Source: an uncultured Gammaproteobacteria bacterium
Lineage (GTDB): Bacteria > Patescibacteriota > Patescibacteriia > Magasanikbacterales > GWA2-37-8
Direction of reading: 5' to 3'
Assembly: GCA_964510885.1 (NCBI GenBank)
Contig: CAZEDL010000002.1
Location: forward strand, 707 to 64,706
Length of the DNA: 64,000 nucleotides
Translations under genes and position numbers: made by a program
Shown: positions 1 to 64,000 of the stretch, piece after piece
Numbering within the stretch: position 1 is the stretch's first letter
How the letters are laid out: each line of letters starts with the position of its first letter
The notes under the pieces: model-generated
What the model saw: the letters and a program-made list of their open reading frames with translations, nothing else
The model's database searches: none
What the model was told of the DNA's origin: nothing

Positions 1-206
1 CGATTAAGAAAAACGGGTAGTTTTTTGGTTTTTAATTGTGTTAAGAATCTCTTTTTAAACATAAAAATTCTCTTGCCCCAAAAGAGATTTGATGCACAAG
101 TAATCTTACACTATTTTCGTAAATTTTTACACTCTACTTATTGTTAATAACTTTTAACACTGCAGTGCCACCCATTATGCCAATTTTGGCCTTATTCAAG
201 CGATAT

Positions 207-235
207 TTGATTGATAATTAAAAATTAGTTAGTAT
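207..235 (+). promoter_or_regulatory. Putative sigma70-type promoter for tgt (TTGATT-17-TAGTAT); predicted transcript is nearly leaderless
   Basis: -35/-10 hexamers with 17-bp spacer about 15 nt upstream of the ATG at 251. Confidence 0.4.
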
Positions 236-250
236 CTGTGGTAGACACCT

Positions 251-1426
251 ATGACCCTTCCACTTTTTCAAGAACTTCACCAGAATGCCAATTGCCGAGC
301 CCGCACCGGGATTATTAGCACTGATCATGGTCAGATCCAGACTCCTATTTTCATGCCGGTCGGCACCCAGGGCACAGTAAAAAGCCTGGATCAGGCAGAC
401 CTGGCCGATATCCAGGCACAGATAATTCTCGGCAACACGTATCATTTGCATTTGAGGCCGGGCGAAGAGCTAATTGCCGCACAAGGAGGCTTGCACAAAT
501 TTATGAACTGGTCAGGACCGATACTTACCGATAGCGGCGGATTTCAGGTATTTAGCCTTGGCAAAAGCAAGCGAGCGGTTGCCGCCACTGAGCAGGCGAG
601 TCAAGGGCGCTTGGTGACTATCGATGAAGAAGGCGTGACATTTACATCGCATATTGATGGCTCTGAACATCGCTTTACCCCAGAAAGCTCCATTGATATT
701 CAACACAAATTGGGGGCCGATATCATTATGGCGTTTGATGAATGCACACCTGATGATGCTGCCTATGATTACACCACCGAAGCTATGGAACGTACGCACC
801 GCTGGGCGGAGCGGTCACTTGCAGCTCACCAAAAAAATACCTCGTACCATGGGTATCCCCAATTTTTATTTGGCATTGTTCAAGGCGCGACACACCGTGA
901 TTTACGCGAAAAATCAGCTCGCTTTATATCTTCATTACCATTTGATGGCGTGGCGATTGGAGGCGAATCGATTGGCTACAACATGAAAGCCACCGCCGAC
1001 ATTTTGGACTGGGTGCACCCGATTATCCCGGCTGACAAGCCGCGCTATGCTATGGGCGTCGGGCTTAATCCATCTGATTTATTAGTGGCTGTCGAGCACG
1101 GCATTGATATGTTTGACTGCGTAGCGCCCACACGGTTGGCCCGGCATGGCATGGTGTATATTAAAGACAAGGCCAATAAACACCGATTAAATATCAAGAA
1201 TGGTAAATTTAAAAACGATCTGTCCTCCATTGATCCAGATTGTGAATGTTCCACCTGCCGCACCTATAGCCGCAGCTATATTCATCACTTATTTGCTGCC
1301 GATGAATTGACGGGCTTGCGCTTGGCCAGCATTCATAACTTACATTTCCTGCTCAATTTAATGGCCAAAACACGGGATGCCATTAACGCCAACCGGTTTA
1401 TGGAATTAAAACTGGAATGGCTTTAG
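251..1426 (+). CDS. tgt: Queuine tRNA-ribosyltransferase
   Basis: 391 aa; the N-terminal stretch and overall length match bacterial Tgt. Confidence 0.9.
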   Translation: MTLPLFQELHQNANCRARTGIISTDHGQIQTPIFMPVGTQGTVKSLDQADLADIQAQIILGNTYHLHLRPGEELIAAQGGLHKFMNWSGPILTDSGGFQVFSLGKSKRAVAATEQASQGRLVTIDEEGVTFTSHIDGSEHRFTPESSIDIQHKLGADIIMAFDECTPDDAAYDYTTEAMERTHRWAERSLAAHQKNTSYHGYPQFLFGIVQGATHRDLREKSARFISSLPFDGVAIGGESIGYNMKATADILDWVHPIIPADKPRYAMGVGLNPSDLLVAVEHGIDMFDCVAPTRLARHGMVYIKDKANKHRLNIKNGKFKNDLSSIDPDCECSTCRTYSRSYIHHLFAADELTGLRLASIHNLHFLLNLMAKTRDAINANRFMELKLEWL

Positions 1427-1430
1427 CGCT

Positions 1431-1603
1431 GTCATCCTGATCCGCCCGAGGCGGAGAAGGATCCCTTAACGCTGACCCCATCGATGTTTTTGAATTTAAG
1501 GGATTCTTCGTTTCACTCAGAATGACAAGTTGATTGCGGTGTGGTGTGTGACTGGATTCCCGCCGGAGTTTACCCCCAGCGTAAGCGGGGGCGGGAATGA
1601 CAC
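1431..1603. repeat. Mosaic palindromic intergenic element, copy R1 (modules GTCATCCTGA..., AAGGGATTCTTCGTTTCACTCAGAATGACAAG, TGGATTCCCGCC...GGCGGGAATGACAC)
   Basis: Nested imperfect inverted repeats sharing modules with copies at 6867, 13483, 21731, 23656, 28644 and 52518. Confidence 0.75.
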
Positions 1604-1629
1604 GTTGTGAGACCAAGCCATCGTGAATA

Positions 1630-1658
1630 TTGACAAAAAACCGCTTTTCAAGTATATT
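1630..1658 (+). promoter_or_regulatory. Putative promoter for rplA (TTGACA-17-TATATT)
   Basis: Consensus -35 and near-consensus -10 with 17-bp spacing, about 65 nt upstream of the rplA ATG. Confidence 0.45.
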
Positions 1659-1723
1659 TTTCCTACTTATTCATGTGGGACCGGCCCCTTGCGGTTGGGT
1701 TAGCACCACGTAACACACAACGT

Positions 1724-2404
1724 ATGTCCAAACGGATGAAAGCCTTGGCGGCCAAAGTCGACAAGAACAAAGTCTACGGCTGGGATGAAGCCGTCAAATT
1801 GGTAAAAGAAACCAGCGGCGTTAAATTCGACGCAGCGGTGGAAATCCATGCCAACCTTGGCATCGACCCGAAAAAAGGTGAACAGCAAATTCGCGCTTCG
1901 GCCACCTTGCCACACGGCACCGGCCGCACCAAAAAAGTGGCAGCTTTTGTATCCGCTGACAAAGAAAAAGAAGCCAAAGAAGCTGGCGCTGACTTCATCT
2001 ATGGTGATGAAGAAATCAAAAAAATCAAAGATACTGGCAAGATTGAATTTGATGTTGCCGTTACGACTCCAGACATGATGCCTAAGCTGGCCGCGATTGC
2101 TAAAGTACTTGGTCCGAAAGGCTTAATGCCGAATCCAAAAACCGAAACGGTATCGCCGCAAATCAAGAAAATGGTGGAAGAGTTGAAAAAAGGTAAAATT
2201 ACCTTTAAAAATGATGATACCTCGAATGTGCACCAGTCGATTGGCAAGGTGAGCTTTTCTGAAGCACAGTTGAAAGAAAATTTGGCGGCCTTTGTAGATG
2301 TATTGAAGAAGGCAAAACCAGCTACGGCCAAAGGGACATATATCAAAAATTTGGTCATGGTCAGCAGCATGGGCCCAGCGATTCGCATTAGTACGGAAGG
2401 TTAA
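1724..2404 (+). CDS. rplA: 50S ribosomal protein L1
   Basis: MSKRMKALAAK... start and overall L1 length and composition; the ORF-track start at 1673 is an upstream extension. Confidence 0.9.
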   Translation: MSKRMKALAAKVDKNKVYGWDEAVKLVKETSGVKFDAAVEIHANLGIDPKKGEQQIRASATLPHGTGRTKKVAAFVSADKEKEAKEAGADFIYGDEEIKKIKDTGKIEFDVAVTTPDMMPKLAAIAKVLGPKGLMPNPKTETVSPQIKKMVEELKKGKITFKNDDTSNVHQSIGKVSFSEAQLKENLAAFVDVLKKAKPATAKGTYIKNLVMVSSMGPAIRISTEG

Positions 2405-2425
2405 ATAACTGCCTTACATTTATTA

Positions 2426-2456
2426 GAAACATCCGCTCGGATGTTTCTTTTTTTTG
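2426..2456 (+). terminator. Rho-independent terminator after rplA
   Basis: GAAACATCCG-CTC-CGGATGTTTC stem followed by T8. Confidence 0.7.
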
Positions 2457-2488
2457 CTTTAAATTAGCCAAAATAAAGCTAAAATGTC

Positions 2489-2517
2489 TTGACAAAACCG
2501 TTAAAATGTGCTATACT
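2489..2517 (+). promoter_or_regulatory. Conserved promoter module (TTGACA-17-TGCTATACT with extended -10) upstream of the GC-rich lipoprotein gene
   Basis: CTTGACAAAACCGTTAAAATGTGCTATACT; near-identical to the modules at 32212-32240(-) and 49776-49804(-). Confidence 0.6.
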
Positions 2518-2603
2518 TCTAAGTTCGGTTTTTCCGAACGATTCAATGCTCTTTGACAATTGATTGTGTGTTATAACCTACTTTTTGCCTTAGGTTAGCC
2601 ATT

Positions 2604-2653
2604 CTGAGCGAATTAGACGGTCTTTTCTGCTAAAGAAAGCCTAATTCGCTCAG
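2604..2653 (+). promoter_or_regulatory. 13-bp-stem hairpin in the 5' leader of the lipoprotein gene (CTGAGCGAATTAG...CTAATTCGCTCAG)
   Basis: Perfect 13-bp inverted repeat between the promoter and the RBS; the left arm resembles the GTCATTCTGAGCG module of the repeat family. Confidence 0.4.
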
Positions 2654-2686
2654 TAATGAACTCAACACTAACAAAGGAGGTTGCCA

Positions 2687-3904
2687 ATGGCGAACCTGAA
2701 CAAGCTCGTGATCCTGGCGTTATCTGCCCTCGTCTTTTGCGCCTGCGGCCAACCACCCTCTTCGGAGGAGCATCTGGCTGACCCGAGCGTTGACATGGGG
2801 CCCGCGTCTGACCTGAAGCCTGCCGATATGGCCGGCCCGAACCCTGACATGACGCCTCCCAAGGCGGACATGGGTGAGGTCGGTACGCGGGATCCGACCA
2901 AGCACCCCTTTGCTTCGAACCACCCGTTCAACACCTCAATCGGTAAGGGGGCAACATATAAGCCTGCTGGCCTCAAGCCGGCCAAGGAGATGGGCTACCT
3001 CTTGGCGGAGGAAGACATCATCGTGATGACCCCCACGGCACCCTCCACCAAGGTGCACCTGAACACGGCGGACTGGGTTCCTGGCGCTGACCGGTGTGAT
3101 ACGACTGGACCTGTCCTGTTCTCGGTTCCGATCCCGAAAGACTTCGTTGTTGCTGGTACCTGGCCGGACAACGTAACCCCCAACTCGTGCGTCTCCATAC
3201 TTAGCGCTGACGGACGGACAGTCATCCAGACTCAGCCGTTCGCGCGGTGCACAGCGGGCATGCCGGCCACTTCCCATTACCTGGTCGATCGTGTCGACCT
3301 GTATGGAACGAGTGCCACAGGCTGCCATGGCGGCAGCGGACTCAGCGGACTCGCTGGAACTCTGCGCATGGGCGAGATGATGCCTGGCAGTGGCCACGTG
3401 CGGCACGCCCTGAAGGTCGAGATGGACGGTAGTAACTACGCCGTCTGCCTCACCCCCGGGACCTGTTTCCGCTGGCCGGCTGTACAGGCTGATTGGGCTA
3501 GCGCCTCTTACACAGGCACGAACCCTGATCTCAAGCCCGGCGCCTTGCTTGCCCTACTCGCGACGCTCGACATCAAGAGCCTCGGCCTGAAGACTGGGGC
3601 TGCAAAAGAGTTGGCCTGGACCCTCCAGCACTACGGCGCCTACGTCATAGATAACACTGGCTGGGACATCTATGCCATCGCGGTGGAACGCGGCACGAGC
3701 AGCGAGTACAATGGACGTTATGTCGAGGAGTTCAAGGACAAGTGGGGATTCGACTTCGCTCCAGCGAACCCGAACAACAACTGGTCCAAGGACATCGCGA
3801 CGATCTTCGCCGCCCTTCAGGTCGTGACCAACAATAGTCCGACCTCGATCGGTGGCCCTGGTGATCGCCTCGACCTGCCCCTCCCCGCCCTCAAGCCCCT
3901 CTAG
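2687..3904 (+). CDS. GC-rich putative secreted lipoprotein, function unknown (possible horizontal acquisition)
   Basis: About 62% GC against about 46% background; AAAGGAGG Shine-Dalgarno 6 nt upstream of the ATG; signal peptide ending in LVFCAC(G). Confidence 0.6.
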   Translation: MANLNKLVILALSALVFCACGQPPSSEEHLADPSVDMGPASDLKPADMAGPNPDMTPPKADMGEVGTRDPTKHPFASNHPFNTSIGKGATYKPAGLKPAKEMGYLLAEEDIIVMTPTAPSTKVHLNTADWVPGADRCDTTGPVLFSVPIPKDFVVAGTWPDNVTPNSCVSILSADGRTVIQTQPFARCTAGMPATSHYLVDRVDLYGTSATGCHGGSGLSGLAGTLRMGEMMPGSGHVRHALKVEMDGSNYAVCLTPGTCFRWPAVQADWASASYTGTNPDLKPGALLALLATLDIKSLGLKTGAAKELAWTLQHYGAYVIDNTGWDIYAIAVERGTSSEYNGRYVEEFKDKWGFDFAPANPNNNWSKDIATIFAALQVVTNNSPTSIGGPGDRLDLPLPALKPL

Positions 3905-4021
3905 CGCCAAGCGTGCTGATTGGTCGCTTGCGGCCACACAACACACGATCAATCAGCGCGGCTGCCGCTTCATAGCAGCCACAATCCAAAGCCGTTCACA
4001 CCGTGGACTGCTGTGGAGTGT

Positions 4022-4054
4022 CAAATCCCCTAAAGAAAGGGGATTTTTTATTTG
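4022..4054 (+). terminator. Rho-independent terminator after the lipoprotein gene
   Basis: AATCCCC-TAAAGAAA-GGGGATT stem followed by a T-run. Confidence 0.7.
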
Positions 4055-4084
4055 GCTGAATCGTAACGACCTAAACCTTGGCAA

Positions 4085-4113
4085 CCCCCGGGTCTTTTGC
4101 TAGAATCAGCTTA
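4085..4113 (+). promoter_or_regulatory. Promoter TTGGCA-17-TGCTAGAAT upstream of the dCMP deaminase gene
   Basis: -35, 17-bp spacer and extended -10 (TTTTGCTAGAAT). Confidence 0.5.
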
Positions 4114-4142
4114 GTTAATTAGCCTTCTTTTTTAGAATTTTT

Positions 4143-4613
4143 ATGACCGAACCGCGCGCCACTTATATCTCGTGGGATGAATGTTTTATGCGCATGGCAC
4201 ATGTGATTGCCGAGCGCAGCAAAGACCCGTCGACCCAAGCTGGCTCGTTAATTGCGACGCCAGATAATGTGGTGGTAGGGCTTGGATATAATGGCTTTCC
4301 CCGCGGGATTAGCAATGATGATTTACCCTGGGAGCGCACAGGCGGATTTCTCGACACCAAATATGCGTATGTCTGCCATGCCGAAGAGAATGCCGTGTAC
4401 AATGCCAACACTCAAACCAAAGGCTGCAAATTATACTGCACGCTATTCCCCTGCAACGAATGCGCCAAAACTATTATTCAAAATGGGATTACTGAAGTAA
4501 TTTTTGAGAGTGATAAATATCACGATGTAGAAGCATTTGTTGCGGCGCGACGCTTATTTGATCGAGCTGGAATTACCTATCGACAGTATTTGTCGGACTT
4601 AGCAAGCGAGTGA
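4143..4613 (+). CDS. dCMP deaminase (deoxycytidylate deaminase, ComEB family)
   Basis: VCHAEENA ... PCNECAK zinc-binding cytidine/dCMP deaminase motifs. Confidence 0.85.
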   Translation: MTEPRATYISWDECFMRMAHVIAERSKDPSTQAGSLIATPDNVVVGLGYNGFPRGISNDDLPWERTGGFLDTKYAYVCHAEENAVYNANTQTKGCKLYCTLFPCNECAKTIIQNGITEVIFESDKYHDVEAFVAARRLFDRAGITYRQYLSDLASE

Positions 4614-4662
4614 AACTTGGAAGGCTAGGAACACTGGGGAAGCGTGTAAATATATTACTCCC

Positions 4663-4700
4663 AAGCCTTCTCAGGCTTTCAAGCTTCCCAAGGCTATCAA
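4663..4700. repeat. Degenerate CAAGC/CTTC-type short repeat block (CAAGCCTTCTCAGGCTTTCAAGCTTCCCAAGGC)
   Basis: Related copy at 5289-5325; together they flank the kinase gene. Confidence 0.5.
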
Positions 4701-4706
4701 AATTAT

Positions 4707-5264
4707 ATGCAAAAAAAATTAATCCTCGGCATTGTTGGCGAAATTGCCGTTGGCAAAACCACCGTCACGGATTATATGCGCGATAAATATGGAGCAGTAT
4801 CGTTTCGGTTTTCGGATATGCTCCGGGATGTTACGAGGCGGCTTCATATCGAACCGACCCGAGGTAATTTGCAAATACTATCAACGGTGCTCCGCCATAA
4901 TTTTGGCGAAGATATTATGAGCCGCGTCCTGGCAGCAGATGCGGCCGAATCGACGCATGAATTTATTATCACCGAGGGAGTACGCCGACCGAGCGATGTT
5001 GAACATTTAAAAAATTTGCCTGGTTTTAAAATTTTAGCGCTGGCAGCCGATCCGCGCACTCGCTATGAACGCCTTACAAAGCGCAGTGAAAATCCGGATG
5101 ACCGTAATAAAACCTGGGAACAATTTGTAGCTGATGGCGCCCAAGAATCAGAGCAGAAAATCAAAGATATTATGGCGGAAGCGGATGTGACTATTGTGAA
5201 CGAAGGAACGACCGAAGAATTGTTTAAGAAGGTTGATACTGTTGTTAAAAGCTGGGGAGGCTAG
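4707..5264 (+). CDS. P-loop nucleotide/nucleoside kinase family protein (CoaE or dNMP-kinase-like)
   Basis: Walker A motif GEIAVGKTT near the N-terminus; 185 aa; sits within the thymidylate metabolism cluster. Confidence 0.5.
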   Translation: MQKKLILGIVGEIAVGKTTVTDYMRDKYGAVSFRFSDMLRDVTRRLHIEPTRGNLQILSTVLRHNFGEDIMSRVLAADAAESTHEFIITEGVRRPSDVEHLKNLPGFKILALAADPRTRYERLTKRSENPDDRNKTWEQFVADGAQESEQKIKDIMAEADVTIVNEGTTEELFKKVDTVVKSWGG

Positions 5265-5288
5265 GTAGGCTTAGGGCCACCCTTTATC

Positions 5289-5325
5289 CAAGCTTCCCAA
5301 GCGTTCCAGGCTTCCCTAGCCTTCT
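5289..5325. repeat. Second copy of the CAAGCTTCCCAAG-type short repeat block
   Basis: CCAAGCTTCCCAAGCGTTCCAGGCTTCCCTAGCCTTC; similar to 4663-4700. Confidence 0.5.
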
Positions 5326-5331
5326 ACACCT

Positions 5332-5751
5332 ATGCAAATAAAAATAAAAAAACTCAACCCTGATGCCGTTATCCCAAACTACATCCACGAAGGCGATGCT
5401 GGTTTGAATGTGTACACCATGGAAGAAGGTATTATCGGGCCGGGGCAGCGCTGGCTGTTTCCATTAGGGTTCGCTATGGAATTCCCAAGCGGCTACGTGG
5501 CGCTGATGAAAGATCGGAGCAGCATGGCCAAAAATGGGCTGCATTGCCTAGGCGGGGTGTTTGATGCCGGGTATCGAGGCGAATATAATGTCTTACTGGT
5601 TAACTTGAGCGATCAGCCCTATCATGTGCAGCGGGGCGATAAAATTGCACAGCTGGTAGTTCAGCCGGTGACGATAGCGGAGATCGTGGAAACGACTGAA
5701 TTGTCGGACAGCGCTCGTGGCACCGGCGGATTTGGCAGTACCGGGAAATAG
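5332..5751 (+). CDS. dut: dUTP diphosphatase
   Basis: 139 aa; dUTPase motifs (GYRGE..., RGxGGFGSTG at the C-terminus). Confidence 0.9.
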   Translation: MQIKIKKLNPDAVIPNYIHEGDAGLNVYTMEEGIIGPGQRWLFPLGFAMEFPSGYVALMKDRSSMAKNGLHCLGGVFDAGYRGEYNVLLVNLSDQPYHVQRGDKIAQLVVQPVTIAEIVETTELSDSARGTGGFGSTGK

Positions 5752-5763
5752 TCTTACTTTAAT

Positions 5764-5946
5764 TTGCTTAACAATTTTTATATGGAACGACAGTCTGAAG
5801 CGCCTAAATTAAAATTACCCGGGGTCGATATCGACGCTATACGCGCACGGGAATTAGCAAAATTACCAGAAATTGACCCCCATGATGTAATTGAAGAAGA
5901 AATCCCAGAAATTGATCCCGATGATATAACTGAAGATAGTGATTAA
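5764..5946 (+). CDS. Small acidic hypothetical protein (60 aa) between dut and thyA
   Basis: ORF only; tightly packed in an operon context; highly acidic C-terminus (EIDPDDITEDSD). Confidence 0.3.
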   Translation: MLNNFYMERQSEAPKLKLPGVDIDAIRARELAKLPEIDPHDVIEEEIPEIDPDDITEDSD

Positions 5947-5954
5947 ATTTTTAA

Positions 5955-6833
5955 ATGTATATGCAGGCATACCTCGATATTGTCCGCACAATTCTTGAAA
6001 TCGGCAAACCCAAAACTGACCGCACCGGCACAGGCACAATTGCGGTGCCAGGCATGATGTTTCAGCACGATATGGCCGATGGGTTTCCGCTTCTCACTAC
6101 CAAAAAAATGCCGTTCCGACTGATCGCGAGCGAGTTAGAATTTTTTATTAAAGGCATTACCGACAAACAGTGGCTGCTCGACCGCAACAACCATATTTGG
6201 GATGAATGGGCGAGCCCGCTCAAGGCTCCGTATGGGCATGATGAAGTGAGTAAGAAACGAATGCTGGACGAGCGAGATCTTGGCCCGGTGTATGGATTTC
6301 AGTGGCGCCATTTCGGCGCCCCCTATCAGAGCTTTGATACTGATTATACGGGCCAGGGAATAGACCAGTTGAAACGCGTGGTCGAGACGCTCAAAACGAA
6401 CCCGAGTGACCGGCGCATGATTGTTAACTCGTGGAATGCTGCCGTGCTTAATCAAATGGCATTGCCTCCCTGCCATTACTCGTGGCAGGTGACGGTGGTT
6501 GACGGACGACTTAACTTGTTATGGAACCAACGATCGGTAGACACCATGCTCGGCCTGCCGTTCAACATTGCAAGCTACGCACTACTCCTGCATTTACTGA
6601 CCAAAGAGACTGGACTTACAGAAGGAGTCTTGACCGGATTTTTGGCCGACGTGCACATCTACACAAACCATGTTACTGGCGCCAAGGAACAGTTGGCTCG
6701 CGATCCGAACACCTACTCACTACCACAGATAGCTACCGAAAAATTCACCTCGATTTTTGATTGGGTGTACGAAGATACCGCGCTCTTGAATTACCAGAGT
6801 CATCCCAAGATTAGTTTTGAAATAGCGGTATAA
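5955..6833 (+). CDS. thyA: Thymidylate synthase (ThyA type)
   Basis: Conserved ThyA motifs including ...LPPCH... and the dUMP-binding region. Confidence 0.9.
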   Translation: MYMQAYLDIVRTILEIGKPKTDRTGTGTIAVPGMMFQHDMADGFPLLTTKKMPFRLIASELEFFIKGITDKQWLLDRNNHIWDEWASPLKAPYGHDEVSKKRMLDERDLGPVYGFQWRHFGAPYQSFDTDYTGQGIDQLKRVVETLKTNPSDRRMIVNSWNAAVLNQMALPPCHYSWQVTVVDGRLNLLWNQRSVDTMLGLPFNIASYALLLHLLTKETGLTEGVLTGFLADVHIYTNHVTGAKEQLARDPNTYSLPQIATEKFTSIFDWVYEDTALLNYQSHPKISFEIAV

Positions 6834-6866
6834 ACACGTAACACTTATCGAGTTTGGTGAAAAACT

Positions 6867-6956
6867 GTCATTCTGAGTGGAACGAAGAATCCCTTAACGC
6901 TAACTTCAGCAGTGAGTTTAACTTTAAGGGGTCCTTCGCTACGATCAGGATGACAG
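6867..6956. repeat. Mosaic palindromic element, copy R2 (GTCATTCTGAGTGGAACGAAGAATCCCTT ... AAGGGGTCCTTCGCTACGATCAGGATGACAG)
   Basis: Imperfect 29-bp inverted repeat arms around a 30-nt loop. Confidence 0.75.
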
Positions 6957-7015
6957 GTGGGGGGTTAATTATTCACTGAGCTCAACACCTATCATTTTTT
7001 TACGTGATACGTGAA

Positions 7016-7496
7016 TATGTCTCTCTCACTCATCGCCGCCGTCTCTAAAAATAACTGCATCGGTAAAAACGGAAAATTGCCTTGGCACTTGCCGGAGGAT
7101 CTTTTACATTTCAAAAAACTGACTACGGGCAAGATAGTTCTCATGGGGCGCAAAACCTGGGAATCATTACCGGAACAATTTCGACCGTTGCCGAATCGCA
7201 AGAATATTGTGGTTACTCGCCAAACCGATTTTAAGGTACCGGCGGGGGTTGAATTTTTTTCTGAAATTAAAGAGGTGTTGGAAAAATATGGAAACAGTGA
7301 AATAATGGTGATTGGAGGCGCTGAAATTTATCTGCAGACGATTGATCTGGCAGACAATCTCTATATCACACAGGTCCACCAAACCGTAGATGGCGATGCG
7401 TTTTTTCCAAATATTGATCCGGCAGTCTGGAAAGAAATTGAACGCGTTGATGAATTTGGACTAAGCTTTGTTACTTACAAAAGGATACCCTCTTAA
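7016..7496 (+). CDS. folA: Dihydrofolate reductase
   Basis: MSLSLIAAVSKNNCIGKNGKLPWHLPEDL...GRKTWESLP...VIGGAEIY, the DHFR signature. Confidence 0.85.
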
Positions 7497-7573
7497 TAAC
7501 TTACCGATATCTTGTGAACCTCTCTCGCCAAGATATAAAAGGAAATTAAAAGGATAGTGGGAAGATATCACCT

Positions 7574-8281
7574 ATGTTTATCATGGTCGACGGGATAGAT
7601 GGCAGCGGCAAAAGCACCGTGGTTGAGACGTGGAAAGAACATTTGATTGCCGAAGGGAATCCGGTATTTGATTTAAAAAAATACTGGAGGGAAACCGGTA
7701 CCTCGCCTAGCCTATCGGAATTAAAAAATTACGATTTTATTATCAGCGGCGAACCAACCTATGTGGGGGTGGGGGCTGTTATTCGCCAAGAATTAATTAG
7801 ACAAGGTACCAGCTATAGTGCCCGATCGATTGCCGAGGCTTATGCGCTCGACCGCTTGGTGTTGTACCACACCCTACTTATTCCACTACTGCAAGAGGGA
7901 AAAATTATTATCCAAGATCGGGGGGTGAGCACGTCGTTTGCCTACCAGCCAGTCACCGATCCCGCTATTACCCCTAGCTACTTAGAGAGCCTCGAGGGCA
8001 ACCGGGTGGCGCTCGAACACCGACCGGATTATTTGGTACTCATAAACACTCCGGCTAGCGTGGCTATGGAACGGCTGCAGTCACGCACTGACAAACAAGA
8101 TAACGTCATTTTTGAACAGCGTGCACTTCAGGAAAAATTGGCCAACCGGTTTGGGAGTTCGGACTATCAAAACTTCTTTAGTTGCCACGGGACTGTGATC
8201 AAAGAGTTGCCGGGCCACACTAATATTGATATACTACAAGCAGATTCTATTGCCTTATTAACATCGTTACTTAAGTTTTAA
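7574..8281 (+). CDS. tmk: Thymidylate kinase (dTMP kinase)-like
   Basis: P-loop GIDGSGKST at the N-terminus; placed in the thymidylate cluster. Confidence 0.75.
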   Translation: MFIMVDGIDGSGKSTVVETWKEHLIAEGNPVFDLKKYWRETGTSPSLSELKNYDFIISGEPTYVGVGAVIRQELIRQGTSYSARSIAEAYALDRLVLYHTLLIPLLQEGKIIIQDRGVSTSFAYQPVTDPAITPSYLESLEGNRVALEHRPDYLVLINTPASVAMERLQSRTDKQDNVIFEQRALQEKLANRFGSSDYQNFFSCHGTVIKELPGHTNIDILQADSIALLTSLLKF

Positions 8282-8294
8282 TCTAGATTTTATT

Positions 8295-9098
8295 ATGCTG
8301 TCGCCAGCCCCGTTTTTTATCAGCCAGAGCTGGAACTTATACCGACGGAACTTCACCGGTTTGCGCCCGTATATGCTTCTATTATTCATCCCGGCCCTTA
8401 TTATGTCGCTCAGCGGAGCTATTGGCGTCGTGTTAAGCGCGTTATTGCCATTCTCTGAGGCTGCAGTTACTGTTGTACTAGCCTTGTTATCCCTGGCATC
8501 TTGGATTTTTAGCATGTTGACAAGCCTCGCCCTGATGATCGCCCAGAAACATATGGTTGAAGCTGGCACAGTTACCCCTTGGAAAGATGCCTACCACCAG
8601 GCTTGGCCGTTTTTACTGCCTGTAATTTGGGTATCAATTTTAGTTGGATTGATCGTACTCGCCGGTTTATTATTACTACTTGTACCAGCCGTTATTTTTA
8701 GCTTCTGGTATGTCTTTAGCGTCTATGAAACCCTGTTTTCTGGCCAACGCGGCTATGCAGCACTCAAAGCCAGCAAAGCACTCGTCAGCGGGCGGTGGGC
8801 AGCTATTGCCTGGCGCGTGATCGCTCCGGGAGCGGTGTTTGCTCTTGTTATGGGGTTAGTCACGTTCTTAGTCACTTTACCATTTGGCATCATGTCACCA
8901 GCTTCATATGGGCTTGGTATTGATCTAGCCACTGGACCAAGTTTATCAACGGTTGGACTTGAAATTGGACATAGCCTATTATCATCCTTAGTGACTGCCG
9001 TTCTTTCGCCGCTGGCCAGTCTTCCCCTGCTACTCCTTTATCTTGAAGCCAAAAAAACTCCGGTAGAAATGGTACCAACTCCGGTCATTCCTTCCTAG
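8295..9098 (+). CDS. Polytopic membrane protein, function unknown
   Basis: Multiple hydrophobic segments; no recognisable motif. Confidence 0.45.
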   Translation: MLSPAPFFISQSWNLYRRNFTGLRPYMLLLFIPALIMSLSGAIGVVLSALLPFSEAAVTVVLALLSLASWIFSMLTSLALMIAQKHMVEAGTVTPWKDAYHQAWPFLLPVIWVSILVGLIVLAGLLLLLVPAVIFSFWYVFSVYETLFSGQRGYAALKASKALVSGRWAAIAWRVIAPGAVFALVMGLVTFLVTLPFGIMSPASYGLGIDLATGPSLSTVGLEIGHSLLSSLVTAVLSPLASLPLLLLYLEAKKTPVEMVPTPVIPS

Positions 9099-9107
9099 AT
9101 AATTAAT

Positions 9108-9137
9108 AAAACGCTCTCGCCTCGGGAGCGTTTTTTA
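9108..9137 (+). terminator. Rho-independent terminator
   Basis: AAAACGCTC-TCGCCTCGG-GAGCGTTTTTT. Confidence 0.7.
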
Positions 9138-9296
9138 GTTGTCAAAAATGAGGTAAAATGATAGGCTTCCACCGATAATTTACCACGGCTTTTGTTAAAA
9201 ACATTCACAAACAATGTAGCACTATAGCAATTTTTTATTGGTATACTGCTAAATTGTTACATTGTTAGACGATTGAATCGAAGCAACCAACTAAAT

Positions 9297-10847
9297 ATGT
9301 CAAAACTTATTCCCATTATCGGCCTTGAAATTCATGTTGAGCTGAACACGAGCAGCAAGATGTTTTGTGCGTGCCGCAACAATCCGTTTGCCGAAGCGCC
9401 GAATACAAATATTTGCCCCGTATGCCTGGCCCACCCAGGCACGTTGCCAGCGCCGAATCGCGAAGCGATTATTTCCACGGTAAAAATTGCCCGAGCCTTG
9501 GGGTGCTCGATAGCAACCGACAGTAAATTTGACCGCAAGCATTATTTTTATCCTGATTTGCCAAAAGGCTACCAGATTTCGCAGTATGATCAACCGGTCG
9601 GGCAGAACGGAACTATCACACTTACCGGATTAGCTAAAAATCACCGGCCCGAAGCCACAATTGGTGTCACGCGCGTACACCTCGAAGAAGATACGGCCAA
9701 GTTGACGCACGGAGCTGATAACACGACTCTGGTTGATTTTAACCGGGCCGGGGTGCCGCTCGTTGAAATTGTCTCAGAGCCGGATGTAGAAAGCGCGGCC
9801 GAAGCCAAATTATATTGCCAGGAATTACAACTGATTTTTAAAACGCTCAAAGTGAGTGGTGCAGAAATGGAAAAAGGACAGATGCGGTGCGAGGCGAATA
9901 TTTCCTTGCAGGCAGAAGGAACGTGGAACAGAGAGCAAGGAGCAATTGTACCCCTAAATGGCGCGAAATTAAATGCGAAAGTGGAGGTCAAAAATTTGAA
10001 TTCGTTTAAGGCCATTGAAAAAGCGATTGAGTACGAAATCAAACGCCAGAGCGAACTGATTGAGAAGGGCGAGAGCTGGATCCCGGAAACGCGGGGCTGG
10101 GATGAGAATAAAGGTGTTACTGTACATCAGCGCAGCAAAGAATCAGCGGCGGATTATCGATATTTCCCGGAGCCAGATATTCCACCATTCAACCCCAGTA
10201 AACTGGCGTCACAGGCTTCATTGCCCGAACTTCCACAGACCAAACGAGCTCGCTTTCATGAAGAATTCGGCTTTTCTCACGCCGATAGCCAGATTTTGAC
10301 AGCTACTATTAGCTGGGCGGATTTTGCCGAAGCTACGATGAGTGAACTGCAAGAATGGGTACACAGCTTACCAGAGAGTAAAGATCTCACGCCCGCTCTT
10401 CTCACCTCGAAAAAACAACAACTGGCAAAATTAGCTGGCGGCTGGATGACAAGCAAGTTAATGGGGCTTATGGCCGAACGAGGAATCGATATCACGAATC
10501 TACGCATCAAGCCGGAAAATTTCTCTGAGTTAACGGCTTTAATCTTCACTAACCGAGTCAATTCTACCAACGCCCTCAAGATCCTGATTGAGATGCTCGA
10601 TTCGGGAGTTGATCTTGATCCCACTCATATTATGGAAGATAAGGGCTATGGCCAAGTGGCAGACGAAGGCAAAATTGGCGCCGTGGTTGACGAGGTGATA
10701 AAAAACTACCCCAAGCAGGTGGCTGAATTTAAAGCTGGCAAGGAACCGATCATTAAATTCTTGCTCGGCATGGCGATGAAAGCGACAGAAGGCAGTGCTG
10801 ATCCAGTGATGACAGAGAAATTATTACGCGAGCAATTATTAAAATAA
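9297..10847 (+). CDS. gatB: Asp/Glu-tRNA amidotransferase subunit B
   Basis: MSKLIPIIGLEIHVELNT...CPVCLAHPGTLP; the ORF-track start at 9273 is an upstream extension. Confidence 0.9.
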   Translation: MSKLIPIIGLEIHVELNTSSKMFCACRNNPFAEAPNTNICPVCLAHPGTLPAPNREAIISTVKIARALGCSIATDSKFDRKHYFYPDLPKGYQISQYDQPVGQNGTITLTGLAKNHRPEATIGVTRVHLEEDTAKLTHGADNTTLVDFNRAGVPLVEIVSEPDVESAAEAKLYCQELQLIFKTLKVSGAEMEKGQMRCEANISLQAEGTWNREQGAIVPLNGAKLNAKVEVKNLNSFKAIEKAIEYEIKRQSELIEKGESWIPETRGWDENKGVTVHQRSKESAADYRYFPEPDIPPFNPSKLASQASLPELPQTKRARFHEEFGFSHADSQILTATISWADFAEATMSELQEWVHSLPESKDLTPALLTSKKQQLAKLAGGWMTSKLMGLMAERGIDITNLRIKPENFSELTALIFTNRVNSTNALKILIEMLDSGVDLDPTHIMEDKGYGQVADEGKIGAVVDEVIKNYPKQVAEFKAGKEPIIKFLLGMAMKATEGSADPVMTEKLLREQLLK

Positions 10848-10903
10848 ACGGCCTTTTGCCAATTAATATAAGCAAGTAACGGTATAAGAATGTCTTAAAT
10901 TTT

Positions 10904-10931
10904 AATGTCAATTATTATTGACATTTTTTTT
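10904..10931 (+). terminator. Rho-independent terminator after gatB, overlapping the next promoter -35
   Basis: AATGTCAAT-TATTA-TTGACATT followed by T8. Confidence 0.65.
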
Positions 10932-10946
10932 AATTTGTGCTAAACA
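10918..10946 (+). promoter_or_regulatory. Putative promoter TTGACA-17-TGCTAAACA
   Basis: The -35 lies in the terminator's right arm; extended -10 TTTGTGCTAAACA resembles the conserved TTTTGTGCTATACT module. Confidence 0.35.
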
Positions 10947-11127
10947 TAGGCGATATACATTTAAAAATTGACGGTATAAAAAGTGCTTACAAAGTACTTT
11001 TTTTGCCGCCAAAACAGCTAGTTGCACTGTTCGCTCGTGTCCCTACTACCTACATGGGCGGCAAATTTTGGCATATTACGCCAGAGGGTAGTAAAGCAAA
11101 ACAGTGTAACACAGAAGAGGAGTACCC

Positions 11128-12084
11128 ATGCGGTGTTTGGTTTTGATAACAGTCCTAGCTGTCGGGTGCCAGGCACCTGACAGCTGGATCCCTCCTGAAA
11201 CCTGTTACGATGGCGTCGAAGATACCGGCGAGACCGGTGTCGACTGCGGGGGCACATGCCCCCAAGGGTGTGGTCCGCGCCAGTGCTTCGCCGATGACTC
11301 GTGTTGCAGCAGTGACGACGACTGCGCCACCGGCCTTAAGTGCCGGAGCGGGTTCTGCGGCGTCAGGGCCTGTGCGGATCAGACCGACTGCGCCGACGGG
11401 TTCACCTGCAGTGCAAACTCGCCCGATGCAGCCAAGTTCTGTAGCTATAGTGACGGATGCTCCGATGGCACACACACCATCGGGCTCGGAGAGACCGATG
11501 TGGACTGCGGTGGGGCGATTTGCCCCCTCTGCAAAGAGGGGAAGCACTGCTACCAGAACATCGACTGCGACTGGTCGGTCGGCCTCGTGTGCGGCGCAGG
11601 CAACATCTGCCAACGGCTCGCATGTTCCGACAACGGCGCGTCATGTGACAACGCCCTGCACCCTCCGGCACGGCCCTGGTTCACCTGCCAAGCCGGGACG
11701 TGCACCGCTCCGTCATGCCGCGATGGGGTGAAGAACGGCATTGAGACGGACGTGGACTGCGGCGGAGAGAGTGGCACCGGCCCTGGGTGCAATTCCACCT
11801 GCAGACCGGGCCAGAAGTGCGGCAGGTACTGGGACTGCCTGGACCGCGGCGCCTGCAACGCAGGCATCTGCCAAGCTCCCACCTGCACCGACGGGGTGAA
11901 GAACGGGGCCGGGGTGAAGACTGAGTGGGGTATCGACTGCGGCGATCAATCCGGGACGTGTCCCGGATGCCACAGTAACACCCCTTGCCAACAGAACTAC
12001 CACTGCGCCAGCGGCGTCTGCCACCAGTGTGCGTTGGGGGACCACAGTCCACCCTGCACCGCCACTGGGAGTTACTGTCAGTAA
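11128..12084 (+). CDS. GC-rich cysteine-rich secreted lipoprotein (about 60 Cys, repeated DCGG/CxxGxC modules)
   Basis: About 65% GC; AGAGGAG Shine-Dalgarno; signal peptide with lipobox LAVGC; repeated 'TDVDCGG..C' units. The many overlapping antisense ORFs in the track are GC artefacts. Confidence 0.6.
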   Translation: MRCLVLITVLAVGCQAPDSWIPPETCYDGVEDTGETGVDCGGTCPQGCGPRQCFADDSCCSSDDDCATGLKCRSGFCGVRACADQTDCADGFTCSANSPDAAKFCSYSDGCSDGTHTIGLGETDVDCGGAICPLCKEGKHCYQNIDCDWSVGLVCGAGNICQRLACSDNGASCDNALHPPARPWFTCQAGTCTAPSCRDGVKNGIETDVDCGGESGTGPGCNSTCRPGQKCGRYWDCLDRGACNAGICQAPTCTDGVKNGAGVKTEWGIDCGDQSGTCPGCHSNTPCQQNYHCASGVCHQCALGDHSPPCTATGSYCQ

Positions 12085-12204
12085 TCCCAAGAGCGGCCCA
12101 GGCACATAGTGCTTGGGACGGCTCTGTCACCTGGGCCGCTCGATTAGATCCATGAATTTCGTGGATGTAATCGAGCTCAGGTGAAAAAATGTATTACGTG
12201 TCAT

Positions 12205-12245
12205 TAAAAAAATCTCATACATAATTGAGATTTTTTTATTTTTCT
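12205..12245 (+). terminator. Rho-independent terminator after the Cys-rich gene (A-run, stem, T-run; potentially bidirectional)
   Basis: AAAAAAATCTCA-TACATAAT-TGAGATTTTTTTATTTTT. Confidence 0.6.
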
Positions 12246-12262
12246 ATCCACACCATTATCCC

Positions 12263-12291
12263 TTGCCCCGGCCACACCCGCTTGGTATACT
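12263..12291 (+). promoter_or_regulatory. Promoter TTGCCC-17-TGGTATACT
   Basis: Extended -10 TGGTATACT with 17-bp spacing; it drives the short leader or mini-transcript that ends at the terminator at 12356-12383. Confidence 0.5.
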
Positions 12292-12297
12292 GGCAAA

Positions 12298-12385
12298 GAT
12301 CATTATGCAGAACCACTCCCTCATCACCACTGTTCACGACACACTTTCATAGACGGCCACCCGCAGCGGGTGGCTATTTTTTTGC
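12298..12385 (+). ncRNA. Candidate leader or sRNA with a 15-codon mini-ORF (MQNHSLITTVHDTLS) plus an intrinsic terminator, upstream of carA
   Basis: Promoter at 12263-12291, mini-ORF at 12305-12352, hairpin GCCACCCGC-AGC-GCGGGTGGC followed by T7 at 12356-12383. Confidence 0.35.
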
Positions 12386-12411
12386 CTATATAGTGCTAAA
12401 TATCCTGCCAT

Positions 12412-13473
12412 ATGCCTACGCCAGTCTTTCTAGAGTCTTGGCTACATCTTAAAAATGGAGCCATCTTTCCCGGTCACTCACCAGCCTGGCAAAAAGGTGC
12501 CCGTTGGTCAGGTGAAGTAGTGTTTAATACCGGCATGACCGGTTATGTAGAATCACTGACCGACCCGTCGTATACCGGCCAAATTCTAGTCTTTACCTTT
12601 CCGCTGATTGGTAATTATGGAGTAACTCCGGAAACAGGTTGGGAATCCCAAAAAATTTACGCTTCAGGAGTGGTGGTAAGTGAAGCTTGTGATGCGTGGA
12701 GTCACCCGATGAGTACCCGGTCGCTAGCAGATTGGCTCAAAGAACAAGGCGTGCCTCTCATTGTCGGAGTGGATACCCGGGCTCTGACGCAGGAATTGCG
12801 TGGAGCAGGCACCATGCGCGGCACGATCAGCGGCAGCGCTACACTGTCAGTCAAAGAAACAGACAAGACCATTTCTAATCCGATTCCAGCCTGTTGTATC
12901 GACAAGCCAACTTCCTATGGAAAGGGCAAAAAAAAGATCATTGCCGTGGATTGCGGAATGAAAGAAAATATTATCCGCTGCCTGACCGAATATAACGTGA
13001 CGGTAAAACGCGTGCCGCATGATTATGATTATTCGGACGAGGCGTTTGATGGTGTGTTCTTGTCCAATGGGCCAGGTGATCCGGAGCAGTACGTACAAAC
13101 CATTGCCATTTTGAAAAAGGCTTTTGCTCGGAAGAAGCCAATTTTTGGTATCTGCCTTGGCTCACAAATTATGGCCCTCGCGGCCGGAGCGAAGACCTAT
13201 AAATTACCCTTCGGGCACCGGGGGCATAATCAGCCATGCTTTGATACAGCTGCTAAGAAAGCGGTGATTACGAGTCAAAACCATGGGTATGCCGTGATTG
13301 AAAAAACCTTGCCTAAAGACTGGGAGGTGACGTATCGGAATTTGAACGATCAATCGGTGGAAGGAATCGCCCATAAAAAATTACCGTTCTTTTCGGTGCA
13401 GTTTCATCCGGAAGCAGCGCCGGGGCCGACGGATACGCGGGATTTGTTTGAGAAATTTTTTAAACTATTGTGA
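12412..13473 (+). CDS. carA: Carbamoyl-phosphate synthase small (glutaminase) subunit
   Basis: GEVVFNTGMTGY...; GATase active-site region GICLGSQ; 353 aa. Confidence 0.9.
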   Translation: MPTPVFLESWLHLKNGAIFPGHSPAWQKGARWSGEVVFNTGMTGYVESLTDPSYTGQILVFTFPLIGNYGVTPETGWESQKIYASGVVVSEACDAWSHPMSTRSLADWLKEQGVPLIVGVDTRALTQELRGAGTMRGTISGSATLSVKETDKTISNPIPACCIDKPTSYGKGKKKIIAVDCGMKENIIRCLTEYNVTVKRVPHDYDYSDEAFDGVFLSNGPGDPEQYVQTIAILKKAFARKKPIFGICLGSQIMALAAGAKTYKLPFGHRGHNQPCFDTAAKKAVITSQNHGYAVIEKTLPKDWEVTYRNLNDQSVEGIAHKKLPFFSVQFHPEAAPGPTDTRDLFEKFFKLL

Positions 13474-13482
13474 TGGGCCGAT

Positions 13483-13664
13483 GTCATTCCCGAGCAGGCG
13501 GGAATCCAGTGGCCAATCACTCTATAACCACTTTGTCATTCTGAGCGGAGCGAAGAATCTCTGTCCGGTGGTGAGGCTAGAAATTAAAACAGAGATCCTT
13601 CACTGCGTTCAGGATGACAGTTGAGACGTGGATTCCCGCCTGCGGGAATGACAGATAGTAAACA
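13483..13664. repeat. Mosaic palindromic element, copy R3 (outer GTCATTCCCG...GGGAATGACAG arms enclosing GTCATTCTGAGCGGAGCGAAGAATCTCTGTC ... GACAGAGATCCTTCACTGCGTTCAGGATGACAG)
   Basis: Two nested inverted repeats; sits between carA and carB. Confidence 0.8.
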
Positions 13665-13696
13665 ATAACGCTACTCTGTAATTAAATTATTACGAT

Positions 13697-16600
13697 GTGA
13701 AAAAGACTAAAATCAAAAAAGTCCTCCTCCTCGGCTCCGGCGGCCTCCGTATTGGCCAGGCTGGGGAATTTGATTATGCTGGCTCACAAGCCCTGAAAGC
13801 ACTGAAGCAAGAAGGGATTAAAACCGTGCTGGTGAATCCGAATATTGCCACGGTGCAAACTGATCCGGGGATGGCTGACCAGGTATATCTACAGCCATTG
13901 AATGTCCGGACAGTGACGGAAATTATTAAGAAAGAGCGACCGGACGGAATCTTGCTTAGCTTCGGTGGGCAAACGGCGCTTAATTTGGGATTAGCGCTTG
14001 AAAGCCAGGGGGTTTTAAAAAAATATGGTGTTCGCGTGCTTGGTACGCCGGTCGCGACTATTCGGGTGACTGAGGATCGTGATTTGTTTAAAAAAGCCTT
14101 GCACGAAATTGGGGTGATGACGCCGAAAAGTGTGGCGGTGACCACTGTGCCGGCAGCACTCAAAGCAGCCGAAAAGATTGGGTATCCGATTATGCTGCGT
14201 TCTGGATTTTCTCTCGGCGGGCTTGGCTCCGGTCGGATTGCTGATAAAAAAGAGTTAGAGATCCGAGCAACCGAAGCGCTGCATAATGCGCCGCAAATTC
14301 TGATCGAAGAATATCTCACCGGTTGGAAAGAAATTGAATATGAAGTGATACGCGATGCGAACGACACCACACTTACGATCTGTAATATGGAAAATCTCGA
14401 TCCGATGGGTATCCATACGGGCGAAAGTATTGTGGTGGCGCCGTCGCAGACCCTGACCAATACTGAATTTCACCTCTTGCGCGAAGTGACGATTAAAGTG
14501 GCCCGCAAAATGGGCATCGTGGGCGAAGGCAATGTGCAATTCGCCCTTAATTCCCAGACGGGCGAATACCGGGTGATTGAAATGAATGCGCGGTTATCGC
14601 GCTCGAGCGCTCTGGCTTCCAAAGCTACCGGGTATCCGCTGGCGTTTGTAGCTGCCAAAATTGCGCTTGGGAAAAAACTGACAGAAATTCCGAATGCCGT
14701 GACCAAGAAGACAACCGCCGCCTTTGAACCCGCACTTGATTATGTGGTGGTAAAAATTCCCCGCTGGGATCTGACTAAATTCAAGATCGACAGCCGCGAA
14801 ATTGGTACGGAAATGAAGAGTGTCGGTGAAGTCATGGCAATTGGGCGCAGCTTCCCGGAAGCGCTGCAAAAAGGGGTGCGCATGCTCAATATTGGGGCCA
14901 GCGGATTGTCGGATTATCCCGTAGCTATCGACACGTATCGCCAGGAAATCGAACGCGCCACGGATCGGCGATTATTTGCGATCTACCAAGGGCTTAAAAA
15001 GGGTCTGAGCCTGGCTGAAATTTGCACCTTATCACATATAGACCCCTGGTTTTTGAACCATATCAAAAGTATTGCCGAGATGGAAAAACAGCTGCTGAAA
15101 GAAAAATTAACACCAGAATTACTCCGAGCAGCGAAGCGTCTCGGCTGGTCGGACAAAGGTATTAGTAAGCTGAAAAAAACCACGGAGCAGGCGATCCGGC
15201 AGCTGCGGCTAAAGCACAAGATTACTCCGGTGATAAAACAAATCGATACCCTGGCTGGTGAATTTCCGGCGGCGACTAATTATTTGTATACCACGTATCA
15301 TGGGGAAAGAAATGACATTGCACCAAGCGCTAAACACCCCTTGATTATTCTTGGCTCTGGCCCCTACTGCATCGGGTCGTCGGTGGAATTCGATTGGTGC
15401 GCAGTGAATACTGCTCGCACCTTGCGCTCGCTCAAAGAAACTACAATCATTATTAATTCTAATCCGGAAACGGTGTCGACTGATTATGATGAATCTGATC
15501 GTTTGTATTTTGAAGAACTGACGCTGGAGAGGGTGCAAGATATTGCGGATTTTGAAAAATCTAAAGGGCTGATTGTATCAGTCGGCGGTCAGATCGCTAA
15601 TAATCTGGCAGCCCCGCTCGCAGCGGCTGGCTACCACCTGCTTGGCACTTCAGCAGCCTCAATTGACCAGGCAGAGGATCGTAAAAAATTCTCTACCCTA
15701 CTCAACACACTTGGAATCGATCAACCGGCGTGGACGGAAGCGACTACTCTTGCCAACGCAAAAGAGTTTGCTGAAGAGGTAGGATACCCAATCTTGGTAC
15801 GCCCTTCGTATGTATTGTCGGGAGCGGCGATGAATGTAATCCACTCAGGGGCAGAGCTGCAGCGATACCTCGATGAAGCTACTGAGCTATCGAGCGATCA
15901 TCCGGTGGTGATTTCACAATTTATCAAAAATGCCAAAGAGCTTGAAGTCGACGGTGTAGCTTATAACGGTGAGGTAGTGATCGATGCCATTTCCGAACAT
16001 ATTGAAAATGCGGGCGTGCATTCAGGGGATGCTACGATCGTGTTGCCGCCGCAGCGTTTGTATCTCGGCACGATTCGACAAGCCAAACACATCACCCGCC
16101 AAATTGTAGCCGCTCTCAAGATCACTGGGCCATTTAATATTCAGTTTTTGGGGCGAGATAACGAGCTTAAAGTGATCGAGTGCAATTTGCGCGCCTCGCG
16201 GTCATTCCCGTTTGTGTCGAAAGTTACCACTCATAATTTTATTGCTCTCGCTACCCGCGCGCTCCTGAACAAATTACCGATGATTCGGCCGTTTGAAACT
16301 CTAGAGCTTAACTATGTAGGTGTGAAAACGCCGCAGTTTTCATACCAGCGCGTGAAAGGCGCTGATCCCGTGACCCGGGTGGAAATGGCCTCGACCGGCG
16401 AAGTCGGCTGCCTGGGGCGCACCTACCGCGAAGCGTTTGTCACCTCATGGCTTGGCACTGAACAAGACATTCGCGGCAAACGCGCCCTGATCTCGATCGG
16501 CGAGGACAAAAAAATGAAATTGCTTGAACATGTTAAAGCGCTGGCTGAGGCTGGTTGGACATTGTTTGCCACCGATGGCACCCATGACCTCTTGGCGCAA

Positions 16601-16894
16601 AATGGCATTATGAGTACCTGGGTAGCCAAAACGCACGAAGCGGCCGAACCGAATGTGCGCACCCTCCTGACGAATCAAGGCGTAGATTTAATTATCAATA
16701 TCCCGCAAAATGGCGGCTCAAACCAAGCCACCAGCGGCTTCGCTTTGCGACGCCTCGCCACCGACCACCGAATCCCCCTGATTACCAATGTACAATTGGC
16801 GCAATTATTCCTCCGCTGCATATCCGAACTAGATTTTACTCATCTGCCGGTGGTATCGTGGCAAGACTATACTAATCGAACCTTATTTTCTTAA
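13697..16894 (+). CDS. carB: Carbamoyl-phosphate synthase large subunit
   Basis: 1065 aa; duplicated ATP-grasp halves and MGS-like C-terminus; apparent GTG start. Confidence 0.95.
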   Translation: MKKTKIKKVLLLGSGGLRIGQAGEFDYAGSQALKALKQEGIKTVLVNPNIATVQTDPGMADQVYLQPLNVRTVTEIIKKERPDGILLSFGGQTALNLGLALESQGVLKKYGVRVLGTPVATIRVTEDRDLFKKALHEIGVMTPKSVAVTTVPAALKAAEKIGYPIMLRSGFSLGGLGSGRIADKKELEIRATEALHNAPQILIEEYLTGWKEIEYEVIRDANDTTLTICNMENLDPMGIHTGESIVVAPSQTLTNTEFHLLREVTIKVARKMGIVGEGNVQFALNSQTGEYRVIEMNARLSRSSALASKATGYPLAFVAAKIALGKKLTEIPNAVTKKTTAAFEPALDYVVVKIPRWDLTKFKIDSREIGTEMKSVGEVMAIGRSFPEALQKGVRMLNIGASGLSDYPVAIDTYRQEIERATDRRLFAIYQGLKKGLSLAEICTLSHIDPWFLNHIKSIAEMEKQLLKEKLTPELLRAAKRLGWSDKGISKLKKTTEQAIRQLRLKHKITPVIKQIDTLAGEFPAATNYLYTTYHGERNDIAPSAKHPLIILGSGPYCIGSSVEFDWCAVNTARTLRSLKETTIIINSNPETVSTDYDESDRLYFEELTLERVQDIADFEKSKGLIVSVGGQIANNLAAPLAAAGYHLLGTSAASIDQAEDRKKFSTLLNTLGIDQPAWTEATTLANAKEFAEEVGYPILVRPSYVLSGAAMNVIHSGAELQRYLDEATELSSDHPVVISQFIKNAKELEVDGVAYNGEVVIDAISEHIENAGVHSGDATIVLPPQRLYLGTIRQAKHITRQIVAALKITGPFNIQFLGRDNELKVIECNLRASRSFPFVSKVTTHNFIALATRALLNKLPMIRPFETLELNYVGVKTPQFSYQRVKGADPVTRVEMASTGEVGCLGRTYREAFVTSWLGTEQDIRGKRALISIGEDKKMKLLEHVKALAEAGWTLFATDGTHDLLAQNGIMSTWVAKTHEAAEPNVRTLLTNQGVDLIINIPQNGGSNQATSGFALRRLATDHRIPLITNVQLAQLFLRCISELDFTHLPVVSWQDYTNRTLFS

Positions 16895-16904
16895 TGTTTC
16901 AGCT

Positions 16905-17834
16905 ATGCCGAAATCTGCATCGTTTAAAGGCAAAGATATTATCTCGATTCGTGATTTTTCGCGAGCGGATATTGAACATGTTTTGTCAGTCGCCAAAAAA
17001 CTAAAACAAAAACCAGCCCCACAGCTCCTGTCCGACACTGTGCTCGGCGCCTGCTTTTTTGAACCCTCTACCCGCACGAGATTGTCGTTTGAATCGGCGA
17101 TGCAGCGACTTGGTGGCAGAGTGATCGGATTTGCCGATCCGAGCGTGACATCGAGTAAAAAGGGCGAAACCTTTCATGATACGATCAAAGTGGTCAACCA
17201 ATTCACCGATGTGATTGTGGTACGCCATTACCTTGAAGGGGCGGCCCGCTATGCGGCCGAAGTATCAAGTGTGCCGGTGATCAATGCCGGCGACGGATCA
17301 AATGAACACCCAAGCCAGGCTCTGCTCGATCTATTTACTATGCAGGAAGCCCAGGGAAAGATTGACGGCTTGCACATTGCGCTCGCCGGCGACCTCAAAT
17401 ATGGCCGCGGCATCCACTCGTTGGTGTTGGCATTACAACACTTTAAAGTTCACTTGTATTTTATTGCCCCGCCCACAGTCAAAATTTCTCCAGCTATTCG
17501 CACCGAACTTAAACGCGCTGGGGTACTATTTTCAGAGCATGCCAGCATCGATGAAGTGATCAAAAAAATCGATATTCTCTACCTGACCCGCATGCAGGAA
17601 GAGCGGTTCCCGGACCGGGCTGAATATGAAAAGGTGAAACACGCTTTTTTTGTGACACCGGAATTGATCGCCAAAGGCAAGCGAAACTTGCGCATTCTGC
17701 ATATTATGCCGCGGGTATGCGAAATGGATACTGCCATTGATAATTCACCTCAGGCCTACTATTTCGAACAGGTACATAACGGCTTATTTGTGCGTGAAGC
17801 ATTATTCGCATTGGTACTTGGAAAAATTTCTTAA
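16905..17834 (+). CDS. pyrB: Aspartate carbamoyltransferase catalytic subunit
   Basis: STRTR motif (FFEPSTRTRLSFE) and HPSQALLD. Confidence 0.9.
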   Translation: MPKSASFKGKDIISIRDFSRADIEHVLSVAKKLKQKPAPQLLSDTVLGACFFEPSTRTRLSFESAMQRLGGRVIGFADPSVTSSKKGETFHDTIKVVNQFTDVIVVRHYLEGAARYAAEVSSVPVINAGDGSNEHPSQALLDLFTMQEAQGKIDGLHIALAGDLKYGRGIHSLVLALQHFKVHLYFIAPPTVKISPAIRTELKRAGVLFSEHASIDEVIKKIDILYLTRMQEERFPDRAEYEKVKHAFFVTPELIAKGKRNLRILHIMPRVCEMDTAIDNSPQAYYFEQVHNGLFVREALFALVLGKIS

Positions 17835-17846
17835 TCGCCAAGATCT

Positions 17847-18317
17847 ATGATTACGTCGAATGAACAACTGCAAGTCGCCGCCATTAAAAATGGCACAGTT
17901 ATTGACCATATTTCAGGAGGCAGTGCCCTTAAAATTATCCGCCTCTTAAATTTACCCAAAGATAAAACGCAGGTCACCGTGGGTCTTAACTTGCCAAGCA
18001 AGCAAATGGGGGTGAAAGATTTAATAAAAGTAGAAAATCGTACTTTAACCCCTGACGAAGCCAATCGGGTGGCGTTATTCGCCCCGTCGGCCAGCATTAA
18101 TATCATTGAAAAATACCGAATTGTTAAAAAATTTACGGTTGCTATGCCGAAACAGATCCATGGTATCGTTGTCTGCCCCGGAGCCAAGTGCATCACCAAT
18201 CATGAACCCATGGAGAGCCGATTTAAAGTAGAAACGATGAACGGCGCCGTATCGCTGCGCTGTGATTATTGTGATACGGTATTTTTGCGCGATGATGTTA
18301 AAGAATATCGGGTATAA
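17847..18317 (+). CDS. pyrI: Aspartate carbamoyltransferase regulatory subunit
   Basis: 156 aa; C-terminal zinc domain CPGAKCITN...CDYCD. Confidence 0.85.
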   Translation: MITSNEQLQVAAIKNGTVIDHISGGSALKIIRLLNLPKDKTQVTVGLNLPSKQMGVKDLIKVENRTLTPDEANRVALFAPSASINIIEKYRIVKKFTVAMPKQIHGIVVCPGAKCITNHEPMESRFKVETMNGAVSLRCDYCDTVFLRDDVKEYRV

Positions 18318-18320
18318 ACT

Positions 18321-19511
18321 ATGGAGATAAAAACATATACTGGCCAAATCATCAATGTACCGCTAGATAGTAAACAAACTGATACCCTTGTGGCACTCCC
18401 CGGCCTGATTGATCTGCATGTCCATTTTCGCACTCCTGGCCAGGAATATAAAGAAGACTGGCAGTCGGGAGCGCGTGCTGCCATCGCCGGCGGCGTGACC
18501 ACGGTGGCGGATATGCCAAATAATAGTCCGGCTATTACCACGGCTGAACTAGTGCGCCAGAAAGTAGCGACCGTGACAGAACACCTAGCTGACGCCGACC
18601 TTCCCCTCCGGCACTACTTCTATATTGGCGCCACACCAAACAATGACACCGAAATAAGGCAGGCAGCGGCCGAAAAAAGTGTGATTGGGATTAAAGTATT
18701 CATGGGGTCAAGCACGGGGACACTCCTAGTGAACAATCGCGATGATCAGCGCCGACTGTTCGCGTTATCAGCTGAACTAGGCGTACCGCTGCTGCTCCAT
18801 GCCGAAGATGAAGCGTTAATAAATGAAAATAAAGTACGGTATCCTAATCCGACACTTCTCGAACACTCATTGATTCGCTCTCCGGCCGTGGCGGCCCGGG
18901 CCCTCGAATCGGCGCTCGAGATGGCCGCAGAATATAAAAATACGATCTATGTACTGCACACCAGCACTGCCGAAGAAATGAATTTGTTGCGCGATGCTAA
19001 AAAATCTGGCATTAAAGTATATGCCGAAACTACGCCCCACCACTTATTTTTGACAACCGAGGATTACGGACGGCTTGGCACCAAAGCCCAAATGAATCCT
19101 CCGCTACGGTCTAAAAAAGATCAGACGGCACTCTGGGAAGCGGTGCAAGACGGAACAATCGATACCGTTGCCACCGATCATGCCCCTCACACGATCGCAG
19201 AAAAAAATAAACCATATCCAGACTCTCCGTCTGGCGTGCCGGGAATAGAAACGATGCTGCCACTGCTTTTGAATGCCTACCGCGAGGGACGGCTTACCCT
19301 GAGTCGACTGGTAGCGCTTACCCATACCAATCCACGCACTATATTTAATCTACCGGAAAGAAATGATTGGGTGATCGTCGATACCGCACTTATTAAAATG
19401 GTCGCTGATACTACTTTAAAAACTAAATGTGGCTGGTCGCCGTTTAGCGGGCAAATACTCACTGGTTGGCCGGTGGCGACCGTTATAGACGGGCAGGTCT
19501 TTACTTACTAA
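18321..19511 (+). CDS. pyrC: Dihydroorotase
   Basis: DLHVHFRTPG metal-binding motif; amidohydrolase fold; 396 aa. Confidence 0.85.
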   Translation: MEIKTYTGQIINVPLDSKQTDTLVALPGLIDLHVHFRTPGQEYKEDWQSGARAAIAGGVTTVADMPNNSPAITTAELVRQKVATVTEHLADADLPLRHYFYIGATPNNDTEIRQAAAEKSVIGIKVFMGSSTGTLLVNNRDDQRRLFALSAELGVPLLLHAEDEALINENKVRYPNPTLLEHSLIRSPAVAARALESALEMAAEYKNTIYVLHTSTAEEMNLLRDAKKSGIKVYAETTPHHLFLTTEDYGRLGTKAQMNPPLRSKKDQTALWEAVQDGTIDTVATDHAPHTIAEKNKPYPDSPSGVPGIETMLPLLLNAYREGRLTLSRLVALTHTNPRTIFNLPERNDWVIVDTALIKMVADTTLKTKCGWSPFSGQILTGWPVATVIDGQVFTY

Positions 19512-19519
19512 TTGCGCCT

Positions 19520-20164
19520 ATGAACCTAGCAGTTGATATCGCTAAACTTCTCCTTGATATTAAAGCAGTCACAGTTAGCATCAATCCCCCGTATACCTGG
19601 TCATCCGGGATTAAAGCGCCGATTTATTGCGATAATCGCCTGATCATTTCTTACCCAGCCGAGCGCCGCCGGATTATTGAAGGATTTAAAAGCATTATTA
19701 AAGAAAAGGGGCTGACCTTTGATGTGATCGGGGGCACCGCTATGGCCGGAGTGCCCTGGGCTGCTTTCTTGGCGTATGAACTTGATAAGCCGCTTATATA
19801 TATTCGCCCCGAACCCAAAGCCCATGGCAAAGGTAAGCAGGTAGAGGGCACGATGCCACGCGGCGCTAGAGTTCTCATCGTAGAGGATTTAATTTCTACC
19901 GGAGGCAGCTCGCTCAAATCAGCGGTGGCGTGCGTGCGCGAATATGAAGCGGTGGTAACTGATATTATTGCTATTTTTACCTACGAGATGCAGTCGGCTA
20001 GGCAGGCTTTTTCTGACGCTGGGATTTCTCTCGCTACTCTTAGCAGCTTCTCTACCTTAATCGAGGTGGCGCAACAGGAAAAATACCTTACCGTTGCCGA
20101 AAAATCAGCAGCCTTCGCGTGGAGCACCGACCCGGAGCACTGGTTCGAATCCCTTACTACTTAA
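19520..20164 (+). CDS. pyrE: Orotate phosphoribosyltransferase
   Basis: PRPP-binding motif VLIVEDLISTGGS; the ORF-track start at 19466 overlaps pyrC and is an extension. Confidence 0.85.
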   Translation: MNLAVDIAKLLLDIKAVTVSINPPYTWSSGIKAPIYCDNRLIISYPAERRRIIEGFKSIIKEKGLTFDVIGGTAMAGVPWAAFLAYELDKPLIYIRPEPKAHGKGKQVEGTMPRGARVLIVEDLISTGGSSLKSAVACVREYEAVVTDIIAIFTYEMQSARQAFSDAGISLATLSSFSTLIEVAQQEKYLTVAEKSAAFAWSTDPEHWFESLTT

Positions 20165-20167
20165 GAC

Positions 20168-20915
20168 TATGAGCTATACCGACATCATTCGCAAACTATA
20201 TAACCAATTTGGCCAGCTATATCACGATTCTCGCTCCGAAGGACCAGGGCGACTACATAATGAATATATTGATCGACCGGCCTTATTAAAACTACTTCCC
20301 AAATCATTGAAGGGGCTGACCGTGCTTGATGCCGGATGCGGTACCGGGATAGTAAGCACGCTGCTAGCCAAGCGAGGAGCCAAGGTAATCGGACTCGACC
20401 TGAGTTCAGTGATGATAGATATTGCCTGCCGTGAAACACCCGCAAAACTGGGAGTAGAATATATCATTGGCACGCTTACTCGCCTGCCTTTTGCCGCCAC
20501 TTCATTTGATCTAGTTGTTTCTAATTACGTATTAGAAAATATTAAAGCACTCCCTACCGTGTTCGACGAATTTTATCGAGTACTTAAAAAAAATGGGAGT
20601 GTTATTTTTTCTATCGCTCACCCCATTAAATCACAAAGCATCGGCACGGAACCGTTAGGAAAAAAGGTGCGAGTGATTGAAGATTATTTTACCCCTGGGA
20701 TGCGTGATGCTGATTTTGGACGAGGTCTCATTGTCCCTAAATTTCGCCGACCGCTCGAAGCCTACACCATCGCTGCGACTGAAGCTGGCTTTTTGATTAG
20801 CGATTTACGCGAGCCGCGCCCTATTGCCGCTGGAAAAAAAGTAGTTCCCGACGGCTATGCAGTCGCTTGTCGGTTACCCCAGTTACTGACAATGAAGTTG
20901 GTTAAATTAAAATAA
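20168..20915 (+). CDS. Class I SAM-dependent methyltransferase
   Basis: Motif I VLDAGCGTG and post-I acidic residue (IGLDLS); inserted between pyrE and pyrF. Confidence 0.6.
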
Positions 20916-20931
20916 TTTTTAACTGCTTTCT

Positions 20932-21705
20932 ATGCTTTCGTATCAGGAACGAGCGGCACGCTGCAGCAACCCAACTGCTAAAAAACTCTTGGAGCTCATG
21001 GAGGCTAAGCAGACTAATCTGTGTCTGGCGGCAGATGCAACGACAAAAAAAGAATTATTAGCCTGGGCGGATGAAATTGGCCCGGAAATATGCCTGCTCA
21101 AAACGCATATTGATATCATTACTGACTTTGACTGGGATTTAATAGTACACTTGCAAGTTCTCGCTAAAAAACATAATTTCTTAATTTTTGAAGATCGTAA
21201 ATTTGCTGACATTGGCAAAACTGTCCAGCATCAGTACCGTGATGGGATGTTTCATATGTCGGAGTGGGCAGATATTGTGAATACGCATACGGTGGCCGGG
21301 CCCGGCAGCATTGAGGCGTTGAAGGAAATTGGACTCCCCAAAGGGCGCGGATTATTGCTCCTCGCAGAAATGACTCCCAAAGGCACCTTGGCCAAGGGTG
21401 AGTACACTGCGGCCTCTATTAAAATGGCGGAGGAGCATCAGGATTTTGTGATCGGCTTTATCACTACGCGAACACTGAGTGACAATCCTTGTTTTATTAA
21501 TATGACCCCAGGGATTCAGATGGCTGGTGGCGGAGACCGGCTCGGGCAACAATATACGTCTCCAGACGAAGCGATCCGAGGTGGGGCTGATGTCATTATC
21601 GTCGGAAGGGGTATTTGCGCAGCCAGCGAGCCCCTAGTAGCAGCCGATGCCTATCGGGAGGCGGGGTGGGAGGCATACCAGGCACGTATAGGTACGAAGA
21701 CTTAA
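20932..21705 (+). CDS. pyrF: Orotidine-5'-phosphate decarboxylase
   Basis: LKTHIDI... and FEDRKFADIG catalytic lysine region; 257 aa. Confidence 0.85.
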   Translation: MLSYQERAARCSNPTAKKLLELMEAKQTNLCLAADATTKKELLAWADEIGPEICLLKTHIDIITDFDWDLIVHLQVLAKKHNFLIFEDRKFADIGKTVQHQYRDGMFHMSEWADIVNTHTVAGPGSIEALKEIGLPKGRGLLLLAEMTPKGTLAKGEYTAASIKMAEEHQDFVIGFITTRTLSDNPCFINMTPGIQMAGGGDRLGQQYTSPDEAIRGGADVIIVGRGICAASEPLVAADAYREAGWEAYQARIGTKT

Positions 21706-21730
21706 TTAAAAACTATTGAAAAATTAATTC

Positions 21731-21917
21731 TCTCCTTAGGAGCTCTGAATTACGAAACTCAATTGTCATCCCGACAACGAAGGAGGGATCTCTGTCTCAA
21801 TTGGCCAACGTAAGGACCGGACAGAGATTGCCTGTGAGGCATCGCGAGACCTCGTCGCCGCGAGGCTCGCTCGGAATGACAAAGCGGTTAATTTCGTAAT
21901 TCAAAGCTTAGGGGGAG
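21731..21917. repeat. Mosaic palindromic element, copy R4, with about 27-bp terminal inverted repeats (TCTCCTTAGGAGCTCTGAATTACGAAA ... TTTCGTAATTCAAAGCTTAGGGGGAGA); MITE-like
   Basis: Terminal inverted repeats plus internal modules GTCATCCCGACAACGAAGGAGGGATCTCTGTC / GACAGAGAT and GTCGCCGCGAG...GGAATGACAAAG. Confidence 0.8.
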
Positions 21918-22046
21918 AATTTTTAGTTAGCAGGTATTTATTGAGTTGCTTTTTTAGAAAAAAATAGACAATGCCAATTTTGGCTAAGATATAAGGGTTA
22001 TTTTTTAATAAATGGCTAATATTAGCCAAAATATCGTCAAAACCCC

Positions 22047-22075
22047 TTGACAAGAGTGGTTTTTTGTGATATACT
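22047..22075 (+). promoter_or_regulatory. Conserved-type promoter TTGACA-17-TGATATACT upstream of the GC-rich secreted-protein gene
   Basis: CCTTGACAAGAGTGGTTTTTTGTGATATACT. Confidence 0.55.
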
Positions 22076-22214
22076 GATTTGTTTAGCATAAAGCTCCAAT
22101 CAAAATTGCTTAGCTAAACAGCACAACGTTGTTTCCTTGGTTTTGTTCATCACCGATTATGGTGGTGCAAAGATGTTCAGAAACAACCTCAAAAAGTGAC
22201 AACAAAGGAGTCCC

Positions 22215-22646
22215 ATGACAAAGTTCCTTCTCGCGCTTCTGGTAATCATCTCGATTGGGAACGCCAACGGCTCTCCCGCCTCAGGTGAGGACGACAACAC
22301 CAGCGACACCGAGGCATACGTCTGGTCCGACGAAGACTGGGCGGAACTCCTCAAGGAGGAGTGGGAGGTCGAGACTCCCGAGGAATGGTTGGGAGACGTG
22401 CTAAAGATGGTGTTTGCCGCCAACGATGTGCAGACGCCCGATGTCGACCAGAACTGGGCGTCGCAATATGACCCCGTCTTCTTTCTCATCTTTAAAGACG
22501 GCTACATGGGGTACACCCCGATCGCCGGGCAGCTGTACCACAACTGCCAAGACGTCGACATTCGCGAGGTCAAGGAGGGGCGATACCCGCGGACACCGCA
22601 TCAGCACGCGGCTCCGCGCATCCCCCCCATGAACCGGTGCCTATAA
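22215..22646 (+). CDS. GC-rich small secreted protein (143 aa), function unknown
   Basis: About 58% GC; AAAGGAG Shine-Dalgarno; N-terminal signal peptide; acidic, Trp-rich mature region. Confidence 0.5.
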   Translation: MTKFLLALLVIISIGNANGSPASGEDDNTSDTEAYVWSDEDWAELLKEEWEVETPEEWLGDVLKMVFAANDVQTPDVDQNWASQYDPVFFLIFKDGYMGYTPIAGQLYHNCQDVDIREVKEGRYPRTPHQHAAPRIPPMNRCL

Positions 22647-22694
22647 GCGCCAACCCGCCGCTGCCAAGTGGCGATAACGGCGGGAAACTCCACA

Positions 22695-22752
22695 CTTCAT
22701 CCGGTCGCTATCTATGAACTCAAACATTGAGCGCATAGATAGCCGGATGAAG
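22695..22752. repeat. 19-22-bp imperfect inverted repeat (CTTCATCCGGTCGCTATCTATG ... CATAGATAGCCGGATGAAG)
   Basis: Long hairpin immediately 3' of the GC-rich secreted-protein gene, upstream of the terminator. Confidence 0.55.
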
Positions 22753-22763
22753 TAACAATATAT

Positions 22764-22800
22764 AAAAACAACCCCAGTCTAATCGGGGTTGTTTTTTATT
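22764..22800. terminator. Bidirectional rho-independent terminator between convergent genes
   Basis: AAAAACAACCCC-AGTCTAATC-GGGGTTGTTTTTTATTTT. Confidence 0.75.
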
Positions 22801-22817
22801 TTACCGTCGAAGAGTGC

Positions 22818-23570
22818 TTAGCCCTGATGTTCGCCCTGCATGAATTTTTTGATATCGCCAATGGTACTCATGAACTGCGCCGGGAAGATAATGGTCGAAT
22901 TCTTTTCAATACTGATCTCGGCCATGGTCTGTAAGTTGCGTAGCTGCAGAGCAATGGGGTGGGCCGCCATCACATCGGCCGTTTCAGCTAATTTTTGCGA
23001 GGAGAGGAATTCACCTTCGGCCGCAATGATCTTGGCACGTTTTTCACGTTCAGCTTCGGCTTGCTTCGCCATAGCACGCTTCATACCTTCGGGCAATTCG
23101 ATATCTTTCATTTCTACTACCGACACAATGACTCCCCAACCTTCGGTGTGGGAATCAAGCACGGTGGTGATTTCTTTATTAATAGTTTCGCGCTCGGTGA
23201 GAATTTCATCGAGCTGGAATTTACCCACGATATTACGGATAGAAGTCTGAGCGATTTGATTGATAGCGTTCATGACATCTTCAATTTCGACGATGCTTTT
23301 GACGGCATCTACCACTTTATAGTATGCGACAGCCGAGACATCCACGGACACGTTGTCCTTGGTGATAATTTGCTGCTTTTGCACTGGCAGGGTGACGGTG
23401 CGGAAATCTACTTTGCGCAGTCGATCAATGAAGGGAATAACCCAGCATAAACCAGGATCTTTTTGACCGACAATTTTACCAAACCGGAATACGACACCTT
23501 TTTGATACTGCTGCACCGTGCGCAAGCCAAAGAGCACGATGAGGACTGGAAGGATAATGAGAACTCCCAT
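22818..23570 (-). CDS. SPFH/Band-7 (stomatin/prohibitin-like) membrane protein
   Basis: N-terminal TM segment followed by an SPFH domain and a coiled-coil tail (AEAEREKRAKIIAAEGE). Confidence 0.85.
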   Translation of the reverse strand: MGVLIILPVLIVLFGLRTVQQYQKGVVFRFGKIVGQKDPGLCWVIPFIDRLRKVDFRTVTLPVQKQQIITKDNVSVDVSAVAYYKVVDAVKSIVEIEDVMNAINQIAQTSIRNIVGKFQLDEILTERETINKEITTVLDSHTEGWGVIVSVVEMKDIELPEGMKRAMAKQAEAEREKRAKIIAAEGEFLSSQKLAETADVMAAHPIALQLRNLQTMAEISIEKNSTIIFPAQFMSTIGDIKKFMQGEHQG

Positions 23571-23655
23571 AGTGATAGGAATTATGAATTAATGATTAAG
23601 AATAAAGAATAACGAATTAAATTTATACCGTGAACTCATCCCAAAATCAATTTAT

Positions 23656-23749
23656 GTCATTCCTGACCAGGATCAGGAATCCAGCACCGTTCACACCAAC
23701 GGACTCAGTAAGACAGGTGTGGATTCCCGCTGCCGCGCGGGAATGACAC
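23656..23749. repeat. Mosaic palindromic element, copy R5 (GTCATTCCTGACCAGGATCAGGAATCCA ... TGGATTCCCGCTGCCGCGCGGGAATGACAC)
   Basis: GGATTCCCGC/GCGGGAATGAC module shared with R1 and R3. Confidence 0.75.
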
Positions 23750-23767
23750 CGAGTGATTGATTGTTTA

Positions 23768-24355
23768 TTATCGAATACTCTGCAACGCTTCTTTCAAGAG
23801 CTGCTCGCTGGTTTTGCCAACGGTATCAAGCTGCTTCAAGACATCACGGGCTTCCAGGGCTGAATAGCCAAGGCCGACCAGGGCATCAATCACATCTGCC
23901 ACCGGATCGGCTACTCCCGGGGGGCGCGTTGCGCCAGAAGCGCTAAATACAGCGTCTTTGAATTTGGAACGTAGCTCTACGATAATGCGCTCTGCGGTCT
24001 TTTTACCAATCCCGCTCACCGCCATCAAGTAGCTGATGTCGCCGCGATTCACCCCGGCGGCGATTTCTTCGGCCGAGCCAAGAGTTAATAATTGCAAGGC
24101 GGTTTTGGGGCCGACACCACTGACTGATAAGAATTGTTTGAATAAAACGCACTCGGCCGTATCTTTGAAGCCGTAGAGCTCCAGAGCGTCTTCGCGGACC
24201 ACGAGGTGGGCGGAGAGCGTAGCATTTTGACCGACCACACAGCTAGTCAGAGCGGCAGGGCTGGCAGCAATTTTATACCCGACTCCCCCACTCGTGAGCA
24301 GAGTTAGGTCTTTGCCGGAGATGTCGACGACCGTGCCGTAAAGAAGAGAAATCAT
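23768..24355 (-). CDS. ruvA: Holliday junction DNA helicase subunit RuvA
   Basis: MISLLYGTVV... start; HhH motifs (SGVGPKTA, VSGIGKKTAE); the ORF-track N-terminal 15 residues read through the repeat and are not real. Confidence 0.85.
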   Translation of the reverse strand: MISLLYGTVVDISGKDLTLLTSGGVGYKIAASPAALTSCVVGQNATLSAHLVVREDALELYGFKDTAECVLFKQFLSVSGVGPKTALQLLTLGSAEEIAAGVNRGDISYLMAVSGIGKKTAERIIVELRSKFKDAVFSASGATRPPGVADPVADVIDALVGLGYSALEARDVLKQLDTVGKTSEQLLKEALQSIR

Positions 24356-24357
24356 AA

Positions 24358-24436
24358 AACACGTAACACGTAACACGTAACACGTAACATACCAGCGCAA
24401 CTAATGTTGCGTGCTATGTGTTACGTGTTACGTGTG
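24358..24436. repeat. Heptamer-repeat palindrome: (ACGTAAC)x4 ... central hairpin GCGCAAC-TAAT-GTTGCG ... (GTTACGT)x2.5
   Basis: Tandem 7-mers in inverted orientation between the nif3 stop (24442) and the ruvA start (24355). Confidence 0.8.
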
Positions 24437-24441
24437 AAGAA

Positions 24442-25404
24442 CTATTTTTTCTTGTTCCGACTGACGCGGATCAGGCCGCCACAGGCCACCACCTCAATCC
24501 CTTTCTTTTCAAGTTCATCGAGGTAGAGGTTCATACCGAGAGAATCGGACGACATATGGCCACAGATCACCACATTCATGTGCGATTCACTGGCTTTGTT
24601 CATCGAATCGTCGCGCATATGCATACCGACAATGGTGCTGATGCCATAGCTCGAGAGCGGCTGATAGACTTTGCTCGACGGGTTGGTGCCACCGGTCATT
24701 TCGAGGAGCACTTTGCCCAGGCGATGATTAGGTGCACCAGCCACAATCTTTGGCCCGGCGCCCATTTTTTTGGCTTGCTGGTATTCCGGAATTTCAAGGA
24801 GTACGGTGATAAGCTCACCGAGTGTTTCGGGGGCTTTTTTATCGAGGTACTGTTGCATGAAAGCTTGAACCAAGTTGTCGGTGACAGTGTGGGTATTGAT
24901 AAAATTTATCTTGAGTAATTCGGCAATATTCACGGCCTGGAAATGGTTAATAGGGTGGACGCCGCGCCCTACTTCGCGCACCCGGTCTTCGGTGATCTTT
25001 TCGGCCATATGCACCGGCACACCTTGCTCCACATACATATCCGTGAACATAGTCATCACTTCATGCAGATTGGCCAAAGCCCGGCCTTCGGGGTGGTGGG
25101 CGATTACGAGATCGATTTTTTTGCCGCGTTCGCCAAGCTGGCTGGCCAACAAAATTTCCGGGGCATTGATATCGATACCGGCCAAGACGCGTTTAACTTC
25201 GGTTTTGCCATCATCAACATGGATAGCACAATCGGGATAGGGATTGGTGAGACGCTCGAGATCAAAAAACTTTTGTTCACTCGGCTTCATGTCTTCGTAG
25301 GCCTTTTTCATGTTGGCCAAATACTTCTTTACCCCCTTTTCACCGCGCGGATCAGCCGCAATGCCCACCTTGAGACTAAGGTCAAAAACACTCTTTACAT
25401 TCAT
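24442..25404 (-). CDS. Nif3-family dinuclear metal centre protein (GTP cyclohydrolase 1 type 2 homologue)
   Basis: HHPEG and C-terminal H..SD metal-binding motifs; 320 aa. Confidence 0.55.
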   Translation of the reverse strand: MNVKSVFDLSLKVGIAADPRGEKGVKKYLANMKKAYEDMKPSEQKFFDLERLTNPYPDCAIHVDDGKTEVKRVLAGIDINAPEILLASQLGERGKKIDLVIAHHPEGRALANLHEVMTMFTDMYVEQGVPVHMAEKITEDRVREVGRGVHPINHFQAVNIAELLKINFINTHTVTDNLVQAFMQQYLDKKAPETLGELITVLLEIPEYQQAKKMGAGPKIVAGAPNHRLGKVLLEMTGGTNPSSKVYQPLSSYGISTIVGMHMRDDSMNKASESHMNVVICGHMSSDSLGMNLYLDELEKKGIEVVACGGLIRVSRNKKK

Positions 25405-25470
25405 AAAAACAGACTAATAAATAACCCTGGTAGTTTAGAAAAAAACGCCAGGGTTGTCAAAAAGAAGTGT

Positions 25471-26985
25471 CTAAATTTTCTTATTAAGCCCAATGGCTTC
25501 GATGATTTTACCCGGCGTAAGATCAGCAAACTTAGGGTCGCGGTCGGGCTGAGAGTAGAGTACGGTATAAATTTCTGGAAGCATCGGCAGCATCATTTCA
25601 TTCAACGTAAGCTGCTTGGACAGGCGCAGAAAATCGGCCACGCCTAGGCGCGGTTCAAGCATAAGATCAATGCCAGTGGCTGGCACAACTTCTGGGCCGG
25701 TATGCGGGAGGCAGGCAAGCATCATGCCGTCACCGCCTAATTCCTTAGTCTGCACGGGTTCGACTGCTTCGGCTTCGTCTAAGTTTCCTACGCGGCGGAG
25801 CCACTCCTGCCAGGCAGTTTTTGATCTGGTTAAATCATTAACTTGAGAAAATCCACCCAAGCATTTCATGCCGTAGTAAAGCGAGATAATAATATAACAG
25901 AGCGTCATGCTCGGGAAAATTTCTTTGGTAGCGAGGCCTTTACTAATCGCGTCGGGGGTAAGCGGATAGACTTGGGTACCATCATCGGAACGAAGCTCGT
26001 CGCCTTTCAAAAACAGCTGCACGCGGCGCATATTCTTGTCTATAGCCCAAAACAGGAAGGTGCCCCAATTATTTTCAATAGAAAAAGCGCCCGGGATATT
26101 ATTAAATAATTCACGGAACAGGCGACGACTTTCGGTATCAAATAAGAACTGATGGATGAGCGAGGCTGTATCTTTGAAATGAATAGTTTGCAGGAGTTCT
26201 GTAACAATCGTTTCGATTTCAATATAAATTACATCCGGCATCAGGCCGTCTGTCTGCTTGAAGAAGTGCTGCCAGAGGCGAAAATTGATTTTGGTTATCT
26301 GCGAGCAGATATCCGGATCGTTAATTACATCAGCGGCACCGAAGTAGGTTTTTAGAATCTCAATAACTTTCTGGCCTTTATCAGCGGGGATTTCTTTGCG
26401 GGCAATCTTTTTTTCGAGTTCGGCGCAGGCGCGATCTAAATTTTCTTGCGAATAGGCTGGGGCGGTGTAGACCGTGGCCATTTTACTTTTATCCGGCGAG
26501 AGCGGTACCCTGAGCAAGGTATTTGAATCAGCGGCATCCGGATGCAACACAACTCCACGCGGGTACGAGGAGTTGTTCATGGAGACCGTGGCAAAGGAAA
26601 AATCGATGAGATAGCGCCAATTTGGATGGCTCTTCTCAAGCAGCGGGAGCCCGGTGATGATATTGGAGTTTAAAAAAAAGGGATGGGTGACCGGGCCATG
26701 ATGATCGGCGGTCGAAACCAGCGGGAGTTCCCGGAGCTGGGTAGCCACACCGGCAGCCACTTCAGGGCCGAGGCGGGCCGCGAGCAGGCGCTCAACCACG
26801 GCAATCAGTTCGGGCTTGCGCGCATCGAGGCGCGGACTTTTATTGATATCTAAAAAATCTTGGGTATAGGAATACAGGGTTTTGTCCCCGTGCTTTTTCA
26901 TGATTTCGCCCAAAATCGGGCGGCGTTGCCAAATAATCTCTTCGAGTTCTGTAATCAAACTACCAGTAGGATCACCATCTCCCAT
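25471..26985 (-). CDS. Hypothetical protein (504 aa), no recognisable motif
   Basis: Long ORF with native-like composition and its own conserved-type promoter. Confidence 0.5.
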   Translation of the reverse strand: MGDGDPTGSLITELEEIIWQRRPILGEIMKKHGDKTLYSYTQDFLDINKSPRLDARKPELIAVVERLLAARLGPEVAAGVATQLRELPLVSTADHHGPVTHPFFLNSNIITGLPLLEKSHPNWRYLIDFSFATVSMNNSSYPRGVVLHPDAADSNTLLRVPLSPDKSKMATVYTAPAYSQENLDRACAELEKKIARKEIPADKGQKVIEILKTYFGAADVINDPDICSQITKINFRLWQHFFKQTDGLMPDVIYIEIETIVTELLQTIHFKDTASLIHQFLFDTESRRLFRELFNNIPGAFSIENNWGTFLFWAIDKNMRRVQLFLKGDELRSDDGTQVYPLTPDAISKGLATKEIFPSMTLCYIIISLYYGMKCLGGFSQVNDLTRSKTAWQEWLRRVGNLDEAEAVEPVQTKELGGDGMMLACLPHTGPEVVPATGIDLMLEPRLGVADFLRLSKQLTLNEMMLPMLPEIYTVLYSQPDRDPKFADLTPGKIIEAIGLNKKI

Positions 26986-27036
26986 ATAGAGAATTAAGTA
27001 CGTTAACTGTCTCCTTTTAGAAATAGCTAAACCCTC

Positions 27037-27065
27037 AGAGTACTCTGATTAGGCTTTTTTGTCAA
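27037..27065 (-). promoter_or_regulatory. Promoter (minus strand) TTGACA-17-TACTCT for the 504-aa gene
   Basis: CTTGACAAAAAAGCCTAATCAGAGTACTCT read on the minus strand. Confidence 0.45.
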
Positions 27066-27267
27066 GCAGGTTTCACTTTTTTGAGACCTTTTTAAGAAGG
27101 ATTGGCGTAGCACTAAGCTTATCGAAATAAGCGCACTGGAACGCCCGTGAGAGTGACCGCGTGCCAAGAAGGCAGCGGGTCTCGCGGGGAAAGGCCCAAC
27201 CTGCCGAGCCGGGCGCGGGGCGCTGGCTGGGGAGGTATGGGTGTGTGGTGGGAGGAGGGGGAGCTCG

Positions 27268-28428
27268 CTACCGCGGGAAGAAGGCCTGGGCCAGCTGGTG
27301 GCCCATCTTGTTGCTCCACACGGCCTCACGCTTCCCACGCAGGATGGCATGGCAGCCGTTGCCGCTGCCCTCGAGGCCCGCGACGTTCGCCTGCTTGCCA
27401 CCGTAGCTGTTGGGGGCGTTGAAATGCCAGGGCTCACCCAGCTCGGTGCTGAGCGAGAAATACGTAGCACCCACGGCCTCCATGGCCTGGAACAGGAGGC
27501 GACGCTCATACTGGGCCTCCCGGAAGATCTCCGGCGTCACGTTGGCGACCCCCAGCTCGCTCAGGTAGCGGCGCAGGATCGGATCGGCGGCAACCTCTCC
27601 AGCATAGACCTCGGGAGTGACGTTCTCCAGGTCGAAGTAGTTGATGACCGCCGGGGAGGCGATCTGATATCCAGGGCGCGCCGTGTAGTCGAAGGGCACG
27701 CCGAGGTTGACGTAGCGGCTGGTCTTGGTATCAATCATCCAGAGATCCACGCTCCCACCGTTGCCGTGGGCGGTGACCGCGTCCTTCTGGAGCGACAGGT
27801 TGTTCTCGCCGAGGTTGGCACGGAAGGTCAAGAGCAGCGTCGCCGCCTCGTCGACGCTCTTGCTGAGCTGTGCGGCGGCGCTCGTCAGCTCCTCGGCCTC
27901 TGAGCCGGTGAGGAGCTTCTGCTTGACATCGTGGAACGTATCGTTCTCGACGACGGCGCAATAGCTGCCGACGTCGTCTGCCTTGATCCCGACATTCAGC
28001 TCGTCGTAGATCGACATGGCCTCGCTGGTCAGGCCGAGCGCACCCATGATCTGCCGGCGCAGGTAGGCCCACAACTCGCGCTGGACCCAGTAGGGACGCC
28101 AGCCGTCGACCACCACCAGGCGGCGATCGTAGGGCGCAAGCAGAAGGTCGGCCTCGACGAGCATGTGGGCCACCGGGGCGCGGACGATCACCTGATCGGG
28201 CGCGCCGGGCAGGCCGGTCGGGTAGTGGACGCAGAGGCCAGGGGTTGCGCCCCGGGAGTAGAGCGGGTGCGTCATGGTCTCGGTGACGAGCACCATGGGG
28301 TCTGGGGCTGACTGCTCGAGGACACTCGTCGGCACGTTGCGGTAGCCGCTATCATCCCCCTCCAGCAGGCTAGTGAAGGAATTGATAGGACGGGTGATGG
28401 GCAGATCGGTCTTGAGGTACTTGTTCAT
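27268..28428 (-). CDS. GC-rich VanX-like D-Ala-D-Ala dipeptidase family (peptidase M15D) protein with extra N- and C-terminal regions
   Basis: LVVVDGWRPY (compare VanX LLWDGYRP), SVDLWMID (Asp of the metal site) and EPWHF (compare VanX EWWH); about 64% GC; AGGAG Shine-Dalgarno; start taken at MNKYLKT. Confidence 0.6.
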   Translation of the reverse strand: MNKYLKTDLPITRPINSFTSLLEGDDSGYRNVPTSVLEQSAPDPMVLVTETMTHPLYSRGATPGLCVHYPTGLPGAPDQVIVRAPVAHMLVEADLLLAPYDRRLVVVDGWRPYWVQRELWAYLRRQIMGALGLTSEAMSIYDELNVGIKADDVGSYCAVVENDTFHDVKQKLLTGSEAEELTSAAAQLSKSVDEAATLLLTFRANLGENNLSLQKDAVTAHGNGGSVDLWMIDTKTSRYVNLGVPFDYTARPGYQIASPAVINYFDLENVTPEVYAGEVAADPILRRYLSELGVANVTPEIFREAQYERRLLFQAMEAVGATYFSLSTELGEPWHFNAPNSYGGKQANVAGLEGSGNGCHAILRGKREAVWSNKMGHQLAQAFFPR

Positions 28429-28583
28429 GACTCGCTCCTGAAAAGGTTGAGGACGTTGGTAGGGACCGGGGAAAACTAGGCTAACATAAGCCCACTTTTC
28501 CCCGGTGTTTCTTCCTAATAACCACACAAATTGTAAAGAACTTGCCTATATTAAGCCAAATTTTGGCAAAATATAACCACTTA

Positions 28584-28612
28584 TAATAGCACAAAATAGC
28601 GAAAAAGTCAAG
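28584..28612 (-). promoter_or_regulatory. Promoter (minus strand) TTGACT-17-TGCTATTAT upstream of the VanX-like gene
   Basis: CCTTGACTTTTTCGCTATTTTGTGCTATTAT; conserved TTTTGTGCTAT extended -10. Confidence 0.5.
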
Positions 28613-28643
28613 GTCTTCGTGGCCGTAGCGCGGTAAATAACTC

Positions 28644-28783
28644 TCATTCTGAGTGAAACGAAGAATCTCTGTCGGTCGGTATAGTGGCCAATTGGACAGA
28701 GATCCTTCACGTTCGTTCAGGATGACAGGTGAATTTCGTAATTCAAAGCTCTAAGGGATCCTTCGCTACGCTCAGGATGACAG
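28644..28783. repeat. Mosaic palindromic element, copy R6 (TCATTCTGAGTGAAACGAAGAATCTCTGTC...GACAGAGATCCTTCACGTTCGTTCAGGATGACAG + TTTCGTAATTCAAAGCTCTAAGGGATCCTTCGCTACGCTCAGGATGACAG)
   Basis: Two tandem hairpin modules including the TTTCGTAATTCAAAGCT inverted-repeat module seen in R4. Confidence 0.8.
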
Positions 28784-28852
28784 GATGGGGTATTATTCGC
28801 CAAGCTAAATGATCATAACTAAAAATTTTTGGCCTAACGTTAGAATAAAAAA

Positions 28853-28891
28853 ACAGCTCTAACCACAAGGATCAGAGCTGTTTTTGATAAT
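28853..28891. terminator. Bidirectional rho-independent terminator 3' of the ATP-grasp gene
   Basis: AAAAAAACAGCTCT-AACCACAAGGATC-AGAGCTGTTTTT. Confidence 0.7.
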
Positions 28892-28892
28892 T

Positions 28893-31313
28893 TTATTTTT
28901 CCCGCACCCGCTTCAGCGACAAACTAATGATCGTCTCTAGTAAATTCCCAAATTTCAGCTTGGTCAATTTGGCTGATTTCGCAAAATCTGACTCTTCATG
29001 CAGAATCGGATTCGGATCTACTTCGAGGACATAGGGGTTGCCATCTTTATCGACCCGGATGCCAACACGGCCATAATCTTGGCAATGGAGAATACGATAG
29101 GCATCGATGGCAATCTCGGTGACTAATTTTTCAAGTTTAGGGCTAATCCGTTTAACCGGATTTTCAATGTTAATGTGGTGATACGGCTTTGGCAGGGTGC
29201 GGCGCGCTTCTTGCGTATAGATGTGCCAATAGCCGGGCGGGAGCTTGGTGAAAACAGAGCGGTACAGCGGCAACACGCGCAAGTCTTCGTTATTGTTGCC
29301 GAGGATCGAGACTTCATATTCATCGCCCTCGATATATTCTTCAACCAAGGCAGTCTGTTTCAAATCAACTACGACGCGTCGGAGCTGTTGTTCGAGTTCA
29401 GCGGCAGTTGTCACCACCGAATCATTGGTAATGCCGAATGAATTATCACTCTGACTTGGTTTTACAATCAGTGGGAATTGCAGCGACTTATCAAGCTCTT
29501 CACCAAAGTGACAGATGTAATCCCATTTGGGAGTCGGCACTTTATGAAATGCCAAAATCTTTTTGGCCATCACTTTATCGCGGCAGAGGGTGAGGGCAAA
29601 TGAACTTGAACCAGTGAACGGCAGGCGGACTGATTCGAATAGTGCCGCTACCTGCGATTTAAGGCGGCGGTTATTGCCGATCTCTTGGGCGGCATTGAAC
29701 ACCAGGTCAATATCGCTTTCGCGGATGTCGTAGAGGGACCGGCTGAGGTTATTAATATCTAAAAAAGTTGTTTTGTACCCAAGTGCTGTCAGCTGTTCTT
29801 GCACACTTTTGGCGGTCATGCGCGAGGAGATGCCGCTGCTATTAATGGCGACATGGCTTTTGGTGCCGGCCACCCCCACATGCAACTGGCGCTGATCGCT
29901 GAGCGACAGCTGGCGGACTTTGGCAAGCTTAGCCGCCTGCAAGATAAAATTCTTTTTTACCACTGCGGCCGAGAACGGATTGTCGCGAGCGGTTTTGCCG
30001 AGCGAGGACTCGTCATCGAATTCTACGATCTTGTAATTAATATGCCGCAAGGCATCTTGCAAGTTATCCTGAGCATCGATAAGGTTGTCACCGGCCACGG
30101 TGAGCCAGCCCAAACGATCATAGCCTTCGGGCGGGCGGAGAATCGCATCGCCAATACCGTAAAAGAAAAAGATTTCTTCAAAATACGACTTGTCTTTGAG
30201 CATCGGCGACACATCAAGTTCGGCCAAGACGCCGGAGGTCGGCACTTGAAAATCCCAGCCGGCCACATAGCGGAACGGTACCTCTGGTTTGTCGATTTTT
30301 ATATATTCGCCAAGCGCAATGTGTACGGCCGCTTCCACCATATCCACGCCCCAGGCGCTTTTGATATATGAGTAGACATAATCGCCGCCCATACGCATAT
30401 TGACTTCGATCGGATAGGCACCGTCGGGGGCGATTTTGGCCTCGAAGTGAATACAGCCGTTTTCAACGCCAGCTTTTTCGAGGGTTTCTTCGGCCATAGC
30501 CACCAGATCGCGCTGCGCTTTTTCTGGCAAGCCCGAGGGCACGGCCTGCCCGGTATCGACGAAAAAGCGATCATGGGTTTTATTAAAATTATCCGCCACG
30601 GAGTGGAATTTGACCTTGCCATTTTGGAGCAGCATGTCGATATCCACCTCATCACCGTCAATAAACTCTTCGATCATCAGTTCGAAATTTTCCCACTCTT
30701 CAGCCAGGCCAAGGTGTTTGATATTATTTCTAATATAACTATAGGTTTCTTCAAGCTCGGCGCGATTGTTGACGCGCAGCACATAGGCACTGCACACGCC
30801 AAAAATTGGTTTCACGACCAATGGATACTTCAGTTTTTTCTCGAGAGCGGGAATATCGCTTTTGCTTTTAAGAAGCAGGTGGCGCGGCGCTTTGATGCCA
30901 TTTTGCGCGCAAAAATCGCGGAATAAATATTTATTCTTCACGCGTTTGGCCACTTCGTATGGAATGCCGATGAACCCAAAGGCATCAACCAGGCTCGAGG
31001 TGAGCATCACGGCTTCATCCCAAAATGTGACCACGCCACCCAGCTTAACATTCTGGTGGTCGCGCATAAAATTGGTGACGGCGGCAATACATTGCTTGGT
31101 GCTAGCGAGGTCTGCCAAAATCCAGTGGTCAACATAGGGCTCGCCCCAGGCTGCTTTGTCTTTGGCGAGACACACCACGCGCAGATTCATTTTTTTGAGG
31201 CGCTGGTAGATAAATTTTTTCCCGGGGCTCATGGAGTGAACCAGCAAGATTGTTTTTTGAGGAATAGTGGGCATAAAATTAAAAAACCCAAAAACTAAAT
31301 TATTTTTGGGCAA
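28893..31313 (-). CDS. Two-domain ATP-grasp ligase (N-terminal ATP-grasp plus C-terminal D-Ala-D-Ala-ligase-like domain), 806 aa
   Basis: The C-terminal half has Ddl-like motifs (PLIVKPS..., EEYIEGDEYEVSILG, GRVGIRVDKDGNPYVLEVDPNP); the N-terminal half has a second ATP-grasp core (PLVVKP..., MIEEFIDGDEVDIDML, IEVNMRMGG). Confidence 0.7.
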   Translation of the reverse strand: MPKNNLVFGFFNFMPTIPQKTILLVHSMSPGKKFIYQRLKKMNLRVVCLAKDKAAWGEPYVDHWILADLASTKQCIAAVTNFMRDHQNVKLGGVVTFWDEAVMLTSSLVDAFGFIGIPYEVAKRVKNKYLFRDFCAQNGIKAPRHLLLKSKSDIPALEKKLKYPLVVKPIFGVCSAYVLRVNNRAELEETYSYIRNNIKHLGLAEEWENFELMIEEFIDGDEVDIDMLLQNGKVKFHSVADNFNKTHDRFFVDTGQAVPSGLPEKAQRDLVAMAEETLEKAGVENGCIHFEAKIAPDGAYPIEVNMRMGGDYVYSYIKSAWGVDMVEAAVHIALGEYIKIDKPEVPFRYVAGWDFQVPTSGVLAELDVSPMLKDKSYFEEIFFFYGIGDAILRPPEGYDRLGWLTVAGDNLIDAQDNLQDALRHINYKIVEFDDESSLGKTARDNPFSAAVVKKNFILQAAKLAKVRQLSLSDQRQLHVGVAGTKSHVAINSSGISSRMTAKSVQEQLTALGYKTTFLDINNLSRSLYDIRESDIDLVFNAAQEIGNNRRLKSQVAALFESVRLPFTGSSSFALTLCRDKVMAKKILAFHKVPTPKWDYICHFGEELDKSLQFPLIVKPSQSDNSFGITNDSVVTTAAELEQQLRRVVVDLKQTALVEEYIEGDEYEVSILGNNNEDLRVLPLYRSVFTKLPPGYWHIYTQEARRTLPKPYHHINIENPVKRISPKLEKLVTEIAIDAYRILHCQDYGRVGIRVDKDGNPYVLEVDPNPILHEESDFAKSAKLTKLKFGNLLETIISLSLKRVREK

Positions 31314-31470
31314 TAGGTAAGCTAACCTCCTTCATATATGCTAAAAAATGTATTGAACGGTTGAAGGAGAGCATAAAAATATTCGTTTGTACTGTAGACT
31401 GCCTGAATGGTAGTGTCAAGGTAAAAAAATAATCTTAGTGAACGATAATATTCTGTGCTATTTTAGTAAT

Positions 31471-31501
31471 AAAAAATCCTGCTGTTTAGCAGGATTTTTT
31501 A
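31471..31501. terminator. Bidirectional rho-independent terminator 3' of the His-rich gene
   Basis: AAAAAATCCTGCT-GTTT-AGCAGGATTTTTT. Confidence 0.7.
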
Positions 31502-31583
31502 TTAGTATCTCCCGAAGAGTACCACTGTCTCCAACGTTGTTAGAGAAACTGGTACGGAGCTCTTCGGGAGCGCCGGTGGCCTA

Positions 31584-32156
31584 TCAGGCCTTCCTTTTTG
31601 GCGCTTGCCTCGACATGGCTTGGGCATCTTTGCCCTTGCCATAGCCGATGTAGGCGCCGATCGCCAGCGCAGCCATGAAAGGCCACGAGACGACCGGAAA
31701 TTTGAGGATGCTGCCGGAAGCAATTCCGAGCAGCAGTGAAGCGACCATCATGGCCGCGATCCCAAACGCTGCCCCGATCACAACGCCCAAACAGACACCA
31801 AGCCCGGGGGCAAGATCCACATCCGGCTTTGACAGCTGGGGTGGCGGGCGGCGAACTGGATAATTGTTATGGTCAAGTTCGACCATCTGCCCATCCGGAC
31901 CCATAACGGTCCGGACGTGGCCGTGGCCGTGCGCGCCGTGGTGATCACCACCGTGTGGATCATGGTGACCATGGTGGTCGTGGCCGTCACTGTGACCGTT
32001 GTCGGTATGGGCCGGGTGGCCGTGATGGGGGGCCTCCTGACCGTGATCGTGATGATCGTGGTCATGGTGGCCGGCAGGGCCACCATGATGATCGTCATGA
32101 CCATCGTGCTCGTGATCACCATCAAAATCATCATCGTCATCGCTGTCGTCGCTCAT
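31584..32156 (-). CDS. GC-rich His/Asp-rich low-complexity protein with two C-terminal TM helices (putative metal-binding membrane protein)
   Basis: MSDDSDDDDDFDGDHEHDGHDDHHG...HGHGH region then LGVCLGVVIGAAFGIAAMMVASLLLGIA; AAGGAGG Shine-Dalgarno; about 60% GC; start taken at the second Met. Confidence 0.55.
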   Translation of the reverse strand: MSDDSDDDDDFDGDHEHDGHDDHHGGPAGHHDHDHHDHGQEAPHHGHPAHTDNGHSDGHDHHGHHDPHGGDHHGAHGHGHVRTVMGPDGQMVELDHNNYPVRRPPPQLSKPDVDLAPGLGVCLGVVIGAAFGIAAMMVASLLLGIASGSILKFPVVSWPFMAALAIGAYIGYGKGKDAQAMSRQAPKRKA

Positions 32157-32211
32157 GTATACCTCCTTGCCAATCATCGGGTTCGCTGAGGACAGGCAAA
32201 AAGATAGTTAT

Positions 32212-32240
32212 TAAACAGAGTAGTATAGCACAAAAACAGG
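32212..32240 (-). promoter_or_regulatory. Conserved promoter module (minus strand) TTGACA-17-TGCTATACT for the His-rich gene
   Basis: CCTTGACAAAACCCTGTTTTTGTGCTATACT; near-identical to 2489-2517. Confidence 0.6.
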
Positions 32241-32295
32241 GTTTTGTCAAGGTCTTTTGGCTTTATTTTGTTTTATTTTAGCCAAATTTTATACG

Positions 32296-32425
32296 AAAAC
32301 ACCCTCGATTATAATCGAGGGTGCTAGCCAAGCCGCGAACCACAGGGTTCACGGCACACGAACGAGCCCGACGGGCAAACCATCCTTGGTGCCGCCGATT
32401 CGCAGGTTGCCACCCCCGTCGAAAC
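32296..32425 (-). ncRNA. Candidate GC-rich structured ncRNA or 3'UTR element between two intrinsic terminators downstream of ileS
   Basis: About 65% GC non-coding stretch; a 10-bp stem GCCGUGAACC-CUGU-GGUUCGCGGC with a single G-U pair; ends in hairpin CACCCTCGAT-TATA-ATCGAGGGTG followed by a U-run (minus strand). Confidence 0.4.
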
Positions 32426-32453
32426 GAAAAAACCGTCCGGGCTGGACGGTTTT
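32426..32453 (-). terminator. Rho-independent terminator 3' of ileS
   Basis: AAACCGTCC-AGCC-CGGACGGTTTTTT on the minus strand. Confidence 0.75.
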
Positions 32454-32467
32454 AATCATTAAATTAG

Positions 32468-35400
32468 CTATATTTTTTTAATGCCTATACGTAGTTCTGT
32501 ATCATCAATTTTTAATATTACTCCTTCGGCCTGGTTATCTGATTCAATTACATCTGCCAGCGTCGCTTGCTTTATTTCAGCGGCTTTAGAGCTGATTAAT
32601 TGCTGCAGCGGCTCGGCAGCAGTTGCGCAGGCAATTATAATCCGATCGTTTACCGTTAGCCCTTTATCCTTGCGTAACTGATTAATGGCCCGAATAATAT
32701 CGCGCATTACGCCTTCTTGTTTTAATTCTTCATCTATTGCGGTATTCAACCAAGCTTTGAGATCGGCAGTTTCTTTGCCAGCGTACTGATCCCCTTCCAC
32801 CGCTTCGGCAAACGACACGGTTTTGACATTGAGTTCATCGGCAATGATACCAAGCAGCTCATGATTTTGGTGGATATTGTTCGCCACAAAAGCTGCTTCT
32901 TTACTAGCGCAGAATACAAATTCGCGGAGCGGCTGGCGGACTTTTAATTTATGTTCGGCACGCAGCGACAGCCCAAGTTCCACCAAATTGCGTACCATGA
33001 TCATGGTATCGAGAATTGAGCTGTCGTGCTGATTGGTACTGACAGTTGGCCACTCGGCCAGGTGAACACTAGCGGGCTCAGCGTTCGGATCGGTTATATT
33101 TAGCAAGGCGCCATAAATTTTTTCGGCAATGAAGGGAGTAAATGGAGCCATGACTTTTGACAATAGCGGCAAGACATAGGCGAGCGTGCCGAGTGCATAC
33201 TGGCGATCTTTAGTATCATCGCCTTTCACCCGGTCGCGGCTGCGGCGCACATACCACTGCGATAATTCGGTGATAAACTCTTCAATTGGGCGAGCGGCGG
33301 CGGCCAGCTCGTAGGCATTGAGTGCAGCAGTGACCGCGGCCACAAGCGCGTGCGCCTTGGCGACTACCCAGCGGTCGAGGGGGTGGGGCGAGGTGTGGGT
33401 GGGCTGGTGCGGGGTGGCGCTAGCAAATAATTCATAGAATTCATACACGTTCCAGAGGGTGTTGACCACTTTGCCAAAACTTTCTTTCACCCCGGCTTCG
33501 GAGAAATTGAGGCTTTCGGCATGCATCACAGGCGATGACACCAAATAATAACGCATGGCGTCGGCCCCATATTTCTCGATGAGCTGATTCGGATCAGGGT
33601 AGTTCTGTAACTTCTTACTCATTTTTTTGCCGTCTTCGGCCAGCACGATGCCATTTACCACCACGTTTTTGAAGGCGGTTTTGTCGAACAGGGCAGTGGC
33701 GAGGATGTGCAAATAATAGAACCAGGCGCGGGTTTGATCTTGGCCTTCGCCAATAAATTCAGCCGGGAAACTGGCTTCAAATGCGGCTTTATTTTCGAAT
33801 GGATAATGCACCTGCGCATACGGCATGGAGCCGGAATCAAACCAGGTATCAAGCACATCTGGCACACGGCGCATAGTGCCGCCGCAGTGTTCGCAGGGGA
33901 AAGCAATCGTGTCCACGATGTGTTTGTGCAAGTCGTCGATCTTTTTTCCTGAGGCTTTTTCAAGCTCGGCTGCCGATCCAAATACCTTGGTTGAATTACA
34001 AGATTTAGAATTTCCACTAGCTTGCTCTGTGCTGTCACACACCCAAATCGGCATCACACTCGCCCAGAAACGTTGGCGGGAAATGGACCAGTCGCGGGCA
34101 CCTTCGAGCCACTTGCCGAAGCGGCCTTCTTTGATATGCTCTGGCGACCAGTTAATGTCTTTGGCCAATTCTAGGGCTTTATCTTTTACTTTTGTTACTG
34201 CGACAAACCAGGACGAGGTGGCGTAGTTGAGGAGCGGAGTATCACAGCGCCAGCAGTGCGGATAGGTATGGACGATATTCTTTTTGGCAAAAAACAGGCC
34301 TTTGTCTTGGAGGTATTTGGTGACGGCAATGTCGGCCGATAGGCGGACTTTGTCATCATCGGAGCGGGGCTTCACTTCTTGACCGGCGAAATCAATCACT
34401 TCGGGCTTAAAACGGCCATCGGGGCTGACGTGCTGCACGAGCGGGATCTGTTCGCGCTTGCCAACCTTGAAGTCGTCGTCACCAAACGCTGGAGCGATAT
34501 GGACGATGCCGGTGCCGTCTTCGGTAGTTACGAAATCAGCAGCTACGACACGGAAGGCTTTTGGCGTGTCTTTGTAATAAGGAAAGAGGGGTTCGTAGGT
34601 AAGACCAACGAGCTCAGGGCCAGAGATTTCTTTGAGTATGGAATATTCTTTATCACCAACAACTTCTGTTAATCTCTCTTTGGCAACAATGTAAGTTCCT
34701 GATTCCCCAGAAATAGTGAATAGTGCGTAGCTAATTTTTTCACCCACGGCCAGCGCTACATTTCCGGGCAATGTCCAGGGTGTTGTGGTCCACGCTACTA
34801 TGTGGACCGGGCTCTCTACCCCAAATAACTCCTTGATTCGTAATTCGTCATTCGTAATTCGAAATTTTACAAACAGCGAAATATCTTTCACCTCTTTATA
34901 CCCCTCGCTGACTTCTTGCTGCGACAGGGTGGTTTCGCAACGTGGGCAGATATGCATGGAGCGATAATCTTGATAGATAAGATCTTTGTCCCACAGCTGC
35001 TTGAACACCCACCAGACAGATTCCATATACTCTTTATCCATGGTGCGGTAGGCATGATCCATGTCGACGAAGCGGCCGAGGCGGGTAATGGTGGTTTTCC
35101 AGTCGGCCACATAGCCGAGCACTTTGCTGCGGCAGAGCTCGTTGAATTTAGCAACGCCGAGAGCTTCGATATCTTGCTTGCTTTTGGTGCCGAGCTCTTT
35201 TTCCACGATGTTTTCGATCGGGAGGCCGTGGCAATCCCAGCCCCAGCGGCGCTCTACCCGGTAGCCCTGCATGGTGAAGTAACGCGGCACCACATCTTTA
35301 ATCAGACTGGCGACAATGTGGCCATAGTGCGGCAGGCCGGTGGCAAAGGGCGGGCCGTCGTAGAATACGTAGGGTTTGTCCGCGGGGCGAGTAGAGACGG

Positions 35401-35473
35401 ATTTTTCGAAAGTGCTGTCTTTGGCCCAGAATTCTAGGATTTTTTGTTCTTCTTGGTTGGCGTTATAGAGCAT
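32468..35473 (-). CDS. ileS: Isoleucine--tRNA ligase, eukaryote-like type 2 form
   Basis: PPFATGLPHYGH (type-2 HIGH region) and KMSKKLQN; 1001 aa. Confidence 0.95.
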   Translation of the reverse strand: MLYNANQEEQKILEFWAKDSTFEKSVSTRPADKPYVFYDGPPFATGLPHYGHIVASLIKDVVPRYFTMQGYRVERRWGWDCHGLPIENIVEKELGTKSKQDIEALGVAKFNELCRSKVLGYVADWKTTITRLGRFVDMDHAYRTMDKEYMESVWWVFKQLWDKDLIYQDYRSMHICPRCETTLSQQEVSEGYKEVKDISLFVKFRITNDELRIKELFGVESPVHIVAWTTTPWTLPGNVALAVGEKISYALFTISGESGTYIVAKERLTEVVGDKEYSILKEISGPELVGLTYEPLFPYYKDTPKAFRVVAADFVTTEDGTGIVHIAPAFGDDDFKVGKREQIPLVQHVSPDGRFKPEVIDFAGQEVKPRSDDDKVRLSADIAVTKYLQDKGLFFAKKNIVHTYPHCWRCDTPLLNYATSSWFVAVTKVKDKALELAKDINWSPEHIKEGRFGKWLEGARDWSISRQRFWASVMPIWVCDSTEQASGNSKSCNSTKVFGSAAELEKASGKKIDDLHKHIVDTIAFPCEHCGGTMRRVPDVLDTWFDSGSMPYAQVHYPFENKAAFEASFPAEFIGEGQDQTRAWFYYLHILATALFDKTAFKNVVVNGIVLAEDGKKMSKKLQNYPDPNQLIEKYGADAMRYYLVSSPVMHAESLNFSEAGVKESFGKVVNTLWNVYEFYELFASATPHQPTHTSPHPLDRWVVAKAHALVAAVTAALNAYELAAAARPIEEFITELSQWYVRRSRDRVKGDDTKDRQYALGTLAYVLPLLSKVMAPFTPFIAEKIYGALLNITDPNAEPASVHLAEWPTVSTNQHDSSILDTMIMVRNLVELGLSLRAEHKLKVRQPLREFVFCASKEAAFVANNIHQNHELLGIIADELNVKTVSFAEAVEGDQYAGKETADLKAWLNTAIDEELKQEGVMRDIIRAINQLRKDKGLTVNDRIIIACATAAEPLQQLISSKAAEIKQATLADVIESDNQAEGVILKIDDTELRIGIKKI

Positions 35474-35482
35474 ACGCTGTTC

Positions 35483-35767
35483 TTAATTTAATATTTTTTT
35501 CTGTGTTAAAAAAGAATCAAGAGCGGCCAGCAATGGTCTTTTTCGATCGTCTGGTAAATTGCCCATCCGATCCATTATATAGTCTGCCCAGCGTTCTTCT
35601 TCGATAGGGGTCAATTTTCTCTCAAGTAACAGTTCGAAATTTGCTCGTCTTTCCTCTGGCATATACTCCGAAAAAGCATGGCGCATGGCGCCAACCACTT
35701 CGGGTGAAAGCAGGCTGATAGCTAATCGTCGCATTGCCCTCTGTTCATATCCGACGATTTCTGGCAT
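35483..35767 (-). CDS. Small hypothetical protein (94 aa) upstream of ileS
   Basis: ORF only; 10 nt upstream of ileS, suggesting co-transcription. Confidence 0.35.
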   Translation of the reverse strand: MPEIVGYEQRAMRRLAISLLSPEVVGAMRHAFSEYMPEERRANFELLLERKLTPIEEERWADYIMDRMGNLPDDRKRPLLAALDSFLTQKKILN

Positions 35768-36032
35768 ACCATTTTAATACCCTTGTTTTCCATAAAAAAA
35801 ATTTAAAAAACACCTAAAAAGGTGTCGAGATCCTGATTTGGTCAGGAGGTACCATCTCGGCGTTGTGCTTAATTACTGCTATGACGGGCATACCCGGAAG
35901 AATCTACTAATTCGATCAGGTCGAAGGTTCTATCTTCGGCTTTCAACGGCCGGTTGAGTCCTGGTGATAGCAGGAATTGCCTAGACAAAAAGTAACATAT
36001 TTATAAGAAGATATCAAATTTTACAAAGAGAC

Positions 36033-36055
36033 CCCCAGCCGAAGTGGCCGGGGGA
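36033..36055 (-). terminator. Rho-independent terminator 3' of the GC-rich cupin-like gene
   Basis: CCCCCGGCCACTTCGGCTGGGGG followed by TCTCTTT on the minus strand. Confidence 0.55.
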
Positions 36056-36099
36056 TTTGGCGTAGCAACTGACCTTGCTGTGGAGCATGGGTAGTTGCA

Positions 36100-36615
36100 C
36101 TAGAAGAAGTTGTGGTCGGAGATCGCCTCGATCCATTCTGCCAGGCACTGCTCGCGCCTGCGGGCGGCCGACTCGTCGTCGCCCGCCCACCCTACTTCTG
36201 GGGGGAAACCGGCCAAATTGGCACGGTTTATAGGCGTTCCGTCCGGATACGTCAGGTAGGGGCCGTCGAGCACCTCGAGGATAGTGCCCGGGCTTGATGG
36301 TGCCACCAACGAATGGTAAGGCTCTGGATCATCCGCTCGTATTAAGAGCGTTTCGCCGGCTTTTAATCGCCGGATGGAGGTGACATCGCCTTCTTGATCG
36401 AAAAATAACAGAAACAGCTCACCGTTTATCACGGTGTAGGACTGTTTCATGCCACGCCAGTAATGTGGTGACGAGTATGACCCTGGCGCGATAGCGTTGA
36501 TCAGGCTTTGTGCCGGATCGCTTGGCACCGACAAGACGATGCAAGAGCGGCGTCGCGGATGTTTACTTGCATCTGCTTCCAAGCGGAGAATCATGGAACT
36601 ATCGATTTTCAGCAT
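36100..36615 (-). CDS. GC-rich hypothetical protein, possibly cupin-fold (171 aa)
   Basis: About 58% GC; AGGAG Shine-Dalgarno before MLKIDSS...; the ORF-track N-terminal 31 residues are probably upstream read-through. Confidence 0.45.
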   Translation of the reverse strand: MLKIDSSMILRLEADASKHPRRRSCIVLSVPSDPAQSLINAIAPGSYSSPHYWRGMKQSYTVINGELFLLFFDQEGDVTSIRRLKAGETLLIRADDPEPYHSLVAPSSPGTILEVLDGPYLTYPDGTPINRANLAGFPPEVGWAGDDESAARRREQCLAEWIEAISDHNFF

Positions 36616-36631
36616 GGCAACTCCTATTCTT

Positions 36632-36668
36632 ACACCCAGGACAGCCGGGATTGAACCCGAACTGTCAA
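36632..36668 (-). other. tRNA-like acceptor/T-arm minihelix (GACAG-TTCGGG-TTCAATC-CCCGG-CTGTC) in the 5' region of the GC-rich gene
   Basis: T-loop-like TTCAATC flanked by a CGGG/CCCG stem and an outer GACAG/CTGTC stem; not a complete tRNA. Confidence 0.3.
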
Positions 36669-36765
36669 TCAACCCTTTTGGGGGCGGGCGCCTTGCCAGG
36701 AACATCAAGAATCGCTACGAGCTGAGACAATTTACGAAAAATTTACCAGTATTAATACCCTATTT

Positions 36766-37518
36766 TTGACGAATAAAACCAGAAAATTTATACTACTATT
36801 TTCAATCTGCAATAAATATATGTTACCAACTATTCCAGGGTATTTATCACTTATATTGTTAGCGGTCAGCCTGGCTCTGTGGTCGGTGTATGCTTATATT
36901 TTAAACAGCTTTACTACAAAAAAAGGGCTGTGGAAACTGGGTTTCATCACCTTGTGGCTCGTTATACATTCTCTGCTAGCTTACTATGCATTTTATCAAA
37001 ACGTTTCCGTGTTGCCGCCACGTCTTTTTGTCTATGTTATTTTGCCTGAAATAGCCGGCATTGTTTGGCTATTTATGCATACTGCCAGCAAAAAATTTTT
37101 AGACAACTTAAATCTAACAATGCTCACCGCTGTCCATGGGTTGCGGGCTGGTATCGAAGTAACGTTGGTAGGAATTGCAGCGCATGGCGCCACCCCCCGA
37201 TTACTCACTTTTGAAGGGCGTAATTTTGACCTGCTTATTGGCATCAGCGCCATCGGCATGGCGGTGGTGGCCAGCAGAAAGAAATGGCCAGGGTTCCAGA
37301 TGGCCTGGCATGCCCTAGGTATACTTTCCCTAACTAATATATTTTTCCACTCTTTGCTGGCGGCGCCTTTCCCATTTCAACGTCTTGCTTTTGAGCAGCC
37401 CAATATTTTTATCTTTTACTTCCCATTTATTTTAATTCCGGCGTTTATTTTTCCATCCATGTTTGTGGCACATGTGGCGGCGCTGTCACAATTAAAAATG
37501 GTGCGGTTAAAAAAATAG
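36766..37518 (+). CDS. Polytopic membrane protein, function unknown
   Basis: Six or more hydrophobic segments. Confidence 0.45.
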   Translation: MTNKTRKFILLFSICNKYMLPTIPGYLSLILLAVSLALWSVYAYILNSFTTKKGLWKLGFITLWLVIHSLLAYYAFYQNVSVLPPRLFVYVILPEIAGIVWLFMHTASKKFLDNLNLTMLTAVHGLRAGIEVTLVGIAAHGATPRLLTFEGRNFDLLIGISAIGMAVVASRKKWPGFQMAWHALGILSLTNIFFHSLLAAPFPFQRLAFEQPNIFIFYFPFILIPAFIFPSMFVAHVAALSQLKMVRLKK

Positions 37519-37595
37519 GGGGTCATTTAATTTGCCAAACAATCTGCTTTTGTCTATACTAACTACGTAAAAATTCCTTATTTTAGAGGCAAAAT

Positions 37596-38039
37596 ATGAT
37601 TTTTATCGCTTCTGACCATCGCGGCTACCAGCTCAAAAAGTACCTGTTACGTTACCTCGATAAACAGCTCAAATTATCGGCTGAAGATTTGGGTCCCTAT
37701 GAATATGTGGCGACCGACGATCTACAAGATTATGCTATTCCCCTCGCCAAAAAAGTAGCTGAAAGTCCTGAAAATAAAGGAATTTTAATGTGTGGCAGCG
37801 GACAAGGAATGTGTATTACCGCTAATAAAATACACAAAATTCATGCTGTTTTAGGGTACAGCATTGAGGCAGCTGAAATGAGCCGTCGCCATGGGAACGC
37901 CAATATCGTTTGTCTCGCAGCGGATGTAGTGAGCGAAGAACATGCGGCAGCGATTGTGAAGAAATTTTTGGAAACCGAGTTTGATAATGAGGAACGGCTG
38001 ATCCGCCGGCTCCAAAAAATCGATGCTATAACAAATTAA
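37596..38039 (+). CDS. rpiB: Ribose-5-phosphate isomerase B
   Basis: RpiB/LacAB family motifs (GILMCGSGQGM, catalytic Cys). Confidence 0.85.
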   Translation: MIFIASDHRGYQLKKYLLRYLDKQLKLSAEDLGPYEYVATDDLQDYAIPLAKKVAESPENKGILMCGSGQGMCITANKIHKIHAVLGYSIEAAEMSRRHGNANIVCLAADVVSEEHAAAIVKKFLETEFDNEERLIRRLQKIDAITN

Positions 38040-38041
38040 GT

Positions 38042-38689
38042 ATGGCTGTCACGCCGTCACTCATCCCGACAATTCTGACGAGCACTTTTGACGAATTCAA
38101 GCGTCAAGTTGGCTTGTTAGATGGTCTTGTACCCTACATTCAAATCGATGTGATGGACGGTCAATTTGTGCCGAATCAATCATTCCCAGACGTCGAAAAA
38201 GTTAACGATCTCGCCACGGATATGCCGTGGGAATTGCACCTCATGGTAAACCACCCCCTTCAAGAAATGCACAAATGGTCACAGATTAAACGGGTGCAGC
38301 GCGTCATTTTCCCTATTGAATCTCTGGATAATCCAGCAGCGTGTATTGCATTTGCGCGCGGCAAGTGCTGGCAGGTGGGAATCGTGCTGAACCCAGAGAC
38401 GCCCCTTGAAGCAGTTGAAAAATATCTTGATCAGATCGATGTTTTGATGTTTATGACAGTGCAGCCGGGCAAACAAGGGAATCCGTTTCTACTGGAGGTG
38501 GGAGAAAAAATTAAAGCCTTTACCAGTCGGCCCGAGCGGCCGCTGTGTGCGGTAGACGGAGCGGTGAGTGAACAAACGATTCCCCTATTAAAAAGTTGGG
38601 GGGTGGAAATTTTTAATGTGGGGAGTGCGCTGATGAAAGCGAGTGATCTTCGAGCTGCTTATGTAAAACTGCAGGCCGCTGTCTGTTAA
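38042..38689 (+). CDS. rpe: Ribulose-phosphate 3-epimerase-like
   Basis: IQIDVMDGQFVPN and HLMV motifs of the Rpe TIM barrel. Confidence 0.7.
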   Translation: MAVTPSLIPTILTSTFDEFKRQVGLLDGLVPYIQIDVMDGQFVPNQSFPDVEKVNDLATDMPWELHLMVNHPLQEMHKWSQIKRVQRVIFPIESLDNPAACIAFARGKCWQVGIVLNPETPLEAVEKYLDQIDVLMFMTVQPGKQGNPFLLEVGEKIKAFTSRPERPLCAVDGAVSEQTIPLLKSWGVEIFNVGSALMKASDLRAAYVKLQAAVC

Positions 38690-38860
38690 TTTACCTAAAA
38701 TACCGAATTCAACCGCTCCCGCCCGATCTGCGATTTACTCCTAATACTAGGACCGCAACCCCCTACCCAAGCAAACCACCCTTAAATATGGAGCCATCCT
38801 GCCTCTTTGCTGCACTTAAGGGACTAAACTAAATTTATTGTTAATTTTCTGAATAAAAGT

Positions 38861-39220
38861 ATGTCTGAAAGATATATCACTCCCCAATCACCACTCACGG
38901 AGCATATTGGTGAAATTGACATCGCATTGACAGAAGCAGAATTACAAGCTAAACAACAGGAATTATTTCAAAAATACGGTTTTTCCCTATGGCAGCGGGT
39001 AACTTTGCCAGAAAGTTATGACAATGACGGATTCGGGAGCACGGCGATAGTAAGAGGTTTGGACATCGCCAATAATAAAGCACCTGACGAACTTGATCAT
39101 TATGGTCTGGACGTTTTGACTGACAGCAAGAACAATGGTGGAGATGCGCTACGTTTAACTGTTTCATTGCGCGAAATAATTAAGTTAAATCCTAAACTGG
39201 AACTTCCTAAACAAAAATAA
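38861..39220 (+). CDS. Hypothetical protein (119 aa)
   Basis: ORF only. Confidence 0.35.
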   Translation: MSERYITPQSPLTEHIGEIDIALTEAELQAKQQELFQKYGFSLWQRVTLPESYDNDGFGSTAIVRGLDIANNKAPDELDHYGLDVLTDSKNNGGDALRLTVSLREIIKLNPKLELPKQK

Positions 39221-39225
39221 TTTGT

Positions 39226-40173
39226 ATGCTTGATCTTGTCATTATCGGGGGAGCCGCGGTTGGCTGTAGCAGTGCCATTTATGCAGTACGCCGCAAATTA
39301 AATTTTCGAATGATTACGGAAAATATTGGTGGCGAAGTTGCCTTATCCGGACAAGTAAATAATTGGCCGGGGATTATTGATATTGAAGGGTATGATTTGG
39401 CACAGAAATTTGCCGAACATACGCGCAGTTATGGGGTGAATATCGAAGAGGGCTGGACAGTGACAGCGATTGAGCCGGTCAAAAAGTATCATATTGTAAA
39501 GGCGAAAAAGGCCAACGGCGAAATACTGGAAATGGAAACGAAAGCGGTAATTATCGGCACCGGTATTCATCCCCGGCGCCTAGGGGTGCTTGGCGAAGAC
39601 AAACTCGACAGAAAAGGCATCACCTATTGCACCGTCTGTGACGGGCCGCTTTATAAAAACAAAGTCACTGCCACGATCGGCGCTGGCAATAGCGCGCTTG
39701 AATCGGCCCTGATGATGGCCGGCATTTCGAAAGAAGTATATGTGCTTAGTAAATATCCTGAGTCTACGGCAGGCGGCTTTCCGAAAGGCGATGCGATTTT
39801 GGTCGACAAATTGAAAATGGCTCCGAATGTGAAATTTTTGTATGAAGTTGCTACCGAGGAGATTGTTGGCGACACCCGGGTACAGGGCTTAAAATATGCT
39901 GACAAACAAGGGGTTATCGCGCAGATTCCACTCGATGCGGTGATGGTACATATTGGCATGATTCCAAATTCATCATTCGTAAAAGGGGTGGTGGAGCTTG
40001 ATAGCCAGGGTCAAATTGTGGCCGATGCCAAATGCCGCACGAATGTGCCGGGAATATTTGCAGCTGGGGATGTGACTAATGTTCCGTATAAGCAGATTGG
40101 GATCGCGACTGGGCAAGGGATTGTGGCGGCACTGGCGGCGATTGAATATATTAATTTGTGGACAGAAGCTTAA
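39226..40173 (+). CDS. trxB: Thioredoxin-disulfide reductase
   Basis: FAD motif VIIGGAAVGCSSAIYA; redox CTVCDG; NADPH motif GAGNSALE; GIFAAGDV. Confidence 0.85.
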   Translation: MLDLVIIGGAAVGCSSAIYAVRRKLNFRMITENIGGEVALSGQVNNWPGIIDIEGYDLAQKFAEHTRSYGVNIEEGWTVTAIEPVKKYHIVKAKKANGEILEMETKAVIIGTGIHPRRLGVLGEDKLDRKGITYCTVCDGPLYKNKVTATIGAGNSALESALMMAGISKEVYVLSKYPESTAGGFPKGDAILVDKLKMAPNVKFLYEVATEEIVGDTRVQGLKYADKQGVIAQIPLDAVMVHIGMIPNSSFVKGVVELDSQGQIVADAKCRTNVPGIFAAGDVTNVPYKQIGIATGQGIVAALAAIEYINLWTEA

Positions 40174-40176
40174 TCT

Positions 40177-40410
40177 ATGCCCTGGCTTTTTAAACTACTT
40201 GGCGCGCTTGGGCTATTATTCATCACGGCCGGAGTATTCAAACGGCAGACTAGCCAAGCACTGCTATTCGCAGTCGGTGGCGGGTTACTGCTCATTTACA
40301 GCCTATACCTGCGTGATCCGGTGTTTATTCCGCTCCAGTTGGTATTTATTGGATCGAGCTTGTACCAATTTCACCAACTTAAAAAAATTGCTCACCCCCC
40401 TATTAATTAG
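40177..40410 (+). CDS. Small membrane protein (77 aa)
   Basis: Two TM helices; paralogous to the next ORF. Confidence 0.4.
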   Translation: MPWLFKLLGALGLLFITAGVFKRQTSQALLFAVGGGLLLIYSLYLRDPVFIPLQLVFIGSSLYQFHQLKKIAHPPIN

Positions 40411-40425
40411 TAACTTTTTTTATCT

Positions 40426-40758
40426 ATGGAATTTTTACTTTCGCATCTGCCTGATTTTTCTACCTGGACTAGCACCCAATTTATTATCTATTTAATTGCC
40501 GCGCTTGGAGTAATCATGCATATTTACGGCGTATTCCTCGAAACTGCTCGCAGGCAAGACTTGGTATTTTGGATCGCGGGCGGATGTTTGTTTGTTTATG
40601 CAACATATATCGGCGACAAGCTGCTCGCCGTGGCGATGTTCGGATTTGCACTCGCCAGTATGATTAAGCTCATCGAAATTATGCGCGGCACGTACCATCA
40701 TGCACCAGCGGTGAAAGATCCGAAAGGGAAGATTTATAAAGTGAATCATGAATCTTAA
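40426..40758 (+). CDS. Small membrane protein (110 aa), paralogue of the preceding ORF
   Basis: Shared G-G-(G/C)-L pattern in TM2 and the Y..Y.(R/G)D motif. Confidence 0.4.
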   Translation: MEFLLSHLPDFSTWTSTQFIIYLIAALGVIMHIYGVFLETARRQDLVFWIAGGCLFVYATYIGDKLLAVAMFGFALASMIKLIEIMRGTYHHAPAVKDPKGKIYKVNHES

Positions 40759-40772
40759 GGCGTGAATCGGAT

Positions 40773-41144
40773 ATGGAAAACCGAGGGGATTTTCATGAAC
40801 AACTTAAAAATCTAATGGATACGTTTGTACATCGAGTATACGATTGTACACAGCAATTTCCACGAGAGGAACTATTTGGCACCACTTCACAATTGCGACG
40901 AGCCGCGTTATCGGTGATTCTTAATTATATTGAGGGATACGCTCGAAACAGATCGGTCGCAGTACATAGAAATTTTTTGGATATTTCTTATGGGTCTCTG
41001 CGAGAGAGTCGCTATTTAGTTGAATTTTCTCATAAACGCGCTTATCTCTCTACCAAAGATTACCAAGAATTGACAGCGCTCAACGATCGAATCGGAGCCA
41101 TGTTGTGGGGAATTCTCTCACGAATGAGAGATACTAATCGCTAA
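40773..41144 (+). CDS. Four-helix-bundle protein (23S rRNA intervening-sequence protein family)
   Basis: FP..E.FG.TSQLRRAALSV..N..EG signature of the four-helix-bundle family. Confidence 0.65.
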   Translation: MENRGDFHEQLKNLMDTFVHRVYDCTQQFPREELFGTTSQLRRAALSVILNYIEGYARNRSVAVHRNFLDISYGSLRESRYLVEFSHKRAYLSTKDYQELTALNDRIGAMLWGILSRMRDTNR

Positions 41145-41162
41145 ACACGCGATTCAAGATTC

Positions 41163-42164
41163 ATGATTTACGAACTTATGTTCAACATCCTCGCCATCGG
41201 CGACCCGATTATTGACACCCATGTACAGATCGAAGACACTTCTACAGAATGTCACTTAGCAGAGAGTAATACCCTGCTGTGTCTTAATTACGGCCACAAA
41301 ATCCCGATCGTTGATAGTTTTCAGAATCTTGGTGGCAATGCGCCTAATGTAGCGATCGGAGCGGCTCGACTTGGCTTATCCGCGGCAGTCCTCTCTACTG
41401 TGGGGGATGATGCCTATGGGCGACTAGCGATGCAAGATTTACAAAAACAGGCTGTGGATACAAGCCTGATCTCCATCGATCCGGAGCATAAAACACGCTA
41501 TTCAATGGTGCTTAATTATAAAGGCGAGCGTACTATTTTGTCTTACTCAGAAGAAAAGAATTACGCCTGGCCAGAAGCGGTGCCACCTGCCGACTGGGTA
41601 TACTACACTGGATTATCTAAGGGGTTTGAAGTGATCCAGGAAAAATTACTCGCCTATCTCACTCGTCACCCCACGGCCCGGCTAGCTGTAAATCCAGGGT
41701 CGTATTTAATGAAATATGCTAAAGAAAGATTATGCGAGGTGTTGCCGCGGACCGACCTATTGATCGTTAACTTGGAAGAAGCCGAAGCAATCTTGAACAC
41801 CACGCTTGAGGCAGAAAAAGGAGTGGGTGGGATTATTAATAAATTACTTGGGGAAGGGGCGAAAGAAGTGGTGCTCACCGACGGGCCCCGGGGCGCTTGG
41901 GCAGGAAATGCCGAAGTTACCTATTTTTTGAAACCGTTTCCGGTGCCAATCAGGTCAAAAACTGGCGCGGGCGATGCCTTTTCTTCGGCCTATATTGCTG
42001 CCCGATTCTATGGTGGCGATATGCGGCAGGGCCTACTGTGGGGCAGTGCTAATAGCGCCGGGGTGGTGCAAGCGCACGGGCCACATGAAGGTTTGCTTGA
42101 TGCACGTGGGATTCAGGCGATTCTAAAACAGTATTCTTTGATTTACCCAACCATACTAGCCTAG
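41163..42164 (+). CDS. PfkB-family carbohydrate kinase (ribokinase-like)
   Basis: N-terminal GG motif (NLGGNAPNVA) and C-terminal TGAGDAF motif. Confidence 0.75.
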   Translation: MIYELMFNILAIGDPIIDTHVQIEDTSTECHLAESNTLLCLNYGHKIPIVDSFQNLGGNAPNVAIGAARLGLSAAVLSTVGDDAYGRLAMQDLQKQAVDTSLISIDPEHKTRYSMVLNYKGERTILSYSEEKNYAWPEAVPPADWVYYTGLSKGFEVIQEKLLAYLTRHPTARLAVNPGSYLMKYAKERLCEVLPRTDLLIVNLEEAEAILNTTLEAEKGVGGIINKLLGEGAKEVVLTDGPRGAWAGNAEVTYFLKPFPVPIRSKTGAGDAFSSAYIAARFYGGDMRQGLLWGSANSAGVVQAHGPHEGLLDARGIQAILKQYSLIYPTILA

Positions 42165-42170
42165 ATAGGT

Positions 42171-42734
42171 ATGCGAAATTTTTTCAAACGGGGCGAGCGG
42201 CCGGATCTTAAAAATTTAGCAGCGGCCATATCACAACGGGCGGAAGCGGATGGTGAACTTGCAAGCCTTACCAATCCAGAGCGGCAAAGCCGCGCTGACG
42301 CAGCTGCCTGGGAGCGACTTGAAGCAGAGGTTGAAGAAGACAGCAGACAACCAACTCCCGAACAGATTAAATGTTATAAAAAACTGGCCGAATCTTTGGC
42401 CGGCAGTACTTGGCTGCCTATTAGTAGTCAGAGACCTGAAGATTTGCAATTACCTTTTCCGGTGATAGTACGGATACTGACCATGGGAGCGCCTAAAGGC
42501 AAAAGCGCGACTACCAGCAGCTTTGGAATTGTAGGCTTGCCTAAAACAGGCTCGGCAGATGAGTGGAGGGACTTTTTTGATTTACCCCTAAAATACCAAA
42601 AAAAGATTGCCACCACAGCGGGCTACCCCTCTCTTTTTTGGGATGCGAGAACTGCTGATTTTCCCAGATCAGCTGTGTATTTCTTGGCTAGAGACGGTTC
42701 TGAACTGAAGGAAAAATTTGAGCATTCACTGTAA
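42171..42734 (+). CDS. Hypothetical protein (187 aa)
   Basis: ORF only. Confidence 0.35.
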   Translation: MRNFFKRGERPDLKNLAAAISQRAEADGELASLTNPERQSRADAAAWERLEAEVEEDSRQPTPEQIKCYKKLAESLAGSTWLPISSQRPEDLQLPFPVIVRILTMGAPKGKSATTSSFGIVGLPKTGSADEWRDFFDLPLKYQKKIATTAGYPSLFWDARTADFPRSAVYFLARDGSELKEKFEHSL

Positions 42735-43250
42735 TGCTGAAACAATCGCTCGCCCAAACTCCCGCGCGGCCGCTGGTCCTTCGGCAGTTATCAGCATCCC
42801 GTCTACTACTACCGGCTCACGCACATAGATCGCGCCGCTGGTGAACAAAATTTCAGGCAGCTCATTATCTCCGTTCCAACCGGTAGCGTGTTTACTCGCC
42901 AGCACTCCGGCGTTAGCCAAGATACGTGGCGAAATACAGATAGCGCCCCACGGTTTGCCGCTTCCTGCGGCTTCTTTAATGACTCGGTACGATTCTTCAT
43001 TATCTAAGTTTTCCAAAGCTCCCGGACCGCCAATAAAAAAGATGCCACCGTAATCATTGATTTGCACGTCGGTCAGAACCATATCAACTGGTTGCGTGCC
43101 ACCGGTTTTGTCTGTAGCTGTTCCGGATTTATTACTTCCCGTTATTACTTCAAAACCAGCTTGTTCCAAAATCTGTTTCGGTTCGCTGTATTCTACCGGC
43201 TGAAAACCGCTGTGGGCGATGATGAGGAGGATTTTTTCAGATAAATGTTC
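42726..43250 (-). CDS. DJ-1/PfpI family protein; no in-frame ATG at the conserved N-terminus (non-canonical start or truncated gene)
   Basis: AICISPRILANAGVL (compare AICHGP..L..AGLL) and VVVDGMLITAEGPAAAREF; the frame stays open upstream through KILLIIAHSGFQPVE... to a stop at about 43253 with no ATG, GTG or TTG. Confidence 0.5.
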   Translation of the reverse strand, partial: EHLSEKILLIIAHSGFQPVEYSEPKQILEQAGFEVITGSNKSGTATDKTGGTQPVDMVLTDVQINDYGGIFFIGGPGALENLDNEESYRVIKEAAGSGKPWGAICISPRILANAGVLASKHATGWNGDNELPEILFTSGAIYVREPVVVDGMLITAEGPAAAREFGRAIVSALQ

Positions 43251-43405
43251 TTTTAAATTGAAACTTCTTACTCTGCTGTACCTGATTTACTCAAAAATCT
43301 CGAGAACATGTTCTAAAACATGTACAAGTTTTTACCAGAAGGAAGCTTGCTATTTTATATACACACTCGTCCTCCTAGGAGGGAATACTGTGTAAAAACC
43401 TCTTA

Positions 43406-45046
43406 TTATTTCTGCCTGTCTATCATTTCATCTACTGAAACATCGAGATCTCTTCCACTCTTCCAGATGTCTTTCACCTGCTCTAATCGTTTCACTTGTG
43501 CCGCAACTGCTTCGACCGACTGACGCACGCTCACCATGTCACTATCTAATCCGCTCAATGTTGTATAAAAAAGATTCTCTCTATCAGAGGCAGATTCTAT
43601 TGAACGAATCTCTGCAAGCTTCTTTTCTATTCCAGGTCGTAGCTCCTGTAATCGAGTGCTACGTTCTGCCAATTCTTGTTCTGCTTGTGAAATACTTTGA
43701 CGGTACTCATCTGCTTGAGAGGTGAGATCACTCTGGTATCCTGCCTGCTGATTAATTTCTTGTTCCAATTCCTGATCCCGCTGTTGGTCCTTTGGTTTTT
43801 TGCTGAACAATTTTTTCGGCAGCTGGGCACGTTGCTCTTTCAGCTCATCTAAGCTACGCTGAGCAGCTTGCAAATTGAGTTCGCTTCCTGATAAATGACG
43901 GCTGTTTACTAATAATTGATCCAAAATTTTATACGCATCTTCAAAGAGAGATGCTGTTTGCTGAAGCTTTTTTAATCGGGTTTGCTGGATTTCAGCCTCG
44001 CCTACGGCACTAGCAAGCATTCGCTCCAATTCAGGCAATTTATTTGCCAAGGCTCTTTTGTTATAATCTTCATTTTCCGCTAGTGCCTGGCTGTGAATTG
44101 CCCCATGAACATCTACTCGATACTCACTCTTACGCAAGCGCTGTTCGAGACTTGCCCGATCTTCCTTATTTATAATCGACTCGTCCACAATTTTGCGCTC
44201 CTGGGGAGAAAAAGTGGCTATAATTCTTTCTTCAGGAATTTCAGTTAAATCAACTCCCTGAGCGCCGTTGTAAATGAGCACACTTTTATTCTGTTCAGGA
44301 TTTTTTTTATTACTATAGTCAAAACGCAATGCGCAATTTCTAATTTTGTCTATTTGATCTGCCTGCAATTTTACTTCTTTCCAACCTCTTCCTTTTTCTA
44401 GAAGGTCCTCCAATTCTTCCTTAAATTTAGTTACATACTCATTATAAATGCGGGCATTATTAAAAATGCCTCTGGGCATACCTCTTAAATGACGGGCCCC
44501 TTCTTCAAAAGAATGAACTACTTGGCTGCTATCGCGTGCTTCGAGCGCCCAATGATTGACAAAATTCCTCGCAGATCCTTTAGCATGATCGCGGTAACTT
44601 TCTACAACCTCTTGCATTCGTCTTTCATCTTGAACATAGTTCCAAACGGCGTCTATCCTAGACTGGGAAATTTCCCGCTCTCCCATATATGCTTTGGCTG
44701 TATCAGACAATTGACGCATATCTCTTTTTGATCGATCTAACACGCGAAGGTCTTCTGTAATTGAATCACGAAGAGCTTGAATTTTTAGCTGCCAAATTTG
44801 AGCATTTTCAGCCGTGGCACGTGGAATTTCTTCTGTTTCAATCCGATGTATCTCATGTTTTGCGGCTTGAATTTTACCGGAAATTTCTTCTATTTGGCGG
44901 GCCAATTGGCCTGATTCTTGATATCCCGTCTCCAACTTAGCAACAACTGCAGAGGTGCTTTGGCCACCGAGTTCGTGCCCAGTAAGTGGTTCTAAAAAAC
45001 TTTTCTCACCGGCTGCCGTCCCTGATTGTTTAAATGTTTCGGCCAC
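43406..45046 (-). CDS. Large coiled-coil protein (546 aa), function unknown
   Basis: Heptad-rich, Q/E/R/L-dominated sequence; no TM or signal peptide. Confidence 0.5.
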   Translation of the reverse strand: MAETFKQSGTAAGEKSFLEPLTGHELGGQSTSAVVAKLETGYQESGQLARQIEEISGKIQAAKHEIHRIETEEIPRATAENAQIWQLKIQALRDSITEDLRVLDRSKRDMRQLSDTAKAYMGEREISQSRIDAVWNYVQDERRMQEVVESYRDHAKGSARNFVNHWALEARDSSQVVHSFEEGARHLRGMPRGIFNNARIYNEYVTKFKEELEDLLEKGRGWKEVKLQADQIDKIRNCALRFDYSNKKNPEQNKSVLIYNGAQGVDLTEIPEERIIATFSPQERKIVDESIINKEDRASLEQRLRKSEYRVDVHGAIHSQALAENEDYNKRALANKLPELERMLASAVGEAEIQQTRLKKLQQTASLFEDAYKILDQLLVNSRHLSGSELNLQAAQRSLDELKEQRAQLPKKLFSKKPKDQQRDQELEQEINQQAGYQSDLTSQADEYRQSISQAEQELAERSTRLQELRPGIEKKLAEIRSIESASDRENLFYTTLSGLDSDMVSVRQSVEAVAAQVKRLEQVKDIWKSGRDLDVSVDEMIDRQK

Positions 45047-45146
45047 ATGTTTATTACTTATGATTTTAACTATTAAAAAATTTTGCTGGTGCCAATTTTT
45101 TATTTTTGCTTAAATTTTTATCCTAAACAGACACGCTCCTATTCCT

Positions 45147-46142
45147 TTACGGCAACGACTGTTCGTACTGCTCATTCGCCAATTTTTTAACCCACTGCCA
45201 GTATTTTACGATAAAATTTGCACCCTTATGGTGATCACCGCCTGGAGCTGTGGAATCTCCAGCTGTCTCTACCGCGGCTGCAAGCGCCGGACAGCCTAGC
45301 TTTATTCGCCTAGAGTCTGGCTTTTGCAAGCCATCTACAGCTTGCTGAGTAAAATCAAGCCCCAGTGTTCCGGCTTCTACATCCCCACTTAGCTGAAAAA
45401 ATTCTGGGTTGAAAGAATCAAAACGATTTTTAAAACCGGGGCGAATATGTGTTAGACGGGTTCGGAGCTGCCTGAGAACACTTCCATGTTCGCGAGCAAT
45501 TGCTATAAACGGGCCGGCTGATTTATCAAGTGTTTTTTGGAACTCGACAGGAGTTGGCATGCGACCAAATTGTTTTTTAAATAATGTGGGGATAATACGC
45601 GCAGTGGCCCACATAAAATCGGAAGCATTATTAACTGCTCCTGCCAAACGAGTGCTTACGACAGCGTCTATCGTGTCTGCTTCAGCAATCACGTTTCGAC
45701 GATTAACCAATAAAGTTTGTTTGAAACGATTATACCTCTTCAGCGAGTCATCCCATTCGCCTTCGGGGAGCTCGTCTAATTGTTTCTCTTTATTTTCACA
45801 CTGGCTCGCCAATAAACCGCGAAGAACAAATTCAGAATATTCTTGAGCGGCAAATGACTGATCCTTACCACGCTCTTCGGCTAAAGCATGAAATTTTCCT
45901 AACCATATTGCGTGTTCTTCTGGCGACATTGATTCTATACACGCAAACGTGTCTGGACCAAGATCTTCGAGAACTATGGCAGCGCTCTTAAAAAGCTCCG
46001 TTTCTACCATCTTCCAAGGACCATGTTCGGGAATCAAATCGCCAAGCGGCCCCAGATCAAGGTTATGTTTTTCACGTCTTAAATTAACCTGCTCCCACCC
46101 GTCACTTAACCTGGCCAGCTGCCCGAATATTCTTTCCGGCAT
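45147..46142 (-). CDS. Hypothetical protein (331 aa) translationally coupled to agmatinase
   Basis: Start overlaps the agmatinase stop region (46142 vs 46150). Confidence 0.5.
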   Translation of the reverse strand: MPERIFGQLARLSDGWEQVNLRREKHNLDLGPLGDLIPEHGPWKMVETELFKSAAIVLEDLGPDTFACIESMSPEEHAIWLGKFHALAEERGKDQSFAAQEYSEFVLRGLLASQCENKEKQLDELPEGEWDDSLKRYNRFKQTLLVNRRNVIAEADTIDAVVSTRLAGAVNNASDFMWATARIIPTLFKKQFGRMPTPVEFQKTLDKSAGPFIAIAREHGSVLRQLRTRLTHIRPGFKNRFDSFNPEFFQLSGDVEAGTLGLDFTQQAVDGLQKPDSRRIKLGCPALAAAVETAGDSTAPGGDHHKGANFIVKYWQWVKKLANEQYEQSLP

Positions 46143-46149
46143 AATGGGA

Positions 46150-47226
46150 TTATAACTTCCCTTGACTTTTAGCCATCAGGTTGGCAAGCCGGTACATGGC
46201 CCGGGCGCCTACAATACTGTCCCAATCATCTTTTACTCCCGGAGCGACTTCGCAGAGATCAAAGCCGATAATGGTTTTGCCTTGTTTAATAAGCATTTCA
46301 ACCAAGTAAAATACTTGTTCAAATTCGAGCCCGCCAGGAACCGGTGTACCGGTGTGCGGGCAGAGGGCCGGGTCAAGCGCGTCAATATCAAAGCTGATAT
46401 ACACTTTATCTGACAGCGGCTTAGTTATTTCGGTGCAGAGCTGTTTCCAGGTGGCGCCTTCGTAGGCGCGGCGCTTTAAATTAATATCATCAAAGGCAAT
46501 TATCTTGCCGTTTGAATCTTTGATCCGGTTGGCTTCTTGCTCGCTGTAATCCCGGATGCCGAGGAGCACAAATTGATCGATGTTTTTGATATTTTTATAA
46601 GCATTGTACTGAATCGAAGCATGTGAGAATTCAAACCCTTCAAAGGCTTCACGCATATCGGCATGGGCATCGATATGTAACATAGAAAAGCTGTCATATT
46701 TTTCAGACAAGGCTTTCATATACCCTTGCGGCACGCTGTGTTCGCCGCCCATCACGCAGACGCTTTTCCCGGCGGCTAATAATTTTTTACTTTCTTTGTA
46801 GACCCAGTCATTTAATTCGCGGCCGGCGGCATTGATTTCATCGTAGTATTTTTTAACTTTTTTATCGGCGGGATTTCCACCGGCATAGAGATGGTCCAAA
46901 CACTTTTCAGCTTTGGGGCGCAGCAGGTTATTTTTCTTTTGCCAATAACTGGAGATGGGGAGCATGCCGATGCCTAGTTTCCAAGCATCTGGAATGTCCT
47001 GATTATATAAATCAATCTGATACGATGCATTGATCATCGTTGCGGGCCCTTTCGCGGTGCCGGTGCGGTAAGATACAGTGACTTCCCAGGGCATGGGAAT
47101 GACTACTACTTCGGATTCATCGTTAGTAAACGGCAAGCCGAAAATATTACTACCTTCGACTGAAAAAGCACTAGGATCAAATGAAGAAATTTTTTTGTTT
47201 TTTTTATCGATATTTTTTTGATCCAT
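46150..47226 (-). CDS. speB: Agmatinase (arginase/ureohydrolase family)
   Basis: Mn-binding motifs GGEHS, DAHADM and SFDIDALDP. Confidence 0.8.
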   Translation of the reverse strand: MDQKNIDKKNKKISSFDPSAFSVEGSNIFGLPFTNDESEVVVIPMPWEVTVSYRTGTAKGPATMINASYQIDLYNQDIPDAWKLGIGMLPISSYWQKKNNLLRPKAEKCLDHLYAGGNPADKKVKKYYDEINAAGRELNDWVYKESKKLLAAGKSVCVMGGEHSVPQGYMKALSEKYDSFSMLHIDAHADMREAFEGFEFSHASIQYNAYKNIKNIDQFVLLGIRDYSEQEANRIKDSNGKIIAFDDINLKRRAYEGATWKQLCTEITKPLSDKVYISFDIDALDPALCPHTGTPVPGGLEFEQVFYLVEMLIKQGKTIIGFDLCEVAPGVKDDWDSIVGARAMYRLANLMAKSQGKL

Positions 47227-47234
47227 AGAGCCTA

Positions 47235-48344
47235 TTAGAGATCAAGCAATACCGCCGCAATCCACGGGAATACTACGGTGGCGTCGCTCTGAATGATTTG
47301 ATAATAGCTCTTAGTTGATAATTTATCCCAAGTGATTTTTTCTTTACCACCGGCGCCAGAGTAGGAGCCATAGGACATTGGGGATGAGCCAATTTCTATA
47401 AACCCAGCCCAGTCGCGTACTTTGCTGTGAAGCTGTAGATCGTGTTTGATAGACGGGACTACGCAAATAGGGAAATCGGCGGCAATACCGCCACCAAGCT
47501 GCAAGAAAGCGATTGGACTATTCTTGGACTCGGCCATGTACCAATCGTAGAGCCAGGTGAAGTAATCAAGGCCAGTTTTCATTACGCGCGGGCTGACGGT
47601 GGGGCTATTTTTATTTTTATATTTACCATTGTAGGTGTAACTGGCAAAGACGTTGCCCATGGTGGAATCTTCAAAGCCAGGAATCACAATGGGGACATTT
47701 TTTTCGTAGGCGGCGTAGGTCCAGCAGTCATTCGGATTAGCAGCTTTATCTGGCTTGATTAGTCCTTCCGCAAATAAGCGACGGAAATATTCGTGCGGGA
47801 AATAGCTCTCCCCTGTCTTCTCGGCTTCTTTCCACATTTTTAATAGGTGCGGCTCCATGATGCGTACACTTTCATCTTCGGGCAGGAAGGTGTCTGTAAT
47901 ACGGCGGAGGCCCGCGTCGCGGAGTTCGGCTTCTTGGTCGGGGGTCAATTCGGTATAGCGTGGGATGTACGAATAGTGGGAATGCGCTACATAGCGGTAA
48001 TACGATTCTTCGTGGTTGGCTCCCGTGGCCGAAATCATATGTACTTTACCTTGGCGGATCAGTTCGGCTAGCATGACCCCCACCTGGAACGAGCTAAGGG
48101 CTCCAGAGATAGTAACCACCAGTTTACCGCCTTTTTTGAGGTGGTCTTTGAGCCAGAGTGCTGCCTGCAGTGTAGATCCTGCGTTGCAGTGATTGAGGGT
48201 ATTCATGGCATAGGCCGATACCGGACTAACGCTCTTTTTTACGGCTTGGCTGATCGTGCCGCCCGACAAAATACGCGTGTTATTTTCCGGGACTATCATT
48301 TTTTTGAGTCCGGCGGACAGTTTGGAAAGTTTGGCTTTGGACAT
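47235..48344 (-). CDS. Deoxyhypusine synthase-like protein (possible homospermidine synthase)
   Basis: DHS-family length and motifs (GGxxxD-like NAD pocket, ...GFEDSTMGN...); sits in the polyamine operon. Confidence 0.65.
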   Translation of the reverse strand: MSKAKLSKLSAGLKKMIVPENNTRILSGGTISQAVKKSVSPVSAYAMNTLNHCNAGSTLQAALWLKDHLKKGGKLVVTISGALSSFQVGVMLAELIRQGKVHMISATGANHEESYYRYVAHSHYSYIPRYTELTPDQEAELRDAGLRRITDTFLPEDESVRIMEPHLLKMWKEAEKTGESYFPHEYFRRLFAEGLIKPDKAANPNDCWTYAAYEKNVPIVIPGFEDSTMGNVFASYTYNGKYKNKNSPTVSPRVMKTGLDYFTWLYDWYMAESKNSPIAFLQLGGGIAADFPICVVPSIKHDLQLHSKVRDWAGFIEIGSSPMSYGSYSGAGGKEKITWDKLSTKSYYQIIQSDATVVFPWIAAVLLDL

Positions 48345-48355
48345 AGGATGAAAAA

Positions 48356-49735
48356 TTACCAGCCGAATAATTTAGCAATTTCTTCGGGTGATTCACGTTT
48401 GCGGAAGACGTTGACGAGACCGTTTTGTAGTACAACTTTGGCTGGAGATGAAAGTAAGCAATGGTGCATGGCAAAGGCATCTTGGTAGGCGCCGGTGTCG
48501 AGCACGGCAATATACATGTCTTCGCCGGGGCCAAGATCTTCAAAGCGCGGCAGGAGCACATGCCCGTCAGCATCGGCATATTTGTCGTCGCTGTCGCAGG
48601 TGAGACCAGATAACCAGACGCGATCTTTCTTTTTAGCATCGAGGTGGGTGGCCGGAATAACATGCCATTTCTGGTGAATGGCCCAAGTGTCGAGCAGGTC
48701 GTTCATAAAGCTGCCATCCACGATATACCACTTTTTGGCGCCGCCATTGCTAGAGTTGTTAATATCTTTGGTGCCGATTACTTTGAAGACCGTGATTTGA
48801 GCTGGTGCAGCAATGTAGCGTCCCCATTCGGTGATGATATTCGGATGGGGCACCCCGGCGCGGTCACTGAGATCTTTGAGAGTAGTGACAATGCGCTTTA
48901 CGACACTTTCTACTTTGTAGAGCGGCTCGGTTTTTTCATAGGGAATCGGGAGGCCACCACCAATATTAATGGTGTCGAGGCTGGGGTTCAATTTGCGGAT
49001 CTTGAGGTAGGCACCGAAGGCTTCACGCACGGCCTGCACCAGATCATTTTCTTTCATAATCATGGAACCGATGTGGTAATGCAGGACTTTCAGATTGCGA
49101 ATTTTGCCGAGGTCGATAATTTCTTGTTCCAAGAGGCCAAACCGGTCGATTTTTTTATCCCAGTGAGAGCTGACTTTGGTCTGAAGATTGATGCGGATAC
49201 CTACATCACCTTTGAATCCACGCAGCGAATCGAGCTCGTCTACCGCTTCGATAATCGGAATGATGGCCAAATTTTTATCTTGTAATTCCTGAATCAGGCG
49301 CAGATATTGGACGGTTTTGGGGCCATTGCAAAGGATGCGGATTTTGGAGTGAAAATTTTCATTTTCCCACATTTTCTTCACCATCCAGAGTTCGTTGGCC
49401 GAGGTGACTTCGAGGTGGGCGCCTTCGGCGACAAGCGGCAAGACAAATTCTTTGCTTTGATTCACTTTCATTGGAAAGTGGTAGGTATATTTGCCTTTAT
49501 ACCCAGCTGATTTCATCGTGGAATAAAAAATCTCCAATAAATTGGAGAGGCGCTGCTCGAGCACGGAGGGCATGAAAATTTTGATGGACGCGTCGAATTT
49601 GCGCGCTAAATCGTAGACAGTGTATTGGTAATTACCTTCGCGAATCACGAGTTCACCATCGGGATTGACGTCAAAAAAATCAGTATTGAATTCTTTTTTA
49701 CCTAGTTTCCAAAATTGCTTGAAATTTTTTTTCAT
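48356..49735 (-). CDS. speA: Arginine decarboxylase, fold-III PLP-dependent (SpeA-like)
   Basis: HFPMKVNQ PLP-lysine motif and NIGGGLPIPY; start taken at MKKNFKQ. Confidence 0.7.
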   Translation of the reverse strand: MKKNFKQFWKLGKKEFNTDFFDVNPDGELVIREGNYQYTVYDLARKFDASIKIFMPSVLEQRLSNLLEIFYSTMKSAGYKGKYTYHFPMKVNQSKEFVLPLVAEGAHLEVTSANELWMVKKMWENENFHSKIRILCNGPKTVQYLRLIQELQDKNLAIIPIIEAVDELDSLRGFKGDVGIRINLQTKVSSHWDKKIDRFGLLEQEIIDLGKIRNLKVLHYHIGSMIMKENDLVQAVREAFGAYLKIRKLNPSLDTINIGGGLPIPYEKTEPLYKVESVVKRIVTTLKDLSDRAGVPHPNIITEWGRYIAAPAQITVFKVIGTKDINNSSNGGAKKWYIVDGSFMNDLLDTWAIHQKWHVIPATHLDAKKKDRVWLSGLTCDSDDKYADADGHVLLPRFEDLGPGEDMYIAVLDTGAYQDAFAMHHCLLSSPAKVVLQNGLVNVFRKRESPEEIAKLFGW

Positions 49736-49775
49736 GCCGCGCCGGGGGTTAGATAAAAATAATAAAAGTAGAGTT

Positions 49776-49804
49776 ATTGTAGCACAAAATAAGGCTTTTG
49801 TCAA
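49776..49804 (-). promoter_or_regulatory. Conserved promoter module (minus strand) TTGACA-17-TGCTACAAT for the polyamine operon
   Basis: CATTGACAAAAGCCTTATTTTGTGCTACAAT; upstream AAAGCCAAAAGG block shared with 32241-32260. Confidence 0.55.
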
Positions 49805-50006
49805 TGCCTTTTGGCTTTAATTTTAGAAATTTTTGAAGAAAATTTTCGCAAGAGTACCGATCTGATGCCGAAAAAGTATCTGAGTATAACTAAATACTAT
49901 TTTTTCTGGCCACTTGATCCAGACGCCAATTAATTTGGCAACTAAACCAGGGGGTTGTCCGTTTTGCGCTCGGGTGAGGCTAGGGGGACAGGGCCTATAG
50001 ATGCTG

Positions 50007-50510
50007 CTAAAGAGTGGGTGGTGTACCGTTGCTTGCCGCAGCGACAGAGAGCACCTCTCTTGCGGCCTGCTGCTGGCCTTTGTACATCAGATAGACAACA
50101 ACCAATGACAGCAGGAAGGCAGCAAGGTGGTAGTAGTTGGTGCGCGGTGAGATACCGGGCAGCACCTGGTTGACCAACCATACAAACACCGGCATCATGG
50201 CAAAAATGGCACGCATTTCAAACGCGCCGACGCCGCGATTCATAGCTTCAAAATAGAGGTAATCGGGAACGAAGAACAGGAATCCGAAGCCTAGGGCAGT
50301 AAAAAGTAGCCAGCCTGATGGTAAATTACCATCCGGATTCCCAGCAGTACGCATTTTGAGCATGATTGCGCCTGTGACGATGAGCATTGGAACATAGAAG
50401 CACGCCATCTGAGCAGGTGTTGAAACCCGCCCAGACAGAAAACGAGCAACGAGAACGTTGAAAAGAGCGCTCGCGAGCATTGCGGCGCACGCAAGAATGA
50501 TTCCAATCAT
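50007..50510 (-). CDS. Membrane protein (167 aa), function unknown
   Basis: Four hydrophobic segments. Confidence 0.4.
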   Translation of the reverse strand: MIGIILACAAMLASALFNVLVARFLSGRVSTPAQMACFYVPMLIVTGAIMLKMRTAGNPDGNLPSGWLLFTALGFGFLFFVPDYLYFEAMNRGVGAFEMRAIFAMMPVFVWLVNQVLPGISPRTNYYHLAAFLLSLVVVYLMYKGQQQAAREVLSVAAASNGTPPTL

Positions 50511-50713
50511 TTTTTCATCTCCTGTGGTTTTGGTTCCGAACAGCGCGCAGCACGCTTACCTAGAAAGAATAAGCATCTGCGTGCTGTTCGGAATACTCAA
50601 AGAACTTGTTCTACAATTATTAGAACAAAGAAATATAGCAAACAATGATAGCGATGTCAATGTTTAGGAATACAAAAAACTAGCAGTTAGGCTAGTTTTT
50701 TGTAGCGAAATGG

Positions 50714-51433
50714 CTAATTATAAAAATCCATCTCAAGTGGCTCGTGAATACCGCGTAGCCGCGTTAATTCGGCTTTGCGGCCGTGAAAAAAGTCAATTGA
50801 TTGGCACACGGCTTCGTGACTCATTTCGGGGGCTAGGAGGCAGAGACCCTCTTCAAAGGCCCGGACCCGGGCGCGGATTTCGTCGACAAGCATTGGATGA
50901 TCAGTTTCCTTATCAGCCAGCTCGTGCAGGCGTTGTAGGTGGCCTTTTATTTCTTCGAGCACAGTTTCAAATTCCACTACTTTGGCCAGATATTTTTGCT
51001 GACTGAGGCCTTTTAACTCTTGTTCGACATAACGGCGCAGATCAAATTGCAGTTCGACCAAGGCTACACAGAGGCGTGTCCGGTCGTCGCTCGTGAAATA
51101 GTCAGCCGGGCGGCCAGAATGCAGCTCGCGTAGATTCCCGCCGTAGGCTTTGAAATCATGGTATTTGGCTTGTAATTCAGCTGGGAGCTTGGGCAAAAAG
51201 AATTTTTCCCCCACGGCAGCTTCGGCCGCAGCTAAAAATTCTTGATAGGCCTTGTTCCAAGGCCAGACTTCGTACCCCCAGGTTATCATGGCGTCTTCGA
51301 TGGCGGTCAGAGTCACTGATTCATCCCTTGAAACATGCTCAATCGCCTCATTCATTTCGTGTTTGAGGTTGTCGGGGAAGAGTGGGGGTAGGTTGTTGTA
51401 GAGTCGCCGAAAGAGGGCGAGGGTGGATTCCAT
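50714..51433 (-). CDS. Hypothetical protein (239 aa)
   Basis: ORF only. Confidence 0.4.
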   Translation of the reverse strand: MESTLALFRRLYNNLPPLFPDNLKHEMNEAIEHVSRDESVTLTAIEDAMITWGYEVWPWNKAYQEFLAAAEAAVGEKFFLPKLPAELQAKYHDFKAYGGNLRELHSGRPADYFTSDDRTRLCVALVELQFDLRRYVEQELKGLSQQKYLAKVVEFETVLEEIKGHLQRLHELADKETDHPMLVDEIRARVRAFEEGLCLLAPEMSHEAVCQSIDFFHGRKAELTRLRGIHEPLEMDFYN

Positions 51434-51437
51434 ATAA

Positions 51438-51908
51438 CTATTGCCGCTTAAGATGTTTAGACAACTCGTAGAGTGCTACCCCTCCCGCAATACTGACATT
51501 TAAACTATTTTTTTTACCACGCATTGGAATTTCAAGGGCTGCATCACAGAGGTCGAGCAGATTTTTGGTGACGCCGGTTTTTTCGTTGCCAAGGATAAGT
51601 GCGAGCGGAAAAGAGAGCTGATACTTATATATACTAACACTCTTTTTAGTTTGCTCCAAGGCAATAATTTGGTATCCGTCGGCTTTTAATTTTTTGATGA
51701 GACGGCCGGGTTGCCTGACATATTCCCAAGGAACGAAATGTTCGGCGCCGAGAGAAACTTTGGCGACTTTGGGGTGGGCGGGAGTTGGCGAATAACCGGT
51801 AATATACACTTTATCTACACCGGCACCGTCGGCAGTGCGGAGCAGTGCGCCGACGTTGTGGGCACTACGGATGTTGGGGAGAATTAAGATAAATTGCGCG
51901 TGATCCAT
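51438..51908 (-). CDS. SpoU/TrmH-family RNA 2'-O-methyltransferase
   Basis: SPOUT motifs (HNVGALLRTADGAG, LILGNEKTGV, NVSIAGGVALYE). Confidence 0.75.
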   Translation of the reverse strand: MDHAQFILILPNIRSAHNVGALLRTADGAGVDKVYITGYSPTPAHPKVAKVSLGAEHFVPWEYVRQPGRLIKKLKADGYQIIALEQTKKSVSIYKYQLSFPLALILGNEKTGVTKNLLDLCDAALEIPMRGKKNSLNVSIAGGVALYELSKHLKRQ

Positions 51909-51951
51909 ATGTCATCGTCTGTTTTAACTGCCTGCTGGTAGGAGCCCGAAT

Positions 51952-52026
51952 AAAGAATCATGAATTACGAATAAAGGAAGCAAAAATGCATTTCCTTACT
52001 TCTTAATTCGTAATTCGTGATTCTTT
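51952..52026. repeat. 21-bp near-perfect inverted repeat (AAAGAATCATGAATTACGAAT ... ATTCGTAATTCGTGATTCTTT) spanning the ruvC stop codon
   Basis: 20 of 21 bp match; contains the GAATTACGAA module shared with R4 and R6; the right arm encodes the RuvC C-terminal HELRIKK. Confidence 0.7.
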
Positions 52027-52499
52027 AGCCACAAAGCCTGTCCTGCAGTGAGCGCTATCGCCAGGGCATCGGCGGCATCGTCGGATTTTACCGGTTGCTT
52101 GAGTTTCAAAATGGTGGCGACGATTTTTTGCATTTGCCCTTTGTCAGCACGGCCGTAACCAGTGACGGATTGTTTTACTTCAAGCGGAGTGAACTCATCG
52201 ATAGCAAGATCATGCTCGATACCGGCTAAGAGCACCACTCCCCGCGCCTGGGCCACCTGAATTGCGGTGGTGATATTTTTGAAAAAGAATAATTCTTCTA
52301 CAGCCAGGCGAGTCGGGTGATAAGTTTTGACCAGATCGGTGACAGCGGTATGGATATCTTTGAGCCGTTCTACAAAGGAGTCCTTCGGATCGGTTTCAAT
52401 ACAGCCGTAGGCAACAGCCTGCCACTCCCTGGTTTTTGTCTGCTCAATAATGCCATAACCCAGGCGACCAAAACCCGGATCGATACCGAGAATTCTCAT
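51996..52499 (-). CDS. ruvC: Crossover junction endodeoxyribonuclease RuvC
   Basis: MRILGIDPGFGRLGYGI... with catalytic D/E residues; the ORF-track N-terminal 9 residues are an extension. Confidence 0.85.
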   Translation of the reverse strand: MRILGIDPGFGRLGYGIIEQTKTREWQAVAYGCIETDPKDSFVERLKDIHTAVTDLVKTYHPTRLAVEELFFFKNITTAIQVAQARGVVLLAGIEHDLAIDEFTPLEVKQSVTGYGRADKGQMQKIVATILKLKQPVKSDDAADALAIALTAGQALWLKNHELRIKK

Positions 52500-52517
52500 A
52501 TAAAACCCTTTAAACAG

Positions 52518-52624
52518 TGTGATCACGAGGAGCGTAGCGACGTCGTGACCCCCTTAATTTTAAAAAATCTGAAAACAGGGGGATTGCCATGTCGGTCGCC
52601 GCGAGACTCTCCTCGCAATGACAC
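52518..52624. repeat. Mosaic palindromic element, copy R8 (GTGTGATCACGAGGAGCG...GTGACCCCC // GGGGGATTGCC...GTCGCCGCGAGACTCTCCTCGCAATGACAC)
   Basis: Imperfect 35-47-bp arms; GTCGCCGCGAG...AATGACA module shared with R4. Confidence 0.65.
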
Positions 52625-52684
52625 TACGATTGCCTTTTTAAACAGCCTCTAAATCACACTACCATTTCCGCCTGGCGGAAATTT

Positions 52685-53407
52685 TCAAGCAGCGTTGGTA
52701 AAATAATCCGCCACATCATCGTGCTCCTCGAGAGCGCCAAATAAATCAGCTAATTTTTCCTGGTCTGCGTCGCTGAGCGCGACAGTATCTTTGGCAATCC
52801 ATTCGATGCCGGAGCGGAGTGGCTCGATACCAGCATCCTTCAGGGCATTGAGCACTTTTTGCAGATTTTCGACTTTGGTACGCACGATTATACCCTCGTC
52901 TTCGTCGCCAATATCTTCGGCTCCGGCTTCGATAAGTTTCATTTCAAGATCAAGGCGGCCATCTTTTAAATAAACCTTACTCACTTCAATCACCCCCCAT
53001 TCACCAAACATCCATTGCACGCTGCCGGGACCACCGATGTTGCCCCCGTTTTTAGAGAAGAGGTGCTTAATTTCTGGGGCAGTACGATTTTTGTTGTTGC
53101 TGACAACTTTGACCAATATCGCAGTGCCGGCCGGCCCAAATCCTTCATACAATAATTCTTCCATACGCGCTTCATCGGCTAATTCGCCGGTACCACGTTT
53201 GACAGCCCGATCGATATTATCTTTTGGCATGCTGGCCGCTTTAGCTTTGTCGATAGCTAGGCGGAGGGAAAAATTAGTGGCCGGGTCGCCACCCTTTTGG
53301 GCGGCTATGGTGACGGCTTTCGCAAGTTTGGTAAACACACCGCTTTTTACGGCGTCTTGTTTGCCTTTTCGGCCTTGAATATTGTGCCATTTGGAATGTC
53401 CGGACAT
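52685..53407 (-). CDS. yebC: YebC/PmpR-family transcriptional regulator
   Basis: MSGHSKWHNIQGRKGKQDA... signature. Confidence 0.9.
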   Translation of the reverse strand: MSGHSKWHNIQGRKGKQDAVKSGVFTKLAKAVTIAAQKGGDPATNFSLRLAIDKAKAASMPKDNIDRAVKRGTGELADEARMEELLYEGFGPAGTAILVKVVSNNKNRTAPEIKHLFSKNGGNIGGPGSVQWMFGEWGVIEVSKVYLKDGRLDLEMKLIEAGAEDIGDEDEGIIVRTKVENLQKVLNALKDAGIEPLRSGIEWIAKDTVALSDADQEKLADLFGALEEHDDVADYFTNAA

Positions 53408-53431
53408 ATTAACGTAGGCTGAAATTATAGT

Positions 53432-53803
53432 TTAATCGATATTTGCTTTAGGAAAGGTAACTGACCAGCCATCAGGAGTTCTCTGTGCGGCAAGGCCTTG
53501 TTCTGCAAGCATTTTGACTTCTTCGTCTGGGTGAATTTTGTATCTTTCCCGCCTTCCCGATCGCCGAGAGCTAGTGCCACTTTTGCTTTGGCCACGAGCC
53601 TGTGACCCTGTTGAAGTCGGTGAAGCAATATCGCCAGTCGGACCTTCGTCTATATCGGTTTGCTCTCCGATAAAGTCTACGTTTTCATCTACGGCCGCTT
53701 CGTCAGGTGCAGGTTTTGTTTTTTCTAAAGCCATTGAATTGAGCACTCCCGTTGGAGCCATAGCAATCTCTTCGGGTGTAGAACGCATTTCAGTATGAGT
53801 CAT
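53432..53803 (-). CDS. Hypothetical low-complexity protein (123 aa)
   Basis: ORF only; S/T/G/R-rich. Confidence 0.3.
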   Translation of the reverse strand: MTHTEMRSTPEEIAMAPTGVLNSMALEKTKPAPDEAAVDENVDFIGEQTDIDEGPTGDIASPTSTGSQARGQSKSGTSSRRSGRRERYKIHPDEEVKMLAEQGLAAQRTPDGWSVTFPKANID

Positions 53804-53813
53804 ATGTTAAAAA

Positions 53814-55667
53814 TTATAAATCTATATACCCGTCTTGATTAAACTTTTTGGCATCAAGCGTGCTATTAGTATTTAGCCACTCTATAAAATCGATTCGACG
53901 TTTTCCGACCATTAACTGTACCTGAGATTTATTTGATTGCAATGGAAAGGCGTACATAGTTTTAACTTTTCCCGCTTGAATCGTCAAACCAACACTGAGG
54001 CCTTCTTGCGTATCCTTAGAAAAATATTGATCAAAAATAAAATTGCCAAGCGAGTAAAAAATAGGACGGTCTTTATATAGCTCCACTTCTTGCACCACAT
54101 GCGGATGAGCACCGATCACTGCGGTTACTCCCCAATCAATAAGGGTGTGGGCCAATTCTTGCTGCGTCGCATGCGAGTGGCGCTGATATTCATGGCCCCA
54201 ATGCATGAAGGCGATTACAGTGTCTGTCTCGGCTTTGGCCTTTTCTACCGTACTTTTGAGGGCCGTCATATCAGTGGGGTGATCAGTGGTATTAATGCCG
54301 ATGAAAGCTACTTTTTCATTTATTCCAGGGATTGATTTTATAAGTAAATACTCGTCGGTTTCTTTCAGTTCGTGGCCAAAATGACTGAGGTCGGCCTCGT
54401 CTAGTGTTTTCATGGTGAAATCGACATTGGCAAACCCCATATCAAGAGTGTGATTATTGGCCAGGCTGACGACATCGAAACCATTGTCTTTAAGAGCGGC
54501 GGCATACTTGGGGTCAAATCGGAAGGCGATGGTTTTGCTGGTGGGCACGCGGCTCGGCGCAAACGGGCCTTCGAGATTGGCTATCATTAAGTCGGTGCCT
54601 GTAAAGAACCGATTCTCGGCACCTTTTAATTTGGCAAAAATGTAATCAAGCCCCTGATTTCCCATGGCTTTAGCCACATTACGATCTAGCATGATATCAC
54701 CAAAAAACTGAAGTGTTATTAATGGACTTTTTTCTGGCTGACCCGGACTAAAATAGCCAATAATATGACTGGTTGTTTCTGTAATTTCGGAATTTCCGAG
54801 GAGTCTTGCACTATTAGTATGGGAAACTTGCCGGAAAGCCTCTATACTGCTTAATTTGTTGTACGTTAGCAAAAATCGTAGGCTAGCCGGACTGTCTATT
54901 TCAATATCCGACAAGCGATCTAAATTACCTGTGGCCAAAATATTAGCTGCCAACTCATCATGAAAGTCAGCTGGGGCCAGTGGTAAATAGTGTGAAAAAT
55001 CAACACTAGCGAGCACGAAGCTGTTTGGCGGAAGCTCTGCTTTCAGCAGTTTTGCAACTGCTTGCAGGGTTGAAGTGGGAGTATTTTCTTTTAAGATAAG
55101 CGGGACTAGTTCGGCGTGCGGCCAGGTGTGTTTGATAAACGGCACCACCGCCCCGATTGAATGCTCAGCATCAATTAATTTTTCGTCGGCAATAGCTAGA
55201 CCAAGTGATTCTAAGGTTTTAACTATCGGTAGATTGACTGGCAATATCCCGTCCGGAGTTTGCCAAGCGCCTTCACTGGTGGCAAGTGCCCATCCTCCAC
55301 GCTGCGAATGATTTGGACCGATGAGCACGACCACGGGTGGCTCTTGCGTACGAGGGCGTTCGAGTGATTTAAAAAATGCCGCGACTGCCTCTCCGGCCAC
55401 CAGATGGTGCGGTATAACGGCTGAATACACTTCTTCGGTAATGCGCTCACTTGAGGTTGCAGAATTATAAAACGAATTGAACAGATTTGGATCAGCTGGA
55501 ATTGTCTGATGAACTGAACTGCCATGTCGGACCACAGATAATTCCTGTACGATGCCGGTGACAGCAGGAAAAGCGTGGCGGTACAGAGCCTTGCCAAGAC
55601 AAAAAGCACCTGCCATAGCAAGCACAAAACTTACAACAATAATAACAACGACTAGGAGACGGTTCAT
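53814..55667 (-). CDS. Membrane-anchored fusion of a Memo/AmmeMemoRadiSam-system-protein-B-like domain and a CapA-family (poly-gamma-glutamate biosynthesis) metallophosphatase domain
   Basis: N-terminal TM (MNRLLVVVIIVVSFVLA); Memo-like AVIPHHLVAGE; CapA-like DVVSLANNHTLDMG ... GAHPHVVQ; the ORF-track start at 55760 runs through the upstream terminator and is not real. Confidence 0.6.
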   Translation of the reverse strand: MNRLLVVVIIVVSFVLAMAGAFCLGKALYRHAFPAVTGIVQELSVVRHGSSVHQTIPADPNLFNSFYNSATSSERITEEVYSAVIPHHLVAGEAVAAFFKSLERPRTQEPPVVVLIGPNHSQRGGWALATSEGAWQTPDGILPVNLPIVKTLESLGLAIADEKLIDAEHSIGAVVPFIKHTWPHAELVPLILKENTPTSTLQAVAKLLKAELPPNSFVLASVDFSHYLPLAPADFHDELAANILATGNLDRLSDIEIDSPASLRFLLTYNKLSSIEAFRQVSHTNSARLLGNSEITETTSHIIGYFSPGQPEKSPLITLQFFGDIMLDRNVAKAMGNQGLDYIFAKLKGAENRFFTGTDLMIANLEGPFAPSRVPTSKTIAFRFDPKYAAALKDNGFDVVSLANNHTLDMGFANVDFTMKTLDEADLSHFGHELKETDEYLLIKSIPGINEKVAFIGINTTDHPTDMTALKSTVEKAKAETDTVIAFMHWGHEYQRHSHATQQELAHTLIDWGVTAVIGAHPHVVQEVELYKDRPIFYSLGNFIFDQYFSKDTQEGLSVGLTIQAGKVKTMYAFPLQSNKSQVQLMVGKRRIDFIEWLNTNSTLDAKKFNQDGYIDL

Positions 55668-55695
55668 ACAGCGATATGCTAACTTACTTGGATAT

Positions 55696-55728
55696 AAAAA
55701 ACAAGCGGCACGAGCCGCTTGTTTTTTA
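55696..55728. terminator. Rho-independent terminator 3' of the 595-aa secreted-protein gene
   Basis: AAAAAACAAGCGGC-ACGA-GCCGCTTGTTTTTT. Confidence 0.7.
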
Positions 55729-55738
55729 TCAGTCTTTT

Positions 55739-57526
55739 TTATCTGATAACCCCTCCCCATTCAACCACGGTGAAGCCTTTTCGTTCAGGTGTCTTGCCAA
55801 GTGGCAGTGTCTCAACTGTGATCGGCGCATCAAGCGGTGTGAAGTCCATTAAGATACGGAACACGGTATCCGGACGAGGGGAAATGGTAAGCGGTGCCAA
55901 CACATTCATTTGACTGGTGCCAAGGAACGTAATGAAATAATACGGCTTAGCTTGCATGCGCGGCAGCCAGAATTCCAGGAAATCAGCGGTTTCTTTGGCA
56001 TTCAGGCCGAGAATGCCTAATTTTTCGCGCAGCGTAGTCTCAACTTCGGCCTTGGCTACTACGAAGCCGCGCTTAGGGGTTTGATACAAGCCGCCGCGGC
56101 CTTCCCAAAAGAGATACGGATAGGTTTTACCACTTGATACTTCGGTTAATGAGCCGTTCGGATCGGCTATAACATGCCAACCGTTGCCGTAGGCTGGATC
56201 GGAGTAGGTGAGGCCGCCTTGTGGGGCTACATTAACCTGTACTCGCGTAGTTTTTTCTGGATACAAATATATTACCGGCTTGCCACATTCGGCCGCTGGC
56301 AAAAATTTGTTGGCCCGTAATTTGATAAGGCGACCAAATGGATCGACCCAGAATAACAGAGGTTTTGTGGCAATAAAATCGGTATAAGAAATTTTTGATA
56401 CACTGCCGTCTCCATTTGTAACTGCCCATAATCCAGAATCATATAAATCTTTGAGCATCTGATGATTTGGGTCTTTTAATTCATATAGCCAATCTCCAAA
56501 TCCGGTTTTGGCTACTCCTGTCAAATCTTTTTCAAACATTAAGCCTTGTTCAGTGCTAATGTCACTGGGGTTTACCACTGAAGCGTAATTAGAGCCTCCG
56601 CAGCCGCCGACATCAATATATACATAGGTGCTGGTGCGCACTTTTCCATCGCTCCAATTGACAGACAAGACTCCATCTTTACTAATAAAGTCTGGCTGCA
56701 GGGCATAGTTAATGGCGCTTCCGTCGGGGCTGGTTAGATAAAAACCACCGGTCCTATCTGCTTGGCGAATTGGGCCGTATTGCGCATCGGTAAAGACAAT
56801 TTTGTCTTTGGGATCGACTTCGGCGGGGGCGGCGAATGCCAGGCTTTGCTGGCGGACAACTGCCTGGCGCGTGCTTGGCCCAACTAGGCGTTCTGGAAAA
56901 TCGAGGAGTGGAATAGTAAGCGTATTATCTACTGCCAAACGACCAGCCAAGACCGGATTCCAGGTTTCATCTTCGCTGCCAGTACTTTGTTGCGGATCAT
57001 TGTACTGATATTTATAGCCGGAATAGTTGCCAAGCATGATGATTTTATTGTCGTATTCTACGAATCGATACCAGACGTTGTCGCCTGGCCCTTCGGGCGG
57101 CACCTGTAACAGAATTACCCGGCCAATTTTGCCACCATAATTAATAGTCCCAACCTGGTAGTATTTGGCTCCTGCGCCATAATCATACTCTGTCTTGACC
57201 CCATCCACATTCGAACTGCTTTTCCCAAACCAGCTTGGCAGCACGGAAATCTCGGTACGGGTGCCCCAGATAATGCCTTTATAGAAATCAGCCGGCAAGG
57301 TTATGGCGGTAACAATTCTGGTGGCAAACTGGCCAGTACTGGTGGCGGAGTTATTTGGGGTGGCGGTGAGGGGCGGCGTGCCTGGCAGCTCGTTAGTAGG
57401 AGCAGTTGGAGAAACCGGATTACTTTTTTTAGCCAAAAAATAGCCGGCGGCGGCACTGCCACCAATCAAAACGACAGCTGCCACGGAGGTACCAATAATT
57501 AGCCCTTTTCGATTAGTTTCTAACAT
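55739..57526 (-). CDS. Membrane-anchored or secreted protein (595 aa), function unknown
   Basis: N-terminal TM/signal segment (LIIGTSVAAVVLIGGSAAAGYFLA) followed by a Pro/Thr-rich linker. Confidence 0.5.
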   Translation of the reverse strand: MLETNRKGLIIGTSVAAVVLIGGSAAAGYFLAKKSNPVSPTAPTNELPGTPPLTATPNNSATSTGQFATRIVTAITLPADFYKGIIWGTRTEISVLPSWFGKSSSNVDGVKTEYDYGAGAKYYQVGTINYGGKIGRVILLQVPPEGPGDNVWYRFVEYDNKIIMLGNYSGYKYQYNDPQQSTGSEDETWNPVLAGRLAVDNTLTIPLLDFPERLVGPSTRQAVVRQQSLAFAAPAEVDPKDKIVFTDAQYGPIRQADRTGGFYLTSPDGSAINYALQPDFISKDGVLSVNWSDGKVRTSTYVYIDVGGCGGSNYASVVNPSDISTEQGLMFEKDLTGVAKTGFGDWLYELKDPNHQMLKDLYDSGLWAVTNGDGSVSKISYTDFIATKPLLFWVDPFGRLIKLRANKFLPAAECGKPVIYLYPEKTTRVQVNVAPQGGLTYSDPAYGNGWHVIADPNGSLTEVSSGKTYPYLFWEGRGGLYQTPKRGFVVAKAEVETTLREKLGILGLNAKETADFLEFWLPRMQAKPYYFITFLGTSQMNVLAPLTISPRPDTVFRILMDFTPLDAPITVETLPLGKTPERKGFTVVEWGGVIR

Positions 57527-57639
57527 AGCATCATAATTTAACTAAAAATATCTTTATATATTTATTTTAGCAGGTCACCGTAAAAATTCAATTGTTATTT
57601 GTAGGTGAACATTGAGCTAAAAAAGAGGCGGCTGACCAC

Positions 57640-57846
57640 AGTCACCATCATCCTTTTCGACGGCCAAGAGAAAACTAGCATATACGACTTGCGATAAACA
57701 AGAGCCAACGCTGACGTCGCCAAGAAAAGTGCCGGGCCCCACGGCCCGGCACACACAACGGAAGGTTTCTCGACCCCGCCACTGCACATGTTCTCAACCA
57801 TATTGAGCCTATGTGCAGCGGGATCGAGAAATTAGGTGCATATTAT
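57640..57846. other. Non-coding structured region (long compound hairpin; 10-bp GC stem GTGCCGGGCC-CCAC-GGCCCGGCAC)
   Basis: Inverted repeats TCTCGACCCCGC / GCGGGATCGAGA enclosing CTGCACAT/ATGTGCAG; no plausible ORF. Confidence 0.35.
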
Positions 57847-57881
57847 AAAACAATCCCGACTGAGTCGGGATTGTTTTTTTA
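57846..57881. terminator. Bidirectional rho-independent terminator (AACAATCCCGA-type)
   Basis: AAAACAATCCCGAC-TGA-GTCGGGATTGTTTTTTT; same motif family as 60487-60533. Confidence 0.75.
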
Positions 57882-57891
57882 ATCGTAATTA

Positions 57892-60429
57892 TTACCAGGT
57901 ATATCGCTGGCTTTTTTGCCCAGACACATCAACCACTTCTGCATAGGCGGAAATAAAAGCCCTAGGCTGCACTAACAAAAAATCATAACTGCAGCTTAGC
58001 TGCACTTTTCCTCCGGCAGTGCAGGTTTTTACCAATGGCAGCGGTGAAATTTTTTGATTATCACTGAGATAAATATTAACCTCTTCGAAATTGCTATCAC
58101 CATTTACCACAGCAGTAAACCTCCAAATACGCTGACCCACCTCGTTAGTAATCAACTGATCAGACGTACTAACCTTAAAAGCGTTGCCGGGCAGCAATAC
58201 CGGGCTAGAAGGCGCTGATTTTGTTTGAGACTTAATAAGGAGCGGCGAGTTCAATTCGCCGGTAGCAACAGAGCGTTGCGATGAGGCGCCAAGCCAGCTT
58301 CCACCTCTGCCGTACACACCCACATTATAAGACCGATTTTTGTCCTCGGCACTAATATCTACTGCACAATCAGCCGTCGTTGGCACGCTCGAAAAACTAC
58401 AATACCTAACCTGTGTCCATGATGGGCCAGACAAATTTTCTGAGCTTGAACCGCTATAGATGGCGATACTGCCTACACCTGCTTGCGCTTTTGTACTGAC
58501 TTCAATGCGAGCTGTATGCTTGGCAGCACCTGGAGCCGCTTCACGCCACCCACTTAGAACACTGATCGAGCCGCTGACCGGAGCAGTGACCGTGCTTTTT
58601 ATTGGCACTGTAGAAAATCCAGTTAGAACACCGGCTGGCACTGATTCGGTCTTTTTGGCAGGTGCTCCAACCGAACTTGTTGCTGGTGAAAGAGTGAACT
58701 GGTATCGAGGAGCTTTGGGATTGGGCCGAGTTGTAGCATCAGACACTAAATTTTGCGGCGGGTTCGTGCGCGCTGCAGTAGCAGCGCTATATGATAACGG
58801 TGAATAATAAGAAATATCCGGACGCTTTATATTAGCAGAACCCTTTGTTACCAATTGCGGGAGCGTCTGAATAACTTTTTTGTAATCTTTAGTATATACT
58901 TGCGCATACTGATATAGTTTTTTTCCAGCCTGCCATGGTACCTGCATTTCGCAAGTACTGTTGCTGACAGTTCCTACATAGCAGCTCTTAGCCAATATCC
59001 ATGGCGCTGATTCGTGATCACGGACATAGACTTCTACCTCAGCTGCCCCGGCAGGGGCAATAACATTTGCCCCGATAATGCCATATTCTTTATGTTCAGT
59101 ATAGGTAGCTCGCCCCGCCGGAGTATCGTACCACTGACCGTAGCTAACCAACTGAGGCACGGTAACCGAAAAGGAAATTGGCGGCAAAACTAAAGTGGAT
59201 GCCGCGTCTTCGGGGGCAATGATTCCGTCGCTCCAACGATATTTTTTGAATTTTAGCTCAACCGATTTACTATTTTTATCGATCCCTCTATTCACAGGAA
59301 TATCAAAATCAGTATCCGCAGGATCAATAAAAAATTCAATTGACTGATAAGCTTTATTACCAACTGGCACAGCCGGGTCAAATATTAATTGAGACGAATT
59401 TGTCTGCCCGCTGTCTACATTTACTAAGCGAATTGTTCCTTGGCGAATTGGATACGATGATGAATCTTTGGCGTTCAGCTGGTAAGAAATAACCAATTCA
59501 TTATCACCTTTGCCGACAGCCAACGCACTTCCGGCTAGAGCCATCTCTAGGCTGTGCAGTTTTGAGACTTCTTTTGCAGGTTTGTCTGAAAAAATCTTGG
59601 GCGTGACGTCAAAAAAAACTGAACCAAGCGAGCTGGAGCGACGACTGGAATCAACTTTGCAACCCGCTTCCGGACAGCGCGTAGGAGTGACGAGACTTTG
59701 ACGGTATACTAATTTCGGCGTAGCTGCATCATTGATGTTGATAGCAACTGCAGGCACTTGGGATTTATCTGAGGTCCTGGCTACTAAATCAGCACTAGTG
59801 AGGCCAGAGGCCGAATACTGACCGGTGTCTTTTTTAAGACTTATACGGGTCGCATTTGCGCTGAGCGCCCCGGATTTGAATATACCTTTAACGGTAACTA
59901 GGCTCGGTTGATTTTTTTGTAGGAGTAACCCGAGCGTTGGCGATAGCGCTGCAGCATCAGGAGCCGGTGAATTGAAGGGTTTATTTAGATTAAAAATAAC
60001 TTCACCATTTTCTGCCCGGGCTCCCGGTACAAAAAACTGTCCTGAGTTGTAGCCAGTACCTAGATATTTGGTGCCATCTGGCAACAAAATATTTTCCGTC
60101 ACCGACCCGCTAGCTACCAAATACCATTTATCCACTTGATTAAAAAATTCAGGATTACTCGTTACCAATGTAAATTTTTCAATATTAATCGGCTGCTCTG
60201 GGGCCGTAAATTTAAACTGAGCCAAAATTATGTCATAGTCATATCCAGGCAGGATGACTATATTATCGCTGCTATCATGTGGACGGCTCGTTAAGGCCGT
60301 GGGTGGCATTGCCTCGATAGTTACTACAGGGGAAGCAGCGGAAACTGGAGCGCCACGATATACCACCACACTACTTAATACGATAATTGCTAAGAAGAAT
60401 GTTATAATTTTGCTTTTGTGAATATGCAT
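57892..60429 (-). CDS. Large secreted or cell-surface protein (845 aa), function unknown
   Basis: Signal peptide (KIITFFLAIIVLSSVVVYRGAPVSA); S/T/G-rich; no catalytic motif. Confidence 0.5.
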   Translation of the reverse strand: MHIHKSKIITFFLAIIVLSSVVVYRGAPVSAASPVVTIEAMPPTALTSRPHDSSDNIVILPGYDYDIILAQFKFTAPEQPINIEKFTLVTSNPEFFNQVDKWYLVASGSVTENILLPDGTKYLGTGYNSGQFFVPGARAENGEVIFNLNKPFNSPAPDAAALSPTLGLLLQKNQPSLVTVKGIFKSGALSANATRISLKKDTGQYSASGLTSADLVARTSDKSQVPAVAININDAATPKLVYRQSLVTPTRCPEAGCKVDSSRRSSSLGSVFFDVTPKIFSDKPAKEVSKLHSLEMALAGSALAVGKGDNELVISYQLNAKDSSSYPIRQGTIRLVNVDSGQTNSSQLIFDPAVPVGNKAYQSIEFFIDPADTDFDIPVNRGIDKNSKSVELKFKKYRWSDGIIAPEDAASTLVLPPISFSVTVPQLVSYGQWYDTPAGRATYTEHKEYGIIGANVIAPAGAAEVEVYVRDHESAPWILAKSCYVGTVSNSTCEMQVPWQAGKKLYQYAQVYTKDYKKVIQTLPQLVTKGSANIKRPDISYYSPLSYSAATAARTNPPQNLVSDATTRPNPKAPRYQFTLSPATSSVGAPAKKTESVPAGVLTGFSTVPIKSTVTAPVSGSISVLSGWREAAPGAAKHTARIEVSTKAQAGVGSIAIYSGSSSENLSGPSWTQVRYCSFSSVPTTADCAVDISAEDKNRSYNVGVYGRGGSWLGASSQRSVATGELNSPLLIKSQTKSAPSSPVLLPGNAFKVSTSDQLITNEVGQRIWRFTAVVNGDSNFEEVNIYLSDNQKISPLPLVKTCTAGGKVQLSCSYDFLLVQPRAFISAYAEVVDVSGQKSQRYTW

Positions 60430-60486
60430 AGAACTAGATAACGCGAGTCAACGCGTGCCCTGAGCAAGAGTCAGTGGCCAGCGCTA

Positions 60487-60533
60487 TAAAAAACAATCCC
60501 GATTTCTATGATAGCGGATCGGGATTGTTTTTA
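60487..60533. terminator. Rho-independent terminator 3' of rpoC (AACAATCCCGA-type)
   Basis: AAAAAACAATCCCGAT-TTCTATGATAGCG-GATCGGGATTGTTTTTAT. Confidence 0.75.
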
Positions 60534-60546
60534 TAGTAAATTACAG

Positions 60547-63500
60547 CTATTGTTTATACCCAGTACCAACCGGGATCAAGCGACCGATAATGACGTTTTC
60601 TTTGAGACCGTCGAGGTAATCGATCTTGCCGGTGGTGGCAGTGTTGATGAGTACGCGAGCAGTTTCTTGGAACGAAGCGGCCGAGAGGAAGCTCTGGGTG
60701 GAGAGGGCAACCTTACTGACACCGAGGAGGAGTTCGCGCCCGGTGGCTAGTTTGCCACCATTCTTTTTGGTAGCACGGTTGGCAAATTCAAGCTGGGCTT
60801 TTTCTACGACTTCGCCAGGGAGAAGTTCGGTATCCCCTGCATCTTCAACGTATACACGGCTGAACATTTGGCGGATGATAAGTTCGACGTGTTTGTCATT
60901 AACTTTCTGACCTTGCGACGAATAGATGTTCTGCACTTCTTCGAGGATGTAACGCTGGACTGCTGGGCGGCCTTTGAGTTCGCAGAGTTCCTGCAGGTTA
61001 ATACTACCATCGGTGAGGCGATCGCCCGCATTTACCATATCGCCATTCTTTACATAGATCTTATACCCCATCGGCACGATGTGTTCGTGAACGCGTGGGC
61101 CTTCGTAGCTGAGCGTGACTTGATTCTTGGCGACTTTGACCTGGCCTTTATATTTGGCTTTGATTTCTTCGCCAGAAGCGCCACGGACTACGAGCACGGC
61201 ATCGGCTTCGACATGGTCGCCGTCTTTAACGGTGATTTCGTCACTTGATTTGCATTTAATCTTCATTTCTTCCATGCCTTCGAAGTGCACGCGGACAATC
61301 TTCTGACCACTACGGCCTTCGAAAACTTTTTTGCCGCTCGGAGCGATTACGATCTTGCCATCAGCATCTTCGATTTCGATTTTGCCAGCGACACGAGCCA
61401 AGAAGGCCTGGTGCTTCGGCGTGCGGACTTCGAACAATTCTTCTACACGCGGCAAACCTTGGGTAATATCGCCACCGGCGACACCACCAGAGTGGAAGGT
61501 ACGCAGCGTAAGCTGGGTACCTGGTTCACCGATACTTTGCGCGGCGATGACACCGACGGCGTTACCGAATTCAACGGCTTTGTTCTGAGACAAATCGAAG
61601 CCGTAGCACTGGCGGCAGACACCTTTTGGTAAGCGGCACTGGAGGAGACTGCGGACGTGAACAGATTGGACTGCAAGTTCATCGATCTGGCGAGAAGCAT
61701 GATCGTCGATCGCTTCGCCAGCTTTGACCAATACTTTATTACCAGCTTTCAGATCAGATACAACATAGCGGCCAAAGACGCGGCTCGACAGTTTTTCACC
61801 CATTTCTTTGGATTGTTCGACGGTGAAGATTTCACCGTTCTGATCACCACAATCTTCTTCGATGACTACCACATCTTGCGACACATCTACCAAGCGGCGG
61901 GTGAGGTACCCGGCGTTCGCAGTACGAAGCGCGGTATCGGACAGACCTTTACGCGTACCGTGACTTGAAATGAAGAATTCAAGTACGTTGAAGCCTTCTT
62001 TGAAGTTACCCTTAATCGGGAGTTCGATAATATCACCAGACGGCGACACCACGAGACCTTTCATACCCATCACCTGACCAAGCTGACCATAGGTACCACG
62101 GGCACCAGAATCTATCATAGCGTAGACCGGGCCATTTTTATCAAGCACAGCCTGGTTGTTGGCCATGATTTTATCTTTGGTTTCGGTCCAGATTTCAAGA
62201 ATCGCTGAGTGGCGTTCAGCCTGGGTCAAGAGACCTTCCTGGAATTGAGATTCCATTTCGCGGATTTTTTCATCAGCATCTTTAATCAAGCCTGGTTTTT
62301 CAACGATAGTCGGGAAGTCATCCATACCAAGCGAGTAGCCAGATTTGGTGACATAGCGATAGCCAAGGTTCTTGATTTCATCAAGCAGGTTGGCGGTGGT
62401 TTGCTGGTCGTAGGTTTCAAGACAGCGGCGGATAATGGCGCCGAGCTTCTTCACATTCACAACATCGTTCACATAGGCCATTTTGGCTGGGATGATTTCG
62501 TTGAAGAAAATGCGACCAACTGAGGTTTCAATTAGAACTGGAGTGTCGTCGGCAAATTTTTCGCGATTAGAGAAGCGCACTTTGATGCGTTCGTGCAAGG
62601 TGACCATGCGGCTCTTGTAAGCGAGCTTGGCTTCTTTTTCGGAGCCGAAGAATTTGGTTACTGGCGCGGTATCGCGACTGTCGTAGTGGGTGAGATAGAA
62701 ACAACCAAGTACGATATCTTGTTTTGGGGTAATCACTGGGTCACCGGTGGCTGGTTTCAAGAGATTCTTTTCAGAGGCCATCAAATTTTCGGCTTCGAAG
62801 CGAGCGCCAGCGGTGAGCGGGAGGTGAACGGCCATCTGGTCACCGTCAAAGTCAGCGTTAAAGGCGGTACAGGTGAGGGGGTGGAGCTGAATAGCTTTAC
62901 CTTCAACGAGACGCGGGTGAAAGGCCTGGATACCAAGGCGGTGCAGTGTCGGGGCGCGGTTAAGAAGCACGCGGGTGGTCTGTGTCAATTCTTCAAGGAT
63001 ATCCCAGACTTCGTCGTGCTCAGCTTCGATAAAGCGGCTGGCACTGCGGACATTATGGGCCAATTCACGTTTGATAATTTCGCTGATGATGAATGGCTTG
63101 AACAATTCAAGGGCCATGCGTTTTGGCAAACCACATTCATCGATGTTGAGCTGCGGGCCAACCACGATAACCGAACGACCGGAATAGTCGACGCGTTTAC
63201 CAAGGAGGTTCTGGCGGAAGCGGCCTTGTTTACCTTTAAGAATGTCTGCTAAGGAGCGGAGCTGGCGTTTCTGACCAGTGGAGGCCGTGACGGTTTTGGA
63301 ATGACGGGCGTTGTTGTCGATAAGAGCATCGACGGCTTCTTGCAACATGCGTTTTTCGTTGCGGCAGATAACTTCTGGGGCATCAAGCTCGGTGAGGCGG
63401 CGCAAGCGGTTGTTGCGGTTGATGACGCGGCGATAGAGATCGTTAAGATCTGATGTCGCAAAGCGACCACCGTCGAGGGCGACCATAGGGCGCAGATCCG

Positions 63501-64000
63501 GCGGGATAACTGGGATCACTTTGAGGATCATCCATTCTGGGCGGATCTTGGTCATCAAGAGACTCTTCAAGAGCTTCTTGCGGCGGATCATACGCTCAAG
63601 TTTGGCGCCTTTGGTGGTTTCTTGTTCGGCGTCAATCTTCTTGATGGTTTCTTCGAGGTTGATGCGGGAGAGCAAATTGTGCACGGCTTCGGCACCGATG
63701 GCAGCCTCGAACAAGTGACCATAGCGGAGCGATAATTCCTGATATTTATTTTCAGAAATGATGCGCATGACCTGAAGTTCTTTCAGATCTTTGTCAGCTT
63801 GCTGGAAGTCGGCTTCGAGCGCTTTTTGCTTGCGTTCGGCATCGTCGCGAATTTCGTCGCCTTTGCTGGCATCGTCACCGGCTTTAGATAGAGCTTCATC
63901 GCGTTCGCGGTCGATTTGTTTCTTTTTCTGTTTATACTCTTGGCGGAGAAGATCAGTGGTTTGTTTTTTACCCGCATCATCGACTGAGGTAATAATGAAC
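60547..64000 (-). CDS. rpoC: DNA-directed RNA polymerase subunit beta' (3' portion; 5' end lies beyond the window)
   Basis: NADFDGDQMAVHLPL catalytic motif; trigger loop; C-terminal GRLIPVGTGY; the frame stays open past the ORF-track Met at 63768 to the window edge. Confidence 0.9.
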   Translation of the reverse strand, partial: FIITSVDDAGKKQTTDLLRQEYKQKKKQIDRERDEALSKAGDDASKGDEIRDDAERKQKALEADFQQADKDLKELQVMRIISENKYQELSLRYGHLFEAAIGAEAVHNLLSRINLEETIKKIDAEQETTKGAKLERMIRRKKLLKSLLMTKIRPEWMILKVIPVIPPDLRPMVALDGGRFATSDLNDLYRRVINRNNRLRRLTELDAPEVICRNEKRMLQEAVDALIDNNARHSKTVTASTGQKRQLRSLADILKGKQGRFRQNLLGKRVDYSGRSVIVVGPQLNIDECGLPKRMALELFKPFIISEIIKRELAHNVRSASRFIEAEHDEVWDILEELTQTTRVLLNRAPTLHRLGIQAFHPRLVEGKAIQLHPLTCTAFNADFDGDQMAVHLPLTAGARFEAENLMASEKNLLKPATGDPVITPKQDIVLGCFYLTHYDSRDTAPVTKFFGSEKEAKLAYKSRMVTLHERIKVRFSNREKFADDTPVLIETSVGRIFFNEIIPAKMAYVNDVVNVKKLGAIIRRCLETYDQQTTANLLDEIKNLGYRYVTKSGYSLGMDDFPTIVEKPGLIKDADEKIREMESQFQEGLLTQAERHSAILEIWTETKDKIMANNQAVLDKNGPVYAMIDSGARGTYGQLGQVMGMKGLVVSPSGDIIELPIKGNFKEGFNVLEFFISSHGTRKGLSDTALRTANAGYLTRRLVDVSQDVVVIEEDCGDQNGEIFTVEQSKEMGEKLSSRVFGRYVVSDLKAGNKVLVKAGEAIDDHASRQIDELAVQSVHVRSLLQCRLPKGVCRQCYGFDLSQNKAVEFGNAVGVIAAQSIGEPGTQLTLRTFHSGGVAGGDITQGLPRVEELFEVRTPKHQAFLARVAGKIEIEDADGKIVIAPSGKKVFEGRSGQKIVRVHFEGMEEMKIKCKSSDEITVKDGDHVEADAVLVVRGASGEEIKAKYKGQVKVAKNQVTLSYEGPRVHEHIVPMGYKIYVKNGDMVNAGDRLTDGSINLQELCELKGRPAVQRYILEEVQNIYSSQGQKVNDKHVELIIRQMFSRVYVEDAGDTELLPGEVVEKAQLEFANRATKKNGGKLATGRELLLGVSKVALSTQSFLSAASFQETARVLINTATTGKIDYLDGLKENVIIGRLIPVGTGYKQ

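Follow-up and report, generated by a model that had tools for sequence, protein, structure and literature searches.

Two of the closest described counterparts of the repeats analyzed here come from Neisseria. The NTS, or 'Ssn-related motif' (SRM), is a site in single-stranded DNA that is bound and cleaved by GIY-YIG nucleases of approximately 94 aa (Chenal et al., Nat Commun 2025; PMC11893778). Its GTC head is reported to be critical for cleavage and the C located 3' of the palindrome for binding, and in 2025 this partnership of repeat and nuclease was reported from Neisseria and some Proteobacteria (PMC11893778). The motif is spatially associated with ssn genes, which encode single-domain GIY-YIG proteins (cd10448). 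A second arrangement is the NIME, in which inverted 20-bp dRS3 repeats (ATTCCCN8GGGAAT) flank RS elements of about 50–150 bp, and which forms arrays (PMC1797815). As of 2007, NIMEs were regarded as Neisseria-specific (PMC1797815).

In this study, eight loci (E1–E8) of a 64-kb DNA stretch (the window, i.e. the whole stretch that was analyzed) were investigated. The first-pass annotation had described them as mosaic, REP/MITE-like elements sharing three modules (a, b and c), and this description was right. All eight loci and all three modules were found where it had placed them. The natural unit is, however, a hairpin of 22–55 nt rather than the locus. The best overall explanation, which we consider probable, is that Ssn-type hairpin repeats (NTS/SRM; dRS3/NIME in Neisseria) form the mosaics seen at seven of the eight loci.

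These seven loci contain 18 hairpin units (14 strict and 4 degenerate; Table 1) with the common architecture (T)GTC-AT[stem-loop-stem]AT-C. The GTC head is present in 17 of the 18, nearly always as TGTCAT (U14 having CTC and U17 GTG), and the C 3' of the palindrome in 17, including all strict units, whose perfect stems span 5–9 bp. A generic finder for strict units (GTCAT, a perfect stem of at least 5 bp and C) returned 18 matches in the window, 14 of them inside the loci, compared with 1.42 ± 1.25 (maximum 6) in 200 dinucleotide shuffles. Of the individual modules, the module a pattern (TGTCATYCTGANYGNANCGAAGRATC, up to 3 mismatches) gave 7 matches and none in 100 shuffles, and module c (TTCGTAATTC, up to 1 mismatch) gave 14 matches versus 5.4 ± 2.5 expected. 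Most units are paired as outward-facing inverted doublets with 34–40 nt spacers, some of them nested; the doublets are 86–99 nt long and end in TGTCAT..ATGACA as terminal inverted repeats. Folding with DNA parameters yielded the hairpins, and as single strands the doublets had z-scores of -2.3 to -4.6. Covariation was found at stem position 3, where 93% of pairs across genomes are Watson-Crick versus 40% expected (T-A 113, C-G 69 and G-C 20, in a search without a pairing requirement).

Table 1. Hairpin units, module c copies and the separate palindrome E7 within the window.
Feature	Position	Strand	Description	Remark
U1	1431..1463	+	class a (ATCCT stem), nested CCGCC/GGCGG hairpin in loop; left arm of doublet E1	
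U2	1502..1526	-	class a, GTCATTCTGAGTGAAACGAAGAATC; right arm of doublet E1	
U3	1555..1601	-	class b (NTS-like), 9-bp stem ATTCCCGCC, long loop insertion	
U4	6867..6891	+	class a; left arm of doublet E2	
U5	6930..6954	-	class a, degenerate tail GGACC; right arm of doublet E2	
U6	13483..13506	+	class b; outer left arm of nested E3	
U7	13535..13559	+	class a; inner left arm of E3	
U8	13594..13618	-	class a; inner right arm of E3	
U9	13631..13652	-	class b, short loop; outer right arm of E3	
Module c	21733..21757	+	left outer inverted repeat of E4 (..GCTCTGAATTACGAAA), 5' of U10	
U10	21765..21790	+	ATCCC/GGGAT stem, resembles Spirosoma class; left arm of doublet E4	
U11	21826..21880	-	degenerate, long loop (GTCATTCC..GGCAATC); right arm of doublet E4	read from sequence
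Module c	21892..21917	+	right outer inverted repeat of E4 (TTTCGTAATTCAAAGCT..)	
U12	23656..23681	+	class b variant, compensated 8-bp stem ATTCCTGA/TCAGGAAT; left arm of doublet E5	
U13	23722..23747	-	class b, ATTCCCGC stem; right arm of doublet E5	
U14	28643..28667	+	class a, head CTC not GTC; left arm of doublet E6	
U15	28701..28726	-	class a; right arm of doublet E6	
Module c, half copy	28734..28758	+	between U15 and U16	
U16	28757..28781	-	class a; extra third unit of E6	
E7	51951..52027	.	77-nt AT-rich palindrome, TTCGTAATTC motifs, without GTCAT unit	folding z -8.55
U17	52519..52550	+	degenerate (GTGATCACGA-GGAGCGTAGCGACG-TCGTGACC); left arm of doublet E8	read from sequence
U18	52582..52622	-	ATTGC/GCAAT stem, long loop; right arm of doublet E8	

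The window units resemble NTS/SRM in having a GTC head, an AT-bounded hairpin and a C after the palindrome, and in being oriented and multi-copy. U6 with its flanks (13482–13509) differs from the Neisseria NTS consensus at 2 positions and includes an exact dRS3 match (13486–13505), and neither was matched in shuffles. This is the one exact dRS3 match among the class b units, the others having 6- or 10-nt centres. The published SRM regular expression (HGTCWYN(0-2)YYVSBRHN(0-5)WNVSBRGN(0-2)RNCYNB) nevertheless had 0 matches in the window: the dominant class, GTCATYCTGAG..GAAGRATC, and two other window classes fail it, and the window units belong mostly to a sequence class outside the published motif. 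The same expression had 8 matches in the gonococcal ssnA locus, 0 in a Planktothrix locus and 2 in 80 module-a loci. Similarity to NIMEs is seen in the mosaic, intergenic character of the loci, with short spacers enclosed by short hairpin repeats in inverted orientation, in the nesting and mixing of modules, and in the dRS3-like pairs formed by E5 and the outer arms of E3. Unlike in NIMEs, the spacers are 34–40 nt long rather than ~50–150 bp, the arrays are short (2–4 units each) and the host is not a Neisseria. The nearest named matches of the window carB come from Chlamydiales and Verrucomicrobia MAGs (~68%).

A search of 596 Gb for the 25-mer pattern of module a, where chance predicts ~0.5 occurrences, gave at least 120 stretches, which represent more than 15 phyla, and the CTGAG-type hairpin occurs in Patescibacteria, Chloroflexota, Acidobacteriota, Bacteroidota, Cyanobacteria, Bacillota and other phyla. 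Unbiased clustering of the ORFs in 120 of these hairpin-seeded loci revealed one family that always lies 6–38 nt from a unit, and this family encodes a single-domain GIY-YIG protein of ~90 aa. The reciprocal analysis used 80 metagenome loci picked by the GIY-YIG protein alone, independently of the hairpin. A unit was present within 150 nt upstream of the gene in 47 loci, downstream in 51 and on both sides in 36. Unit density reached ~5.9/kb near the gene versus 0.21/kb beyond 500 nt (about 28-fold); nearly all of these units are of module a, those upstream being mostly '+' and those downstream mostly '-'. Outward-facing '+-' doublets also prevail in other genomes (66 versus 21, 10 and 12 for the other arrangements). 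Against the Ssn reading stand 120 IMG/VR loci, in which module-a units were found without an adjacent GIY-YIG gene.

This clade is linked to Ssn by homology to gonococcal SsnA (46% identity, E 4e-16; hhalign probability 99.5%, 42% identity). The gonococcal ORF was recognized as the published SsnA by its length (94 aa), residues Y6, Y17 and E64, and the 11 NTS units flanking it. In other genomes, a single-domain GIY-YIG gene of ~90–94 aa bracketed by units is common to both systems, but the module-a partner forms a sister clade only 42–46% identical to SsnA. GTC-hairpin-C units also bracket each of the homologues from Rhizobium, Azospirillum, Sphingobium, Aeromonas, Spirosoma and Planktothrix, with stems that are particular to each, and the Planktothrix gene is flanked by units identical to U2. 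Taken alone, the window offers a modest result, in which a 'MITE/REP-like family' is renamed as Ssn-type hairpin mosaics. If the assignment is true, the partnership described in 2025 covers a much larger, unrecognized sequence class, which would (i) provide a candidate explanation for conserved, short intergenic sequences that gene callers can annotate as spurious ORFs, and (ii) extend the predicted specificities of site-specific ssDNA nucleases, enzymes in demand as tools.

By analogy with the Neisseria system, each unit (GTC, an imperfect palindrome starting and ending with AT, then C) would fold into a hairpin while the DNA is single-stranded, i.e. during replication, repair or in incoming DNA. 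A small single-domain GIY-YIG nuclease (Ssn) would then bind the folded unit in one orientation only and introduce a nick a few nucleotides upstream of GTC. The window units, including those of the CTGAG type, are therefore predicted, on this analogy, to be cleaved, and may bring the cell some gain or loss. The first-pass annotation had proposed targets of a dedicated nuclease or transposase encoded elsewhere; the nuclease half of this proposal is supported by the Ssn/NTS architecture and by the units flanking Ssn-type genes across genomes, and the transposase half is not. No transposase or nuclease gene was found in the window, and no ssn gene or remnant (the best match of an 86-sequence GIY-YIG profile had an E of 2.6); a cognate Ssn is predicted to be encoded elsewhere in this genome. 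At least four stem classes are present together in the window, which a single narrowly specific nuclease would fail to account for.

The window doublets (unit(+), spacer, unit(-), GTC ends outward) are mostly gene-less and are best interpreted as non-autonomous derivatives of hairpin-ssn-hairpin cassettes that have spread into the intergenic DNA of the lineage, as suggested by the same arrangement of the hairpins that bracket ssn genes elsewhere. At three orthologous sites, syntenic relatives (carB amino-acid identity of 82%) carry no units and their intergenic regions are short, which identifies the window elements as lineage-specific insertions. A doublet-ssn-doublet cassette of ~530 nt lies at sufB|sufC in A. 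lipoferum and is missing from this site in three relatives with 95–96% identity in the flanking DNA. It is tentatively proposed that such cassettes are autonomous mobile elements, in which a GIY-YIG ssDNA nuclease replaces the transposase and of which gene-less doublets are MITE-like derivatives, although we regard this as possible rather than likely. Consistent with it are the presence/absence of the ~530-nt cassette among Azospirillum species, the nested doublets (E3), the lack of the elements in syntenic relatives, and the outward orientation common to gene-flanking units and gene-less doublets. If true, the CTGAG-type lineage would have crossed more than 15 phyla, and Ssn repeats would be a pan-bacterial selfish-element system, not a Neisseria-style transformation modulator. 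Identical 25-mers occur in a cyanobacterial plasmid and in this PVC-like genome. Under the Ssn assignment, nested doublets together with filled and empty sites would be natural material for testing cassette mobility.

The gene context, assigned with Pfam, is tgt|E1|rplA, thyA|E2|folA, carA|E3|carB, pyrF|E4, Band7|E5|ruvA, hyp|E6|ATP-grasp and SpoU|E7|ruvC|E8|yebC. The earlier placement at carA/carB and thyA/folA is confirmed; E6 does not lie inside an operon. Several units are located between co-directional genes, just past stop codons, and fold well as single strands, as would be expected if the hairpins were selected at the RNA level as mRNA stabilizers, processing sites or terminators within operons. 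This is nonetheless improbable, and the RNA stability or processing role suggested earlier found no support. A terminator scan of 12000–30000 and 51000–53500 flagged no terminator-like site coinciding with any unit, no unit is followed by a T-run, and E6 lies between a terminator-like site (28885–28849) and a promoter-like site (28611–28583). The orientation of doublets relative to transcription, read from the sequence, is mixed (2 against 2). Moreover, owing to the T-type/C-type asymmetry, transcripts of E2 and E3 would have a G-U pair where those of E1 and E6 would have a C-A mismatch, and orientation is therefore not tied to transcription. Such a role would also leave aside the nuclease genes flanked by the same units in many phyla; RNA binding by SsnA was reported to be absent (PMC11893778). 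The units may still have a side effect on RNA.

The gross anatomy of the units (many copies of short intergenic hairpins whose 5' flank is conserved, their arrangement as inverted doublets and mosaics, and elsewhere a dedicated protein gene bordered by sites of its own) is that of REP/BIME/REPIN sequences of E. coli and Pseudomonas, and a parallel with REP/BIME is drawn in PMC11893778 itself. The doublets could accordingly be REPINs mobilized by a RAYT (an IS200/IS605-type Y1 transposase) whose hairpin-flanked gene lies elsewhere in the genome, yet this is unlikely. The associated protein is a GIY-YIG nuclease, not an HUH/Y1 transposase; the clustering of ORFs in the 120 hairpin-seeded loci recovered no transposase-like family recurring by the units, only the GIY-YIG one, next to whose gene units are enriched ~28-fold in the protein-seeded loci; and the unit head is GTC versus GTAG-like in REP. 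Recognition by a recombinase is very unlikely. The class b units do hold dRS3 or near-dRS3 sequences, and dRS3 was hypothesized to be a recombinase site (PMC1797815) and is cited as a phage recombinase target (PMC11893778), but no recombinase or prophage adjoins any window unit, it is the GIY-YIG gene that recurs next to units in genome after genome, and a recombinase site would not account for why class a keeps its GTC and C flanks. Classical MITEs derived from an insertion sequence with a DDE transposase, which the doublet length and terminal inverted repeats might suggest, can practically be dismissed, as no target-site duplication was seen by eye at four class-a doublets (E1, E2, E3-inner and E6), the window has no transposase, and the 'TIRs' are self-folding hairpins with internal covariation.

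The loop of U17 recurs in locus L124. The eighth locus, E7, had been counted as a further copy of the family, which stands for the seven loci with GTCAT hairpin units. E7 is a separate palindrome outside the hairpin-unit family, sharing only TTCGTAATTC with module c, and the ruvC stop codon lies inside it, between its arms.

Inspection of the eight intergenic loci (E1-E8) confirmed the modules described in the first-pass annotation, and the observation is real. Module a (hereafter class a or the CTGAG class), GTCATTCTGAG..GAAGAATC with its partner GATCCTTC..TCAGGATGAC, was located in the window together with modules b and c by a mismatch-tolerant search. All hairpin modules have one architecture in common: (T)GTC, a palindrome with AT at both ends and then C. 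A unit finder (GTCAT, a perfect stem of at least 5 bp and C) gave 18 matches in the window versus 1.42 ± 1.25 (maximum 6) in 200 dinucleotide shuffles. Of these matches, 14 fall within the claimed loci; the remaining four, which have long loops, are chance matches in genes. With four degenerate copies, added by eye or with mismatches, the total is 18 units in seven loci. The proposed family of eight copies therefore holds for seven loci, but not for E7, a 77-nt AT-rich palindrome (folding z -8.55) without a GTCAT unit, whose one feature in common with module c is the TTCGTAATTC motif. Pfam assignments support the gene context listed below for the eight loci, including the neighbours named earlier for E2 and E3. 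Rfam at gathering thresholds gave no families in the window.

Hairpin units, modules and other features of the window
Feature	Position (strand)	Context or content
E1	doublet 1431-1526	between tgt and rplA
E2	doublet 6867-6954	between thyA and folA
E3	class-b doublet 13483-13506 + 13631-13652; inner doublet 13535-13618	between carA and carB
E4		beside pyrF (pyrF, then E4)
E5	doublet 23656-23747	between Band7 and ruvA
E6	doublet 28643-28726	between hypothetical gene and ATP-grasp
E7	51951-52027	between SpoU and ruvC
E8		between ruvC and yebC
Module a	1502, 6867, 6930, 13535, 13594, 28643, 28757	mismatch-tolerant search
Module b	13483	mismatch-tolerant search
Module c	21741, 21892, 28734	mismatch-tolerant search
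Degenerate units	6930-6954, 21826-21880, 28643-28667, 52519-52550	added by eye or with mismatches
Terminator-like hairpin	28849-28885 (-)	after ATP-grasp gene
Promoter-like site	28583-28611 (-)	for next gene
Promoter-like repeat	2445-2530 (+), 22003-22088 (+), 28568-28653 (-), 32208-32293 (-), 49762-49847 (-)	five copies
Heptamer inverted repeat	24358-24435	at ruvA start, adjoining NIF3-like gene
ATTCGTA-type repeats	34828-34867	inside ileS ORF
ORF of 318 aa	11128-12084	no Pfam match

At 51996-52027, ruvC reads into the E7 repeat: its final codons belong to the right arm of the palindrome, and its stop codon falls just inside the loop. The ileS ORF also contains repeats of the ATTCGTA type, a form of the TTCGTAATTC heptad shared by module c and E7; in a variable region they encode ..FRITNDELRIKE.. 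and may represent a small in-frame insertion or a chance occurrence.

The commonest arrangement in the window is an inverted doublet with the GTC ends outward ('+-') and a spacer of 34-40 nt; besides the five class-a or class-b doublets at E1, E2, E3 (inner), E5 and E6, E4 and E8 also count among the doublets. E3 is nested, with a class-a doublet within the spacer of a class-b (NTS-like) doublet, and removal of the inner doublet would leave a spacer of ~37 nt, the size of that in E5. E4 is a doublet with module-c inverted repeats on the outside, and in E6 a doublet is followed by half of module c and then by a third unit. Adjacent units in other genomes, mostly 9-45 nt apart, showed the '+-' outward orientation 66 times, the three alternatives being seen 21, 10 and 12 times, which identifies the window doublets as the standard form of this hairpin-unit family. 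The idea that the two variants of the class-a unit (T-type and C-type) are always paired in a doublet held in 4 of 4 cases in the window; it was not robust elsewhere, where the share of same-type doublets was 51% (45% expected) in one set and 14% (34% expected) in another, and was dropped.

Folding was analysed for the window elements and covariation across genomes. Single-strand doublets form long hairpins (z -2.3 to -4.6), and class-b units each fold on their own. When a regular expression fixing only the unpaired parts of the unit was used, stem position 3 was T-A in 113, C-G in 69 and G-C in 20 cases, i.e. 93% Watson-Crick pairs versus 40% expected under independent sides. The hairpin structure is under selection.

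Full-text searching with these modules pointed to Chenal et al. 2025 (PMC11893778), where the Neisseria Transformation Sequence (NTS) is CGTCATTCCCGCGMAVGCGGGAATCYRG, encompassing the dRS3 repeat, and a degenerate Ssn-related motif (SRM) is defined. SsnA, a single-domain GIY-YIG nuclease of 94 aa, recognises the hairpin in a single orientation and solely as ssDNA, and its cut falls a few nucleotides upstream. Cleavage is reported to depend most on the three bases directly 5' of the palindrome, and binding on the C that follows it (PMC11893778). The ssn genes typically carry their own motifs on the flanks, and SsnA is encoded in 81% of genomes with >200 SRMs (PMC11893778). Window unit 13482-13509 has 2 mismatches to the NTS, and dRS3 is matched exactly at 13486-13505. 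The published SRM regular expression had no matches in the window, as the remaining units have different loops and stems; this is a departure from the published motif rather than a refutation of membership, since the functional determinants (the GTC, the hairpin and the C) are present. The same expression finds proteobacterial sites and misses the CTGAG class (2 matches in the 80 loci described below and 0 in Planktothrix), whose sequence was not found in any paper by the literature search.

The class-a pattern GTCATYCTGANYGNANCGAAGRATC, for which ~0.5 chance matches are expected in 596 Gb, has matches in at least 120 stretches from GTDB representative genomes; among the phyla of the matches listed are Nitrospirota, Patescibacteria, Chloroflexota, Acidobacteriota, Bacteroidota, Gemmatimonadota, Omnitrophota, Planctomycetota, Verrucomicrobiota, Bacillota and Pseudomonadota. 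The window mosaics are mainly of a widespread sequence class outside the published motif. All ORFs of the 120 listed loci were clustered without prior assumption, and only one family always adjoins a unit (6, 7, 24 and 38 nt away), a ~90-aa protein with a single GIY-YIG domain in Pfam. The four GIY-YIG proteins of this family were aligned, and 80 metagenome loci were fetched by protein similarity alone. A unit was present within 150 nt upstream of the gene in 47 of these loci, downstream in 51 and on both sides in 36, with a density of ~5.9/kb near the gene versus 0.21/kb at >500 nt; almost all were of the CTGAG class, the upstream ones mostly on the gene strand and the downstream ones mostly inverted.

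This GIY-YIG clade matches an N. gonorrhoeae ORF (46% identity, E 4e-16; hhalign probability 99.5%). The gonococcal ORF is 94 aa long, has the residues Y6, Y17 and E64 that were targeted by mutation in PMC11893778, and is surrounded by 11 NTS units in doublets. PLSDB lists two complete N. gonorrhoeae chromosomes (2.17 Mb) as plasmids, and the ssnA locus used here comes from such an entry (L204, NZ_CP119142.1). Homologues in Rhizobium, Azospirillum, Sphingobium, Aeromonas, Spirosoma and Planktothrix are bracketed by GTC-hairpin-C units, each genome with its own stem sequences, and the exact 25-mer of window unit 1502-1526 is among the Planktothrix units. On Planktothrix agardhii plasmid p1 (L205 1209-1958), the GIY-YIG gene WP_083616022.1 is bracketed by class-a doublets and has an MmeI-type restriction-modification gene on one side and DISARM drmA on the other, which places it in a defence island. 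The class-a pattern is also carried by at least 120 viral or proviral IMG/VR contigs (L215 onward), with no adjacent Ssn-type GIY-YIG gene in the 120 listed loci (1.04 Mb).

We consider it likely that the loci, E7 apart, are Ssn-type hairpin mosaics resembling the NIME repeats of Neisseria. The suggestion that the elements are targets of a dedicated nuclease encoded elsewhere gains support from the Ssn-type appearance of the units and from the GIY-YIG genes that they flank in other genomes, judging from sequence. Neither a GIY-YIG motif regular expression nor tblastn with three probe sequences revealed an ssn gene in the window, and an 86-sequence HMM found no such gene or remnant there; the cognate nuclease of this genome is therefore a presumed one. 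Four or more stem classes coexist in the window, which points to more than one nuclease, to a single tolerant one or to orphan sites. As for the biological effect, the units could restrict incoming homologous ssDNA as in Neisseria, spread selfishly, or do neither.

Selection of the hairpins at the RNA level, in line with the stability or processing role put forward in the first-pass annotation, was also considered. However, the units face both ways with respect to transcription, and E6 has a strong terminator-like hairpin on one side and a promoter-like site on the other, which places it probably outside any operon transcript; the units may have a side effect on mRNA. If the units were terminators, terminator-like sites should coincide with them, but none does in the scanned regions (12000-30000 and 51000-53500), and no unit is followed by a T-run, which also speaks against the RNA role. 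RAYT/REPIN elements are disfavoured since no transposase-like family recurs beside the units in the 120 listed loci. Against a DDE-type MITE, no target-site duplication is visible at the four class-a doublets (E1, E2, E3 inner and E6) and the window has no transposase. Recombinase attachment sites have no recombinase nearby and leave class a unexplained.

Regarding the history of the Ssn-type units, two relatives at 82% amino acid identity are syntenic with the window (carB-pyrB-..-pyrF, Band7, ruvA) and too divergent for alignment of intergenic DNA (exact insertion points, target duplications). In 11.7 and 22 kb of their sequence no unit occurs, and their intergenic regions are short at the sites of E3, E4 and E5, which indicates that the elements were gained in this lineage. 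In Azospirillum lipoferum 4B (L207 680-1186), sufB and sufC are separated by a doublet-ssn-doublet cassette of ~530 nt, and three Azospirillum species (L212, L213 and L214) have an empty site within flanking DNA 95-96% identical, so that the cassette has the behaviour of a discrete insertion.

A conserved promoter-like repeat of ~60-70 nt, ..AAAGCCAAAAG.CCTTGACA-N17-TGTGCTATACT, has a near-consensus -35, an extended -10 and, upstream, a conserved block. Of its five copies, one lies at a distance of 26 nt from E6 and one ~100 nt downstream of E4. That rpoC seems truncated at the N-terminus is due only to its ORF running past the window end. The inverted repeat at the start of ruvA consists of tandem heptamers (ACGTAAC)n opposite their own complement (91% complementary, 13-nt gap). 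The 318-aa ORF contains direct DNA repeats ~250-260 nt apart and a second pair spaced 168 nt, and these repeats encode Cys-rich motifs (..TDVDCGG..).

What the first reader, a model, noticed from the sequence alone, without database searches (positions are those of the whole stretch)
2461..2517. Highly conserved roughly 60-bp promoter module reused in front of unrelated genes (native and GC-rich alike)
2461-2517(+), 32212-32270(-) and 49776-49830(-) align almost base for base: AAAATAAAGC(T/C)AAAAG-CCTTGACAAAA-CC-T-TTTTGTGCTATACT. This comprises an A-rich UP-like block, a consensus -35, a 17-bp spacer and an extended -10 TGCTATACT. Shorter versions occur at 22047, 28584(-), 27037(-), 10918 and 4085. 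Such near-identical promoters before a lipoprotein, a His-rich protein and the polyamine operon suggest a mobile promoter cassette or a strongly constrained housekeeping promoter class.
Basis: seen in the sequence. Interest (0 to 1): 0.55.

Follow-up and report, generated by a model that had tools for sequence, protein, structure and literature searches.

The report
Reused strong promoter with A-tract upstream element
Four near-copies of one very strong, textbook-style bacterial promoter sit in front of unrelated genes in this small candidate-phyla-radiation genome. Three of those genes look compositionally foreign. This is a tidy case of promoter reuse, not a new kind of element.

Summary
A 39-nt pattern shared by the three cited sites occurs 3 times in the window and 0 times in shuffles. 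A fourth full member lies at 21997-22085(+).

Each copy has four parts:
- A-tracts centred at -41.5, -52.5, -62.5 and -73.5, which are the published alpha-CTD/UP-element positions.
- TTGACA.
- A 17-bp spacer ending in TGTG (extended -10).
- TATACT or TACAAT.

Each copy lies in an intergenic region, co-oriented with a downstream gene.

The core (TTGACAAAA...T.TG.TA...T) is the general consensus promoter of related Patescibacteria. The A-tract upstream half was not found in 1.3 Mb of relatives' loci.

Outside the two hexamers the four copies are 55-72% identical. Other strong promoters in the window are 32±8% identical to each other. Weakly constrained positions have largely diverged, and there are no terminal repeats.

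It is therefore a discrete, genome-specific family of UP-element promoters. It arose by old duplication and/or convergence and is not a recently mobile cassette.

Three of the four copies drive compositionally atypical genes for predicted secreted or membrane proteins, so "housekeeping" does not fit. The "shorter versions" are ordinary strong promoters.

Caveat: my two strict collection scans were mis-specified and are void.

The parts
2453..2525 (+). Module copy 1. Phased A-tracts 2453-2488, -35 TTGACA 2489-2494, 17-bp spacer 2495-2511 with TGTG at 2507-2510, -10 TATACT 2512-2517. Predicted start of transcription about 2523-2525.
21997..22085 (+). Module copy 2. -35 TTGACA 22047-22052, TGTGA, -10 TATACT 22070-22075. 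A perfect 16-bp palindrome TGGCTAATATTAGCCA lies at 22013-22028, centred at about -61.5.
32212..32300 (-). Module copy 3. -35 TTGACA 32250-32245, -10 TATACT 32227-32222. It carries one extra ~10-nt A-tract unit compared with copy 4.
49775..49832 (-). Module copy 4. -35 TTGACA 49804-49799, -10 TACAAT 49781-49776.
2425..2448 (+). Terminator-like hairpin plus T-run after rplA, immediately upstream of copy 1.
32300..32323 (-). Perfect 24-nt palindrome followed by TTTTCG, immediately upstream of copy 3. It is terminator-like.
2687..3904 (+). Gene driven by copy 1. GC 0.61, GC3 0.75. Signal-peptide or lipoprotein-like, no Pfam family. Closest non-self relatives are ~50% identical and lie in Polyangia and other non-CPR bacteria. 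The 5' UTR is about 163 nt and contains a long hairpin at 2600-2656.
22215..22646 (+). Gene driven by copy 2. GC 0.59, GC3 0.78. Has a signal peptide. It is an orphan: the only database hit is itself. The 5' UTR is about 133 nt.
31584..32156 (-). Gene driven by copy 3. A His/Asp-rich protein with C-terminal membrane segments. GC 0.60, GC3 0.63. SD AAGGAGG lies before the ATG at 32156. The 5' UTR is about 59 nt.
43406..49735 (-). Native-composition operon driven by copy 4. It encodes a PLP-dependent Orn/Arg decarboxylase (48356-49735), a deoxyhypusine-synthase-like protein (47235-48344), an arginase/agmatinase-family protein (46150-47226) and two unknown proteins.
28583..28611 (-). NOT a family member. 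This strong promoter of the GC-rich M15-like gene is orthologous to the promoters of that gene's homologues in other contigs.
10918..10946 (+). NOT a family member. A generic strong promoter (TTGACA-17-TGTGC-TAAACA) before the GC-rich Cys-rich gene 11128-12084.

Best explanation
These are four related copies of a very strong housekeeping-sigma (sigma-70/sigma-A type) promoter that carries a full UP element.

Inferred mechanism (from what is established for such elements, not shown for this organism):
- Sigma region 4 reads TTGACA.
- Sigma region 3 reads the TG of the extended -10 (TGTGn).
- Sigma region 2 reads TATACT or TACAAT.
- The two alpha C-terminal domains dock in the narrowed minor grooves of A-tracts phased every 10-11 bp at about -42, -52, -63 and -73.
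- Transcription should start about 7 nt after the -10, largely constitutively and at a high level.

Shown here:
- The sequence anatomy, the phasing, the intergenic position and the orientation.
- Two of the four copies sit directly behind a terminator.
- The -35-to-(-10) core equals the consensus promoter of related Patescibacteria.
- The four copies form a discrete cluster not shared by other strong promoters in the window or by relatives' loci.

Inferred origin:
- The upstream half arose within this lineage by old duplication or reuse of a promoter, with slippage of ~10-11-nt A-tract units, and/or by convergent selection for maximal strength.
- It is now held in place by purifying selection on the functional positions.
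- It is not a currently mobile element.
- Three of the four copies give strong native transcription signals to compositionally atypical ORFs whose GC-rich DNA begins at the start codon.
For: Anatomy and significance.

A-tract phasing:
- A-tract centres lie at -41.5, -52.5, -62/-63 and -73.5/-75.5 in the family and not in most other promoters of the window.
- Published alpha-CTD positions are -43 and -53, and transiently -63, -73 and further (PMC3326320).

Core is lineage-wide:
- In 44 TTGACA-N17-TAnnnT sites from 0.81 Mb of Patescibacteria-like loci, A is found at -29/-28/-27 in 77/65/59%, T at -17 in 68% and G at -14 in 68%.
- The Magasanikbacteria locus L002 has TTGACAAAACGTTGTTTTTGTGCTATAGT.

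The architecture is generic in bacteria: at least 120 metagenome contigs match it, with consensus AAAAATTTTT.AAAAA....TTGACAAA.

The family is discrete:
- Identity outside the hexamers is 55-72% within the family, against 32±8% (max 51%) for 60 other promoter pairs in the window.
- Over 66 free positions the window pairs share 28, 34 and 38. Unrelated architecture-matched promoters share 22.6±4.8 (99th percentile 34).
- The best of 126 unrelated promoters against each window copy shares only 27, 27 and 32.

The upstream half is specific to this genome: the AAAA-N6/7-AAAA-N4-TTGACA-N16-18-TAnnnT architecture occurs 0 times in 1.30 Mb of relatives' loci and 3 times in this 64-kb window.

Indel of one A-tract unit between copies 3 and 4.

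The four copies tie for the top promoter score among 34 upstream regions.
Against: - There are no transcript data, so initiation at these sites is inferred.
- The distal UP half is A-rich, not the A-then-T pattern of the E. coli consensus.
- The conserved G-Y-Y before each A4 tract (GCCAAAA, GCTAAAA, GTCAAAA at 11-bp spacing) is not required by alpha-CTD. It could mean that a DNA-binding protein recognises the repeats.
- Descent and convergence cannot be separated. Identity at low-information positions is 0.34, 0.44 and 0.56 against a null of 0.30±0.09.
- Only 64 kb of the source genome was available, so genome-wide copy number is unknown.
- The relatives' loci used as controls are 39-61% identical in IleRS and partly non-CPR.
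Confidence: 0.72

Rival explanations
1. Pure convergence. The four promoters arose independently, and selection for maximal strength drove each to the same optimum (UP element, -35, TGTG and -10). They share no common ancestry.
For: - The conserved positions are those with known function. The positions between them (-39..-36 and -26..-20) differ freely between copies.
- The pair 2489/22047 is at background identity at low-information positions: 0.34 against 0.30±0.09.
- The 28611 promoter reaches a similar core (TTGAC-N17 with TTTTGTGCTA) although it is orthologous to promoters of homologous genes elsewhere. Such cores can therefore arise or persist independently.
Against: - The pairs 32250/22047 and 32250/2489 exceed the 99th percentile of unrelated architecture-matched promoters over 66 free positions. 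They also exceed the best of 126 such promoters.
- Similarity runs to about -85 and about +10, beyond the known contact region.
- There are shared idiosyncratic strings: ATTAGCCAAAATA, AAAGCCAAAAG and GYC at -46..-44.
- The architecture is absent from 1.3 Mb of relatives.
Confidence: 0.3
2. Recently mobile promoter cassette. The module is, or rides on, a small non-autonomous mobile element (MITE, Correia or REPIN-like) that inserts upstream of genes and brings an outward-facing promoter.
For: - The copies sit upstream of unrelated genes, as with the 'putative mobile promoters' of Matus-Garcia et al. (PMC3575422).
- Copy 3 is an AT-rich island between two GC-rich stretches, 32290-32420 and the His-rich ORF.
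- The window does contain a separate family of palindromic MITE-like repeats, next to copy 2 and inside the copy 1 leader.
Against: - No terminal inverted repeats or target duplications bound the module.
- Identity is only 55-84%, with indels.
- Unconstrained positions have largely diverged.
- No match was found in plasmid or phage collections. Only chance-level partial hits were found in viral contigs.
- The MITE-like repeats are a different sequence family.
Confidence: 0.07
3. Shared operator or regulon. The upstream block is the binding site of a transcription factor that co-regulates the four units. One candidate is a winged-helix response regulator reading GYYAAAA direct repeats spaced 11 bp and abutting the -35. 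Another is a dimer on the TGGCTAATATTAGCCA palindrome centred at -61.5.
For: - Heptamers GCCAAAA, GCTAAAA and GTCAAAA recur at 11-bp spacing. Their G-Y-Y prefix is not needed for alpha-CTD binding.
- TTAGCCAAAAT with at most 1 mismatch is enriched, 11 found against 2.4 expected, and 5 of these lie in module-bearing intergenic regions.
- A perfect palindrome lies at a class-I activator position in copy 2.
Against: - The palindrome is complete in only one copy and is not significant on its own: 1 found against 0.29 expected, and 25 of 100 shuffles reach it.
- A promoter with consensus -35, extended -10 and -10 needs no activator.
- The A-tract centres coincide with alpha-CTD positions.
- No regulator gene was found near any copy.
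- The downstream genes have no functional link.
Confidence: 0.12

Closest known systems
UP-element promoters (E. coli rrnB P1 type; Estrem et al. 1998/1999; Aiyar et al. 1998, as cited in PMC3326320) and phased-A-tract or curved-DNA promoters of Gram-positive bacteria and their phages
   Same: - A/T-tracts are centred about one helical turn apart at about -42, -52, -63 and -73, next to a consensus -35.
- The promoter is expected to be activator-independent and very strong.
- The same architecture is abundant in metagenomes.
   Different: - The distal subsite here is A-rich (AAAATAAA), not A-then-T.
- A G-Y-Y prefix precedes each A4 tract.
- The host is a Patescibacteria (CPR) genome. I found no promoter study for this group in the one literature search I ran.
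- Function has not been tested.
Extended -10 / '-16 region' (TRTGn) promoters of Gram-positive bacteria (Voskuil & Chambliss 1998; from my own knowledge)
   Same: TGTG(C/A) lies directly before the -10 in all four copies. T at -17, T at -15 and G at -14 are also enriched in related Patescibacteria promoters.
   Different: Here it is combined with a perfect -35 and a UP element, so all known strength determinants are present at once.
Putative mobile promoters / promoter reuse (Matus-Garcia, Nijveen & van Passel 2012; PMC3575422)
   Same: Homologous-looking upstream sequences lie in front of non-homologous genes within one genome. They are not a known IS or Rfam family.
   Different: - The formal threshold of at least 80% identity over at least 50 nt is not reached. 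The best pair is 84% over 49 nt and the others are 71-76%.
- No sign of recent movement was found.
Promoter-bearing MITEs (Correia elements, ERIC, REPIN)
   Same: They are short repeats in intergenic DNA that can supply promoters.
   Different: The module has no terminal inverted repeats or target duplications and much lower copy identity. The window's true MITE-like repeats (GTCATTCTGAG...GAAGAATC) are a separate family.

Membership tests
Sigma-70-type promoter with UP element | -35 hexamer close to TTGACA and -10 hexamer TAnnnT, separated by 16-18 bp | tested here: met
   TTGACA, a 17-bp spacer, and TATACT (three copies) or TACAAT (one copy). This is 11 of 12 matches in all four copies.
Sigma-70-type promoter with UP element | Extended -10 TG at -15/-14 | tested here: met
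   TGTGC or TGTGA precedes the -10 in all four copies.
Sigma-70-type promoter with UP element | A/T-tracts centred near -43 and -53 (and further at -63 and -73), on one face of the helix | tested here: met
   A-tract centres are at -41.5 and -52.5 in all four copies. Further tracts lie at -62/-63 and at -73.5/-75.5 in two or three copies. Positions are as given in PMC3326320.
Sigma-70-type promoter with UP element | Intergenic, upstream of and co-oriented with a gene | tested here: met
   All four copies lie 34-163 nt upstream of a start codon on the same strand. Two follow a terminator-like hairpin.
Sigma-70-type promoter with UP element | Transcription initiates about 7 nt downstream of the -10 and is stimulated through alpha-CTD | not testable with these tools
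   No transcript or biochemical data are available.
Putative mobile promoters (PMP, Matus-Garcia et al. 2012) | At least 80% identity over at least 50 nt between upstream regions of one genome | tested here: not met
   The best pair is 84% over 49 nt (32221-32269 vs 49775-49823). The others are 71-76% over 53-89 nt. The criterion is taken from PMC3575422.
Putative mobile promoters (PMP, Matus-Garcia et al. 2012) | Downstream coding sequences are not paralogous | tested here: met
   The four downstream proteins have different or no Pfam families and unrelated sequences.
Promoter-bearing MITE (Correia/ERIC/REPIN-like) | Terminal inverted repeats and target-site duplication bounding each copy | tested here: not met
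   Repeat searches and all-vs-all BLAST of intergenic DNA found no inverted repeats or flanking direct repeats bounding the modules. Inspection of the flanks agrees.
Promoter-bearing MITE (Correia/ERIC/REPIN-like) | Many near-identical copies per genome | tested here: inconclusive
   Four copies at 55-84% identity were found in 64 kb. The rest of the 166,980-nt source contig could not be retrieved.
Transcription-factor regulon operator | A specific repeated or palindromic motif shared by all members, beyond what RNA polymerase needs | tested here: inconclusive
   GYYAAAA heptamers at 11-bp spacing are present in all four copies. The palindrome is complete only in copy 2 and is not significant alone.
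Transcription-factor regulon operator | Cognate regulator gene and functionally linked target genes | tested here: not met
   No DNA-binding regulator was found next to any copy. The only candidate in the window is a YebC/TACO1-family protein at 52685-53407. The targets are functionally unrelated.

The most novel reading that the evidence does not exclude
The module may be a standard 'expression socket' through which this CPR bacterium domesticates foreign ORFs. Copies of one promoter-plus-leader are repeatedly joined, by a recurrent recombination route, to incoming GC-rich ORFs exactly at the start codon. If so, genome-wide the module would mark horizontally acquired genes for surface or secreted proteins.

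Supporting hints:
- Three of the four copies precede compositionally atypical ORFs.
- In the ORFs profiled, the GC jump sits close to the start codon.
- The five atypical ORFs have higher promoter scores than native units (Mann-Whitney p about 0.001, using an ad hoc score).
- A relative (L002) also has a GC-rich island behind a consensus promoter directly after ileS.

Against:
- For the M15-like gene, the arrangement of promoter, leader and GC-rich ORF is old and conserved across contigs.
- The sample is very small.
Probability: 0.12. Interest if true: 0.6.

Novelty: new member of a known kind. Interest (0 to 1): 0.3.

Why it matters
Promoters of candidate-phyla-radiation bacteria are essentially uncharacterised. 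This window gives a clean, testable model of a maximal-strength promoter: UP-type phased A-tracts, TTGACAAAA, a 17-bp spacer, TGTGn and TATACT. It also shows that the core is shared across related Patescibacteria. That is useful for annotation and for building expression tools in these hard-to-grow organisms.

The link between the strongest native-type promoters and compositionally foreign or orphan genes for predicted secreted or membrane proteins is a small but concrete lead. It bears on how reduced episymbiont genomes put acquired genes to work. The element itself works by well-known rules and is not a new kind of system.

Tried and rejected
1. Void scans. The strict pattern used (genome contigs; metagenome contigs) had N8 where N7 was needed, giving an 18-bp spacer. 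It does not match even the window. Both 'no match' results are void and say nothing about recurrence elsewhere. Both scan quotas were then spent. One search failed for a similar spacing error.

2. Source contig not retrieved. Exact-protein look-ups failed. Only a 2.5-kb Logan contig identical to window 26151-28673 was found. Cluster look-up gave no name or accession.

3. Rfam and tRNA scans found nothing in the window, so the module is not a known RNA gene.

4. No origin in plasmids, phages or viral contigs. There were no hits in plasmids, one 38-nt partial hit in a gokushovirus, and five chance-like partial hits in viral contigs.

5. CTTTTTGCC as a shared leader motif was rejected. It is not enriched: 37 found against 29±5.5 expected.

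6. The palindrome TGGCTAATATTAGCCA as a family-wide operator was rejected. It is complete in one copy only.

7. 28611, 10918, 4078 and 27065 as degenerate family members were rejected on identity. For 28611 there is also orthology with promoters of homologous genes in other contigs.

8. The literature search for Patescibacteria promoter motifs returned nothing relevant.

Full report
**Check of the observation**

The three cited sites are present as described. Each has TTGACA, a 17-bp spacer ending in TGTGC, and a -10 hexamer. The -10 is TATACT at 2512-2517 and at 32227-32222. Upstream of the -35 lies an A-rich block, AAAAT(A/T)AAAGC(C/T)AAAA.

The corrected 39-nt pattern AAAGCYAAAANNNNTTGACAAAANCNNNNNNNTGTGCTA matches exactly three times. 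It never matched in 100 shuffles, even with three mismatches allowed.

All-vs-all BLAST of the window's 7.7 kb of intergenic DNA recovers the family objectively and adds a fourth full member at 21997-22085(+):
- 2453-2525 vs 32286-32214: 73 nt, 74% identity, E 1.5e-11.
- 21997-22085 vs 32300-32212: 89 nt, 71% identity, E 3e-12.
- 32221-32269 vs 49775-49823: 49 nt, 84% identity.
- 2463-2517 vs 22021-22075: 55 nt, 71% identity.

Local-alignment z-scores against shuffles are 5.3-14.1 for five of the six pairs and 3.0 for the sixth. The generic promoter scan lists all four at 11 of 12 hexamer matches with TG before the -10.

**What organism and context**

The window's IleRS is closest to Magasanikbacteria, Falkowbacteria and other Patescibacteria, at 51-61% identity. 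This is therefore a CPR genome of about 47% GC.

The other genes include tgt, rplA, thymidylate and pyrimidine synthesis genes, gatB, a polyamine operon and rpoC.

Five monocistronic ORFs are compositionally atypical, against about 0.50 GC3 for the rest:

| ORF | GC3 |
|---|---|
| 2687-3904 | 0.75 |
| 11128-12084 | 0.76 |
| 22215-22646 | 0.78 |
| 27268-28428 | 0.87 |
| 31584-32156 | 0.63 |

In fine GC profiles the GC-rich DNA begins close to the start codon. The promoter and leader have native, AT-rich composition.

**Anatomy of the module**

I number positions with the -35 hexamer at -35..-30 and the -10 at -12..-7. A-tract centres then fall at -41.5 and -52.5 in all four copies. Further tracts lie at -62/-63 and at -73.5/-75.5 in two or three copies. 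Most other promoters in the window lack this pattern.

These positions match published work. One alpha C-terminal domain sits on the proximal UP subsite near -43. The other sits near -53 and transiently at -63, -73 and further (PMC3326320, read).

The upstream block can also be read as about 11-bp units of the form G-Y-Y-AAAA-N4. The -35 unit, TTGACAAAACC, has the same form. Copy 3 has one more such unit than copy 4.

Copies 1 and 3 lie directly after terminator-like hairpins. Predicted leaders are about 163, 133, 59 and 34 nt.

**Is the core special?**

It is not. I took 44 TTGACA-N17-TAnnnT sites from 0.81 Mb of Patescibacteria-like loci fetched around IleRS:
- The three bases after the -35 are A in 77, 65 and 59% of sites.
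- T at -17 is found in 68%.
- T at -15 is found in 54%.
- G at -14 is found in 68%.

A Magasanikbacteria locus has TTGACAAAACGTTGTTTTTGTGCTATAGT. Within the window, the rplA promoter (1630) and the 27065 promoter also read TTGACAAAAAA(C/G)C. The stretch from -35 to -10 is therefore the lineage's consensus promoter.

A metagenome scan used the fixed architecture AAAAT-N6-AAAA-N4-TTGACAA-N11-TGTG-N-TA. Their consensus is the classical UP element, AAAAATTTTT.AAAAA....TTGACAAA. The architecture as such is common in bacteria.

**Is the family more than shared architecture?**

It is, but only moderately.
- Outside the two hexamers the four copies are 55-72% identical (mean 64%). The 60 other pairs among 12 strong promoters of the window average 32±8%, with a maximum of 51%.
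- At the 66 positions left free by the architecture pattern, the three window copies that fit it share 28, 34 and 38 positions. Unrelated metagenome promoters share 22.6±4.8, with a 99th percentile of 34.
- The best of 126 unrelated promoters reaches only 27, 27 and 32 against the three window copies.
- The two-A-tract-plus-consensus architecture occurs 0 times in 1.30 Mb of relatives' loci and 3 times in this window.

At positions that carry little information in unrelated promoters, identity between window copies is 0.34, 0.44 and 0.56. The null is 0.30±0.09, with a 99th percentile of 0.53. One pair therefore shows clear extra similarity, one shows modest extra similarity and one shows none.

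This pattern fits old duplication followed by purifying selection on functional positions, or partial convergence. It does not fit a recent spread.

I found no terminal inverted repeats or target duplications. I also found no counterpart in plasmids, phages or viral contigs.

**The 'shorter versions'**

The sites at 28611-28583(-), 27065-27037(-), 10918(+) and 4078(+) share only generic elements with the family.

The 28611 promoter is informative. The M15-like gene it drives has homologues of 53-61% identity in other contigs of 47-51% GC. There too the ORF is GC-rich, with GC3 of 0.79-0.94. In three of the four contigs examined (L202, L204, L206) it is preceded by an AT-rich leader of about 200-280 nt and a recognisably orthologous promoter, (A)GTATTGAC(A/T)TTTT(T)GC...TGGTAT. 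That promoter is therefore inherited with its gene, not copied from the module. It also shows that a similar core can persist independently.

**Association with atypical genes**

Three of the four module copies precede atypical ORFs:
- A signal-peptide protein (2687-3904). Its nearest relatives, at about 50% identity, lie in Polyangia and other non-CPR bacteria. One of them sits in a 69% GC contig.
- An orphan secreted protein (22215-22646).
- A His/Asp-rich membrane protein (31584-32156).

The fourth copy drives a native polyamine operon.

With an ad hoc promoter score, the five atypical ORFs rank 1-3 (tied), 6 and 9 among 34 upstream regions. Mann-Whitney p is about 0.001. The score and the grouping were chosen after seeing the data, so this is a lead only.

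A relative (L002) also has a GC-rich island behind a consensus promoter directly after ileS.

**Conclusion**

The best-supported reading is a small, genome-specific family of maximal-strength sigma-70-type promoters with UP-type phased A-tracts.
- Promoter function is inferred from sequence with high confidence, but is not shown.
- Whether the family arose by descent or convergence is unresolved.
- Current mobility is unlikely.
- A transcription-factor operator in the upstream block remains a minor alternative. The reasons are the conserved G-Y-Y prefixes and the enriched TTAGCCAAAAT motif.
- In kind, this is a known type of element and a known phenomenon, namely promoter reuse (PMC3575422). 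The formal PMP identity threshold is just missed.

**Limits**

My two strict scans of the large collections were mis-specified and are void. The rest of the source contig could not be obtained.

Noticed in passing
window 1456-1564, 6856-6970, 13497-13634, 21733-21890, 28632-28797; related hairpin 2600-2656: A separate family of palindromic, MITE-like intergenic repeats built on GTCATTCTGAG(C/T)G(A/G)A(A/G)CGAAGAATC and its complement, at 67-96% identity. Copies lie upstream of rplA, the DHFR gene and carB, and next to module copy 2 and the 28611 promoter. A related long hairpin sits in the leader of gene 2687-3904 (fold z-score -4.4).
   Followed up: partly
window 27268-28428(-); loci L202/L203 10001-11149, L204 10001-11212, L205 1777-2925, L206 8215-9384: The M15/VanX-like gene is GC-rich (GC3 0.79-0.94) in every one of five contigs whose flanks are 47-51% GC. 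The proteins are only 53-61% identical. The high GC content is therefore either maintained over long divergence or re-acquired repeatedly. I have no explanation for this.
   Followed up: partly
window 28578-28495(-); L202 9793-9880, L204 9720-9810, L205 1554-1640, L206 7994-8085: The long AT-rich leader of the M15-like gene has conserved blocks, for example GATCTTTTACAnnTTGGTT. It also has a possible 7-bp stem at its 5' end, with compensatory changes at 4 pairs. Only five sequences were available, so this is weak. It may be a cis-regulatory leader. There is no Rfam match.
   Followed up: partly
window 32290-32430(-): A GC-rich patch (60-67% GC, about 130 nt) lies between the ileS terminator and module copy 3. 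It contains two strong hairpins (fold z-score -4.0) and ends in a terminator-like palindrome. It could be a remnant of foreign DNA or a small RNA.
   Followed up: partly
L002 12963-14977 (Candidatus Magasanikbacteria, downstream of ileS): A relative has a three-gene GC-rich island (GC 0.54-0.63 in a 0.45 genome) directly after ileS. It is preceded by TTGACA-17-TGgTATACA. This is the same position as the His-rich gene in the window, so it may be an insertion hot spot.
   Followed up: partly
window 11128-12084(+): A GC-rich gene (GC 0.64) for a Cys-rich secreted or lipoprotein-like protein with internal repeats (ETGVDCGG...C). It is flanked by similar AT-rich palindromes at 10904-10930 and 12205-12238.
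   Followed up: no
window 24359-24435: A near-perfect palindrome made of tandem ACACGTA heptamers (82% over 77 nt). It lies between the ruvA-like gene and the NIF3-like gene.
   Followed up: no
window 34828-34867, 39959-39982, 51951-52027: Recurrent TTCGTAATTCG-type short repeats, partly inside coding sequence (ileS) and partly as an intergenic inverted pair.
   Followed up: no
window 2464, 21977(-), 22022, 28560(-), 32278: The motif TTAGCCAAAAT or its complement is enriched (11 sites with at most 1 mismatch, against 2.4 expected). It clusters in the promoter-bearing intergenic regions.
   Followed up: partly
window 40773-41144(+): This gene encodes a bAvd-like / 23S-rRNA-intervening-sequence protein, a family that accompanies diversity-generating retroelements. 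No reverse transcriptase gene was seen next to it.
   Followed up: no

Follow-up and report, generated by a model that had tools for sequence, protein, structure and literature searches.

Six GC-rich genes (HG1–HG6), each standing alone in the 64 kb stretch of metagenome-assembled DNA analysed here (the window), are likely of foreign ancestry. Our data support their being set apart from the native genes both compositionally and translationally. The explanation that we prefer, with about even confidence, is that they are accessory genes of foreign ancestry housed in native promoter/terminator cassettes, and that their GC-rich, Shine–Dalgarno (SD)-dependent state is actively maintained.

Composition and Translation Signals

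The source genome belongs to the Patescibacteria (CPR), close to Magasanikbacteria and Falkowbacteria, and shares synteny with its relatives. The window has a GC content of 48.2% and, apart from the six genes, all intact ORFs from ATG to stop, contains no long tract that reaches 60% GC. They have 56–65% GC and a GC3 of 0.63–0.87, versus a GC3 of 0.33–0.60 in the 47 native genes of the window. A preliminary description, made from the sequence alone, had rightly placed the six far above their neighbours; its range of 58–65% GC holds for HG1–HG5 and is too high for HG6 (56%). Codon usage also distinguishes them: the pooled RSCU values correlate at r = 0.93 with genes of 69–74% GC contigs and at 0.38 with native genes.

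The canonical SD sites ascribed to all six genes were recovered (a core of at least 5 nt of AGGAGG, 4–6 nt 5′ of the ATG) in 6/6 cases versus 2/47 native genes (Fisher p = 1.2e-6), with a mean anti-SD duplex energy of −8.9 versus −0.95 kcal/mol. Among native ORFs in the loci of relatives, about 4% are preceded by an SD-like site whose core is at least 5 nt long. The own genes of this ~48% GC CPR genome start translation without an SD site.

Organization of the Six Genes

Each of the six separate islands consists of one gene flanked on both sides by native DNA, and all are built alike. A strong promoter of native type is followed by an AT-rich 5′ UTR and an SD site; then come the GC-rich ORF, its GC-rich 3′ trailer and, in most cases, a terminator of native type. 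Near-consensus promoters of native type lie upstream of HG1–HG5, as the proposed capture by native promoters had suggested. The GC-rich tract begins with a sharp step at the SD/start codon and extends 40–160 nt beyond the stop codon; promoters and 5′ UTRs are AT-rich. The 3′ trailers are non-coding yet GC-rich, and their GC-rich hairpins without T-tails resemble those of a high-GC bacterium. Each gene had been credited with its own terminator, which is true of five (T-tailed, AT-rich hairpins of native type beyond the GC-rich tract), HG4 being the exception. Mobility genes, an integrase, tRNAs or flanking direct repeats were not found at the islands.

Most of the six genes relate to the cell envelope. 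Only four products (HG1, HG2, HG3 and HG5), rather than the five first counted, look exported or membrane-bound; HG4 and HG6 look cytoplasmic.

HG1 (2687..3904, + strand; 61.5% GC, GC3 0.75) encodes a 405-aa exported protein that has a signal peptide, perhaps with a lipobox, and combines a low-complexity linker with a conserved C-terminal domain to which no function is assigned; the protein weakly resembles MltA. Its expression signals, all on the + strand, are the upstream motif TTAGCCAAAATA (2464–2475), the promoter TTGACA-17-TATACT with a TGTG extension (2489–2517), a 5′ UTR hairpin (2604–2653) and the SD site AAAGGAGG (2673–2680). The GC-rich tract ends near 3970, and a native-type, T-tailed terminator follows (4023..4046, +).

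HG2 (11128..12084, + strand; 63.8% GC, GC3 0.76) encodes a 318-aa Cys-rich repeat lipoprotein with the lipobox LAVGC. On the same strand, it is preceded by the promoter TTGACA-N12-TGTGC-TAAACA (10918–10946), a 5′ UTR hairpin (11002–11065) and the SD site AGAGGAG (11116–11122), and is followed by the GC hairpin GAGCGGCCCAGG/CCTGGGCCGCTC of the 3′ trailer (12091–12141), a boundary palindrome (12138–12176) and a terminator hairpin of native AT-type (12205–12238).

HG3 (22215..22646, + strand; 59.0% GC, GC3 0.78) encodes a small secreted protein of 143 aa with a signal peptide. The motif found upstream of HG1 recurs at 22022–22033, ahead of the promoter TTGACA-17-TATACT (22047–22075) and the SD site AAAGGAG (22204–22210), all on the + strand. 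HG5 (31584..32156, − strand; 60.2% GC, GC3 0.63) encodes a membrane protein of 190 aa whose N-terminal half is rich in His/Asp and which has two to three C-terminal TM helices. Its signals, also on the − strand, include the motif TTGGCTAAAATA (32274–32285), the promoter TTGACA-17-TATACT (32222–32250), the SD site AAGGAGG (32162–32168) and a bidirectional terminator hairpin of native type (31464..31507). Searches of Pfam and NCBIfam gave no match for HG3 or HG5, no homologues of either were detected, and HG5 had no plasmid match.

HG6 (36100..36615, − strand; 56.0% GC, GC3 0.63) encodes a 171-aa WbuC-family cupin metalloprotein (TIGR04366, 70.4 bits; cut-off 42). The nearest representative is 45% identical, and just seven matches fall below 1e-10. 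The SD site TAGGAG (36621..36626, −) lies 5 nt 5′ of the ATG, and the terminator has a 9-pair stem, 8 pairs being G–C, followed by a T-tail (36032..36054, −).

Relatives of HG1 and HG2

The closest homologue of HG1 is a native gene of a high-GC contig, as is the HG2 homologue P0254 (contig L099); these contigs are uniformly 69% (HG1) and 74% (HG2) GC. Named relatives of HG1 are best represented by Polyangia, then by Planctomycetota and Bacteroidota. The 922 homologues of HG2 are 31–39% identical to it, and the named ones are nearly all from Polyangia or other Myxococcota (Polyangiaceae, Labilithrix, Minicystis). HG2 and P0157, from a mid-GC contig of the same sample (L097), are reciprocal best matches with 39% identity, and both are GC-rich. 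At least for HG1 and HG2, the families are native to 69–74% GC genomes of the Polyangia (Myxococcota) type. The proposed acquisition from a high-GC donor is supported for these two genes. The actinobacterial source suggested at first is not: the named relatives of the two include no Actinobacteria and point to Polyangia instead.

HG4 and Its Neighbours

HG4 (27268..28428, − strand; 64.9% GC, GC3 0.87) encodes a VanX-like zinc D,D-dipeptidase (M15D) of 386 aa that carries a large helical insertion. Like VanX/DdpX (MEROPS M15D), it has the H-x6-D and E-x-W-H metal/catalytic motifs (within the conserved TAHGNGGAVD and GEPWHF), and the predicted structure (pLDDT 93.6) finds VanX as its best PDB fold (1r44, E = 3.6e-6). 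Unlike VanX, it is about twice as long, with a roughly 100-residue helical insertion, and scores 20.1 bits against PF01427, below the Pfam gathering cut-off. Moreover, vanH, vanA and vanRS genes do not accompany it. As in VanX/DdpX systems with Ddl ligases, HG4 adjoins ATP-grasp Ddl-like genes. In the window, this is an 806-aa double ATP-grasp fusion of native GC (28893..31313, −), which matches NCBIfam D-Ala-D-Ala ligase models below cut-off and is the likely functional partner of HG4; ATP-grasp genes also adjoin the orthologues in L087, L090 and L094.

On the − strand, HG4 has the promoter TTGACT-17-TATTAT with TGTG (28583–28611), a 5′ UTR hairpin (28465–28506) and the SD site CAGGAG (28435–28440). 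Its non-coding 3′ trailer (27100..27267, −) reaches 74% GC and is possibly related to a conserved 3′ element that follows HG4 orthologues, although a covariance model did not detect the element in this trailer. Directly 3′ of HG4 lies a gene of native GC for a 504-aa protein with no function assigned (25471..26985, −); the protein is 52% identical to the neighbour of the HG4 orthologue in L086, where the adjacency is the same.

The HG4 family has about 29 members, found solely in mid-GC contigs, and had no match in IMG/VR. Its best matches come from related CPR genomes in which synteny is kept, the outcome that the preliminary description had named as refuting its proposal. IleRS, HG4 and an ATP-grasp gene occur together in the Hainich CPR contigs L090 and L091, as they do in the window; the order of CCA enzyme and HG4 is kept in five lineages, and the flanks of the orthologues are conserved, including the 3′ element. 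HG4 is a GC-rich island in 15/15 genomic contexts counted (about 10 members on short contigs being left out), exceeding its contig by 6 (the orthologue in L092) to 21 GC points. The pattern recurs in 14 other assemblies from different studies, and, as judged by eye, about 6/10 orthologues follow an SD-like site whose core is 5 nt or longer. HG4 identity to the window copy is 54% in L086 and 43–46% in L090/L091, close to the divergence of native proteins (52% in L086; IleRS 45%). Identity at 4-fold sites equals the composition expectation, i.e., these sites are saturated, yet their A+T is 0.07–0.26. Given the conserved neighbourhoods and saturated synonymous sites, HG4 is not a recent import; given that it is GC-rich in all 15 contexts as well, its composition is more than a donor signature that has yet to ameliorate. 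The gene has long resided in this CPR clade and has stayed GC-rich and SD-led through complete synonymous-site turnover.

Within a single conserved locus, HG4 and the native genes give discordant trees (Spearman rho 0.006). In L082, L084 and L096, native genes are 79–85% identical and HG4 35–55%; L096 holds two tandem HG4 paralogues. Exchange of alleles or sorting of paralogues could account for the conflict, which makes a purely vertical history less likely.

mRNA Folding

GC-rich genes in these CPR genomes show mRNA self-complementarity beyond that predicted by codon usage. Based on 16–20 synonymous shuffles per gene, with dinucleotide content free to vary, the 16 GC-rich genes in CPR contexts fold more stably than their shuffles (mean z = −2.6), versus z = +0.26 for native genes (p = 1.6e-4) and −0.15 for genes native to high-GC contigs (p = 4.5e-4); the donor-type HG2 homologue has z = +0.14. 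Little excess was found for the window HG4 (z = −1.2), one M20 gene and HG1, which shows little or none, as in donor genes. A weaker excess exists on the antisense strand too, so part of the signal is DNA-level complementarity.

Origin and Maintenance

We suggest that six accessory genes of high-GC ancestry were embedded as separate transcription units, and that selection on the transcript may keep them GC-rich and SD-dependent. The SD-less entry route that serves native genes would be closed to strongly base-paired mRNA, which would thus need an SD site. Such selection would work against amelioration, and the six could thus comprise both newer imports (HG1) and residents maintained over a long time (HG4, probably HG2).

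It is unlikely that all six are recent piecemeal imports from one high-GC donor or host, un-ameliorated and with no maintenance of composition. The GC3, codon usage, SD sites and T-tail-less 3′ hairpins would suit such an origin, as would the HG1 and HG2 homologues native to 69–74% GC contigs and the donor-like folding of HG1. Empty sites in relatives agree with it and equally with the reading that we prefer: HG5 is absent 3′ of IleRS in the syntenic loci of L002, L004 and L021, and HG6 from the IleRS–rpiB gap in L003, L021 and L091. However, HG4 contradicts it on the points given above (mid-GC-only family, kept neighbourhoods, native-like divergence, saturated sites, GC-richness in 15/15 contexts), and HG2 and its reciprocal best match are still GC-rich at just 39% identity. 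The nearest donor-type homologues are only 35–51% identical, so no recent donor is identified; nor do the named matches listed for HG1 and HG2 include Actinobacteria, or the islands an integrase, tRNA or direct repeats.

We place below this, as improbable, exchangeable hot-spot cassettes that recombine through conserved flanks among related CPR, with GC-biased gene conversion (gBGC) raising GC. The incongruent HG4 phylogeny in one slot, the conserved flanks with their 3′ element, the GC-rich non-coding trailers and the different GC-rich genes found 3′ of IleRS in the window, L003 and L091 speak for it. Against it, the GC rise halts sharply at the SD/start codon, leaving AT-rich 5′ UTRs and promoters, and excess self-complementarity is not predicted. 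Paralogue sorting can also yield the incongruence, because L096 holds tandem paralogues. Lassalle et al. (2015) are said to have found gBGC effects in bacteria that are small next to the GC3 shift of 0.3–0.5.

It is very improbable that these are native highly expressed genes with optimal GC-ending codons and an SD site added for high expression. HG1–HG5 do have near-consensus promoters and C is already preferred at native 4-fold sites, but rplA, an aminoacyl-tRNA synthetase and other core genes have a GC3 of ~0.5 and no SD site, RSCU correlates with native genes at only 0.38, the families of HG1 and HG2 are at home in other phyla, and the non-coding trailers are also GC-rich. An assembly chimera or bin contamination, conceivable for a metagenome-assembled contig, has a negligible chance, since the native/GC-rich junction of HG4 was assembled independently (Logan contig L001), each of the six single-gene tracts has native DNA on both sides and the pattern recurs in the 14 other assemblies.

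Comparison with Known Systems

The maintained state that we prefer can be set against the amelioration model, which Lawrence and Ochman reportedly proposed in 1997 for compositionally atypical, horizontally acquired genes. The six genes match such cases in their unusual GC3 and codon usage, in their patchy presence among relatives and, for HG1 and HG2, in having homologues in distant phyla. In contrast, the islands are GC-rich where the usual ones are AT-rich, each holds one gene and no mobility genes, and HG4 (probably also HG2) is un-ameliorated despite saturated synonymous divergence.

In an integron gene cassette, an attC hairpin follows an ORF that lacks a promoter. The six genes are likewise single ORFs, with very little foreign sequence on the 5′ side and 40–160 nt of hairpin-forming sequence on the 3′ side. 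Unlike cassettes, they lie apart from one another, each under its own promoter, and no integrase or array was noticed; no 3′ motif is common to all six, the conserved 3′ element being specific to HG4 orthologues.

Bacteroidia are reported (by Baez in 2019 and Jha in 2021) to initiate independently of SD sites, with a sequestered anti-SD and a few specially controlled SD genes (rpsU). The window similarly combines SD-less bulk genes with a small minority bearing strong SD sites, which implies a second initiation mode. The phylum is different, however, and the SD genes here are GC-rich accessory genes rather than ribosomal regulators.

Host-to-episymbiont gene transfer occurs in CPR, e.g., in Saccharibacteria with Actinobacteria. 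The recipient here is also a CPR bacterium and the functions are cell-envelope and accessory ones; unlike in that system, the donor signal points to Polyangia/Myxococcota. A survey of groundwater Patescibacteria found genes transferred individually, mostly not recently and mostly between Patescibacteria, and assumed that the GC signature is lost in ancient transfers (PMC12455944). HG4 contradicts this assumption.

Composition and Translation Signals of the GC-Rich Genes

The GC content of the window is 48.2%, and the GC at third codon positions (GC3) of its native genes ranges from 0.33 to 0.60. The six GC-rich genes (HG1–HG6) are all intact ORFs with GC3 values spanning 0.63–0.87: HG1 (2687-3904, 61.5% GC, GC3 0.75), HG2 (11128-12084, 63.8%, 0.76), HG3 (22215-22646, 59.0%, 0.78) and, on the minus strand, HG4 (27268-28428, 64.9%, 0.87), HG5 (31584-32156, 60.2%, 0.63) and HG6 (36100-36615, 56.0%, 0.63). 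The elevated GC described earlier was found in each gene, but HG6, at 56%, lies under the 58–65% given for all six. No long tracts of at least 60% GC were found outside the HG genes when the window was scanned.

An AGGAGG core of at least 5 nt, located 4–6 nt before the ATG, precedes 6/6 HG genes versus 2/47 native genes (Fisher p = 1.2e-6), which bears out the described contrast in Shine-Dalgarno (SD) sites. Their pooled RSCU correlates with that of genes from 69–74% GC contigs (r = 0.93) and with that of native genes (r = 0.38), and both GC3 and codon usage are atypical for the recipient. The junction of HG4 was reproduced by an independent assembly. The contrast of the HG genes with the native genes is real and statistically strong. 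As for their products, four of the six are exported or membrane proteins, instead of the five secreted, lipoprotein or membrane proteins counted before.

Host Genome and Gene Content

In a scan limited to one genome per species, the best relatives by IleRS were Patescibacteria (CPR), namely the contigs L002 (61% identity), L003 of Candidatus Magasanikbacteria (59%) and L004 (58%), followed by Falkowbacteria (about 53%). The gene order IleRS-rpiB-rpe-trxB was common to the window and its relatives. Contigs L002, L007, L008, L012, L016, L017, L021 and others encode a CPR-type IleRS and are syntenic with the window; the TPA MAG titles in this group read "uncultured Gammaproteobacteria", "Pseudomonadales" or "Bdellovibrionales" and look taxonomically wrong.

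The native genes include tgt, rplA, gatB, ileS, rpiB, rpe, trxB, carA-carB-pyrB-pyrI-pyrC-pyrF and a dCMP deaminase-dut-thyA-folA-tmk cluster. The regions 12412-21705 and 4143-8281 comprise most of the de novo pyrimidine pathway together with this cluster, although pyrD and pyrE, in contrast to the six car and pyr genes listed, were not identified in the window. Its nucleotide metabolism is richer than is typical for CPR bacteria.

Organization of the Expression Units

Each GC-rich tract starts at the SD or the start codon, ends 40–160 nt past the stop codon and is preceded by an AT-rich promoter and 5′ UTR. HG1–HG5 each have, 60–210 nt upstream, a promoter close to the consensus (TTGACA-N12-TGTGC-TATACT or a slight variant of it); the pattern has nine matches in the window versus 3.5 expected, and five of the nine precede HG genes. 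Each foreign-looking ORF is thus embedded in an expression cassette of native style. The promoters of HG1, HG3 and HG5 also have in common the motif TTAGCCAAAATA, located 13–23 nt upstream of the -35 box (2464-2475 (+), 22022-22033 (+) and 32274-32285 (-)), with a further copy at 21976-21991. Allowing at most one mismatch, 10 matches were obtained versus 2.2 expected. This motif could be a UP element or a site for a shared regulator. In addition, a native-GC (52%) membrane-protein gene at 50007-50510 (-) has AGGAG upstream and an HG-type promoter at 50632-50660 (-), and possibly represents an older HG-class gene that has undergone amelioration.

The 3′ trailers of the HG genes contain long GC hairpins without T-tails. 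A terminator had been ascribed to every gene; T-tailed terminators do follow five of the six, but they are AT-rich hairpins of the native type and lie outside the GC-rich tract. Near-perfect palindromes of 35–50 nt with native GC mark the borders of several GC-rich tracts or occur within the 5′ UTR of HG1 or HG4 (2604-2653, 12138-12176, 22707-22743, 28465-28506 and 32300-32323), and CTCGATTA is present in two of them. Such palindromes may serve as mRNA 5′ stabilisers or operators, or may represent insertion scars.

None of the usual mobility signatures (integrase/transposase, adjacent tRNA, flanking direct repeats) was seen for the HG genes. No mobility genes were noticed among the window ORFs, part of which were scanned against Pfam; tRNA and Rfam scans of the window gave no matches, and no direct repeats or common flank motif were seen at the HG boundaries. 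On inspection, the 3′ flanks of the HG genes showed no common element of the kind that attC forms in integron gene cassettes.

Proteins and Ancestry of HG1 and HG2

HG1, which is exported, belongs to a large family that is still uncharacterised, and its fold only weakly resembles that of MltA-type transglycosylases; its signal peptide, as read from the sequence, ends in ...ALVFCAC, an atypical lipobox. HG2 is a Cys-rich repeat lipoprotein whose N-terminus, MRCLVLITVLAVGC, contains a lipobox of the form [LVI][ASTVI][GAS]C by the same reading. HG1 has more than 767 homologues with identities of about 50%; among those with a named source, Polyangia rank first, ahead of Planctomycetota and Bacteroidota. 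The closest homologue (51% identity) is compositionally native in the uniformly 69% GC contig L098. HG2 has 922 homologues at 31–39% identity; those with a name come almost exclusively from Polyangiaceae, Polyangia, Labilithrix or Minicystis, and one is located in a 74% GC contig (L099).

Based on the homologues in high-GC contigs and the match in codon usage, a high-GC ancestry of HG1 and HG2 is well supported. Best-match taxonomy gives a myxobacterial (Polyangia-type) signal for both genes and not the actinobacterial donor suggested in the preliminary description. HG2 and P0157, a lipoprotein gene located in a contig of 51% GC from the same sample, are reciprocal best hits with 39% identity; P0157 has 62% GC, GGAAGGAGG and a native-type promoter. 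This hints that the GC-rich state of HG2, like that of HG4, is maintained.

HG4, a VanX-like Dipeptidase, and Its Neighbourhood

Motifs and fold identify HG4 as a VanX-like zinc dipeptidase. The motifs TAHGNGGAVD (H221...D228) and GEPWHF (E332, H335), which provide the H-x6-D and E-x2-H signatures, are invariant in 20 sequences. The scores against PF01427 (Peptidase_M15; 20.1 bits, cut-off 27) and NF007557 (18.8, cut-off 176) are below the curated thresholds. The structural model (pLDDT 93.6) has VanX (1r44) as its top PDB match (E = 3.6e-6, probability 1.0, target TM-score 0.58), followed by VanY and LdcB.

HG4 and HG5 are separated by a gene at 28893-31313 (-) encoding an 806-aa fusion of two Ddl-like ATP-grasp domains. 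Directly after HG4, a gene at 25471-26985 (-) encodes a conserved 504-aa protein without an assigned function. An ATP-grasp gene and a gene with a PLP-decarboxylase fold occur with the HG4 orthologues in the contigs L087, L090 and L094. HG4 may hydrolyze D-Ala-D-Ala, as its genomic link to Ddl-like ATP-grasp genes would suggest. Together, HG4, the ATP-grasp fusion and the 504-aa protein may form a CPR module of an unusual kind for dipeptides or peptidoglycan precursors.

A non-coding element of about 110 nt, both conserved and structured, immediately adjoins the 3′ side of HG4 orthologues (L082:11192-11305, L084:11262-11372, L085:11232-11340, L088:5690-5798, L096:9200-9310 and 10661-10810). 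It has the form ...CTGAACC..ACGTGAyGA, hairpin 1, TTCCCC, a 12-bp hairpin with a GAAAGGAG loop and GGGCCAACCAGTG. Compensatory changes occur in 9 of its 20 predicted pairs, and no Rfam match was obtained. In L096, the second copy follows a second HG4 paralogue. The matches of a covariance model of the element (R1) were confined to HG4 orthologues and paralogues, with none in the window or next to other GC-rich genes; the element was therefore rejected as a general cassette end.

Distribution and History of the HG4 Family

The HG4 family is small, with 20 members among 5.8 billion clustered proteins and nine metagenome loci partly overlapping these 20. A scan of IMG/VR with the HG4 profile gave zero matches, so a phage reservoir is unsupported. 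HG4 relatives were seen in mid-GC contigs only. In 15/15 contexts examined, including that of the window, the gene has 53–69% GC in a contig of 38–53% GC and exceeds its contig by 6 to 21 points; its GC3 values reach 0.93. The largest contrast was seen in L096, where tandem HG4 paralogues (8001-9155 and 9583-10611; 25% identity) both have about 62% GC against a native GC3 of about 0.3.

The neighbourhood of HG4 is also conserved. In Hainich groundwater CPR (contigs L090/L091), trxB-rpe-rpiB-IleRS precedes an orthologue of HG4 together with an ATP-grasp gene, the same arrangement as in the window; in L086, the orthologue adjoins a homologue of the 504-aa protein gene; and in five lineages, it follows the gene for the CCA-adding enzyme. 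HG4 has diverged to nearly the same extent as native proteins: between L086 and the window, the identity is 54% for HG4 and 52% for the native protein, and between L090/L091 and the window, it is 43–46% for HG4 and 45% for IleRS. At 4-fold sites under identical amino acids, HG4 orthologues show only the level of matches expected from composition, and A+T at these sites is still 0.07–0.26. The synonymous sites of HG4 thus lack the unequilibrated state that a recent transfer would leave; HG2 and P0157, both GC-rich at 39% identity, point the same way. By eye, about 6/10 HG4 orthologues were judged to have an SD-like site (core of at least 5 nt) ahead of them; among native ORFs of the relatives' loci, a crude survey gave such sites for about 4%. 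The automatic survey of GC-rich ORFs in relatives included wrong-frame ORFs and uncertain starts and was used only qualitatively.

A recent import of all six genes fails for HG4: its best matches lie in relatives with conserved synteny, an outcome named in the preliminary description itself as speaking against that reading, and HG4 was therefore not imported recently. The GC-rich state of HG4 is a maintained one. Of the six genes, at least HG4 has been resident for a long time and is functionally integrated, and it has kept its GC-rich, SD-led state throughout the clade. Foreign origin and capture by native promoters remain a fair account of the ancestry of at least HG1 and HG2, but, given HG4, recent imports that have yet to ameliorate do not account for the whole HG set.

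HG3, HG5 and HG6

HG3 is a small secreted protein and HG5 a His-rich membrane protein; no Pfam/NCBIfam family was found for either of them, nor for HG1 and HG2. HG6 is a WbuC-family cupin (TIGR04366, 70.4 bits versus a cut-off of 42, with the model covered full-length) and has remote homologues only. A tblastn search of plasmids yielded no match for HG5 and, for HG6, only remote WbuC-annotated genes with no pointer to a donor. Searching all six HG proteins by tblastn against 80 IleRS loci of relatives gave no match.

In the empty-site comparison, which covered HG4–HG6, HG5 and HG6 were absent at orthologous sites, i.e., from the corresponding IleRS-side gaps in the relatives L002, L003, L004, L021 and L091, whereas HG4 was present near IleRS (L090/L091) and beside the homologue of the 504-aa protein gene (L086). 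A 42% GC ORF next to HG6 in the IleRS-rpiB gap (36766-37518 (+)) encodes a 250-aa membrane protein without a family. It is also missing from this gap in the relatives, so that a low-GC accessory gene adjoins a high-GC one. The slot just downstream of IleRS contains differing GC-rich genes across CPR lineages: HG5 in the window (31584-32156), a PP2C phosphatase gene of 62–63% GC in the 45% GC Magasanikbacteria contig (L003:12963-13847 (+)) and a 57% GC ORF in L091 (5970-6719). This position may be an insertion hot spot.

Maintenance of the GC-Rich State

The mRNA folding energy of genes was compared with that of synonymous-codon shuffles preserving the protein and the codon usage. With shuffling in 40-codon blocks, 16 GC-rich genes in CPR contexts had a mean z of -2.6 (range +0.35 to -5.0), versus +0.26 for 10 native CPR genes (Mann-Whitney p = 1.6e-4) and -0.15 for 12 genes native to 69–74% GC contigs (p = 4.5e-4). 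HG2 had a z of -3.7 and its donor-type homologue +0.14. The excess is not generic to GC-rich genes, since z is close to 0 in high-GC contigs, and it survives the block shuffles, which speaks against local GC heterogeneity as its source. It is only partly an RNA-level effect: the antisense strand is also negative, although more weakly in 7/8 genes. In this exploratory analysis, the folding data fit selection for strongly paired transcripts.

As an alternative, GC-biased gene conversion (gBGC) in frequently exchanged cassettes could keep HG-type genes GC-rich. In one conserved slot, HG4 similarities do not track the flanking genes (rho 0.006); in L082, L084 and L096, the native genes are 79–85% identical and HG4 only 35–55%. 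However, this incongruence can also be explained by paralogue sorting, as L096 contains two tandem paralogues. An explanation by gBGC alone is disfavoured by the abrupt rise of GC at the SD and by the folding excess.

We infer that selection for paired transcripts accounts for the persistence of the GC-rich, SD-led state. Under such selection, G or C would be preferred at silent sites, and paired transcripts would require an SD in a cell whose native mRNAs use unstructured, AT-rich start regions. The loci examined contained no 16S 3′ end for a check of the anti-SD. The literature searched did not describe GC-rich, SD-led genes that persist in CPR.

Implications

Compositional outliers are routinely taken for recent transfers. 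The HG4 family, with 6–21 additional GC points and saturated synonymous divergence, breaks this assumption and challenges the use of composition as a transfer clock; it would be a tractable case of gene-specific compositional equilibrium. Strong SDs on a few genes of an otherwise SD-less genome suggest two translation-initiation modes in one cell. The VanX-like/Ddl-like pair suggests that these cells handle their peptidoglycan precursors in an unusual way. Furthermore, two independent genes, HG1 and HG2, point to a Polyangia (Myxococcota) donor, which differs from the actinobacterial guess and offers a testable lead to the partner or host of this uncultured CPR group.

We tentatively consider, as a possibility that is rather doubtful at present, that this Patescibacteria clade has a minority class of GC-rich, SD-dependent genes with heavily base-paired mRNAs and strong promoters of their own, held by selection throughout its divergence. 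If so, GC-richness would be functional, reflecting a separate translation or mRNA-stability regime and not a fading mark of transfer, and this GC-rich dialect would possibly serve envelope and host-interaction genes.
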